Part shown: one piece after another, positions 1-40,117 of the stretch
Position numbering within the stretch: position 1 is the stretch's first letter
Layout: the number at the start of each line of letters is the position of its first letter
Origin: a virus
Lineage: Duplodnaviria > Caudoviricetes
Reading direction: 5' to 3' (one strand)
IMG/VR virus record: IMGVR_UViG_3300027744_001006
Location: 1 to 40,117 of that record
DNA length: 40,117 nucleotides
Notes under the pieces: generated by a model
Told to the model about the DNA's origin: nothing
Seen by the model: the letters and a program-made list of their open reading frames with translations, nothing else
Databases searched by the model: none
Position numbers and translations under genes: made by a program

Positions 1-34
1 ATGTTTAGAATCCTAGATTGAGCAAATGCTCTAA

Positions 35-40
35 TATTTA
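35..40 (-). promoter_or_regulatory. TAAATA late-promoter-like box pointing out of the window (divergent partner of 65-70)
   Basis: tattta at 35-40 on + strand, intergenic; same motif as at other gene starts. Confidence 0.5.
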
Positions 41-64
41 GCCCAAAGTTTTATAAGCCGGATG

Positions 65-70
65 TAAATA
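65..70 (+). promoter_or_regulatory. TAAATA late-promoter-like box
   Basis: TAAATA-ctag-ATG(75), no SD. Confidence 0.6.
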
Positions 71-74
71 CTAG

Positions 75-362
75 ATGTTTCTCACAATCAAAACTCAACT
101 AAATCAATACTCTAGACTCAGTAAACACGGAGTCGAACATTTATACAAGAGAAAAAAGACTTTAGCGGTGTTGAGATGTGATGCCTGTGATAAACAGTTT
201 GAAAGAGATCTCAAACACATGGACAAGAAACGACTCAGCAACAATTTCTTTCATTGTTGTGGGTCTTGTGATGCCAAAAGATTTGCTCAACGCACAGGAG
301 TAGAGCAGAAGCAGATATGGAACATGCCTGCCAGTGTAGATTTACCTGTATCTAAATTCTAA
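75..362 (+). CDS. hypothetical protein with putative Zn-binding Cys motifs
   Basis: 95 aa ORF, CDAC ... CCGSC, preceded by TAAATA box. Confidence 0.65.
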   Translation: MFLTIKTQLNQYSRLSKHGVEHLYKRKKTLAVLRCDACDKQFERDLKHMDKKRLSNNFFHCCGSCDAKRFAQRTGVEQKQIWNMPASVDLPVSKF

Positions 363-678
363 ATGATTCGCCACAGCCGCAGCGATCTCGCTCGTTGGGA
401 TTGACAAAATCAAAGCCTTCATTGAGTCCATTGCGGACCCAATCCATAGTTAGCCCGTCTAAATAGGCTAGACTTTTTGCATCAACTAGCACAACGAATC
501 CTTCGTGTGCAAAATTAGTCACTCCTACTTCAGCTTCGTAACTGTCTACATATTCTAACACATATGCCAGACCACTACAACCTGTGGTTTTGACTCCAAT
601 ACGGATACCCACGCCCTGACCGCGTTTTGCTAAATTCTGTTTAATTCGTTTACTTGCTGTGTCGGTTACGGTAATCAT
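352..678 (-). CDS. iscA: iron-sulfur cluster assembly A-type carrier protein
   Basis: TTGCSG and CGCGESF motifs; start moved to MITVT (678) to match typical IscA N-terminus. Confidence 0.95.
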   Translation of the reverse strand: MITVTDTASKRIKQNLAKRGQGVGIRIGVKTTGCSGLAYVLEYVDSYEAEVGVTNFAHEGFVVLVDAKSLAYLDGLTMDWVRNGLNEGFDFVNPNERDRCGCGESFRI

Positions 679-1036
679 CAACGGCTGCCTTGATAGCATC
701 TTCTGCTAGTATACTACAATGTATCTTAACTGGAGGTAGGGCTAGTTCTTCGGCGATTTCGGAGTTTTTAATTGATCCTGCTTGGTCGATGTGCATGCCT
801 TTGACCCATTCTGTAACGAGACTCGAGCTTGCAATAGCCGATCCGCAGCCATACGTTTTAAATTTTGCATCTGTAATAATACCTGTATCATGGTCAACCT
901 TTATTTGCAATTTCATTACGTCGCCGCAAGCAGGTGCGCCAACCATACCAGTACCAATATCAGTATCAGTCTTGTCAAAAGATCCGACATTCCTGGGATT
1001 TTCATAGTGATCAATTACCTTGTCCGAGTACGCCAT
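650..1036 (-). CDS. iscU: Fe-S cluster scaffold protein
   Basis: DHYENPRNVG, GAPACGD, GCGSAIASSS, LPPVKIHC motifs. Confidence 0.97.
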   Translation of the reverse strand: MAYSDKVIDHYENPRNVGSFDKTDTDIGTGMVGAPACGDVMKLQIKVDHDTGIITDAKFKTYGCGSAIASSSLVTEWVKGMHIDQAGSIKNSEIAEELALPPVKIHCSILAEDAIKAAVDDYRNRHSK

Positions 1037-1568
1037 TTATTATTCTCCAATTTATTATCTTCCATATGTTAGACAAATAGCTTTTTTTATCTGCCTGATA
1101 GTCCAGTGCCCATGCATGTTCCCACCAATCCACTAATAACACAATATCGTTCCTGATTTCGTGGTTAACAATGGTCTTGATCTTGCCATCACGAGCCAAG
1201 TATGCCCATCCGCTGCCCTGTATTTTCATGGCTGTTTTTTCAAATTCTTCTTTGAAACGGTCGAACGTATCAAAATGCTTTTCTATAAACATCAAAGCAG
1301 CATCATAGGGCCTGTTGGATCCTTCTGGTTTTTGTAGTTGACCAAAATAGATATTATGTAAAAATGCACCAGCTTCGTTGAAATCGTCATCGCCTTCATT
1401 CTTGTTATATCGGTCAACGTAGGCCTTGTACAGGGTTCCGTAATGATAATCTACGGTGGCTTTGGATTTCACAGGATCGAGATCGTTGCGATCGTATGGC
1501 AATGTCAACTGTATGAGTTTGTCTTTTTTGCCTTCAACTATGAATTTTTGAATGAAATTGTATGCCAT
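1011..1568 (-). CDS. sod: Fe/Mn superoxide dismutase (compact form)
   Basis: LPY..L.P, metal ligands in DYHY, FLHN and DWWEHAW, GSGW motif. Confidence 0.9.
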   Translation of the reverse strand: MAYNFIQKFIVEGKKDKLIQLTLPYDRNDLDPVKSKATVDYHYGTLYKAYVDRYNKNEGDDDFNEAGAFLHNIYFGQLQKPEGSNRPYDAALMFIEKHFDTFDRFKEEFEKTAMKIQGSGWAYLARDGKIKTIVNHEIRNDIVLLVDWWEHAWALDYQADKKSYLSNIWKIINWRIINGVLGQGN

Positions 1569-1573
1569 ACATG

Positions 1574-1590
1574 TATTTACCGTATAAATA
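1574..1590. promoter_or_regulatory. back-to-back late-promoter-like boxes (TAAATA on - at 1574-1579; TATAAATA on + at 1583-1590)
   Basis: TATAAATA equals T4 late consensus; - strand box lies 5 nt before sod ATG. Confidence 0.7.
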
Positions 1591-1610
1591 ACCTACAAGG
1601 AGATTTTAAT

Positions 1611-1850
1611 ATGCTAGGATTAATCAAGAAACTTTTTGGCAGTACACCGGCCGAACCTGTTGCAGTTCCCTACAAGGTAGAAACTCCACCAGTTGAAGCC
1701 GCACCGCCTTTAGTTGAACCAACAGCGGCAGAAGTTAGTGCTGAAAACAAAGCGGTGGCAGTGGCCAAAGCCAAACGAGCACCTGCGAAAAAAGCACCAA
1801 TTAAGAAAGCAGCAGCGCCGAAGGCTCCACGCAAGCCAAAGACTCCGTAA
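1611..1850 (+). CDS. small Pro/Ala/Lys-rich protein with histone H1-like basic tail
   Basis: AGGAG SD then ATG at 1611; KAKRAPAKKAPIKKAAAPKAPRKPK tail; start corrected from 1443. Confidence 0.75.
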   Translation: MLGLIKKLFGSTPAEPVAVPYKVETPPVEAAPPLVEPTAAEVSAENKAVAVAKAKRAPAKKAPIKKAAAPKAPRKPKTP

Positions 1851-2862
1851 CCTTTTTGGCTTGCTCGTATAGAGCAAACGAAGACAGGTTCTTGGCCTTG
1901 CTTTCACACATGATGTCTGCCCACGACCTATGCGTCAGTGCCCAAGAATTAACTGCGGTATTCCAATAAAAGCCACTGTGTGCTCTCAGTTTGCCTTTTT
2001 TGTAACCCTGCTCTAGGAGGGACGGAAGATCGGGACGGATGTGTCCGGAATGGTCAATAAGACAGTCTTCCCGTGATACACTATAATGTATAACAGGCCG
2101 CACACCCCGCCAGCTATCAGTAATCCGCTTAACACGGTCGTCAGTTGCTTCAATGTATTCTCCAGTTTTAATCCAATGATGATGAATGTCCAGCACTAGG
2201 GCACAGTCCTTGACCAACTCAATACTGGAGTCAATGCCCCAGGTCATTTCGTCATTCTCGATGGTAAGACAGTTGCGAGCTTCAGGTGTCATTTTGCTGA
2301 GAGCATCACGAACACCTTGTGGACCCAGCTTGCCGGAGATATGCACATTGATCTTAAAGTCCTGGAATGTTTTACCAAAACCCATCCAACGAGCCATGTC
2401 CACATGATACTCGAACTCTTCTATACTGCGTTCTACGATTCCCGGGTTAATAGAAGCCAACACGCAAAACTGGCCAGGATGAAAGCTGAGCCTAACATTA
2501 TTCTTGCGAGCCACATCACCCACTCGGGCAAATCCTTTTTCTGCAAAGGCTCTAACATCGGGCTGCCGCCAAAACCACTTCCAACTAGGCTCAGTGTATA
2601 CAGGAAGTATATCACTTGAGAGTCGTACCATTCTAAGATTTTCATCTAGTGTTCCTACCCTGCTGACTAATTTGTAGCAGGCTTCTATGTTTCGTTCCAT
2701 CAAGTCCCAAAGTCGCTGTTCTGCTTCTTGGGGATGTTCACGCAACCACCTAACTGTGGTAGCGCCTGTATTTAAGTCGCGGTCTTTGGCATTGATCTTC
2801 ATGCCGTTGACTTCTTCAGGATCGTTAATCCATTTGCAGGCAAAGCCTATGCGTTTAATCAT
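1801..2862 (-). CDS. uvsE: UV damage endonuclease (UvsE/UvdE family)
   Basis: RIGFAC, RLSSD, RLSFHPGQF, IENDE, LDIHHH, HYS, AHS, MCESKAK motifs. Confidence 0.92.
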   Translation of the reverse strand: MIKRIGFACKWINDPEEVNGMKINAKDRDLNTGATTVRWLREHPQEAEQRLWDLMERNIEACYKLVSRVGTLDENLRMVRLSSDILPVYTEPSWKWFWRQPDVRAFAEKGFARVGDVARKNNVRLSFHPGQFCVLASINPGIVERSIEEFEYHVDMARWMGFGKTFQDFKINVHISGKLGPQGVRDALSKMTPEARNCLTIENDEMTWGIDSSIELVKDCALVLDIHHHWIKTGEYIEATDDRVKRITDSWRGVRPVIHYSVSREDCLIDHSGHIRPDLPSLLEQGYKKGKLRAHSGFYWNTAVNSWALTHRSWADIMCESKAKNLSSFALYEQAKKVTESLACVEPSALLLS

Positions 2863-3040
2863 TTAGATAATCCTGTTTTAAATAACTCATTACTCGTTGT
2901 TGGTCGTCTCTGATATACATCATTGATAGATTCATCATTTGATAAGCGTGGTCAAGGTCGGCCGGTATAACCAAAGTACGACCTTCGTATAGGTCTTGCA
3001 ACTTTGTTCGGCATTCGTTGTCAGAGTATGGAATGTTCAT
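2855..3040 (-). CDS. hypothetical protein
   Basis: 61 aa ORF, ATG 6 nt after a sigma70 -10 box, overlaps uvsE start. Confidence 0.6.
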   Translation of the reverse strand: MNIPYSDNECRTKLQDLYEGRTLVIPADLDHAYQMMNLSMMYIRDDQQRVMSYLKQDYLND

Positions 3041-3046
3041 ACTACA

Positions 3047-3075
3047 AGTATAACACCATCACTGCCAGTTGTCAA
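3047..3075 (-). promoter_or_regulatory. sigma70-type promoter
   Basis: TTGACA-17nt-TATACT with TG before the -10. Confidence 0.8.
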
Positions 3076-3865
3076 CGACAAATTTGTCCTGAACGTCCTG
3101 CGGATTCGGTTCTCCGTGGAACACAGCTATACTACATTCTTGATGCGGTCTGATATCATTTCGAACAGTTTTGAACTGGCGCTTACCATTCGCAACAGTG
3201 AGTTCGTCTCTGCTGCGTATTTCCCATTTGTAACTCATGACCCATTCTTTGGGCCAGAATTTAATTTTATCTTTGCATAGTTTCCAAATCCAATCTTGAT
3301 CTCCTTGAAGCCGCTGTGCATCTGAGGGTTTTTGTTTGAACTGCTCATAGATGTAGCTCTGTGTTCCGTGAGTCCAAGCTAACACAGAACTGTTGAGGTA
3401 GTTCCACGATGGATGGAATTTTCTATTGAAATCGTGAATACCTACAAAGCTGTTGGGATGATATCCAGTGAGCTTGTCCATGTTGGCATGAATGACCACA
3501 TCAAGATCGAGATATAGTATTCTTCCTTTAAGAGGCAAGGTAGAATCAAACATGTGAACCTTGTGCCACCATCCTCTAGCATAGTTGGCATTTGGTTGAT
3601 ATATTTTGCGTACTCCGGGGATGTCGTGTTGATCGTCAGTGAGGCAGGCAAATTCATAGGGCACCGTGAGATGCCTTGACACCATGTTGCGCAACCTTTC
3701 TACATACTCTCTGCCATACTTGTTGCCGAATCTCACGCACAGCACAGTAATAGGATCGCTGGGATCTGAAGGCACTACTAGATCGGAATATTCTCCACGT
3801 GCTGCCATTTTGGCAGCTCTCTTTTCAGCCTTGGCTTGTCGGCTTTGTTCTTTTGACAATTCCAT
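3059..3865 (-). CDS. GT-A fold glycosyltransferase-like protein
   Basis: [25 protein letters not shown] (DxD), [18 protein letters not shown]. Confidence 0.8.
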
Positions 3866-4670
3866 CTATGGCAACCAATTGTTCTAATATTTCTGAGAGA
3901 TCATCTAACTTGATCATGTTAGGACCGTCGCTGGGTGCGTTATCTGGATCTTCGTGACATTCCATAAACAAAGTTGATACACACCCTGTGGCTATAGCAG
4001 CTCTCGCCAAGTACGGGACCATGGTCCTATCGCCTCCAGATCTTTCTCCCATTCCTCCAGGCTGTTGAACAGAATGTGTGGCATCAAAGACCACTGGATA
4101 GCCAGTGCTTGCCATAATAGGTAGACTGCGCATGTCAACCACAAGATTATTGTATCCATGAGTGTATCCTCTTTCGCATAACATGATGCGTTCATTACCA
4201 GTTGAAGCAATCTTTGCAGCAACGTTCTTCATATCGTGGGGAGCAAGAAACTGCCCTTTTTTCACATTGATAGCACAGCCTGTGACACCTGCCGCTAACA
4301 ATAGATCGGTTTGTCTGCAGAGAAATGCTGGAATTTGCAAGACATCTATGCCAGCTGTAGCACACAACTCTGCCTGATAGCTTTCGTGGATGTCAGTTAA
4401 AACTGGCACTCCCAACCGATGTTTAACGGTATTGAGAATCGTTAAACCTTGATCAATCCCAATACCTCGTCGAGTTGATATACTGGATCTGTTGGCCTTG
4501 TCAAAGCTGCTTTTATAGATAAACTTGATCCCTAAACGGTCACAGGTTTCTTTTATACGGTGTGCAGTTTCGAGTGTGTGATCTAGACTTTCAATTTGAC
4601 AAGGGCCACCAATTAATACCAAGGGTTCGTTGTTTCCTAATTTTATATTATGAATGTTAAAGTTTTTCAT
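3825..4670 (-). CDS. kdsA: KDO 8-phosphate synthase
   Basis: [53 protein letters not shown]. Confidence 0.96.
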
Positions 4671-4695
4671 GTCTCGCTACCAATTATTGCAATCT

Positions 4696-5292
4696 TCATT
4701 GTTTGTTATCCTGTTCAAAATAAAAATTAATATTAATAAACATCCTGTGAGAGTTTTTAGGAACACTTCCAGCATGATATTGTAGTCCATCAAATATAAT
4801 ACATTTATTTTTTTTAGGAGTTATTCGTTGACTGATAGTCTTTTTGCTATTATCGATTGTTCCAGTATGTTTCTCATTAAACAATATTGTATCACCGTCG
4901 CTATCACTTACATAGTATATCATGACCATATGAGGGTTAGCATAATCTGTATGAGGACCCTGATAAAAATCTCCAAAGGTTGGATTTTTATACAATAATA
5001 CAGCCCTTGAACGTTCGACTTCTTTTACTGTCTTAGCAGTATGTTGTTCCATTGCACCTATTAATGAACGAATAATTCCAGCATGCGGACATACCAATTG
5101 TTTATTATGTACAAACATATGCATAAATCCGTCAGAGTCTTTAATTTTAGGATCATTAGCTACTGCCTCATCATTGACACAGTTGCCTGATACTGAATGT
5201 ATATATACCCAATTAAAATCTGTAGATAACATAAAATTTTCAATATTATTAGCAGTTGCATTATCTAATAAATTGTCAATTTCTAAAATCAT
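4696..5292 (-). CDS. 2OG-Fe(II) oxygenase superfamily protein
   Basis: PHTD ... YYV.DSDGDT ... FDG..YH ... R..ININ. Confidence 0.8.
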   Translation of the reverse strand: MILEIDNLLDNATANNIENFMLSTDFNWVYIHSVSGNCVNDEAVANDPKIKDSDGFMHMFVHNKQLVCPHAGIIRSLIGAMEQHTAKTVKEVERSRAVLLYKNPTFGDFYQGPHTDYANPHMVMIYYVSDSDGDTILFNEKHTGTIDNSKKTISQRITPKKNKCIIFDGLQYHAGSVPKNSHRMFININFYFEQDNKQ

Positions 5293-5354
5293 TGTAATCT
5301 ATCTCTTAATAATATAATTCTTTCGACAGTATGTTTAGTGTTAAATGTACGCAT
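5289..5354 (-). CDS. putative 21-aa mini-ORF MRTFNTKHTVERIILLRDRLQ
   Basis: ATG 5 nt after TAAATA (5360-5365); stop overlaps oxygenase start (ATGA); below ORF-track cutoff. Confidence 0.35.
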   Translation of the reverse strand: MRTFNTKHTVERIILLRDRLQ

Positions 5355-5359
5355 ATTAT

Positions 5360-5365
5360 TATTTA
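5360..5365 (-). promoter_or_regulatory. TAAATA late-promoter-like box
   Basis: TAAATA-ataat-ATG; overlaps stop of upstream gene. Confidence 0.5.
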
Positions 5366-5554
5366 CCAATGCCTAATGGTATTGGCAATAATAAAGCAAC
5401 AGGTTATGACATGGATTATAACCCAGAATGTTTTAAAGAACAAAGCCCAACGGGCTTCTTTCATTGTTAGTATTGGGACATCTGGACGATCCTCATCGGA
5501 CTGTCCTATTAAATGCCCGGTTGCCCGGGCCCAAATCTTTTCTATAGTGTTCAT
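5363..5554 (-). CDS. small membrane protein
   Basis: 63 aa, C-terminal hydrophobic helix, TAATG-coupled to queD. Confidence 0.7.
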   Translation of the reverse strand: MNTIEKIWARATGHLIGQSDEDRPDVPILTMKEARWALFFKTFWVIIHVITCCFIIANTIRHW

Positions 5555-6003
5555 TAAACCTCATAGATTGCACTATTGGCTCCATGTTCTGCGCACTCAA
5601 CTCGTACGCAATAACAACGATTGCCAGTCTTGTCACGTATCAGTGCGTCAGCAAACATGAATGCATGCTCTGCAAACTTCTCTGCACCCACTCCATCAAA
5701 GATTCTAATCTCTGCTAGGTCCAGTGCTTCTAGTTCTTGGAATTTAGCCAGGTGTGGATCCGCTTTATCCAAAGCTAACTTGTGATCAAAGTGATCTTCC
5801 AGCCATGCTTTCAGCGGTTTAAGTCCACCAAAGTCTACTGCCCAGTTTTTGTTGTCTAGTGTGTCACAGCCAAATGTGAATGTAAACGCTAGACTGTAAC
5901 CGTGTAGTAGATGACAGTGACTGTGATCTGCATTAGGTTGACGGAATACTGCTGACAGACCAATATTGTGTCCGTAATGTTTTGTTGAAAGAAATTTTGC
6001 CAT
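5554..6003 (-). CDS. queD: 6-carboxytetrahydropterin synthase / 6-pyruvoyl tetrahydropterin synthase family
   Basis: HCHLLHGYS, VDFG.LK, FDHK, AE, final E motif; AGGAG SD before ATG 6003. Confidence 0.88.
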   Translation of the reverse strand: MAKFLSTKHYGHNIGLSAVFRQPNADHSHCHLLHGYSLAFTFTFGCDTLDNKNWAVDFGGLKPLKAWLEDHFDHKLALDKADPHLAKFQELEALDLAEIRIFDGVGAEKFAEHAFMFADALIRDKTGNRCYCVRVECAEHGANSAIYEV

Positions 6004-6035
6004 CTCTAGTCTCCTTTTTGTAGGTAGCAAGTTTG

Positions 6036-6080
6036 ATGACTGCAGAGTGTTTAGAGAGGGATGATGCCATAGAGTCCTCT
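6036..6080 (-). ncRNA. preQ1-I riboswitch-like H-type pseudoknot in queD leader
   Basis: AGAGG-16nt loop-CCUCU stem, then CUAAACA; loop AUGGC can pair with downstream GUCAU; sits between promoter and SD of queD. Confidence 0.5.
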
Positions 6081-6098
6081 TTGTGTGTGTATTGTAAT

Positions 6099-6127
6099 AG
6101 TATACTACATCTCTATTTATAATGCAA
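6099..6127 (-). promoter_or_regulatory. nested sigma70 promoter and T4-late-type box for queD
   Basis: TTGCAT-17nt-TATACT; the spacer contains TATAAATA (6114-6121). Confidence 0.65.
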
Positions 6128-6710
6128 TGAATTCCACATTATTTTTCCGCCATTCCGGTGGCATCTTCCAATCCTGTCTATTATAGATAACAAATGTTGT
6201 ATTGGGATAATGTATGAATACTGATTCGATCTGGTAGACCCAATAGCTGGGATCTACTGCCTGTGATCCTGATCTAGCATAGTTCACGGTGCCTTTGTAG
6301 ATGTTGTTCACACTATGATCGATTGGATACAGATCAAATCCGATCATTGCAACTTCTTGGTGACCTAACACAGCTGCCAACAGCACAGCGTATCCGCCGC
6401 TGCCCCAATGTTCGGCTTGATCTCTTTTCAATTCACCTCGAGTGGGAACTTCGGGTAGAAGGTTGATGTTTTTGTTTTTTCTTATTTTTCTAAAGTAGTG
6501 ATGCCAATGATCACGCACATAGATTTCTGTGTCTTTGGTACTAGGATTGTTTACAGCTTCTTCGGCCATTCTACGATCACAGCAGATCAAATGATTGACA
6601 TTGAGATCTCTGTGTATGGCATTACAACCTATAAGAACATGATTAGTGTATGTGTTGACGTCAACATGGCGTCTACTTTCGCCATTGCCAACTACCAATG
6701 CTCGAGGCAT
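6117..6710 (-). CDS. Cst-II/MAF/DUF115-like Rossmann protein, putative CMP-ulosonic acid transferase
   Basis: VVGNGES, GCN, SGGYAVLLAAVLGHQEVAMIGFDLY resemble the GNGPS..CN..SG.Y...A..LGY.EI...G.DFY pattern. Confidence 0.55.
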   Translation of the reverse strand: MPRALVVGNGESRRHVDVNTYTNHVLIGCNAIHRDLNVNHLICCDRRMAEEAVNNPSTKDTEIYVRDHWHHYFRKIRKNKNINLLPEVPTRGELKRDQAEHWGSGGYAVLLAAVLGHQEVAMIGFDLYPIDHSVNNIYKGTVNYARSGSQAVDPSYWVYQIESVFIHYPNTTFVIYNRQDWKMPPEWRKNNVEFIAL

Positions 6711-7561
6711 TAATCGATTCTACCGAATCCGTTCCATATCCCAGGGTTACCTGACTGCACACATATCCATCCAACATGTTTGCCAGCCTGTGGGTTGTCA
6801 TTCCAACATACATCACCTTTGGTATAAGAATTCATAAGCGGTGCTTGATCAGCACTAAAATGCAGTTTGTCGTTGAATTTCAGTGCGCCATTGACATGAA
6901 GAGCACTGCGTTGATCAGGAGTTTGGGTGTTTACACCAACCAACCCCATTATTGATACTTTGTGATATCCGGAGTTTGTATTACCTATTACGATATTTCC
7001 GTCGGGCAACATGCTGATTCTTGCAGTATTATTTGTACCAATATCAAGAGAGTGCCCGCTAAATGTTCCTATAAATGCTCTAGTAGTGTCCGGCGCCCCT
7101 ATCACTATTTCAACATCGTTGTCAACTATGCTTACGGCTGAGTTCGGAGCATCAGTGCCCAGTCCTAGTCTATTTGTATTGGCATCAAATACAAGGAATT
7201 GACTTACAGATAACCCACCATCAATTATAAGTCCTTTAAGATGCCCGACCTCTCGCAAATTACTTTTTGTGATTGTAGGGCCTAACTCTTTTTCATCAAT
7301 TAGTTTTACATTATTAATTGATAGTGTTTTACCTCGGGCTAGATCTATGTTTTCAGATACGAAAAATCTGTCAGGATTCGAATAGTAAACGAGCTGTTTA
7401 GTGTGTCCCTGACCGCTCCAAATAACACCTTTGCCTTCAATATCACTGCGAAATTCTAAGAACTTGCCTATATCTTGTGTAGTCCGTGCATAGGCTGAGA
7501 TTATAAGTTTGAATGCTTCGTCTAGATCAGTAAGCGGGAGATTAACTTTTGTATTGTCCAT
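6710..7561 (-). CDS. putative virion structural / fibre-like protein
   Basis: RLGLGTDAP and VGVNTQTP..ALHVNG beta-repeat-like segments, C-terminal GDVCWN...GWIC...G.W; ATG 5 nt after TAAATA. Confidence 0.55.
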   Translation of the reverse strand: MDNTKVNLPLTDLDEAFKLIISAYARTTQDIGKFLEFRSDIEGKGVIWSGQGHTKQLVYYSNPDRFFVSENIDLARGKTLSINNVKLIDEKELGPTITKSNLREVGHLKGLIIDGGLSVSQFLVFDANTNRLGLGTDAPNSAVSIVDNDVEIVIGAPDTTRAFIGTFSGHSLDIGTNNTARISMLPDGNIVIGNTNSGYHKVSIMGLVGVNTQTPDQRSALHVNGALKFNDKLHFSADQAPLMNSYTKGDVCWNDNPQAGKHVGWICVQSGNPGIWNGFGRID

Positions 7562-7566
7562 ACAAA

Positions 7567-7572
7567 TATTTA
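7567..7572 (-). promoter_or_regulatory. TAAATA late-promoter-like box
   Basis: TAAATA-tttgt-ATG(7561). Confidence 0.65.
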
Positions 7573-7577
7573 TCAAA

Positions 7578-8753
7578 TCAACTTACTTTCAGCAGTATGG
7601 TCTCTTCATTTATTCTACCGTTCAGCTTGATATCCACAGCTTTGATATCGTCTAGGAACTTGCGTAACTGCACTTTGCCCGCAGCCTTGAACTCTTTGAG
7701 CTGTTCTTCAGGCTTGCGCAGGGTTTTCTGAACGCTTTTTATTGGATCAAACCCAATGACTGTGGTGCCTTTGACTCCGAGATCGTTGAATTCAGCAGCC
7801 ACATACTTGCCCAATTTGCGTGACTTAACATTATAGATCCACAGTTCCTTGACGCCGATGATATCTTGTGGGTTGATAGATACCAATTTAAGTTTTTCGT
7901 CCTGCTTGAGGTACTTCATCTTGGCCACGACCTTGGTCTTGTCAGTGGGCTTCTTGGCACGAGGCTTTTTATTAACCTTGGCTTCTTGTGCTAACATATC
8001 ACAGGCTGACAGGATTTCGCTGTAGAACAGCGTGATCTTCTTCAGGTCGGCCTTGCTCAAATGACTGTAGCCTTCTTTCAACTGTTCGTCTTTGGTAGTA
8101 GCTGCTTCTACCAATTCGTCGTAGGTTCGACTGTATAATGTTTTAATAACACGAGCGTGAGCAGCCTTGGCCTGACGACCCCGCAGTAGATTTAGAAGTT
8201 TAAATGCTTTTGGATCAAAAGATTCTGGATCTGTTTGAAAAACCTCAATGGCATCTTCAATTTCTTCAGTCATGCCTAGTGCAACTTCACGTAATCGTTC
8301 TTGAATGCTAGGAGTATACACTGCGGGCTTGATTTCTACCACGCCTTCTTCAGATTCAACTTCGTCGTGTTTGCCCTCGTCGATGATCTTGGCAATACTC
8401 TTGCTTAACCATTCTGCAGTATTACGACCTTCATTGAAGTCTGCTCTCACTGCAGGCATACCTCTAAGTAGATTGGCAGCGATAGCACCTACAGTAGCGC
8501 CGCAACGATTGTCTTTGGTATCTTTGAACGCTTTAATAATATCTTTTGGATAGCCCTGATCGCTCATCCAATTAATAACTTTAGGTTTGAGTTCTTTGCC
8601 GCTGGTTTCTAGACGATAATAATTCATTGACAGTCGGAAGTGTCGACTAAATTGATCAGCAGTGAAGGTTTCGTGATCGTCCCATTTCGGACTTAGGTCA
8701 CGTCCTCGATTTTGGCGGATAGCAATACTTGCTTTTTTCAGTTTGGTTACCAT
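7578..8753 (-). CDS. hypothetical protein (basic, probably early-expressed)
   Basis: 391 aa ORF, AGGAG SD, consensus sigma70 promoter upstream. Confidence 0.8.
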   Translation of the reverse strand: MVTKLKKASIAIRQNRGRDLSPKWDDHETFTADQFSRHFRLSMNYYRLETSGKELKPKVINWMSDQGYPKDIIKAFKDTKDNRCGATVGAIAANLLRGMPAVRADFNEGRNTAEWLSKSIAKIIDEGKHDEVESEEGVVEIKPAVYTPSIQERLREVALGMTEEIEDAIEVFQTDPESFDPKAFKLLNLLRGRQAKAAHARVIKTLYSRTYDELVEAATTKDEQLKEGYSHLSKADLKKITLFYSEILSACDMLAQEAKVNKKPRAKKPTDKTKVVAKMKYLKQDEKLKLVSINPQDIIGVKELWIYNVKSRKLGKYVAAEFNDLGVKGTTVIGFDPIKSVQKTLRKPEEQLKEFKAAGKVQLRKFLDDIKAVDIKLNGRINEETILLKVS

Positions 8754-8784
8754 TTAGTCACTCCTGTTGTTAAACAATACATAT

Positions 8785-8813
8785 ATTATAGCACCAAACT
8801 GTGTGTTTGTCAA
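8785..8813 (-). promoter_or_regulatory. consensus sigma70 promoter
   Basis: TTGACA-17nt-TATAAT with extended -10 TG. Confidence 0.88.
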
Positions 8814-9004
8814 CCATGTCCAAATCGCTTGATTTCATGTAGGTCGCCATTTTCATCTTCTTGATACACAATGGCTTCCATAGCACCTAATCCAAGATTA
8901 GCGTCTGCTATTTCCAATGCTTCTTTCTTACTGCTAGTGGTTTCTACCAGTTCTTCGTGACCGGCTTCGTCCACTGCCCAAACTTCATAAAGTTCAAAGT
9001 TCAT
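8810..9004 (-). CDS. hypothetical acidic protein
   Basis: 64 aa, AGGAG upstream. Confidence 0.65.
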   Translation of the reverse strand: MNFELYEVWAVDEAGHEELVETTSSKKEALEIADANLGLGAMEAIVYQEDENGDLHEIKRFGHG

Positions 9005-9022
9005 GATACTAACACAATCTCC

Positions 9023-9574
9023 TTAAGTAAATTTTTCCCAATCTCCGCCAGCCACTACGGCCCAACCAAGACTCTGGAGATCATTCCGGATCTCGTCGGT
9101 AATGCAACCTTCCGGTACATATCCTTTAACATGATCAGGATCACCATTGCCTAATCCTTCACCCATGCCCGAACAGTACCAATCTATATAGTCGCCCTTT
9201 TCCTGCATGTCAGCGACAATGCCGCCAGCACTTCTCCACGAGGCACTCCAGAAATCTCTTTTCGGATCTTGTCTAAGAATAGGCACAACTTCTAATTTGA
9301 TAAAGTCATTGTTGCATATAGCCGCATAAAGATTTTGAGCATAACCATCACTGGCCTTGGCCTTGTCACAGATCCATGCGGTACTACGAAGATCATATTG
9401 CATGTTATTCTTTTGCCACAGTGGATCTATGAGATTTGCGGCATCTTGTTCACGCCAAGTTTTGAACATTTCGATATATTCTTCAAGGGGTTCTAATCCT
9501 TGCTCTTCTTGGCGCTTGATATATCCTTCCTTTTGAAAGGTATGCCGTTCAGGACTGCTTGAAATTTTTGACAT
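9023..9574 (-). CDS. hypothetical protein
   Basis: 183 aa, in co-directional run; NLYAAICNN, SWRSAGGIVA, DYIDWYCSG segments. Confidence 0.75.
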   Translation of the reverse strand: MSKISSSPERHTFQKEGYIKRQEEQGLEPLEEYIEMFKTWREQDAANLIDPLWQKNNMQYDLRSTAWICDKAKASDGYAQNLYAAICNNDFIKLEVVPILRQDPKRDFWSASWRSAGGIVADMQEKGDYIDWYCSGMGEGLGNGDPDHVKGYVPEGCITDEIRNDLQSLGWAVVAGGDWEKFT

Positions 9575-9914
9575 CTTGTATTGCTTTCTTTAGTGTTTCT
9601 GCATAGTTCAAAGCCTGTTGTTCAGTCATACTAATATTGGCTTCGTACTCGACGTATCCCTTGGTAAGCAGAATCCAAATAGTCTGCCAACGATTTAGAC
9701 GCCACCATTGAGACTTCTGTGTGGTATACGTGGTAACAGTTACCCGATGGTCGTCTGCTTCAACCCAAACATTGTGATCGTGATTGGCGTCGTGACATTC
9801 ACAGGTTACCTGATAGGTGATTGCATCGCCCCAACTATTGCGTTTAAGGACACCTTCTGCAGGAACCTGCGGTTCGAGTTCAGTCGAAGGTTTTGACATC
9901 ATTTCTTCTTTCAT
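9549..9914 (-). CDS. hypothetical protein
   Basis: about 120 aa, CEC..H motif; exact start uncertain (9914/9902/9899). Confidence 0.65.
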   Translation of the reverse strand: MKEEMMSKPSTELEPQVPAEGVLKRNSWGDAITYQVTCECHDANHDHNVWVEADDHRVTVTTYTTQKSQWWRLNRWQTIWILLTKGYVEYEANISMTEQQALNYAETLKKAIQDVKNFKQS

Positions 9915-10101
9915 ATATGCTTTTTACCATGCGTTGATAATCTTCTTCTGACAACACAGTTCTATACATGCTGAGGGCCTGAGTGACCATGATACCAGCT
10001 ATTTCTATATCTTGATAGTCTTCCAACATCACAGAAGTAAACTGTAGATATTTGGCATACAAATCTTCAATACAGTGTTCGTGTTGATCTGATATGCTCA
10101 T
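9880..10101 (-). CDS. hypothetical protein
   Basis: 73 aa from MSISD, directly after upstream stop. Confidence 0.6.
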   Translation of the reverse strand: MSISDQHEHCIEDLYAKYLQFTSVMLEDYQDIEIAGIMVTQALSMYRTVLSEEDYQRMVKSIYERRNDVKTFD

Positions 10102-10102
10102 A

Positions 10103-10951
10103 TCATGTCCAGAGACTGTCACGAGCTTTGATCAGCCGGATCATCATGGCTTCATCTTCTTTCTCGTAGGCTGCTTCAATCTTGCTCAACAGTTTATGAG
10201 CCTTGTCGCTGGCTTTCTTGTCTTCAGCATCCTTGCTGTTTAGACTAGAGAAGAAACTACCAGGATACTTTACTCGCATGGCTTCACAGTGAGCAGTCCA
10301 ACCACTGGCATCATATGGGTCAGGACGAGCGCGATAAGTCACAGTCCACCAGATGTAAAGCTCTTTAAGTTCTTTGGCTCGTTCTGCTTGTCCAGTTGGC
10401 TTGCCAAAGTTAGGACTGTCTTTTTCAACACCCATATTGTTATCCATAACCAAGGTCATTGCCCAGTCAAGATGATCGATGCCAGCTTGCGGACAACGCC
10501 AAGTTCTCCAACGCCACCAACCACTGGCCCAGAATGGAGGATTGTATTTGGCACGGTCTTCTTTACTGCCCCAGGCGATGTGCGACCATGCAGATTCTAC
10601 TTCAACAAAGTCTTGTAGTTCGTTAAACAAGCATGGTAGAAACCTGTTACCAACATCCCGCCACTGCCCGGGTTTGATGTCCCTAGGGTGAGCAGTAAGA
10701 CTATGAGTGCGACTTACCCAACGGTTATTGATATAGTACTTAACACTATATAAACTCCTTACAGGCCAAGTGACAAAATCTTGGATATGTCCAAGTGCTT
10801 CTTCAGCTAACCAGTATCGAAAATTGTGCTTCATCTGAGCCGCAGTGGTCCAGTTGTCCCATTCTTCGCTGGTACCCGCACTGAGTTTCTTAGTGCCGCG
10901 AAGCCAATCTGCAAAGGGAGTGCATGACCAATAGTTTGAATGTTGTGCCAT
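10103..10951 (-). CDS. hypothetical Trp-rich protein
   Basis: 282 aa, consensus sigma70 promoter upstream. Confidence 0.8.
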   Translation of the reverse strand: MAQHSNYWSCTPFADWLRGTKKLSAGTSEEWDNWTTAAQMKHNFRYWLAEEALGHIQDFVTWPVRSLYSVKYYINNRWVSRTHSLTAHPRDIKPGQWRDVGNRFLPCLFNELQDFVEVESAWSHIAWGSKEDRAKYNPPFWASGWWRWRTWRCPQAGIDHLDWAMTLVMDNNMGVEKDSPNFGKPTGQAERAKELKELYIWWTVTYRARPDPYDASGWTAHCEAMRVKYPGSFFSSLNSKDAEDKKASDKAHKLLSKIEAAYEKEDEAMMIRLIKARDSLWT

Positions 10952-10981
10952 AATAATATGTTTTCTCTGTTGAACAACTTA

Positions 10982-11010
10982 ATTATACTATCTTTTAGAT
11001 AACATGTCAA
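10982..11010 (-). promoter_or_regulatory. consensus sigma70 promoter
   Basis: TTGACA-17nt-TATAAT. Confidence 0.88.
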
Positions 11011-11012
11011 GA

Positions 11013-11034
11013 TGAATCGTTTTTGAATCGTTTT
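11013..11034. repeat. 11-bp tandem direct repeat just upstream of a -35 box
   Basis: tgaatcgtttt x2 (11013-11023, 11024-11034). Confidence 0.7.
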
Positions 11035-11386
11035 ATTTTAAAAGATGTTGCGCCAAAACCATACAGCTAATCCATGCCCAAATTGTATTGAATCCTACAA
11101 GGGTTGGTAATAGTTTCTTTTCACTAGCCCAAATAAGTGTTAGACTTGTTGCCAAGGTAAAGAAATATAACCACCAAATGCTTGTACCAAATATCAAGCC
11201 AGGAACAATGATACAGGCCTTTGCCGCCCAACTGGCAAACTCTACAGTATTGTAGTCAGTCCAGTATTCCTTTGTAAACCACATGCCATAGCATTCTTTC
11301 ATCTTAGCAAATCCTATATGGCCATATACTGCCCCACATAACACTAAGAATGCCAGACACGCTGATACTATTTGTATTTCGTTCAT
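11033..11386 (-). CDS. hypothetical membrane protein
   Basis: 117 aa, several hydrophobic segments. Confidence 0.7.
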   Translation of the reverse strand: MNEIQIVSACLAFLVLCGAVYGHIGFAKMKECYGMWFTKEYWTDYNTVEFASWAAKACIIVPGLIFGTSIWWLYFFTLATSLTLIWASEKKLLPTLVGFNTIWAWISCMVLAQHLLK

Positions 11387-11763
11387 ATTTTCCTTTGATA
11401 TCCTGCCAAATTAAGCATGATCGAATATTGTTCGTAGGCTTTTTGGACAGCTGAATTGGTGTGACGGTGGTGTGCTTCTTCACGCTCTTTGTCCATCAGC
11501 ATTTGAAACATGTCAATGGGTTTACCGCGATGATTAATATAGTTAAAAAACTTGCGTTCCATTTCAACTAGAGTTCGTAGCCTGCCTTCGGGTATTTCTA
11601 CTGTGTAGACCTGTTCGGTTTCGTACTCGACTACATCGTGGCGAATGATATCAGCACGACTGGGGTCTGTGAAAAACTTTGCAGGGTGATACCGTGCCCT
11701 ACGTTTGGAATCGTTGAGCACACGGACCTCATAGTTTTCGCAGAATTTGTTAAGTTCATCCAT
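11383..11763 (-). CDS. hypothetical protein
   Basis: 126 aa, overlaps neighbours in operon fashion. Confidence 0.7.
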   Translation of the reverse strand: MDELNKFCENYEVRVLNDSKRRARYHPAKFFTDPSRADIIRHDVVEYETEQVYTVEIPEGRLRTLVEMERKFFNYINHRGKPIDMFQMLMDKEREEAHHRHTNSAVQKAYEQYSIMLNLAGYQRKI

Positions 11764-12427
11764 TTTGTACTAGGCTTTCGCTCATAGGGAATATTGTTGA
11801 AATAACTTTGGCACATGCCACAGCCACTTCTTGATGCTCTTTTTGTGTACCATTCGCTGAACGCAGTTCAATGAAGTGTACCCATGAACGTAGCGTACCA
11901 TTCATATATAACCTGCTTTCTGTAAGGCCTTCGGGCAGCACAGCACGGGCTTGCTCTTTTGCTATGCCGTTAGCAATAGCCCACTCGTATTCTCTTTTGG
12001 CTGCATAGATAACTCGTTGTTGAGCTCTGTACCATTCGTTTTGTAACAGTTGATCATCGACTTCGACTGAGTTCTGTCTGTTCTTTGAATCTTGTAACCG
12101 TGCTTCTCTACATACAAACGACAGGTCTTTAGTAGGGTCAGCATATCGCTGACTGAACTCTTGGAAACTGAAACTTCTGTGTCGCAAGATTTGTCGGGCA
12201 ATGTCTCGGGTGGTGGTGATTTCGATACAGGCACTGACCAGTTCGAGTGGGCTCCAGTGTTGGTGCTTGACCAAGTATCTGATGAGTTTTTCGCTTGTGT
12301 CTGTGTTGAGCTGATTGGAGGGATTGCTGACACGGGCGCAATACGCAATGAGTTCCTGCGCATCTGAGAGGCCCAGATCTCTAAATTCATCTGTTGGTTG
12401 TGAATATGATAAAAGACGAACATCCAT
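11756..12427 (-). CDS. thyX: flavin-dependent thymidylate synthase
   Basis: ARVS, HWSPLE, RHRSFSFQEFSQRY signature, EQARAVLP, LRS. Confidence 0.96.
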   Translation of the reverse strand: MDVRLLSYSQPTDEFRDLGLSDAQELIAYCARVSNPSNQLNTDTSEKLIRYLVKHQHWSPLELVSACIEITTTRDIARQILRHRSFSFQEFSQRYADPTKDLSFVCREARLQDSKNRQNSVEVDDQLLQNEWYRAQQRVIYAAKREYEWAIANGIAKEQARAVLPEGLTESRLYMNGTLRSWVHFIELRSANGTQKEHQEVAVACAKVISTIFPMSESLVQNG

Positions 12428-12431
12428 ATAT

Positions 12432-12962
12432 TTACTCTTCTTCTTTAGGCGGTTCCTGACAGAGTTTCTCCATCAGCTTGTAATGTTCATAGGCTTTTTT
12501 AAGTGCGGCAAACTGTTCTAGTTTCTTAGGATCCGGTACAAGTATGGCCAAGCGTTCTTCCATCTTGTTCATGAACTCTTTGAGACTTTTGCCACCTACT
12601 GTAATATCAGTACCGGAGGCCATCTCGATGCCATTGTTGTTAATATGAACAGTGTTTGGAGTATTAGTATTAAACTGATAACCGCTAGTTCCAGTAGTCC
12701 AGTGACTGTTGTTGCTAATATTGTTGATGGTAGTAATACCACCAACGGTAGCGCCACTGTAGGTAAAGGTATTGCTACTACTCGGTAAAGTGATGGTATT
12801 TGAACTATACATATTACTAGTATCTATAGTGATGGTATCGGCACCATACCCGCTGTAACTGATGTTACTATAGTCAGGAGGAACAGCGCCGTAACCTAGA
12901 TCTATACAGATATCCTGTGCAATGATGCCTACATCGGGATCGTCAAGATCTTGCTTGCTCAT
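12432..12962 (-). CDS. hypothetical protein (Ser/Thr/Asn-rich N-half, helical C-end)
   Basis: 176 aa ORF in co-directional run. Confidence 0.7.
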   Translation of the reverse strand: MSKQDLDDPDVGIIAQDICIDLGYGAVPPDYSNISYSGYGADTITIDTSNMYSSNTITLPSSSNTFTYSGATVGGITTINNISNNSHWTTGTSGYQFNTNTPNTVHINNNGIEMASGTDITVGGKSLKEFMNKMEERLAILVPDPKKLEQFAALKKAYEHYKLMEKLCQEPPKEEE

Positions 12963-12964
12963 GA

Positions 12965-13156
12965 TTAAGCCTTGGCTTCTTTGCGAGTGTTCTTTTCTTC
13001 TGTGATTTCATTGCGTCGAGCTTTGACTCCTCTGGCAACTTCTTGAAGTGCTTTACGAGCACGAGTCCCTGCTGCACCGTTACCTGCTGTGAATTTTGCG
13101 TCCTCGGCCAAGAATGCTTCGAAGTCTGTTTTGAGTTGTTCTACTGTGTTTGACAT
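12965..13156 (-). CDS. histone H1-like (Hc1-family) protein
   Basis: KFTAGNGAAGTRARKAL motif; AAGGA SD. Confidence 0.75.
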   Translation of the reverse strand: MSNTVEQLKTDFEAFLAEDAKFTAGNGAAGTRARKALQEVARGVKARRNEITEEKNTRKEAKA

Positions 13157-13199
13157 ATCTTTTTCCTTTTAGTTATGTAGTTCTACTTATCGTAGTATA

Positions 13200-13306
13200 T
13201 GGTGTGGTCGGTAGGATTCGAACCTACAAAGCGATGTCTAAGACGTTGCCCTTGCCCAAATGCGTTTCACAACGGACCGGAGGTATACCATTCCACTCAC
13301 GACCAC
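13200..13306 (-). tRNA. atypical 107-nt tRNA-like gene, Leu-like body, anticodon not assignable
   Basis: acceptor GTGGTCG/CGACCAC + A + CCA; T-arm GTAGG-TTCGAAT-CCTAC; D-loop GGAATGGTA; oversize central region. Confidence 0.75.
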
Positions 13307-13312
13307 TCATAC

Positions 13313-13341
13313 AGTATATAACCGCAAACGCAAAAGGTCAA
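13313..13341 (-). promoter_or_regulatory. sigma70 promoter of the tRNA-like gene
   Basis: TTGACC-17nt-TATACT, 6 nt before first base of acceptor stem. Confidence 0.8.
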
Positions 13342-13353
13342 GACTTTTGTAGT

Positions 13354-13359
13354 TAAATA
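13354..13359 (+). promoter_or_regulatory. TAAATA late-promoter-like box
   Basis: 10 nt before ATG 13370, first gene of enzyme cluster. Confidence 0.55.
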
Positions 13360-13369
13360 CTGTCAGATC

Positions 13370-14350
13370 ATGACACAAGACTTCACCAAAATACCATTTG
13401 ATGCCATAACAAGATTTGGTCAACGCACCATGTTGCATCGTCCATTGTTTTCTACCAGTTGGATTCTAGGTCGCTTCTGCAATTACAACTGTAGTTACTG
13501 CTGGCCCTATGCTCGCAGTGACCAAATGGATTACCAACCATTTGAAGTCTACACCAACGCCATAGACGAAATCAAAAAACAAGCTCGCCAAAATGGCTTC
13601 AATGAATTCCATTGGAGTTTCAGTGGGGGTGAACCCACAGCCTACAAACAATTTCCGAATTTGGTCAAACACCTAGACGAAACCGAAAGTCCTTACCAAA
13701 GCATACATATGACCACTAATTTGTCGCCAGGATCAAAATGGTGGAACACTTGGTGTGCCAATACTGCGCTGTTACAACGCAGAAGCATCACAGCCAGTTT
13801 TCACGATGAGTTTGCCCGCGAACAAGAGTTTGGTGACAAGTGCCTACAGTTACAATATGAACTAGTACACGTTACTATCAATCAAGTCATGGTTCCGGAA
13901 AAGTTTTTTGATCTATATGAACGTATGGCTCGACTGCATGCTCGAGGAATTAATGTAACACTGAAACCACAAAGTGATCCCACTGCGAGTCGTGTGGTGG
14001 ATGGGTATACTGAGGAAATGATAAGACTATTACAAACTGGGTTTCCTCAAACATCACAAGGTGAAGAAGTTTACCAAATTGCTCTGTACGATCACACAGG
14101 TCAAGAATATCTTTTTGATCAAGCAGAACGATTTAATGCTTTTGGATTCAATAAATTTCAAGGTTGGAGTTGCAATAGTGGTTATCAAAGTGTTATAATA
14201 AGAGGTAATGAGGTAAAGAGAAGTTATAGTTGTCACGACGCACCTTTAGGTACATTAGACAATTTTGAATTGTTTAAGGAACCGCAACGCTGCATCACTC
14301 CTAGCTGTGTGAGTTCGGCAGATAGTAAGATACCAAAATGTATAAATTAG
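13370..14350 (+). CDS. radical SAM protein with C-terminal twitch-like Cys motif
   Basis: CNYNCSYC, SGGEP, TTN; C-terminal C..G...C...C...C. Confidence 0.9.
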   Translation: MTQDFTKIPFDAITRFGQRTMLHRPLFSTSWILGRFCNYNCSYCWPYARSDQMDYQPFEVYTNAIDEIKKQARQNGFNEFHWSFSGGEPTAYKQFPNLVKHLDETESPYQSIHMTTNLSPGSKWWNTWCANTALLQRRSITASFHDEFAREQEFGDKCLQLQYELVHVTINQVMVPEKFFDLYERMARLHARGINVTLKPQSDPTASRVVDGYTEEMIRLLQTGFPQTSQGEEVYQIALYDHTGQEYLFDQAERFNAFGFNKFQGWSCNSGYQSVIIRGNEVKRSYSCHDAPLGTLDNFELFKEPQRCITPSCVSSADSKIPKCIN

Positions 14351-15315
14351 AAGATATCAGAGACATACATCTAGAATTAACCAGCAAGTGTCAAGCACGA
14401 TGCCCTATGTGCCCACGACGAATCAATGGCGGCGTATTAAACCCATTGATGAATCTAAATGAAATAACGCTAGAACAATTTAAAGAGTGGTTTCCAGTCC
14501 AATTTATTCAACAGTTAGACAGTCTGTTTATGTGCGGCAACTTAGGCGACCCTATCATGGCACACGAGTGTTTACAAGTGTTTCAATACTTGAGAGAAAT
14601 CAATCCTAACATACGCATAAGTATGCACACTAACGGTAGTGCTAGAAGCGTTCACTGGTGGAAAGCCCTAGCCAAGTACAAAGTTAAAGTCACATTTGGT
14701 ATAGATGGACTAGAAGACACACACAAATTGTATCGGGTCGGCACCGACTGGCACAAGATTATAAAAAATGCGTGGGCATTTATCCAAGCAGGCGGTGAAG
14801 CTGAATGGCACATGCTAGTCTTTAAGCACAACGAACACCAGATAGAAGAATGTCAAAAAATAAGCAATGACATGAAATTTAAAAAGTTTACAACTAAACA
14901 CACCAGCAGATTTAAAGATGGCAAGTTTAATGTATTAGATGAGTCCGGCAAGACCGTTAATATTTTATATCCTACAGAAGTCAGTACAACACTAACTGCA
15001 AACGTACAGTCGATGGTTCCTTGGGAAATACAATGCAAGGCTCAAAAATACAAACAGATCTACGTTGCGGCGGATGGCACAGTTAGTCCTTGCTGTTGGT
15101 TAGACTTTTCATGGCAGTTAACTAATCAGGACAACAGAATCGATTACATGGATTCCGTGGGCGTATTCCCCAATCTAAATAAAAATACCATGAAAGAGAT
15201 ATTCGATTCGGGGTATTTCAAGACCATAGAAGACTCATGGGCTAGCAAGCCATTAATAGAGTGTAGCAAGCAATGCGGAAAGTTTGATAAGTTAGGAGCT
15301 CAATTTGTTAGTTGA
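14338..15315 (+). CDS. radical SAM protein with SPASM/twitch domain
   Basis: CQARCPMC, GNLGDP, HTNG, GIDG, G.V.PCC, CSKQC. Confidence 0.9.
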   Translation: MYKLEDIRDIHLELTSKCQARCPMCPRRINGGVLNPLMNLNEITLEQFKEWFPVQFIQQLDSLFMCGNLGDPIMAHECLQVFQYLREINPNIRISMHTNGSARSVHWWKALAKYKVKVTFGIDGLEDTHKLYRVGTDWHKIIKNAWAFIQAGGEAEWHMLVFKHNEHQIEECQKISNDMKFKKFTTKHTSRFKDGKFNVLDESGKTVNILYPTEVSTTLTANVQSMVPWEIQCKAQKYKQIYVAADGTVSPCCWLDFSWQLTNQDNRIDYMDSVGVFPNLNKNTMKEIFDSGYFKTIEDSWASKPLIECSKQCGKFDKLGAQFVS

Positions 15316-15901
15316 TACAGAACATTTGCACTATTGGATGCAGGCTATTCGTCAAAGTCCCGATCCTATGCGGACCATGGATGCCTTCTGGAGTGGTCAG
15401 CTAAAGAGCAAAGAATGGTTGATTACAAATCTTCGTAACCATGTAACAAAATTTGTTACTATAGACATCCATGGTGGATGGGTAGGCGTACTGGCCAGTA
15501 TGCTGTTTCAAAGCGATGTTCCGATAATTAACATTCGTAGTATTGATATTGATCCCACCTGCGAACCTATTGCCGTTAACATGAATAAGATTGAAGAAAT
15601 GTCTGGTAGATTTCGTGCAATTACCGCAGACATGTGTGAAATACGAAGTGATGCAGATGTTATCATCAATACCAGCTGTGAGCATATTACACAGGATCAA
15701 TTTGATTCATGGAGAAGCGTAATGCCACATAACAGTCTGTTAGTGTTACAAGGTAATAATTATGATATTTCTGAGCACATTCGCACTGCGGTCTCGTTAG
15801 AAGAATTTAAAACTCAATGTGGTATCGATGTTATATGGGCCGGTGAGTTAGAACTTCCACTCTATACTAGATGGATGGTAATAGGTAAGAAATATGTATG
15901 A
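15305..15901 (+). CDS. class I SAM-dependent methyltransferase-like protein
   Basis: IHGGWVG motif I, SIDID motif II, INTSCEH; TTG start. Confidence 0.7.
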   Translation: MLVDTEHLHYWMQAIRQSPDPMRTMDAFWSGQLKSKEWLITNLRNHVTKFVTIDIHGGWVGVLASMLFQSDVPIINIRSIDIDPTCEPIAVNMNKIEEMSGRFRAITADMCEIRSDADVIINTSCEHITQDQFDSWRSVMPHNSLLVLQGNNYDISEHIRTAVSLEEFKTQCGIDVIWAGELELPLYTRWMVIGKKYV

Positions 15902-17328
15902 ATTTAATGAATAAAGTATTTTGGATGCAGTCCACCGATACCCAAATAGGTAAATGGCAGGAACAAATTAAAGGTGTATCCGGTAGCCCTAGTTTTTGTG
16001 TGTTGCCCTGGATACATCTAGCAACAAGACCCAACGGAGACATGCGTATCTGTTGTGTTGCAAATGCCAGCGGAGCCGACTCTGGAGATTATACAGTTGG
16101 GCTAGTTAAAAAAGAAGATGGGGAGCCGGCAAACTTTGCTAACGATCTTCCCACAAGTGCATTTAACAATGACTATATGAAGTCAGTACGTAAGACTATG
16201 CTAGAGGGAGCGGTTCCTGCTAGTTGCACTAAATGCTTTCAAGAAGAAGCAGAGGGGATTGCCAGTAAGCGTATTTGGGAAACTGGCACCTGGCACCTAA
16301 ATGAAAAGATCGATATTAAAGAACTGATTGCTGAAACAGAACTAGACGGCTCAATTCCATATAAACTACAATACTTAGATTTAAGATTAGGTCATACTTG
16401 TAATTTAAAATGTATTATGTGCAGTCCGCATGATAGCAGTATGTGGGTTGCCGATCATAAAAAGGTGTTTCCTATATTCACTAGCTCATTGATCAAGAAA
16501 CAAATGAGTTGGGAAAGTTCAGACTTCAACAACAAGTGGTATGAGAACCCTGCATTCTGGGCAGAAATTTATGATCAAATACCTAACATTAAACAGTTGT
16601 ACTTTGCAGGTGGCGAACCGTTATTAATTAAAGAGCATAAAGTATTCTTATTAGAAATTATTGCTCGTGGATATGCTGGACAGATTAGTCTACGTTATAA
16701 TACTAATGGCATTCTGGTTAATGATGAGATTATAGAAATATGGAGTCAGTTCCGCAAAGTAAAAGTAGGAGTTAGTCTAGACGGCATTGGACCACGAGGA
16801 GAATACATACGCTATCCATTAGACTGGAAAGAAGTAGAATCCAACCTGGTTAAGTTAGATAATGCACCAGACAACATACAGACCAACATCGCTATGGCAG
16901 TACAGATATTAAACATCAAACATGTTCCAGATTTTATTAAGTGGAAGGTGCGTATGAAATTTAACAAAATAAACTTTGATCTAAATGCAGCAGGCCAAGT
17001 GATGGGTGGTGGACTAGTAGGCGTACATTTATTATGGATACCAACTTGGTTGAGTCTACGTGTACTACCTAAAGAAGATAAACTCGAAGTACGAAAATTA
17101 TTTGCAGAACTACAGCAATGGTTGTGGGACAACTATACACAGGATACAGAATTTTGGGAAGTCAACCCGTACGGCTGGAAACGTTGGGAAGGCATATTAG
17201 ATTGGATGGACAAAGAAGATCATGCTAATCTATTGCCGGATTTTCGAGACTATATTTCTACCATGGACGCACAGCGAGGAACTGATTTTTCTCAGACTTT
17301 TCCAGAATTGAGTCATTTAATAAAATGA
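15898..17328 (+). CDS. radical SAM protein with N-terminal twitch/SPASM-like domain
   Basis: N-terminal CVLPW..G..R.CC..CTKC; CNLKCIMC; FAGGEP; YNTNG; SLDG. Confidence 0.9.
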   Translation: MNLMNKVFWMQSTDTQIGKWQEQIKGVSGSPSFCVLPWIHLATRPNGDMRICCVANASGADSGDYTVGLVKKEDGEPANFANDLPTSAFNNDYMKSVRKTMLEGAVPASCTKCFQEEAEGIASKRIWETGTWHLNEKIDIKELIAETELDGSIPYKLQYLDLRLGHTCNLKCIMCSPHDSSMWVADHKKVFPIFTSSLIKKQMSWESSDFNNKWYENPAFWAEIYDQIPNIKQLYFAGGEPLLIKEHKVFLLEIIARGYAGQISLRYNTNGILVNDEIIEIWSQFRKVKVGVSLDGIGPRGEYIRYPLDWKEVESNLVKLDNAPDNIQTNIAMAVQILNIKHVPDFIKWKVRMKFNKINFDLNAAGQVMGGGLVGVHLLWIPTWLSLRVLPKEDKLEVRKLFAELQQWLWDNYTQDTEFWEVNPYGWKRWEGILDWMDKEDHANLLPDFRDYISTMDAQRGTDFSQTFPELSHLIK

Positions 17329-17759
17329 AATTTTGTCGTATTAATTTAAGCAAAACTAACTATGAGACCATGGTTCAAGAACACCAATGGCAATATGTCA
17401 GCGATCGTCAGTTCTCCGAATTCAACGATATCTACGAAAAATATTGCAGATACAAAAAATTCGATAGCGTCATGCCCATATTTCCAAATCAATACACTGA
17501 TAACTCAGTTGACATTGTGGGATATTTTGATAATGGCCAATTGGTAGCTTGGGATATGATTAAAATACATGATGCTAAAAACGCAGAAGCATTACAGTTT
17601 GCGTGGGACTATATCAATCCGGATCTACGATTGGGCATGGAAAGTCTAAAGAATGCCTGTGCTATCTATAAACACAGAGGCTTCAAATATCTATACCTAG
17701 GCGCCGCAGCAAATTATAAGAAAGAAATTGACGGTTATGAAGAATTAGGCCCTGTCTGA
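17325..17759 (+). CDS. arginyl-tRNA-protein transferase C-terminal-like (GNAT fold) protein
   Basis: YFDNGQLVA, WDY..PDLRLG.ESL, GFKYLYLG...YK resemble ATE_C. Confidence 0.6.
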   Translation: MKFCRINLSKTNYETMVQEHQWQYVSDRQFSEFNDIYEKYCRYKKFDSVMPIFPNQYTDNSVDIVGYFDNGQLVAWDMIKIHDAKNAEALQFAWDYINPDLRLGMESLKNACAIYKHRGFKYLYLGAAANYKKEIDGYEELGPV

Positions 17760-18221
17760 TCTCCAAGATACTACATCATTGTACAGACCTTCTGGCCAAT
17801 TCTTATAATATCCTGCATCAGTTAGTTGTTTGCTAGCCAAATTTAGTTTTTCTTTCTGCTGTACTAATATAAGATTGTATCGACCGTTGCTGAAATTTAA
17901 GTGATGGAATATTTCCGGTATATCTTTATGATCCTCTAAACATACGAATCCTCTAGACAGCCAATAGTCATTTAGACATCTGACATCTAGTATAAAATTA
18001 GTCGGGTCTACATCGCCACATACGAATCCCACGACATCATACTCCGTAGACCAATTTTCTAAACACTGCGTAATATCGAAAATGTAATTGTCAGTTTCTA
18101 TAAATTTTATCCTAGCCTTTCTAGCATAAGGACACGGAGGCAAGCCGTTGAGTAGAGCCTCTGGTTTACTTAGAAATTCTTCTATCCATGATCTAAGATA
18201 CTGTTCAAATTCCGTAGTCAT
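17745..18221 (-). CDS. hypothetical protein, DUF1415-like
   Basis: WI..F......L.PCPYA motif; start taken at MTTEF. Confidence 0.55.
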   Translation of the reverse strand: MTTEFEQYLRSWIEEFLSKPEALLNGLPPCPYARKARIKFIETDNYIFDITQCLENWSTEYDVVGFVCGDVDPTNFILDVRCLNDYWLSRGFVCLEDHKDIPEIFHHLNFSNGRYNLILVQQKEKLNLASKQLTDAGYYKNWPEGLYNDVVSWRSDRA

Positions 18222-19386
18222 TTTGATTACCACTTCGTCTGATGTCAAGTGTTAGGCAATGCCAACCACCGTCCCAAAAAAATCTATGTCGCAACGGACA
18301 GTATATTGGTTCAAGATTATGTTTTTTCAAAACAGAAAATAATTCTTTGCTATTACTGTTTACAACAACGTGTCGATCATCAACTACTAAACAATTTAAA
18401 TCAAAAATAGTTTCTTCAACGAACCCGGTCCAATTAGGCAATACTGATTCTACAAATTTAGTAAATTCATAGTTCTCCTCCTCTCCCGGAACCCACCACT
18501 TTCCCCTATTCTGTTCTTTTAGGTCATGAAATTTCCCCACATCTTCCCATCGTGTATCATTGAAATAAATTACTTCCCAGCCTTTAAAATTATGCTCTCG
18601 ACCTTTGAACCACGGCCCGGCAATGACCACTCCTGGTTTTAACACACTAAAAATACCATCGTTGTGGCCGCCAAGCATTAATTTACTATAATTAAATTGC
18701 GGATATCGTTCCATAAGATAAGTTATCGCTTCTTCAGTTTGATGCAAATCAACTAGACACTTTTTTCCTATCCTAGTTATATTTGGACTACAAAATCCAG
18801 ACAGTGGAGCATTTAAAAGTAGTTTATTTTTTTCGTCTTGGGATAACAGATCGTAGTTTATATCCAGCCCTTTAATTACTATGTATTCTTTAAAATTATC
18901 TTCAGTACGTTGGAATTGTTTTTCTCCGTTGTACAAAGTTAAATCTATTTGTTCAGGCCCAAACCATTCCTGAAATTTTTTAACGTATCCGTCTACCTCA
19001 AACGTTTTATCTGTGATTAAGATTTTATTCCCCATTACAACAGAGTCGTCGCGAACCTGTAACGGGTGAATTGGAATTAATGCATCCCTTACTATGTGTG
19101 AACTTTCGCTAGCGTGACCAATTCTGCCATTAACATCTGCATAATCTAATATGCTGCTATGGTATCCTAATTCCGTAGGAGATGCTTGAAATACTTCTAT
19201 GTTATGAGATTTCATCTGTTCTTTAAAATATTCGATATCCTCGGTGGTCTCATCGCATATTTTCTTAAGAACATCACATATTTTCTTATTTTTCACACCG
19301 TTAAAAAAACTACCGTCATAGGTACTTCCTACGACCACAGCTTCTAATGGTTGAAACTCGTCCCAACTATTAACTTGATTTTTCAT
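18205..19386 (-). CDS. amidinotransferase (glycine/inosamine-phosphate amidinotransferase family)
   Basis: NSWDEFQPLEAVVVG, VRD, GHNDG, GGWHCLTLDIRR with catalytic Cys. Confidence 0.85.
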   Translation of the reverse strand: MKNQVNSWDEFQPLEAVVVGSTYDGSFFNGVKNKKICDVLKKICDETTEDIEYFKEQMKSHNIEVFQASPTELGYHSSILDYADVNGRIGHASESSHIVRDALIPIHPLQVRDDSVVMGNKILITDKTFEVDGYVKKFQEWFGPEQIDLTLYNGEKQFQRTEDNFKEYIVIKGLDINYDLLSQDEKNKLLLNAPLSGFCSPNITRIGKKCLVDLHQTEEAITYLMERYPQFNYSKLMLGGHNDGIFSVLKPGVVIAGPWFKGREHNFKGWEVIYFNDTRWEDVGKFHDLKEQNRGKWWVPGEEENYEFTKFVESVLPNWTGFVEETIFDLNCLVVDDRHVVVNSNSKELFSVLKKHNLEPIYCPLRHRFFWDGGWHCLTLDIRRSGNQNDYGI

Positions 19387-19706
19387 TATTCCCAATCTCT
19401 ATAATATGCGTGTTGAATGTTGTCACCAACAAATTGATTAAAACTTCGATGTTTATCTTCTAACTCGCCTTCTAATGGTGCTACTCGCTGAAATGCTTCT
19501 TCGAGCTGTGCCATATTATTAAATTCCATCATAATATGCCATTCGGGGATATCTAGACTACGGAACCCCATCTTGCATCTAGTAACACGGAATGAAATCA
19601 TCTTTCTCTCGTCTACTAACTGTTGTAAGAATTTTTTCATATTACCGACCCATTCGGAATCGGTAATATCTCCTTTTTTGTCTGCCCAAATGTGATAAAT
19701 GTCCAT
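19386..19706 (-). CDS. small dimeric alpha/beta-barrel-like protein (DUF6614-like)
   Basis: 106 aa; R..RCKMGF, EWHIMMEF..MAQLEEAF; family call from memory of pattern. Confidence 0.5.
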   Translation of the reverse strand: MDIYHIWADKKGDITDSEWVGNMKKFLQQLVDERKMISFRVTRCKMGFRSLDIPEWHIMMEFNNMAQLEEAFQRVAPLEGELEDKHRSFNQFVGDNIQHAYYRDWE

Positions 19707-19711
19707 GATGA

Positions 19712-19717
19712 TATTTA
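19712..19717 (-). promoter_or_regulatory. TAAATA late-promoter-like box
   Basis: TAAATA-tcatc-ATG(19706). Confidence 0.6.
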
Positions 19718-20611
19718 TTCTGGTTTATATTTGGTTAACGGTATATCGGCCGCACATGTACACCAATCTCGTGTGCAAATGATCGGACAATCGGGCGGAA
19801 AGAATGTACCTTGATATATATTGCCTAAACTTCCGCCTACTCGGCAAGTTGCTCGGTGAACATCGCCGTCCCAGTTAATCATAAGACTTTCAATGCCAGC
19901 ATTGCACGTCCATCCGTTGAATTGATTTAGATGTTTTTTAATAACATCGTTGGCATGAATCACTTGATCGTTGTCAACACGGCAGTTAGGTTTAACTGTA
20001 GCGTCCTGAGACACGATCCATTCTAGGTCTTTTCCGTCATAACGCATATCATCAAACACATTATGATCACCTTCAGTCCATCGAATCCTACGTATAGTAT
20101 ATTTGATTCCTTTTTCTTTTAATTCTTTGACAACTTTTCTAACATCTTCCATGTGATCGTGATGCGCCATTACCGCAACAAAAAACTCATGCTCAGTGGA
20201 ATCGTAATACTGATTGATTGTGTGCATCACACGTTGCCAATCATGTTCGAAATGCAGGCTGAAAATAAGATGATTCCAAAACATTTCATGGTGTAAATAC
20301 CAAGTAGCTGATCGTGTGCCATTGGTAGTTATATTCACCCAAAATACGTTCTTTCGTTTGAAATATTCCAATAGATTTTCAATATCTGGATGTACACAGG
20401 GTTCGCCTCCTGTTAAACTAATGCGTAATGGTTTTCCTAACTCGCATAATTTATCTACCGTTGCTTCTAAAATATCAATATCTGTATGAGGGCTAAAATT
20501 ATCGTGTATTGCGCTAGGACAATATGAACAATCGTAGTTGCATCGCTTACCAAGATTCCATTCTACCTTAATTTGATCTTGATGCGGCCACGAACTTGTT
20601 ATTTTATACAT
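19715..20611 (-). CDS. radical SAM protein with C-terminal twitch-like motif (paralog of 13370)
   Basis: CNYDCSYC, TGGEP, TTNG, GWTCNAG, C...WCTC. Confidence 0.9.
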   Translation of the reverse strand: MYKITSSWPHQDQIKVEWNLGKRCNYDCSYCPSAIHDNFSPHTDIDILEATVDKLCELGKPLRISLTGGEPCVHPDIENLLEYFKRKNVFWVNITTNGTRSATWYLHHEMFWNHLIFSLHFEHDWQRVMHTINQYYDSTEHEFFVAVMAHHDHMEDVRKVVKELKEKGIKYTIRRIRWTEGDHNVFDDMRYDGKDLEWIVSQDATVKPNCRVDNDQVIHANDVIKKHLNQFNGWTCNAGIESLMINWDGDVHRATCRVGGSLGNIYQGTFFPPDCPIICTRDWCTCAADIPLTKYKPE

Positions 20612-21863
20612 ATTGTTTAAACTCCGGAGTTACTTCTTCAAAACATTGAGTTCGTGTTTTATCTAACCTACGATTAAATTCTATACAGTCTTGCCACTTA
20701 TCGCTTTGATCTCGTGCTCGCAAGTAATTAATGTTATCCTGTATTTGTCCTAGAGTATATTCTAATAGTTGTGGGTGTTCTTTGACTAATTTAAAATCTT
20801 TAACTCGCTCACGTACAGCAATTAGTTTGTCTATTGCTAACATTTTTAGTTCACTAGGCAATACTTGTGCTGATAACAGTTTAGGATATTCAACACGATG
20901 CGTATGGAACACAATACCTAGGTCGTCTAGAAAGTATTCGATTATTTTATCTAGAACAATAACATTACTAACTTGTACAGTAACAGCACCAACTATGCGA
21001 CTGATGTTTGGAATAGTCTGTATCTGTTTAATGTTATTAACGAGTTCTGCCCAGCTGGCATTACCTCGAATATATTCATAACTATTACCGATGCCATCTA
21101 TGCTCACGTTAACCGCTACTGACTTGAACTTAGGCCAGTACTCCCACACGGTTCGATTGCTTTTACCCAGTATGGTTAAATTGGTAGCATACTTAATTTC
21201 TACTTGGTGCCCGTACGGAGCAAGCATATCCAGTATTCGATAGTGTTGCGGATCCATTAACGGTTCGCCACCGGCAAACTCTACACGACGGAAGTGTGGG
21301 AGCAACTTTTCTAAACTAGCCCACCATTCAGGATTGTCTTGGAATTTATCAAGATGCGGCTTATTTTCTAAATCGTGTTTTTCTACAATAGCATACATGA
21401 TATTACCTTCTGCTTTGTAAAAGTCTTTTACTTCACTCCAGTCATTCCAACTAGTACTATCCATCGGATGACACATGCGACATTTTAAATTACACAAATT
21501 GTTTAGTTTGAGTTCCATTGTAGGAATCTCAAAAGGCATAGTAAAATCGTGACGCATTTTTTTCAATTCATCTGGGTACAAATTTATTCTTGCTTCTGGA
21601 ATTTTTCCTGCAATATGTCGCTGGCGCAGACTTTCAACACCCTGATCTTCTAAACTAAAGCAAGGTTCACATTCAGCAGGTCTTTCACCTATTAACACCT
21701 GTCGACGTATTCGCTGCATGATCTCACTGTTCCAGTGATACTCTAATGGAGCATCCTGAATAAACCCAATAGGGTGGCTTCGACAACAAGCACAGATAGC
21801 ACCGTCTTCTCTAGTTGCTAGTCCTGTAAAGGGATGCATACAAAATGTTTTACTTTGGTGCAT
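20604..21863 (-). CDS. radical SAM protein with N-terminal twitch/SPASM-like domain (paralog of 15898)
   Basis: FCMHPF..CACC..CEPC; CNLKCRMC; FAGGEP; SIDG. Confidence 0.9.
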   Translation of the reverse strand: MHQSKTFCMHPFTGLATREDGAICACCRSHPIGFIQDAPLEYHWNSEIMQRIRRQVLIGERPAECEPCFSLEDQGVESLRQRHIAGKIPEARINLYPDELKKMRHDFTMPFEIPTMELKLNNLCNLKCRMCHPMDSTSWNDWSEVKDFYKAEGNIMYAIVEKHDLENKPHLDKFQDNPEWWASLEKLLPHFRRVEFAGGEPLMDPQHYRILDMLAPYGHQVEIKYATNLTILGKSNRTVWEYWPKFKSVAVNVSIDGIGNSYEYIRGNASWAELVNNIKQIQTIPNISRIVGAVTVQVSNVIVLDKIIEYFLDDLGIVFHTHRVEYPKLLSAQVLPSELKMLAIDKLIAVRERVKDFKLVKEHPQLLEYTLGQIQDNINYLRARDQSDKWQDCIEFNRRLDKTRTQCFEEVTPEFKQYV

Positions 21864-22461
21864 TGATTATCTTGTATAATTTTTTAGCCGCGTTGCTATG
21901 ACTTACGTGGCCGGGGTGACTGTGGTCTAGTGCTTTGTCAACCATTGTTAAAATGTCTTCATTTATATAAGTTGTAGGAGTCAATATAAAATTTGGCATC
22001 ACTTCATACCAAGCCCACGAAGTAGAAAAATGATGTTGTTGAACATTTTTTGTTTTTAAAAAACATTCAGCATGGTGTATGTGAAGTCCTGTTCTTACAG
22101 ATAGATCATAGTTATTATGAACATCTGCCCATTTTTCAATAAATTTTGTATCTTTGTGCCAAACATTTACCTGTATAGAAGTATCCATGCCCAACAGATT
22201 TTTTCTAAAAATATAGTCTCTTTGAGGATAGGTCCATCCAACAATCACTATGTCAGTTTGCTGAAATTCAAAGTTTAAAATATCTTTTAATATTTGTATA
22301 TTGCTGTGTCCCGGAACAGCAGTATTAACGACATTGTATCCTAGCATATCTCCCAGTACTTTGGGCCATGCACGATCACTGGGAAATGTATCGGTGGGAT
22401 CCAACCAATGTCCGAATGTTAAGCTATCTCCGAAAGTTATTAATCTAGTCATTTTTATCAA
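21850..22461 (-). CDS. SGNH/GDSL hydrolase-like protein
   Basis: FGDS(LT), N.AVPGHSN, D.SHPG. Confidence 0.75.
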   Translation of the reverse strand: MIKMTRLITFGDSLTFGHWLDPTDTFPSDRAWPKVLGDMLGYNVVNTAVPGHSNIQILKDILNFEFQQTDIVIVGWTYPQRDYIFRKNLLGMDTSIQVNVWHKDTKFIEKWADVHNNYDLSVRTGLHIHHAECFLKTKNVQQHHFSTSWAWYEVMPNFILTPTTYINEDILTMVDKALDHSHPGHVSHSNAAKKLYKIINAPK

Positions 22462-23173
22462 TTGCCCATTTTCTTTCTTTGCACCAGAAACACACGCCGC
22501 ATGTCGGAACTACCTGTCCTTTTACATATGTTTTATAATTAATAGTTTCAAATTCGCCTTCACAACTGCGTGTAGTATTCAAAAGGTCTTTGATTTCTAA
22601 TCTTTTGTACTGTTTAATAATCCAATCCTTTTCAACAAATCTAAAAGGATGTATAGCATATCTACCCATGTGTATCATCAATGTTAAATGCTGATTCGCT
22701 TCTGTGGGTTCTATGTTCCTCTCAGCCATGCCGCCCAAGTCTATTTCTCTAGGGTTTCGAGTAACAGCATTATAATATGCTTCACAATCTTCATTGTAAC
22801 AAATGTATTCTGCATAAGCACGTTGCTGAATATTATCACCACTTACGTTTTTGTCATACTCGTCTACAATGCTAGGGCCGATGTTTCCGTACTCGATGTC
22901 GGGTGCAATAAAGTTAGTATGTCTTTTAAATTTAATTTTAGGAAATTTATTTGTTAACCAGTTGTATACATTTAAACTATCCTGTTGTTGCCACGGACGA
23001 GTTTTCCACATACGGGTATGACTAATAATATGTACTGTAGTATCATTTGAAATCAAACTGCATATTAAGTATGCTAATAACGCAGAGTCAGCCCCACCGC
23101 TGACGCTAATAGCAATATTTTCCCAATGTTTTTCAAAGGGTATATTGACACCATCTGCATTATCTAATTTCAT
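22445..23173 (-). CDS. QueC-like PP-loop ATP pyrophosphatase
   Basis: SGGADS PP-loop, PF...K..I, TRSC, CGVCFWC.ER Zn motif. Confidence 0.75.
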   Translation of the reverse strand: MKLDNADGVNIPFEKHWENIAISVSGGADSALLAYLICSLISNDTTVHIISHTRMWKTRPWQQQDSLNVYNWLTNKFPKIKFKRHTNFIAPDIEYGNIGPSIVDEYDKNVSGDNIQQRAYAEYICYNEDCEAYYNAVTRNPREIDLGGMAERNIEPTEANQHLTLMIHMGRYAIHPFRFVEKDWIIKQYKRLEIKDLLNTTRSCEGEFETINYKTYVKGQVVPTCGVCFWCKERKWAIDKND

Positions 23174-24017
23174 TTTCTAAATACCTTATCAACGGACTGA
23201 CCCCCACAGGCTGACCATTTCGCAATGCCAAATAAATGCTCTTAGTGGGTGTAAGGTTAAAGTCCTTACATACTTTGTAATATCGTTCACTGTGTGTATT
23301 CCACAGATAGTCGGGTTGTAAATTACGTATAAAATGTAGTCCAATCATAACTAATGCACGATTGTTCATGCGGAAGTCATTCATTATTGTAACACTATCT
23401 GCCTTGGGTTGTCTAGTCCAGCGTAAGCCTATCCTGTTCCACCCAAGACCAAGACCTTTGCTAAGACTGATGCCAACGGATCTAATAGCCACATGGTTAA
23501 AGTCAAAAGTAATGTCACGGCAACAACTAACCCAAGCACTGTCAATATGTACTGCAATGTTTTTAATTTTACATTCATGTAAAATCTCCTCCATGTCTTG
23601 ATGTGGGGCACCAATGCTAGGAAACGGCATCGCTATAATTAACGGAATATCTGGTATCAGCGAGCCCACATCTTTAACATACGCTAATCCTAATCTTTCG
23701 TGGTATCTATAATCGTTACGTAGTACTTGCACAGGCCCTTGCATGTAAAGATTATCGATAAACTGAGTACATCCGTTTATAATATCTACACGAGTAAACT
23801 GATCAAACCCTGTTAGACGATTTAGTTTAGAATTAAAAATGTAATCGGTCGTTTCATTTTTAAAATTAGTATAAACACTATCAGTAATATCCGAATCTAA
23901 TTTACCACTTAATACATCTTGTATTAGTTGTTCAATTTTTGAATCCGACAATGGACTAGGGCGATCTACTTCGAGATGGTCAATTAAATATTCCGGTGCA
24001 ATTAGAATGCGATTCAT
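23160..24017 (-). CDS. fold-type I PLP-dependent enzyme
   Basis: NGCTQ, HIDSAW, SLSKGLG...RIG (PLP lysine); start at MNRIL after TAAATA. Confidence 0.7.
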   Translation of the reverse strand: MNRILIAPEYLIDHLEVDRPSPLSDSKIEQLIQDVLSGKLDSDITDSVYTNFKNETTDYIFNSKLNRLTGFDQFTRVDIINGCTQFIDNLYMQGPVQVLRNDYRYHERLGLAYVKDVGSLIPDIPLIIAMPFPSIGAPHQDMEEILHECKIKNIAVHIDSAWVSCCRDITFDFNHVAIRSVGISLSKGLGLGWNRIGLRWTRQPKADSVTIMNDFRMNNRALVMIGLHFIRNLQPDYLWNTHSERYYKVCKDFNLTPTKSIYLALRNGQPVGVSPLIRYLENEIR

Positions 24018-24021
24018 GAAA

Positions 24022-24052
24022 TATTTACCCTCATTAAGTACACACATAAATA
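24022..24052. promoter_or_regulatory. divergent pair of TAAATA boxes
   Basis: - strand 24022-24027 (4 nt to ATG 24017); + strand 24047-24052 (5 nt to ATG 24058). Confidence 0.7.
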
Positions 24053-24057
24053 TTTCT

Positions 24058-24723
24058 ATGCTAACTCTCACCAACTACACAGTTAACACATCGGTGTTTC
24101 AAGAGGCATGTATCCAATTGCCTAACGAAGGAATGAAAACAACCATTAATCAACCTACGGGCAATTTCTTTTACGATCCGTGGATTTTAAAAGACGAGTA
24201 TAAAGGCACAGTTTGGGGAACTTTATATAATTCACTGACTGTCGCCAAAGGTGAAGCGAGAATTATTATTTTGGATCCAGCTCATTGCTACCAAACACAT
24301 GCAGATATAGATGATAGATATCATCTTAACATACAGGGCGAAGCATGTTATCTTATGGATTTAGTTAGAGAACAAATGTATCGTTTAGAACAAGACGGTA
24401 TTTGGTACGACATGGACGCAGGCCTATTACACACCGCTACTAATTTTGGTAGACGTGCTAGAGTACAGCTGGTAGTTAGAAAATTATTAAAAAATAACAA
24501 GTTAAAAAATCCAATAGAAGTATCATTATCTACAACAATAGAAAATACCGACGATGCTAGATTTGTGTTTGATAACACACTAAGTCCTTGGCTTAACGAA
24601 GCAAACAAATTAGGCCTTATAAACAATTTTGATCATTCTCCTATTTCAATAAAATTTAATATTGAACAAGATAAAATAGATTCATTTAAACGTGTGTTGC
24701 CCCCGGAATTTAAGATTATATGA
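24058..24723 (+). CDS. Asp/Asn beta-hydroxylase-like Fe(II)/2OG oxygenase
   Basis: ARII.L.P..CY..HADID.RYH, MDAG..HTA.N.G...R..LVV. Confidence 0.7.
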   Translation: MLTLTNYTVNTSVFQEACIQLPNEGMKTTINQPTGNFFYDPWILKDEYKGTVWGTLYNSLTVAKGEARIIILDPAHCYQTHADIDDRYHLNIQGEACYLMDLVREQMYRLEQDGIWYDMDAGLLHTATNFGRRARVQLVVRKLLKNNKLKNPIEVSLSTTIENTDDARFVFDNTLSPWLNEANKLGLINNFDHSPISIKFNIEQDKIDSFKRVLPPEFKII

Positions 24724-26264
24724 ACCATGTGTTATTCTTTTCATTAACGGGTAAACGTTGGGAGAGAGCATTATGGTCTCATCGTGTGGCAACATTTTTA
24801 CGAATGAATGATTGGGACGCAGAAGTCGTAGACTTTACAGCATTCTGGAAACTAGAAGAACTACAAGAGTTTGTGCGTAGTAGAACAACAGACAAGACAG
24901 TTATGTTTTGCTTTGGCGCAGCATTTTTAAATCCGTGGAGTCCGTACCTAAATGAATTCATTGCATGGCTGAAAAAAGAATATCCCACTATTCCAGTTGT
25001 AGTAGGTGGGAACAATGCCTTGGTTACTCCAGCTGAAGGCGTTAACTATTGGGTAGACAGCTACGGTGAGAACGCTGTTCTAGCCTTATGCCAACACCTT
25101 ATTGGAACATTAGGATCACCATTGCTAACTGACTCTGCATTCTTCGGCAGTAAGAAAGTTATTAGGGGCTTACATCATTACCCGAGTGCCCCATTAGATA
25201 GCTATCTAGTAGACTACGAAGTACGTGACTTTATGATGCAGTGGGAATGCCCTCAGATTGAAACAGCACGTGGTTGTATGTTCAGCTGCTCTTACTGTAA
25301 CTTTCCTATTATAGGTCAAGCCAAGGACGTTAGCGTTAGCAAAGAAGAATTCAAACGTCAAATGCAAACAGGATATGAGAAGTGGGGTATTAAGAATTGG
25401 CGTGTGATGGATGAAACATTCAATGATCGTCCCGAGAAGTTACAGAAGTATGCAGATGCTGTGGATAAACTAAACTACAATCCCTGGATATGCGGATTTG
25501 CTCGTGGCGACTTGGTAGTCAAACATCGTGAACATTGGGACACTTATATTAGATTAGGCTTCCTTGGACACAGCATGGGCATTGAAACGTTTAATCATGC
25601 CGCTGGTAAACTTGTACGCAAGGGAATGGATCCTGAAAAACTACAAGAAGGCTTGTTAGACTTCCAGTCGTACACCGATGTTCATGCCCCTAGGCGATAC
25701 AGAGCAAACATACAAATGATATGCGGCATACCCGGCGAAAGTGCAGAATCATGGAACACGTCATTAGCGTGGCTCAATACTAATTGGACTAGACAAAGTG
25801 CATCAGCACACATATTAGAAGTTCCGGATTATGATGAAACATTAACAAATCAAAGTCGATTTACTAAAGAACTAGTAAGTAACGGATTGATTAAATTAGA
25901 AGCTAGACAAAATCCAGGATATGAAGTATCGAAAGACAGCAGTGGTAATGTTATATTCAAATCCACAACTCCTAGAGGCGGCGGCGTTGGCAGTACTAGG
26001 AATGATATTGTTATATGGAAACATAATGATATGGACTGGCATCAGGCCGAAGCACTAGTGAAAGAATTTTATTCAGACAACGGGTTTATTGGTCTTAGAG
26101 GTTGCAACCCGTTCTTATCCGACAGATTATTTGCGTATCATCAAACAAGTTCATACGAAGAAATATATGATTATAAAGTATCTACAGTGGATACTGATGA
26201 TCAAAAATATAGGGATCAAGTGCAGTCATATATTGATAAAAAATTAAACTGGAGTAAACAGTGA
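24720..26264 (+). CDS. cobalamin-binding-domain radical SAM protein (class B-like)
   Basis: N-terminal B12-binding-like region (EVVDF, VVVGG), TARGCMFSCSYC, DETFN, GIETF, ICGIPGES. Confidence 0.85.
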   Translation: MNHVLFFSLTGKRWERALWSHRVATFLRMNDWDAEVVDFTAFWKLEELQEFVRSRTTDKTVMFCFGAAFLNPWSPYLNEFIAWLKKEYPTIPVVVGGNNALVTPAEGVNYWVDSYGENAVLALCQHLIGTLGSPLLTDSAFFGSKKVIRGLHHYPSAPLDSYLVDYEVRDFMMQWECPQIETARGCMFSCSYCNFPIIGQAKDVSVSKEEFKRQMQTGYEKWGIKNWRVMDETFNDRPEKLQKYADAVDKLNYNPWICGFARGDLVVKHREHWDTYIRLGFLGHSMGIETFNHAAGKLVRKGMDPEKLQEGLLDFQSYTDVHAPRRYRANIQMICGIPGESAESWNTSLAWLNTNWTRQSASAHILEVPDYDETLTNQSRFTKELVSNGLIKLEARQNPGYEVSKDSSGNVIFKSTTPRGGGVGSTRNDIVIWKHNDMDWHQAEALVKEFYSDNGFIGLRGCNPFLSDRLFAYHQTSSYEEIYDYKVSTVDTDDQKYRDQVQSYIDKKLNWSKQ

Positions 26265-26947
26265 TAGACACAAGTAACTGGAAGTATTACTACAAGTTAA
26301 ATCCTGATGGGACTCCTAATAGTTCAAATCTACTATATTCTCCTACAGTAAATGAAGAACAAACTATAATGTGTATGCACTACTGTACAGATAACACATA
26401 CAGGGAAGACGAGAAAGTTTCTACAATAGATGAAGACTTACTCCAATGGTTTTTTGAACGCGAAGTAAAGTTTTTAAATGACTTATCACATTTAAAGACA
26501 ACTCCAGAAGTATACGCCGTGGATTTTAATAACAGAAAAATATTTATAGAATGGAATAAAGAAACACTATCACAAGTGCTATATGATAAAGATAGGAATC
26601 TAGACGTAGAACTGCCAGACTGGAAACAACAGATTAAAGATTTTTTAATTGCAACTAAAGAAAACAATTTTTATAAAATGGCAATGTATCCGCATTGTTT
26701 TTATATTTCAAAAGACAATATATTGAAAACTATAGACTATTATTCTGTGGTGCCGTACAGTGAACGCTTTATAGAAAGAAAAGTAATAGAAGGTATCATA
26801 GGAAAAGATGGTGCATACAGATTTGATGAGTCAACTGATAACGGTTATATTGATTTTAAAAAGTTTTTTGAAATTACAGTAACACAACACTTAACAAGAT
26901 ATTGGCCAGACTCCCCGTTTGCTGATATATTTAGAGAGATACAATGA
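26261..26947 (+). CDS. protein-kinase-like fold protein with degenerate catalytic motifs
   Basis: FEREVKFL helix C, PEVY, IFIEW, LKTIDYY; GTG start overlapping upstream stop. Confidence 0.55.
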   Translation: MIDTSNWKYYYKLNPDGTPNSSNLLYSPTVNEEQTIMCMHYCTDNTYREDEKVSTIDEDLLQWFFEREVKFLNDLSHLKTTPEVYAVDFNNRKIFIEWNKETLSQVLYDKDRNLDVELPDWKQQIKDFLIATKENNFYKMAMYPHCFYISKDNILKTIDYYSVVPYSERFIERKVIEGIIGKDGAYRFDESTDNGYIDFKKFFEITVTQHLTRYWPDSPFADIFREIQ

Positions 26948-27435
26948 TTGATTGGAATAGTATTATAAGCAATTTAACAGACGGTAAAATAGTTACTGTC
27001 GATCCTGCACGTTGGAATATAAACAATCCAGAGTATGCGGAAATGTTAAAGCTGTGGAAGGACAATAACTTTAATACTGATAGCGTTAAGTGGACAAATT
27101 ACTATGATACGAAAGAACTAGAATCTGAAATATCAAAAAAATTTAGTATAAAAATTTTACGTAGCTGGATTAGTTGTGTAGAGCCCGGATATATGACTGG
27201 CTATCATTATGACATCGATGATAATGAAGAAGAATATTTAAAACACGGGTTGATAACCCGTTATTCTATTTTTATTAGTGAACCAGCAATTGGTCACTTG
27301 TTTATATTAGGTAAAGAATATTTTTATAATAAACCCCAAGGCACATTACTTAAATGGAATAATTATAGAGATTGGCATAATGGAATTAACGGTAGCCTAG
27401 AAAAAAAGTATATGTTTCACGTTATAGGATATTAA
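26944..27435 (+). CDS. Fe(II)/2OG oxygenase / cupin-like protein
   Basis: PG....HYD ... WH.G.N facial triad. Confidence 0.7.
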   Translation: MIDWNSIISNLTDGKIVTVDPARWNINNPEYAEMLKLWKDNNFNTDSVKWTNYYDTKELESEISKKFSIKILRSWISCVEPGYMTGYHYDIDDNEEEYLKHGLITRYSIFISEPAIGHLFILGKEYFYNKPQGTLLKWNNYRDWHNGINGSLEKKYMFHVIGY

Positions 27436-28527
27436 ATGTTTTCATTTGAACAATTACAGATTATACAGATTGAAATAACAAACAGATGCCAAGCTAGTTG
27501 TCCGATGTGCCTTAGAAATATACACGGCGGCATAGATAATCCCAATTTAATATCAACAGATTGGACCCTAGAACAATTTCAAAATATATTCACCGACGAA
27601 GTGCTGGCGCAGATAAGTTGTGTTAATTTTTGTGGTGACTTTGGTGATCCTATTATTAACTCTAACCTAATAGACATGTGTCAATATGTACGTGATAACA
27701 AATCCGACATAACGGTAATATTGCATACCAATGGTTCGGCTCATAATGCACAGTGGTGGACATTACTTGCAACATCGTTACCTAAAAATCATAAAGTAAT
27801 ATTTGCGCTGGATGGTTTACAAGATACGCACAGTCTCTATCGAATCGGAACCAATTATGATATGATCATTAGAAATGCCAAAGCATTTATTGACGCTGGA
27901 GGTATTGCCGAGTGGATGTTTATACGCTTTAAACATAATGAACACGAAGTTGAAATCGCAAGAACTATTTCTAAAGAATTAGGTTTTGCAACTTTTAATA
28001 CAAAAGATAGTAAACGTTTTGGCAAAAAGTATCCTGTGCTTAACAAACAAGGATCAATTGACTATTATCTAGAACCTCCTAGTCAAAGTAGAATTAAACC
28101 GGTAGAATTTTTAGATCTTAAAGATTATAAAGAATGGCAAAATGATGTTAGTTGTTTTGCTGTGGAGTCTAAAGAGCTGTATATAGATGCTAACGGATAT
28201 CTTATGCCGTGCTGTTTAATAGGCTCATTCCTATATGCTAATTACGATGTTGAGCTGTATCGAAAGTACGGCGTTATAGATGAAACTAGCATTACAATCA
28301 TTGCTAGAGAAGTACAACTAGAAGTGTTTTCTATTATTCAAGAACTTGGTGGACTAGAATCTTTGGATTCTAAGGTGCATTCTATTAACAATATCATGAG
28401 TACAGAAGTTTGGCAAACGCTGATTCATAAAAAATGGGATAACAAATCTTCATCTACGTGCAAAATACTTTGCGGTAACGGTTCTCCGTTTATCAAAATA
28501 GAAGAACAGCTTAATCGTACATCGTAA
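27436..28527 (+). CDS. radical SAM protein with SPASM/twitch domain (paralog of 14338)
   Basis: CQASCPMC, GDFGDP, HTNG, ALDG, PCC, CKILC. Confidence 0.9.
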   Translation: MFSFEQLQIIQIEITNRCQASCPMCLRNIHGGIDNPNLISTDWTLEQFQNIFTDEVLAQISCVNFCGDFGDPIINSNLIDMCQYVRDNKSDITVILHTNGSAHNAQWWTLLATSLPKNHKVIFALDGLQDTHSLYRIGTNYDMIIRNAKAFIDAGGIAEWMFIRFKHNEHEVEIARTISKELGFATFNTKDSKRFGKKYPVLNKQGSIDYYLEPPSQSRIKPVEFLDLKDYKEWQNDVSCFAVESKELYIDANGYLMPCCLIGSFLYANYDVELYRKYGVIDETSITIIAREVQLEVFSIIQELGGLESLDSKVHSINNIMSTEVWQTLIHKKWDNKSSSTCKILCGNGSPFIKIEEQLNRTS

Positions 28528-29035
28528 TTTGTAAAGTATACCTAGTATTATATCCAATGTTAGCAGGACCGTGTATCGTCATTGGATCATTCCATTCAAA
28601 TACATCTCCAGCTTTGTAATTTGCAGCAACTTTATCATCATAAACAAATATGTGTCCAGGTTCCCAATCTTGTAAAAACATTGTATAGCGTACAGGATCG
28701 TTAACTTCTGTTAATTGCGGGTCAATATGCATAGCTTGAAACTCTCCCGGATATAACATTACAAACCACCAATTTACACTGATTCTTTTTTCGGGCAAGT
28801 CTGGCAGAGTAAATTTAAAATCTTGCATCTCCTTAGATGAAGGATTCATTTGATGAAAGAAATGTTTATTACTTGAATATCCCGGTCTTGCCATTTCTTT
28901 AAATTTTTCTAATGTAGGATTACCACTCCATCTATCTGGTTGCCACACCGGAGTACAATCACCCTGACACGCAACAAGATGTTCTAGTATCTGTTGTTCA
29001 TCAATCCAATGTTTGTAATTGCCAATAAATTTCAT
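28511..29035 (-). CDS. Fe(II)/2OG oxygenase / cupin-like protein (paralog of 26944)
   Basis: PG....HID ... IHGPAN ... RYTLQIT. Confidence 0.72.
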   Translation of the reverse strand: MKFIGNYKHWIDEQQILEHLVACQGDCTPVWQPDRWSGNPTLEKFKEMARPGYSSNKHFFHQMNPSSKEMQDFKFTLPDLPEKRISVNWWFVMLYPGEFQAMHIDPQLTEVNDPVRYTMFLQDWEPGHIFVYDDKVAANYKAGDVFEWNDPMTIHGPANIGYNTRYTLQITMYD

Positions 29036-29832
29036 TAGTACATGTCTAAATGATCAATTCCAAGTTTCTTACGGAATGTGTCGGTGAACTTGCCATCAAT
29101 GCGTAGGCCATAACTTTGTTCCATGATACGTTCACCGCCATGCCAATCTACATCATTCCACCATGCTGCTCGTGTGTTAAGATACACTTTGTTTTTATTT
29201 TCTGGATCCCAAAGATACATAGCTTTCTTTGTGTTAGGACGGATATGTATAAACTCATTGCGATGCGGTATAACAACATTAACACCGTTGTTAGCATCTA
29301 AGTCTCTGTGTTCAAATGGAATACCATCTGCCTCACAGTGAAAGAATATAACACGACCGATATCTTCAAACACTGTATCTACTAGGCTTTCAACCCACTT
29401 AACTACGTTGGGAAAGTATTCTGCTTCGGGTGTTAGATTACGTTTAGCAGTTCTATCATCCCACGATCCTTCTTCCCACAAGTAATAATAAATGTAAGGA
29501 TCATAAGCACCCATTGCCATCTTTAGGAATCGTGTAAATTTATTGCGTTGTTGAAAGTTCTTAAAGTCTTTAGGCATTAGTGCCAGGCCTGCTTGTTTAA
29601 GGGGACTGTCTGGCAATGCTTTGAATTCTTCCATTGCTTGGTATATAGGTTTCCAGTGTAAGCGATAACTCATATCGTCAAAAGTAAACCCTGGCGACAT
29701 CCATGTGCCTTCTTTAGCATATTCTCTTGCTATAGCAAAACCGGTTAATATCTCAGGCTGTAGTTTATCAAACTGATCCATGTCTAAATAATGAGCCATA
29801 TCATAATAAGGTTTATTATTAATTCCGTGCAT
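29035..29832 (-). CDS. putative Fe(II)/2OG-type oxygenase of unrecognised family
   Basis: EHRD ... WHGG ... LRIDG; start at MHGIN after AAGGA. Confidence 0.6.
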   Translation of the reverse strand: MHGINNKPYYDMAHYLDMDQFDKLQPEILTGFAIAREYAKEGTWMSPGFTFDDMSYRLHWKPIYQAMEEFKALPDSPLKQAGLALMPKDFKNFQQRNKFTRFLKMAMGAYDPYIYYYLWEEGSWDDRTAKRNLTPEAEYFPNVVKWVESLVDTVFEDIGRVIFFHCEADGIPFEHRDLDANNGVNVVIPHRNEFIHIRPNTKKAMYLWDPENKNKVYLNTRAAWWNDVDWHGGERIMEQSYGLRIDGKFTDTFRKKLGIDHLDMY

Positions 29833-30880
29833 CGTATTTCCTTTGATATTTTTCTGGCACCGTATCATATAACGGCAAGTTTTTATTTACTGCGCCGTCT
29901 CGTAGAATAACTTGATGTACAAGTGGAGATATAGGTTTACCTGGTAGCATGTCTGCCCAAGACTCAGTTTGGTCTTCTTCTAAATCAATAGTTCTTACAT
30001 CAGGCCATTGTATTATCTTAACTAATATACCATTAATTCGTAGTGGATAATGCACTCTAATTCCAAAATCTGGGTCGTACTCGTGTGTCCATTTCTTTTT
30101 ATCACATATCGCTTTTACCATATCTACTAGTTCTGATAAAAATATTTTTTCTTCTCCAGGGTGCCTTCCGATGTCAGTTCCGACTCGTATTCTGTATTGT
30201 TGACAGATCCGGCTGCCAAACTCCTGTATTTCTTCTAGGCAATATTCTAACTGCGCGATAGTTTCAAGAGTGTAACTGACATTCTTGATCTTCATACCTA
30301 ATTTTAGACAATTTTCTATACCTTCCATTTGTTTCTTTCTAACTGTATGACCTTGATAATCTGGATGATTTAATCCTATAGTCCAGAGTACATTTGGCAT
30401 GTTTGCAAATTGTTTAGCATATTCATAGTCTGATAGGTAAACGCCATTTGTTAAAATCATAATACTACGAAGTTTACCAGGTTGTGATTGAATGGCTTCA
30501 CATAGTTCCGGTAAGTCTTTTCTTACTGTGGGTTCTGCTCCCATTAACGCAACAGCGTATCCGTCATCTTCCCAGGATCTTATTATTTCGAGGATGTGGT
30601 CTTTTGACGGATCTTTACTTGTGTTATCTGGAATCTGATAACAGTGAGGACAATTTAGATTACACTTATTGGTAATATCTAAACAATATGTGTGGTTCTC
30701 TGGTGTTGGATATTTGTAGTTAATATAAAACTTGGCATTGGGTTCTACTAGGTGTTCGCTTTCGTTGTGCCACTTACATTTTTTACTCAACCATATAGAA
30801 TTATCTCGTTCAAAAAGAACAGCAGGCACATGTCTATAACAATGTTCACATATTGATGTTGTATCGTGTATTTTATTCAT
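29819..30880 (-). CDS. radical SAM protein with N-terminal CxxC...CxxH metal domain (MJ0619/Tes-like architecture)
   Basis: SICEHC..KKCKWH; CNLNCPHC; GAEPT; LTNG. Confidence 0.85.
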   Translation of the reverse strand: MNKIHDTTSICEHCYRHVPAVLFERDNSIWLSKKCKWHNESEHLVEPNAKFYINYKYPTPENHTYCLDITNKCNLNCPHCYQIPDNTSKDPSKDHILEIIRSWEDDGYAVALMGAEPTVRKDLPELCEAIQSQPGKLRSIMILTNGVYLSDYEYAKQFANMPNVLWTIGLNHPDYQGHTVRKKQMEGIENCLKLGMKIKNVSYTLETIAQLEYCLEEIQEFGSRICQQYRIRVGTDIGRHPGEEKIFLSELVDMVKAICDKKKWTHEYDPDFGIRVHYPLRINGILVKIIQWPDVRTIDLEEDQTESWADMLPGKPISPLVHQVILRDGAVNKNLPLYDTVPEKYQRKYDARN

Positions 30881-31913
30881 GTCTATATTTTTCAGGTACT
30901 GTGTCGAACAACATCTGTCCTCGATTGACTGCTTGATCTCTCAATATAACTTGATGTAGCAATGGACTCATTGGCTTCCCAGGAACAATACTCGCCCAAG
31001 ACTCGCTTTGAACTTCTTCGAGATCAATGGTTCTCACATCACACCATTTAATAAATTTATGTTCAATTCCGTTTATGCGTACAGCATAATGTGTACGATT
31101 ACCACCAACATAATCAGGGTTCCATGACCAATTATTATCTTTACAAAACTGTTCAGCATCAGCTACTAATTCTGACAAATATAACTCTTTAAAGTCACCT
31201 TCCGGTACACGGCCGATCTCAACGCCTACCTGTATTCTAGCATTAATCTTAAACTTCTGTACTTCATGCATCACATCGGCTAACTGTTCTAAGTCGGCCA
31301 GCGTATAAGTCAAGGTCTTTACATCTAATCCCAGCTTGAAACAATTTGCTAAACCTTCCATCTGTTTGTCGCGAATCTGACCGCCATTGTATTCAGGATG
31401 ATTAAGTCCAAAGGTCCATTTAAGTCTAGGTATGCCTTCAAAACGTTTTACATAATCCCACTTGGCCAAGTACACACCGTTAGTAACTACTATAACATTT
31501 CTAGGCTTGCCGGGCAAGGCCTGGATAGCTAACACTAAGTCAGCAAGGTCTTTTCTTACTGTGGGTTCAGCACCAACTAGACTCACAGGATATCCATTAT
31601 CCGGCCACGATTCAACTTCAGCCAACAAGTAATCTATGCTTGGATCCTTGCTGTTATTATCGGGCATTTGATAACAATGCGGGCATTCTAGGTTACAACG
31701 GTTAGTAATGTCTAACCAGTATGATCCCGGTCTCCGTTTTTCGTATTGCTGATTGGCATAGAATACGGAATCGATTTCTAATAGTTCTTCATGATATCCG
31801 TGTTTCGGGCAAGTTTTGCCTAACCAAATCGCATTGTCTTTTTCAAACTTTACAGCAGGTATGTGTCTGTAACAATTTTCACATAGAGAAATAGTATCAC
31901 TTATTTTGTTCAT
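30873..31913 (-). CDS. radical SAM protein with N-terminal CxxC...CxxH metal domain (tandem paralog)
   Basis: SLCENC..KTCPKHG; CNLECPHC; GAEPT; VTNG. Confidence 0.87.
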   Translation of the reverse strand: MNKISDTISLCENCYRHIPAVKFEKDNAIWLGKTCPKHGYHEELLEIDSVFYANQQYEKRRPGSYWLDITNRCNLECPHCYQMPDNNSKDPSIDYLLAEVESWPDNGYPVSLVGAEPTVRKDLADLVLAIQALPGKPRNVIVVTNGVYLAKWDYVKRFEGIPRLKWTFGLNHPEYNGGQIRDKQMEGLANCFKLGLDVKTLTYTLADLEQLADVMHEVQKFKINARIQVGVEIGRVPEGDFKELYLSELVADAEQFCKDNNWSWNPDYVGGNRTHYAVRINGIEHKFIKWCDVRTIDLEEVQSESWASIVPGKPMSPLLHQVILRDQAVNRGQMLFDTVPEKYRHE

Positions 31914-31919
31914 GGCAAA

Positions 31920-31934
31920 TATTTATGATAATTA
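31920..31934. promoter_or_regulatory. divergent TAAATA / TAATTA boxes
   Basis: - strand TAAATA 31920-31925 (6 nt to ATG 31913); + strand TAATTA 31929-31934 (4 nt to ATG 31939). Confidence 0.6.
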
Positions 31935-31938
31935 CTGT

Positions 31939-32631
31939 ATGGACAAAAAATTTAATTACTACTACAATAACGTGCCAGGCCATGGTCCATGTCGAAACAA
32001 CTTGATATATACTAGTCTAATGTCCGAAGACAATTCGGTGTTTGTACAATGGTACCACAATGACACAGAATATCACAAAGATAAAAATCAAGTTGTAGAC
32101 CCTGCCAAAATGGCGGAAAAGTGGTTGCGTGAAGTTAATTACCTAACGCAGATGCGCAACACTTTCCCGGATCTTGTTCCAACGATTATTGAAATTGATT
32201 TAAAAGCTCGTAAGTTGTATTTAGAGGTTGACGGTTCTGACTTTTGGGAACAGTCGGGGTGTGACATGGCTAACTACGATTCTGTATTACCGGATTGGCA
32301 AGACCAGATGATTGAAATTATCAAGGCACACAAAAAGTTAGGATTACACAAATACAGCATGCATCCTAGCAGTTATTTTGTAGTTAACGGAACGCTTAAG
32401 AGCATCAACTATTTCTTTACATATAGTAACAAAGAAGCTATAATAAGTATTGCGGAAGTTGAAAGTCACATTTACAGTACAAGGCAAGATGAAATGCGCA
32501 AACATCTGTCTACATTAGGAATTGAATGGGACAAGCCACAACCGTGGGATTTGATGGATCAACTGTGTTGGGCCAGTTTTAGTACCAACTATCCCTCTGA
32601 CTTTATTGAGAAGGTTAAATGTTTAAAATAA
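31939..32631 (+). CDS. protein-kinase-like fold protein with degenerate catalytic motifs (paralog of 26261)
   Basis: WLREVNYL, VPTI, LYLEV, LPDW, LKSINYF; start at MDKKF. Confidence 0.55.
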   Translation: MDKKFNYYYNNVPGHGPCRNNLIYTSLMSEDNSVFVQWYHNDTEYHKDKNQVVDPAKMAEKWLREVNYLTQMRNTFPDLVPTIIEIDLKARKLYLEVDGSDFWEQSGCDMANYDSVLPDWQDQMIEIIKAHKKLGLHKYSMHPSSYFVVNGTLKSINYFFTYSNKEAIISIAEVESHIYSTRQDEMRKHLSTLGIEWDKPQPWDLMDQLCWASFSTNYPSDFIEKVKCLK

Positions 32632-33170
32632 CACAGTGGTCTAAAGATTTAGATCTCACTGAATTCTATGCCACAGCAGAAGCCAAAGGATTTACAAACA
32701 ACGCCAGTCAACAGATGTTGGTAGATAGCCTTGCCAAAGAACAACACTGGGCAGTTTGGATTTTATACTATCACGACAAAGCTGTAGGCAGTGTCGCTGC
32801 TCATAGTTTTCCAGAGATGGGAGAAGATGCATTTCGCATCGCAGCACGTACTTGTGTGTTTTCAGACCATATACCTATTCCTAGTATTCGTACACGCAAT
32901 CAAATTGTAACACATCAACATGTTACTAGTCAGTTTTTAATTCCTACTTGCATTGAGTGGTGCCCGCCTTGGGCTAATTTGTATATCACTAGTAATGAGA
33001 ACAGTGTTGGCACACAGCGATTAGTACACAACATATTTGGGCCTGCTATGGAAGCAACAGGTCAAATGAAACGCATTAAAGAAATAGAGTATAGAGGTAC
33101 TAAACAAACTGTATGGGAACTCTACGCTAAAAAATTTTTAGAAGAGGTAGAAAGGAATCCAAGATGGTAA
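32619..33170 (+). CDS. GNAT-like acyltransferase
   Basis: WILYYHDKAVGSVAAH, RIAARTCV, LYITSN pattern. Confidence 0.5.
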   Translation: MFKITQWSKDLDLTEFYATAEAKGFTNNASQQMLVDSLAKEQHWAVWILYYHDKAVGSVAAHSFPEMGEDAFRIAARTCVFSDHIPIPSIRTRNQIVTHQHVTSQFLIPTCIEWCPPWANLYITSNENSVGTQRLVHNIFGPAMEATGQMKRIKEIEYRGTKQTVWELYAKKFLEEVERNPRW

Positions 33171-34609
33171 TGAAATTTAAAACTGAAAAGAAACAATCGA
33201 TTGTTTTTTGTATGTTAGATATTATTGATAGATGCCAAAGTAGCACAGCAAGAGATGTGTGCGTAAATTTAAGTGATTTTTTAATAAATCGAATTGACAT
33301 GCACGGGCACGATATTTTTATCGGCAAATGTGAAGATTCTCTATTACAGGCAGCTACCGAAGAAGGTTATAAACATGCAGTCATTATTGCAGCCGGCACT
33401 AGTTTAGGTTTGTCAGATAGACTCTTTGGAGCCATTGGAGATTTATGCGAAGAAGAGTTTTTTATTGCAGGACATATTCTTGATCGGGGCGATCATTCGT
33501 ATTATAAGAAAAATGCCTGTTTTGAATTGCACCAACAGTTCTATGTGATTAATCTTGAACAGTATAAAGATTTAGACATGCCTGCAGTAGGTAAAGAAGA
33601 ATGGGTAGACTACCAACAGATTGCTCCTATCCGCAGTGAAGAATGTTTATACGATGATCCGGAAATTCCCGTGTGGATTAAAAAAGGCACCGAGACTAAA
33701 ACATACTCTGTTAAGTTGCATGGATGGAACATATTAAATGCTGGCTTAGAAAACGATAAGATACTGCTGACACTAAATGAAAAAATTCGCACTAGTAAAA
33801 AATATCTATACTATGAGTACGATCATGTTTTCTTAAAAGAATTAACCCAGATAAAATATTATCATTTTTTTGGTATGAATTTCTTTGCAGGATGGAACTC
33901 GGACAATCTAAGAAACGACTTACCATTTAACGGTCCAGTTGAACAATATGCTACAGTTGGCATTGGTTTTCACTGGATTAAAAATCTTCAACTCATCAGT
34001 TTCACAAAAGATACACGAGTTGTATTCACTGACATCAATTATAACTGTTTGATGTTCATGAAGAAGATGGTCGAAACATGGGATGGCAAAAACTATGCAG
34101 ATTTCTACTGGGAAAATAAACCCATGTTGCCCAATAATCCTCCCTATATTTCAAACAGTTATAAAGAGCAAATAGCAGAACAATGGGAAAAGTTTTTAAC
34201 TACAGTCGACAACTGGGATTCTTTATGGAAGGAAGTCAAAAAACTAACTTATGATTATATTCTTATCGATTATACAGCAGCCTTTAATTTTGATTGGTTA
34301 GAAGCGGGCAAAAACACATTGTTGAATTTAAGCGATCTTTACAATCATTCTCCTTTTATTTCTTCAACAAGTTTAAAATATCGTATTGCTTGTGAAAACA
34401 TGCTATTTCAAAAGCTACAAAAGAAAGATCCTAACGTAACGCTTATGCTGACATCAAGAGCCGCAGACGGTTTTTGGAAAGTCAAGATAGATCAGCAGTT
34501 AGATAAGGCCATCAATTTTGTTTATACAGACATCGAGGATTTAAAAACTCCCAAGTGGCACGAAGAGGACTGGAAACACGAAAGCGGAAGACCGTTAGGA
34601 GTAGAGTAA
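33164..34609 (+). CDS. hypothetical two-domain protein
   Basis: about 480 aa ORF coupled to both neighbours; no family confidently recognised. Confidence 0.75.
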   Translation: MVMKFKTEKKQSIVFCMLDIIDRCQSSTARDVCVNLSDFLINRIDMHGHDIFIGKCEDSLLQAATEEGYKHAVIIAAGTSLGLSDRLFGAIGDLCEEEFFIAGHILDRGDHSYYKKNACFELHQQFYVINLEQYKDLDMPAVGKEEWVDYQQIAPIRSEECLYDDPEIPVWIKKGTETKTYSVKLHGWNILNAGLENDKILLTLNEKIRTSKKYLYYEYDHVFLKELTQIKYYHFFGMNFFAGWNSDNLRNDLPFNGPVEQYATVGIGFHWIKNLQLISFTKDTRVVFTDINYNCLMFMKKMVETWDGKNYADFYWENKPMLPNNPPYISNSYKEQIAEQWEKFLTTVDNWDSLWKEVKKLTYDYILIDYTAAFNFDWLEAGKNTLLNLSDLYNHSPFISSTSLKYRIACENMLFQKLQKKDPNVTLMLTSRAADGFWKVKIDQQLDKAINFVYTDIEDLKTPKWHEEDWKHESGRPLGVE

Positions 34610-35256
34610 TGAAAGAATATTTTAAATCTGAGGGTCGTTACCTAAAATTAGCTATAGAAATTCCTTACGAAAAAATGTGTGAGGAAGCATTTTCTTTAAT
34701 AGATAAATTTACTCCGCACAGAGGAGATGAATATAGTCATGTAGGTTGGGAAAGTTTAACCTTACACGGACTTGGTTGGGACAAACATGAAAACTGGAAT
34801 GACTACGGTTACAAACAAGGAAAAGATGCCAGCAATGATATGTTCTGGACAGAAATATCAGGATTGTGTCCTATAACAACTAGATGGCTTAAAGAAGTGT
34901 TTCCATGCGGAAAATATGGCAGAGTTAGATTTATGTTGCTACGTGCAGGTGGAAAGATTGCCTTGCATAGTGATTCAAGCATAAAGCTGATTGAAAATAT
35001 AAATGTTGCTCTAAATAATCCACCTGGTTGTAAATGGGTATGGGGAGACGGTGAAGAAATAATTATGGAGGCGGGCGGTATATATGCTATGAATCTACAC
35101 TATCATCATGCGGTGATCAATGAAAGTGATGAGGATCGTATGCACATGATTATTGCTAGGCATGACGCCACCGATGAATGGAAAAAATTAGTAGAAGATG
35201 CTGCCAAAGAACAAGGCATCACCGGTGAATACGTTGTTATAGATGACTTGCCTTAA
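34609..35256 (+). CDS. Asp/Asn beta-hydroxylase-like Fe(II)/2OG oxygenase
   Basis: GRVRFMLL..GG.I..HSD, N....HAV.N.S..DRMH; TAATG-coupled start. Confidence 0.8.
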   Translation: MKEYFKSEGRYLKLAIEIPYEKMCEEAFSLIDKFTPHRGDEYSHVGWESLTLHGLGWDKHENWNDYGYKQGKDASNDMFWTEISGLCPITTRWLKEVFPCGKYGRVRFMLLRAGGKIALHSDSSIKLIENINVALNNPPGCKWVWGDGEEIIMEAGGIYAMNLHYHHAVINESDEDRMHMIIARHDATDEWKKLVEDAAKEQGITGEYVVIDDLP

Positions 35257-36137
35257 CTTGTATAATCCTGATCTGGATAGTCAAAACAGGCTCTGTGTAA
35301 GGTTCTTTCTGTTATATTTTTAAACGGCCATCTTTTATGTATACCTGTTTCTTGATCGGCAATTAGAATATCTCCATCTTTCCAATCATGGTGATAAACA
35401 TACTCTTCTCGAATTACAAATTCTTTTAAGAATTCAATAACTTCTTTACTACGCTCGTTGCTCATTTCTTTAATCTTGTGAATATGATACATTGGAAAGA
35501 AGATTCCTTTATTTCCAGCTTTGTTTGTTTTTATTAAAGGCGGAGCATATGGTGATAGTCCGTCTGAACCTAGTTTCAGCATTTCAGAAATATCGTTTTG
35601 CACTTCATCTGCTCCCAACCCTAATCCAACATAAATTTCAAGGTGGCAGTTTTCTAATTCCTGTTTTAACTCTTCATCGAGATCGTTGTATGACAAACTA
35701 CTATTAGTATAGCTAGTTCTTGATCCTGCAGTTCCCTCGACGCCTCGTAACCAAACTATTGATCTGCTACCTTCTACTCCTGGTTCATTACAATGCCATA
35801 CCATTTCGCAATCATAGGCAGCAATTCCTACTTGACCATTTTTATCTTTTTTCCCGCTCACACGTAAAAATAAATCATCAGATCCTTCTACTACAGCACC
35901 ACCTAAGTCTGATACATAGTTTTCGGCAATAGTAGGAATATAAGTTTGAGTATTTTTGAACATTTTTAAAACTGTTACTTCATCGGCTATTGTTAAATTT
36001 TGATTTCGAATAACTACCAGCGTGTTCTTTGCAATTAATTTTGATATCTGGTTTATATTTTCCTGAGTTGCTTTACTAATATCAAAGTCTTCAATGATCA
36101 CAGTCCAGCTGTTATTGTGTATTTTATAATCTATCAT
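35253..36137 (-). CDS. TauD/TfdA-family dioxygenase-like protein
   Basis: LVVIRNQ.L, WHCNE, G..T.Y, YHHDWKDGDILIADQ...IHKR, RTLHR. Confidence 0.82.
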   Translation of the reverse strand: MIDYKIHNNSWTVIIEDFDISKATQENINQISKLIAKNTLVVIRNQNLTIADEVTVLKMFKNTQTYIPTIAENYVSDLGGAVVEGSDDLFLRVSGKKDKNGQVGIAAYDCEMVWHCNEPGVEGSRSIVWLRGVEGTAGSRTSYTNSSLSYNDLDEELKQELENCHLEIYVGLGLGADEVQNDISEMLKLGSDGLSPYAPPLIKTNKAGNKGIFFPMYHIHKIKEMSNERSKEVIEFLKEFVIREEYVYHHDWKDGDILIADQETGIHKRWPFKNITERTLHRACFDYPDQDYTS

Positions 36138-36151
36138 CTTACCATATCCTT

Positions 36152-36988
36152 TTATTTTGTGTAATCTTGATCAGGAAAGTTAAACACAATTCTATGTAAT
36201 AGTCTACTGGCCATGTGCGGGAATGCCCAGCGTTTATGTATACCTAGCCATTGTTCACTTAGTGTAATATCTCCATCTTCCCAATCATGATGATACAGGT
36301 ATTTTTCTTGAGTCGTATGTTCTGTTAGGTATTCCATTGTTTCATCTATCTCAGTTACAGGAACCCCGACCAGCCCGTGTATTTGTAAGAAAGGAAAAAA
36401 CAAACCAGTTATACCTGCAATATTGGTATGAACAATGTTTGGTGTCCAATATTCTTCTCCGGGCACATTGTCATCATTGTTTCTCCAATGTTTCATCCTT
36501 GCTTTAATTGGTGCAACTTTTTCTTTCCACGTTTGATCTAAATCGTTGTAAGATAAAATATTGTTATTCCATGTGGTTCTTGATCCCGCAGTTCCCTTTT
36601 CACCACTTAACCAAACTATTGATCGGCGCTGTGATCTATTTGAATCATTGCAGTGCCATTTAAGTTCATCGTTGTCTCCAGCAAAGCCCGCGTTACCGTG
36701 CTCGTCTTTTGCTCCGGTGACTCGAATCAAAAATCCTTCGCTGTTAGGAACAATTGCATCTTTGTAGCCATCACGTTCTGGATCAGTAGGATCAAACACA
36801 AAAGGATCTTTAAACATTTTAGTAACTCTAACTTCGTCTGCAACTGTTAAGAATTGTTTTTTAACAATAACTAGAGTATTGGTAGCAATTAATCTGGCAA
36901 TTTGATTGACATCATCTTGCGTAACAGTTTTAAAATCTACATCATCTATTATTGTGGTCCAACCATTTTCGTGTAAGCGGTAGTTCAT
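36152..36988 (-). CDS. TauD/TfdA-family dioxygenase-like protein
   Basis: WHCND, YHHDWEDGD, IHKR, RLLHR. Confidence 0.82.
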   Translation of the reverse strand: MNYRLHENGWTTIIDDVDFKTVTQDDVNQIARLIATNTLVIVKKQFLTVADEVRVTKMFKDPFVFDPTDPERDGYKDAIVPNSEGFLIRVTGAKDEHGNAGFAGDNDELKWHCNDSNRSQRRSIVWLSGEKGTAGSRTTWNNNILSYNDLDQTWKEKVAPIKARMKHWRNNDDNVPGEEYWTPNIVHTNIAGITGLFFPFLQIHGLVGVPVTEIDETMEYLTEHTTQEKYLYHHDWEDGDITLSEQWLGIHKRWAFPHMASRLLHRIVFNFPDQDYTK

Positions 36989-37830
36989 GTATTTTTCCTT
37001 TCTGGATAGTCAAACATTGCTCGATGCAACAATCTAATACTTATATTAGCACACTGATGTCTCATATGTAATCCGGTACGATTGTCGCATATGGTAACAT
37101 CACCAATTTTCCAATCATGATGGTAGACGTATTTTTCTTGTGTAATATGATTTGAGATACGGTCAAGAATGTCTCTGCTATCTTCTAAACTCATTCCTTC
37201 GAAGTGGTGTATCTGCTGAAATGGGAAATACAGATGTTTTTCACCCAATGGGGTTTCTCTAACAACATCACAAGTATACCCTGTATACTCTTCTCCGTTG
37301 GCCCATTTGCGTCCTTTATTATCTTCTTCAAAAGAGTCAACGTTAAGATATATGTATCTTTTCATCACAGCCTTTAGAGACCCTAATAAATCTTTGTCTT
37401 GTTGTGATAAATCTTTATAAGACATAATATTGTTTAACCAGGAAGTTTTTGAGTTTTCGACTCCTGTTATGGCTCGAAGCATTATTAAACATACTTTGTG
37501 ATCTAACTCCCAATGAAAGTCATGGTGCCATGCCATTTCATCGATGTGTTCTGCAATGCCATGATTACCTTGTTCGTTTGGTAATCCGCCTACTCGTAGT
37601 ATTTTTCCATTTGAATTAGGTACTGAAAGTTTTTTAAAGGAATCCTTGCAGTGATTTACTATCGACCCGACATCTTTAAATTTGTTGTTAACTGCAATTT
37701 CTTGTTCAAGCGTTAAAGTTTGATTTTTAAATATAACTAGTGTATGTGTTGCAATAAGATTTGCAATTTGATCCACATCGTCGTGTGTTGCTGTTGATAA
37801 ATCTATATCAATTATAGGAGGATTAAACAA
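36985..37830 (-). CDS. TauD/TfdA-family dioxygenase
   Basis: VIFKNQ.L, WHHD, YHHDW.IGD....DNR..LH, RLLHR; TTG start. Confidence 0.85.
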   Translation of the reverse strand: MFNPPIIDIDLSTATHDDVDQIANLIATHTLVIFKNQTLTLEQEIAVNNKFKDVGSIVNHCKDSFKKLSVPNSNGKILRVGGLPNEQGNHGIAEHIDEMAWHHDFHWELDHKVCLIMLRAITGVENSKTSWLNNIMSYKDLSQQDKDLLGSLKAVMKRYIYLNVDSFEEDNKGRKWANGEEYTGYTCDVVRETPLGEKHLYFPFQQIHHFEGMSLEDSRDILDRISNHITQEKYVYHHDWKIGDVTICDNRTGLHMRHQCANISIRLLHRAMFDYPERKNT

Positions 37831-38548
37831 TATTCTCTGCCTCTATTCTTGTTCTAAATTCATCTGTGAATGTTCCGTTTATTCTCAAAGTGTATGTAGG
37901 CCGTTGAATAGGTAAGCCGCCATGCCAAACAGTTTCATTCCACCAGGCAGCTCGAGTGTTCATAAACACACGATTTCCAGTATCTGGATCAATTATATAA
38001 AATGGTCTATCACAGTCTGTCTTGATATGCACAAATTCTGACATTGTGGATAACGGCGATTCTGATGGAGGATCTCTATGCTCCCAAGGAATACCCCCAG
38101 AATCTACAGTTATTATGTTTACTTGATATAATGATTGAAAAACTCCAGAGTCTATCAGACTGTGTATCCATTTTATCAATCCCGGAAAATGTTTTGAACA
38201 TTCGCCTATTACATTGTATTCCCCAATAACGGGATACACTCGATAGAAGTCATAGGCTCCAACTGAATATTTTAAATAATCTGTGAGTTGGTTGTGGCTT
38301 AGATCTTTTCCTGCGATTTTAAATGCATCATCTTCTGGTAAATCTTTCCAACTTTTGACCATATTCCAAAGAGGGGTCACGGTTATTCCTTGCGCCCAGG
38401 GGCGAATTTCTCCGTAGGTAAAATGAATTCCGTCCCAAGCAAGATCTTTAGCAGTGGCTATACCTCTGCAAATTTCTGGTTTTAGATTATCCCATTCTGT
38501 CAGATCTATGTGTTTTTCTAAATCTATAAAAAGTTGATTGTTAGTCAT
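37823..38548 (-). CDS. putative Fe(II)/2OG-type oxygenase (paralog of 29035)
   Basis: GIPWEHRD, NTRAAWWN...WHGG, LRING; start at MTNNQ after TAAATA. Confidence 0.6.
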   Translation of the reverse strand: MTNNQLFIDLEKHIDLTEWDNLKPEICRGIATAKDLAWDGIHFTYGEIRPWAQGITVTPLWNMVKSWKDLPEDDAFKIAGKDLSHNQLTDYLKYSVGAYDFYRVYPVIGEYNVIGECSKHFPGLIKWIHSLIDSGVFQSLYQVNIITVDSGGIPWEHRDPPSESPLSTMSEFVHIKTDCDRPFYIIDPDTGNRVFMNTRAAWWNETVWHGGLPIQRPTYTLRINGTFTDEFRTRIEAENIV

Positions 38549-38553
38549 CAAGA

Positions 38554-38559
38554 TATTTA
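38554..38559 (-). promoter_or_regulatory. TAAATA late-promoter-like box
   Basis: TAAATA-tcttg-ATG(38548). Confidence 0.65.
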
Positions 38560-38622
38560 CCCGGAGAACACACACTCGTTAACGATCATGATATGATCAT
38601 TAAGAATTATAAAATGTTTTGA

Positions 38623-40117
38623 TTAGCCAATACGCCAGACTGTGCCGTCTGAGTACACCGGAACGTTATTAGCACCAGATCCCGCATAAGCTGCTGCAAA
38701 GGTTGTAGAGGTAGCGTCTGATACAAATGCTCTAGCACCTGCCCCTATTGTTGCTGCGTTAGGCAATGCTGTAGTTGCTACAGAATACACTGTTGTTTTA
38801 ACTACAGGGGCTAACCATATACCTCGGCTGTCAAGCGATGCAAATTTATTATTTGATCCGCCTGCCCCCGCCGCTATGGTAACAGTAGATAGTGGGGCAT
38901 CATCTGAGATGACAGCACCGACTTCCCATGACGCAACTATCGCACCACCGAATGCATAAGTTGTTCCATTCCACCCTTTGATAGAGATAGCTCCCATGGA
39001 GACTCCTGTACCAATGGCTGTTTTTGTATCATAGTTACCGTTATGAAAACTTGCAGCAAAACTAGCACTGGTGTTAGATACAAACGCAATTCCGACACTG
39101 CTGTCCGGTATCTGAATTAAATCACTAACTAGGGTACCGGTAAGTTTTGAATTAGTACCATCTACAAGCATTGTAGAATCTTGTCCAAATACAGAACCTC
39201 TTATATCTCCGCTGACATCACCTACCACATCACCTACCACATTGCCAGTAACAGTTCCTATGAGATTAGAGGTTATAATACTTGCTAGGAAGTTTCCACT
39301 GCCGTCGCGTGAGACAATTGTACTTGCAGTGTTGGAATTGGTAGCTGTGGTTGCAGAGTTAGAAACTTTACCAGCTGTGCTAATTGTAGATAATTTTGTG
39401 TCTACAATACTGCCTGCCAACATGGTGTTGGTAACAGTGCCGGTGTCTGTGATATAAACACCGTTGGTGACTGAGGTGGCATTACCAGTAACATTGCCTA
39501 TAAAACCACCACTAGCGGTAACTACTTTAGTAGCTGCATTGACAATGATTGTGCTGTCATCGCCTATGATATTTCCGTTGTAATCAGATCCTGCACCACC
39601 TGCCAAAGGCACGCCACCCATGGTAGACCCTAATGGAAGATTCACAGCATCACCAACAGCTGTGATAGTTGCAGCGCCTAGTTTAATACTAGATCCACTG
39701 AGATATAGATCTCTAAATCGATATGTAGCACTGCCTAGATCGTAGGCGACGTCTGTATCCGGTATAACATCAGTGCCAACACTACCTGACAAATTGAATT
39801 TTCCTGTGTTTCCGTCTATCAAAAGACTACTGTCGTTGGCAACCACAGAACCGTTGAATGCTGCTGCTTTGATCACTCCCTGGTAATCTGATAAATCTAC
39901 CGTGGCATTGACTTTATCTAAGGCATCGTCATAGACAAACGATATTGCACTATGTGTGCCATTAACCAGCATGGGTGCCGTGGCATCTCTTGCTTGCTCA
40001 TCGGTGTAGTCTGTGACCGGAACACCGCCATTGGTAGTGCCATTACCTATGTATAATCTATTGGTATTTGTAACAAATATTAGCTCGCCCGCGGCCAAGG
40101 GCTGTGTCATTGCTGTT
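38623..40117 (-). CDS. tail fibre / virion structural protein, probably 5'-truncated by window edge
   Basis: GELIFVTNTNRLYIGNG N-terminal motif, PDTDVAYDLGS...RFRDLYL, G-x-V-x repeats, C-terminal VPVYSDGTVWRIG; frame open to edge. Confidence 0.8.
   Translation of the reverse strand, partial: TAMTQPLAAGELIFVTNTNRLYIGNGTTNGGVPVTDYTDEQARDATAPMLVNGTHSAISFVYDDALDKVNATVDLSDYQGVIKAAAFNGSVVANDSSLLIDGNTGKFNLSGSVGTDVIPDTDVAYDLGSATYRFRDLYLSGSSIKLGAATITAVGDAVNLPLGSTMGGVPLAGGAGSDYNGNIIGDDSTIIVNAATKVVTASGGFIGNVTGNATSVTNGVYITDTGTVTNTMLAGSIVDTKLSTISTAGKVSNSATTATNSNTASTIVSRDGSGNFLASIITSNLIGTVTGNVVGDVVGDVSGDIRGSVFGQDSTMLVDGTNSKLTGTLVSDLIQIPDSSVGIAFVSNTSASFAASFHNGNYDTKTAIGTGVSMGAISIKGWNGTTYAFGGAIVASWEVGAVISDDAPLSTVTIAAGAGGSNNKFASLDSRGIWLAPVVKTTVYSVATTALPNAATIGAGARAFVSDATSTTFAAAYAGSGANNVPVYSDGTVWRIG
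39215..39242. repeat. 12-bp coding tandem repeat (GDVV units)
   Basis: acatcacctacc x2 + acat. Confidence 0.7.

Follow-up and report, generated by a model that had tools for sequence, protein, structure and literature searches.

A conserved, likely late-expressed block of modifying-enzyme genes in an uncultured lake phage and its tentative reading as a virion glycan editor

On what does a long, uninterrupted run of predicted modifying enzymes act when it is encoded by a phage? The question is raised by a contig from an uncultured lake phage, a virus record rated 10% complete by CheckV, of which 40,117 nucleotides (the window) were analysed. From about 13370 to 38548 the window is tiled by 30 back-to-back ORFs, most of them predicted modifying enzymes, with ~89 non-coding bases in total (using corrected starts, that of AspH being approximate), in line with the original prediction of a dense block of about 30 enzyme genes (Table 1). 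Literature searches returned no characterisation of such an island.

Enzymes of the island

Nine CxxxCxxC radical SAM proteins of five architectures had been predicted and hold up by motif, Pfam and NCBIfam: the motif is present in all nine, and eight pass the cut-off of Pfam PF04055 (Radical_SAM), the ninth (27436) scoring 27.9 against 29.5 (E 3e-6). Two of the 30 island proteins, NTw1 and NTw2, exceed the curated 170-bit cut-off of NF033640 (N_Twi_rSAM), which was passed in none of 14 control genomes; both have a set of cysteines N-terminal to CxxxCxxC, and NF033640 is a family label for which we found no characterised member. Prokaryotic viperin was considered for the radical SAM proteins and rejected, as they score 28-44 bits among the matches listed against the NF038283 cut-off of 180.

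Nine Fe(II)/2OG oxygenases had likewise been proposed, of which four (AspH and the three TauD proteins) pass Pfam, Ox238 belongs to a family of which 25 of 30 members match Asp_Arg_Hydrox at E<=0.05, Ox163 and Ox174 are linked through an AspH-annotated ORF of phage Mosig, and Ox277 and Ox250 retain the label by motif only; TauD1 and TauD2 carry H-C-N in place of the usual H-x-D. The amidinotransferase was recovered in PDB searches, the ATE-like, SGNH and PP-loop labels correspond to matches that all fall below cut-off, the PLP label corresponds to a weak fold match to threonine aldolases, and the GNAT label is unconfirmed, with no match in Pfam, NCBIfam, PHROG or PDB profile searches. The two proteins proposed to have a kinase fold do adopt it in the structure model (pLDDT 94; Z 13.5 to BRAF and IRAK3, 12.6 to Rio1), and structural comparison places them closer to protein kinases than to small-molecule kinases, but they lack catalytic residues: among 62 homologues the catalytic-loop Asp occurs in none (Ser in 48, Thr in 8, Ala in 3, Asn in 3) and the VAIK Lys in two, while two residues ahead of the Asp position there is a Lys that never varies. 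On these counts we rejected the reading of Kin1 and Kin2 as active protein kinases.

Table 1. Features of the island and its surroundings in the window (fractions give occurrence in 24 near-whole islands)
Feature	Position	Strand	Basis or occurrence
Backbone genes outside island: GT8-like (below cut-off), KdsA-like, QueD, GT42/CstII-like transferase (6117-6710), virion-protein-like gene (6710-7576)	3059..7576	-	
tRNA-like RNA, ACCA end, long variable arm, variable anticodon arm	13200..13304	-	head-to-head with rS1; candidate island link
TAAATA motif before rS1	13354..13359	+	
Further TAAATA motifs	24047	+	
Further TAAATA motifs	24027, 31925, 38559, 19717	-	
rS1, radical SAM, C-terminal twitch-like cysteines	13370..14350	+	core, 24/24
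rS2, radical SAM/SPASM	14338..15315	+	Pfam
Predicted class I methyltransferase, NTSCEH family	15305..15901	+	23/24
NTw1, N-terminal twitch radical SAM, NF033640 member	15898..17328	+	390 bits
ATE_C-like single domain	17325..17759	+	below cut-off; rare accessory, 1/24
167-aa protein, no assigned family	17745..18248	-	homologues alongside amidinotransferase in 6/7 islands having one
Amidinotransferase, pentein fold	18205..19395	-	PDB HsvA E 2e-8, StrB1 8e-6; 7/24
DUF6614 protein	19386..19706	-	1/24
rS3, radical SAM, C-terminal twitch-like cysteines	19715..20611	-	core, 24/24
NTw2, N-terminal twitch radical SAM, NF033640 member	20604..21863	-	327 bits; core, 24/24
SGNH-like protein	21850..22461	-	below cut-off; 13/24
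PP-loop ATPase, C-terminal Cys motif, QueC-like	22445..23173	-	below cut-off; orthologue 13/24, some PP-loop 16/24
Predicted PLP fold-I enzyme, weakly threonine aldolase-like	23160..24017	-	E 0.35-0.9; core, 24/24
Ox238, AspH-type oxygenase with extra C-terminal domain	24058..24723	+	core, 24/24
Radical SAM, B12-binding-like N-terminus	24720..26264	+	Pfam B12 E 0.007, below cut-off; 16/24
Kin1, pseudokinase, protein-kinase fold without catalytic Asp or VAIK Lys	26261..26947	+	
Ox163, predicted cupin oxygenase	26944..27435	+	profile match to Mosig ORF; 21/24
rS4, radical SAM/SPASM, rS2 paralogue	27436..28527	+	Pfam, below cut-off
Ox174, predicted cupin oxygenase	28511..29035	-	profile match to Mosig ORF; 16/24
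Ox277, oxygenase by HxD..H..R motif only	29035..29868	-	22/24
Zinc-ribbon radical SAM 1, HMPTM-type N-terminus	29819..30880	-	Pfam
Zinc-ribbon radical SAM 2 (HMPTM zinc ribbon)	30873..31913	-	Pfam
Kin2, pseudokinase	31939..32631	+	
Conserved 183-aa protein, GNAT-labelled in first reading	32619..33170	+	23/24
GT-MT, predicted GT-A (or nucleotidyltransferase) fold plus class I methyltransferase fold, 481 aa, unannotated	33164..34609	+	structure model; 20/24
AspH-family hydroxylase	34555..35256	+	Pfam
TauD-family oxygenase 1	35253..36137	-	Pfam
TauD-family oxygenase 2	36152..36988	-	Pfam
TauD-family oxygenase 3, H-x-D motif	36985..37830	-	Pfam
Ox250, Ox277 paralogue, oxygenase by HxD..H..R motif only	37823..38548	-	
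Mtd_N-type fibre protein, 23% Ser+Thr, no Cys, candidate target	38623..40110	-	Pfam Mtd_N

Conservation and genomic setting

Eight families are kept in all 24 near-whole islands of relatives, contigs that are mutually related and were all retrieved with NTw1 as query, and NTw2 is 65-93% identical in this comparison. Island genes are under purifying selection wherever it is measurable; dS against one relative runs from ~0.1 to 2 from gene to gene, the accessory genes are highly mosaic in both content and order, and the position of the island varies. Among the accessory genes of relatives are epimerases, UDP-sugar dehydrogenases, a sulfotransferase, a carbamoyltransferase, a class III aminotransferase, a halogenase and adenylating enzymes. 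Certain pairs recur: Kin2 lies directly 5' of the GNAT-labelled gene in 21 of the 23 contigs with both, and the GT-MT gene is at most two genes from AspH in 26 of 26.

The motif TAAATA precedes 109 of 176 unit heads versus 13 of 555 inner genes, and in a 270-kb relative (G001) it is found at 11 of 35 structural genes versus 1 of 20 replication genes, being absent within 60 nt of the G001 major capsid and portal genes; judged by this distribution it is likely a late promoter. The tRNA-like gene predicted to flank the island was missed by ARAGORN and Rfam, but the RNA is conserved and its acceptor and T stems pair, and the tail-fibre gene predicted on the other side passes Pfam Mtd_N. A fibre gene of this type lies within 3 kb of the island in 14 of 24 cases, the other 10 (some cut short) having none at that distance, and the nearest one in G001 is 27 kb away. 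Distal fibre similarity correlates with accessory content (rho 0.47, p 0.02, n=14), one of six tests and a result that physical linkage would also give. The fibre bears three G-S/N-x-x-x-x-D-S-S/T repeats, a repeat present in only 6 of 14 adjacent fibres. Conservation, the late-type motif and frequent fibre adjacency thus support the original prediction of a dedicated viral modification block, and neither scattered genes nor a bacterial chromosome, the outcomes named beforehand as speaking against it, were found; decoration of the virion, also predicted, is suggested by the motif and the adjacency, although the fibre link is not universal.

GT-MT and the possible substrates of the island

The original prediction that the island has no visible scaffold gene overlooks GT-MT, which in the structure model combines a GT-A fold (residues 11-230) with a methyltransferase fold (residues 231-451, Z 8.8). 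Its top structural match is domain 1 of chlorovirus PBCV-1 A064R (2p6w; Z 10.1, rmsd 3.6, 167 aligned), the GT-A domain next matching STIV A197 (Z 9.9), and Foldseek matches LH3 (E 2e-4); nucleotidyltransferases tie with glycosyltransferases (GTs) at Z 9.5-9.7, and identity to the top matches is only 4-9%. A064R likewise pairs a GT-A fold with a methyltransferase, but GT-MT is 4% identical to it and has no second GT domain. The GT-A domain of GT-MT lacks DXD, reading AAG in the window (of 28 homologues two have DAD and three could not be parsed), so that we did not assign the protein to A064R/GT34 despite the shared fold. GT-MT is absent from four of the 24 islands and is therefore not part of the invariant core; one Atlas cluster fuses it to AspH (score 0.84), which we treat as a lead only. 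On the strength of the model, GT-MT is a candidate for the scaffold-acting enzyme of the island. The pairing of GT-MT with AspH can be compared with that of a GT and a 2OG hydroxylase in mimivirus L230; virion glycosylation in chloroviruses and mimivirus concerns eukaryotic viruses, and the available part of its account describes no radical SAM core (PMC9614988).

Glycan-type genes are also found around this and related loci. The GT42-like transferase, KdsA and GT8-like genes lie 7-10 kb from the island, and in 11 contigs without the tRNA-like RNA rS1 is mostly 3' of GT-like genes (labelled by a DxD-type motif), often ending a long virion operon. Other NF033640 copies in G001 adjoin GT-like genes or a carbamoyltransferase, and a bacterial plasmid copy sits amid three GTs, AsnB and an ABC exporter in a surface-glycan-type cluster.

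Our best reading, tentative and somewhat short of probable, is that the island is a conserved, likely late-expressed builder and chemical editor of a glycan carried by virion proteins, for instance the adjoining fibre. The AspH-type enzyme paired with GT-MT would hydroxylate a virion protein, unless a Ser/Thr served instead; GT-MT would attach and methylate a sugar, on the model of mimivirus L230 and chlorovirus A064R, and GTs across the genome (GT42-like with KdsA, GT8, GT25, GT9) would lengthen the glycan. The sugar or its precursor would undergo a single, conserved set of C-H edits by the fixed core (five or six radical SAM/twitch enzymes, PLP enzyme, Ox238, methyltransferase), and the glycan would gain diversity from exchangeable accessories (amidino, carbamoyl, sulfo, halogen, acyl, TauD). 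The pseudokinases would serve as partners in binding, with Fe-S clusters coming from phage IscU/IscA. If so, the likely purpose is altered receptor binding or particle shielding. Counting against such a glycan, the island core is without any sugar-nucleotide synthesis gene, and the AspH, TauD, PLP and amidinotransferase families mostly act on amino acids.

It is unlikely, in our estimate, that the island modifies virion-protein side chains directly in RiPP style (hydroxylation, epimerisation, C-methylation, amidination, cross-links), with a large virion protein, the fibre or another, in place of the precursor peptide. SPASM/twitch and B12-like radical SAMs, AspH-type hydroxylases and an ATE_C-like protein, all from often peptide-acting families, would suit this chemistry, as would the likeness of the pseudokinases to protein kinases and the fibre repeats, and the late motif and fibre adjacency fit it equally well; yet the repeat is confined to a minority of adjacent fibres, the GT-A fold and glycan-type neighbours would be left unexplained, and the Pfam search of the 30 ORFs gave no PqqD/RRE match. 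As predicted, there is no obvious precursor peptide: gaps of at most 40 bases leave no space for its gene, though a precursor encoded elsewhere or a large protein substrate is possible, and no small protein with Cys-His-x-Ser/Arg near its C-terminus was found among ORFs <260 aa of the window, of 81 loci and of 32 genome stretches, G001 being one of them (incomplete contigs). Doubtful, too, is that a diffusible amino-sugar or amino-acid metabolite is made, or host surface polysaccharide or LPS edited, late in infection: no transporter, membrane or export gene was recognised in the 30 ORFs, GT-MT models as a soluble two-domain enzyme, the late motif would suit surface exclusion poorly, and the repeated siting by fibre and tail operons is unaccounted for. 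In its favour, the twitch and B12 radical SAMs, the amidinotransferase (matching StrB1), class III aminotransferase, carbamoyltransferase, halogenase and adenylating enzymes recall aminoglycoside-type tailoring sets, and the plasmid NF033640 copy and the variable island position would also agree with it. Iyer 2021, in the part available, proposed the same two options, polysaccharide-decorating or metabolite-making, for jumbo cyanophage clusters (carbamoyltransferase, methylase, halogenase, 2OG oxygenases, cupins) (PMC7824862).

Hypermodification of phage DNA or nucleotides, for example by extending 7-deazaguanine or another base before packaging, seems decidedly improbable. QueD is encoded in the window and FolE, QueD and QueE in G001, a PP-loop paralogue scores above the cut-off of Pfam QueC (the island protein reaching E 0.005 only), and the island holds radical SAM, PLP, methyltransferase and GT families, which feature in known DNA hypermodification. 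However, the Que genes sit in the replication region outside the island, the late motif is seldom at replication genes, and the PP-loop orthologue is kept in just over half of the islands. In the 5-hmdU pathway a dUMP hydroxymethylase replaces thymidylate synthase, whereas ThyX is present in the window and G001, and no dUMP hydroxymethylase match was found in a scan of 179 G001 proteins (that record being 76% complete). Nor was there a PADLOC match in 18 unannotated G001 proteins or a match to TGT/DpdA (PF01702), the transglycosylase given as the Dpd signature in the available part of bioRxiv 2023.04.13.536721, in five incomplete records, where a divergent DpdA (DpdA3) could escape. That unrelated auxiliary enzymes have simply accumulated in the block, serving no single pathway, is highly improbable: the mosaic content and order and the spread of dS would be expected of such a collection, but not the eight invariant families, the conservation of NTw2, the common promoter motif and the recurrent gene pairs.

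Simpler modules in other phages

Mycobacteriophage virion glycans are reportedly made by ordinary glycosyltransferases, and we know of no tailoring island of comparable size in that setting. Those particles can bear glycans on capsid and tail proteins (Freeman 2023, via PMC12619734, as far as the available text goes). The cyanophage clusters, at 8-12 genes, share accessory families with relatives of the island in the part available (PMC7824862), and 'radical SAM' and 'SPASM' have 0 occurrences in the Iyer 2021 text.

The island is not unique, as NTw2 homologues form 2,799 protein clusters at E<=1e-30 and simpler modules occur in Campylobacter phages: CP220/CPt10, by the available part of their description, carry five radical SAMs and an amidinotransferase in an exchangeable module (Timms 2010, PMC2853527). 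Three CP220 radical SAMs match the rS2/rS4 profile (E 1e-25 to 1e-30), with two sugar-transferase-type genes coming next; the module, however, has ~10-12 genes, NTw1 finds no match in CP220, and the 28.7 kb examined hold no PLP, pseudokinase, oxygenase or GT-MT homologue. The cultured Pelagibacter phage Mosig EXVC030M has island homologues at 52-73 kb beside tail-fibre genes (PLP enzyme E 7e-20, methyltransferase 4e-20, SPASM radical SAM 3.5e-28; also SGNH, AspH, TauD, desaturase and epimerase), a region unmentioned in the available part of its description (PMC7892664). Its module includes sugar-transferase-type genes, as in CP220, but only two or three radical SAMs, with ~25% identity to island proteins, and no N-twitch enzyme, pseudokinase or GT-MT match in the 20.5 kb examined. 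These smaller homologous modules in cultured phages therefore make the island type testable.

Content and conservation of the island

Thirty ORFs tile positions 13370-38575 in six strand-alternating units with about 89 non-coding bases (corrected starts), in keeping with the original prediction of some 30 contiguous genes, and the 40,117-base record, which the window spans entirely, is 10% complete by CheckV. All nine predicted CxxxCxxC radical SAM proteins of five architectures were recovered, eight of them over the Pfam cut-off and two over that of NF033640, while of the nine oxygenases originally called, four exceed the Pfam cut-off, three are supported at family level and two show the motif only. 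The amidinotransferase label held; the ATE-like, SGNH, PP-loop and PLP labels each drew weak support, and the GNAT label was unsupported in every search. Profile searches of the PDB returned nothing useful for the GNAT-labelled protein, the methyltransferase, the predicted oxygenase Ox277 or GT-MT, a predicted GT-A/methyltransferase fusion. We also considered the GNAT-labelled protein as kin of the ATE-like protein; the comparison showed no kinship (probability 0.1). In two TauD-family proteins H-C-N replaces the H-x-D iron motif, and H-x-N is common among 24 homologues.

A search with NTw1, one of two radical SAM enzymes with an N-terminal twitch (NF033640), found 101 viral stretches and 80 of them were retained; the second such enzyme, NTw2, matches 2,799 protein clusters at E<=1e-30. 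We took 35 of the longer contigs whole or in part and chose 24 with most of the island; these 24 islands are mutually related and contain NTw1 by construction. All 24 encode rS1 and rS3 (radical SAM enzymes with C-terminal twitch-like Cys), NTw2, the PLP enzyme, the predicted oxygenase Ox238, a kinase-fold gene and a SPASM enzyme, and 23 of the 24 have the methyltransferase and likewise the GNAT-labelled gene. Less constant are Ox277 (22/24), the predicted oxygenase Ox163 (21/24), GT-MT and AspH (20/24 each), the zinc-ribbon radical SAM (19/24), a further radical SAM missing from the window (19/24), the amidinotransferase (7/24), and the ATE-like and DUF6614 proteins (1/24 each), and the relatives add a sulfotransferase, carbamoyltransferase, halogenase, desaturase, class III aminotransferase, epimerase and UDP-sugar dehydrogenase. 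In the window, an ATE-amidinotransferase-DUF6614 cassette occupies the site of the extra radical SAM of most relatives. Gene order and accessories are mosaic, so the island has a fixed core with swappable cassettes. Compared with the best of eight close relatives, dN/dS was 0.04-0.20 for 26 genes and 0.19-0.27 for three TauD genes, with the SPASM enzyme rS2 saturated. The island is real and conserved; we found no characterisation of it in the open-access articles searched, whose supplements may annotate these genes.

In G014 and G019, and also in G015 and G016, a 482-aa adenylating enzyme with an AMP-binding-type motif lies just upstream of GT-MT in islands without the PP-loop orthologue, and may replace one activation step. 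A cassette (class III aminotransferase, amidinotransferase, 167-aa-type protein and cupin) recurs in G001, G030, G032 and G033. An apparent tandem duplication of the GNAT-labelled gene, GT-MT and a PP-loop paralogue in G012 (L119) sits where stretches overlap and is probably an artefact of this.

Coordinates of features in the window and, where prefixed with L, in relatives' DNA
Feature	Position	Strand	Remark
IscA, IscU, superoxide dismutase, Hc1 histone-like gene	352-1568 and 12965-13156		backbone
GT8-like, KdsA-like, QueD, GT42/CstII-like (6117-6710), virion-like (6710-7576)	3059-7576	-	largely conserved in relatives
tRNA-like RNA	13200-13304	-	faces rS1
Kin1, kinase-fold protein	26261-26947
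Kin2, kinase-fold protein	31939-32631
GNAT-labelled protein	32619-33170	+	183 aa
GT-MT	33164-34609	+	481 aa
Two TauD-family proteins	35253-36988	-	H-C-N motif
Mtd_N-type fibre gene	38623-40110	-
Adenylating enzyme	L125:2950-4398, L136:13559-15007		482 aa
Class III aminotransferase cassette	L082:16273-19477
GT-B-like gene, FolE, QueE	L086:17937-19915, L087:4643-5491		replication region of G001

A predicted glycosyltransferase fusion and pseudokinases

GT-MT (481 aa) has no database match, and its structural model (pLDDT 78) combines a GT-A fold (residues 11-230) with a class I methyltransferase fold. The best matches of the GT-A fold are both viral, domain 1 of PBCV-1 A064R (Z 10.1) and STIV A197 (Z 9.9), although nucleotidyltransferases tie with them (Z 9.5-9.7). 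The DXD position reads AAG in the window and DAD in two of 28 homologues. GT-MT is present in 26 of 36 contigs searched, in every case with AspH within two genes. PBCV-1 A064R is a GT-GT-methyltransferase that builds the capsid glycan, and mimivirus L230 is a hydroxylase-GT (PMC9614988).

The two proteins originally read as kinase-fold are modelled with a protein-kinase fold, but the catalytic Asp is missing in 62 of 62 sequences; the VAIK Lys is missing in 60 of the 62, with an invariant Lys retained nearby. The best 50 structural matches listed for Kin1 include no aminoglycoside or choline kinase, to which it may still be related. These phage pseudokinases are under purifying selection and show invariant Lys, Tyr and Pro where the catalytic set is expected, and they could hide a non-kinase activity. 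A fusion search found none for the kinase profile and one, with a radical SAM, for the PLP enzyme.

Timing, neighbours and candidate targets

Late-type promoters had been proposed, and TAAATA indeed precedes five of the six unit heads in the window. Across 35 contigs it lies 2-14 bases before the ATG of 109 of 176 divergent unit heads versus 13 of 555 inner island genes, the maximum for control hexamers (shuffled, not overlapping TAAATA) being 16, and in the 270-kb relative G001 it occurs within 60 bases of 11 of 35 structural versus one of 20 replication genes, with none within 60 bases of its capsid and portal genes. TAAATA resembles the T4 late consensus; together with this likeness, on which the late reading partly depends, the counts argue for a late promoter.

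The neighbouring fibre gene was likewise borne out in part: an Mtd-type gene lies within 3 kb of 14 of the 24 islands, but the nearest in G001 is 27 kb off. Similarity of the last 150 fibre residues correlates with accessory content (rho 0.47, p 0.02, n 14, six tests; rho 0.46 once core identity is accounted for), as does whole-fibre similarity (rho 0.29, p 0.04, n 14), a co-variation that had been suggested as a check but that physical linkage by itself could explain. At the other edge, the tRNA-like RNA is head to head with rS1 in 22 of 33 rS1-bearing contigs (within 100 bases in 21), and in the remaining 11 contigs rS1 usually comes after GT-like genes, often closing a long virion operon. 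The RNA has covarying acceptor and T stems and an ACCA end; its variable arm is long, whereas its anticodon arm varies freely in length. Its pairing with rS1 spans two different neighbour contexts and may reflect shared ancestry.

We hold at a little under an even chance that the island builds and edits a virion glycan late in infection, through chemical steps that are all putative: an acceptor would be made, or Ser/Thr used; a sugar would be transferred and then methylated; radical SAM, PLP and oxygenase enzymes would introduce a conserved edit; and capping would be variable. This reading is weakened because GT-MT lacks a DXD and is missing from four of 24 islands, and because fibre adjacency is incomplete; several of the island's enzyme families usually act on amino acids, which also counts against it. 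Direct RiPP-style protein modification would agree in timing and position, but neither a precursor peptide gene, whose absence from the island had been noted in the original prediction, nor a Cys-His-x-Ser-tailed protein was found, and we consider it unlikely. Production of a diffusible metabolite or an edit of the host surface, with which the enzyme list agrees, seems to us improbable, and DNA modification, for which FolE, QueD and QueE in the backbone speak, is very unlikely, DpdA being undetected in five incomplete records and ThyX being present.

Returning to the virion, we put forward with more doubt than confidence that a large group of lake and coastal jumbo phages runs a full natural-product-style assembly line on its own particle, in which a conserved core of uncharacterised N-twitch and SPASM radical SAM enzymes, pseudokinase subunits and a DXD-less GT-methyltransferase would give the tail fibres a new kind of hypermodified glycan or residue, swappable cassettes would diversify it, and the anticodon-free tRNA-like RNA would possibly be a private aminoacyl donor. 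About 25 kb is spent on soluble enzymes of families without a characterised member here, under purifying selection and with a late-type motif. If the virion is the target, no bacterial virus would be known with a richer chemical decoration, and host range or defence in these abundant aquatic phages would gain a new dimension of variation. New enzyme chemistry is on offer, regardless of the target, from the NF033640 enzymes, the pseudokinases and the GT-methyltransferase without DXD.

Known relatives, habitat and other modification genes

The island lies outside every characterised pathway tested here and can be described as a greatly expanded form of tailoring clusters that are already in print for other phages. 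Phages CP220 and CPt10 have exchangeable modules with five radical SAMs and an amidinotransferase, with no function assigned in the available part of PMC2853527; three CP220 enzymes match the island SPASM profile and are followed by sugar-transferase-type genes. Cultured pelagiphage Mosig, whose host is Pelagibacter HTCC1062, has PLP, methyltransferase, SPASM, SGNH, AspH and TauD homologues adjoining its own fibres, and this smaller homologous island makes testable a question standing since the 2010 CP220 genome. In Ralstonia phage RsoM2USA a single N-twitch-type enzyme accompanies DUF6071 proteins and a carbamoyltransferase. Cyanophage S-SCSM2R encodes an amidinotransferase 30% identical to the island's, and one is reported from its virion preparation, next to KdsA/KdsB genes (PMC12801897). 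The cyanophage tailoring clusters described in Iyer 2021 are smaller and are reported there without radical SAMs, and mycobacteriophage virion glycosylation is cited in PMC12619734.

The relatives are T4-like jumbo phages, G001 (76% complete) encoding gp23, gp20, terminase and PolB. Short contigs from four lake RNA runs match along the island at depth 2-18, many of them identically; they place the phage in lakes without proving transcription, since contigs give no strand and DNA carry-over is possible. A single NTw2 query of GTDB genomes gave one match, a 2.6-kb contig of a metagenome bin. Seven NF033640 genes on short contigs of a Crocinitomicaceae metagenome bin (L114, G040), one 82% identical to NTw2, are probably mis-binned phage DNA. 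One copy of NF033640 on a bacterial plasmid is surrounded by three GTs, AsnB and an ABC exporter.

By a virion-like gene 7-10 kb from the island stand a GT42/CstII-like protein (profile E 6e-5), a KdsA-like enzyme and a GT8-like protein, possibly a Kdo-type glycosylation set, and IscU and IscA are encoded 12 kb from the island. Additional clusters of GTs occur in G001, where another two NF033640 genes adjoin GT-like genes or a carbamoyltransferase; in the replication region of G001 a GT-B-like gene adjoins FolE with QueE nearby, a candidate DNA-modification set apart from the island. Restriction-site avoidance was dropped as evidence against DNA modification as it does not discriminate: CP220, the control, whose DNA is reported to be fully modified with dADG, avoids CATG too (observed/expected 1/55), and in the window only CGCG is low (14/33). 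One 4-base palindrome each is absent or nearly so from G001 (GCGC, 0/256), G004 (CTAG, 0/244), G031 (CATG, 0/159) and G033 (ACGT), and the different missing palindromes may reflect different hosts.
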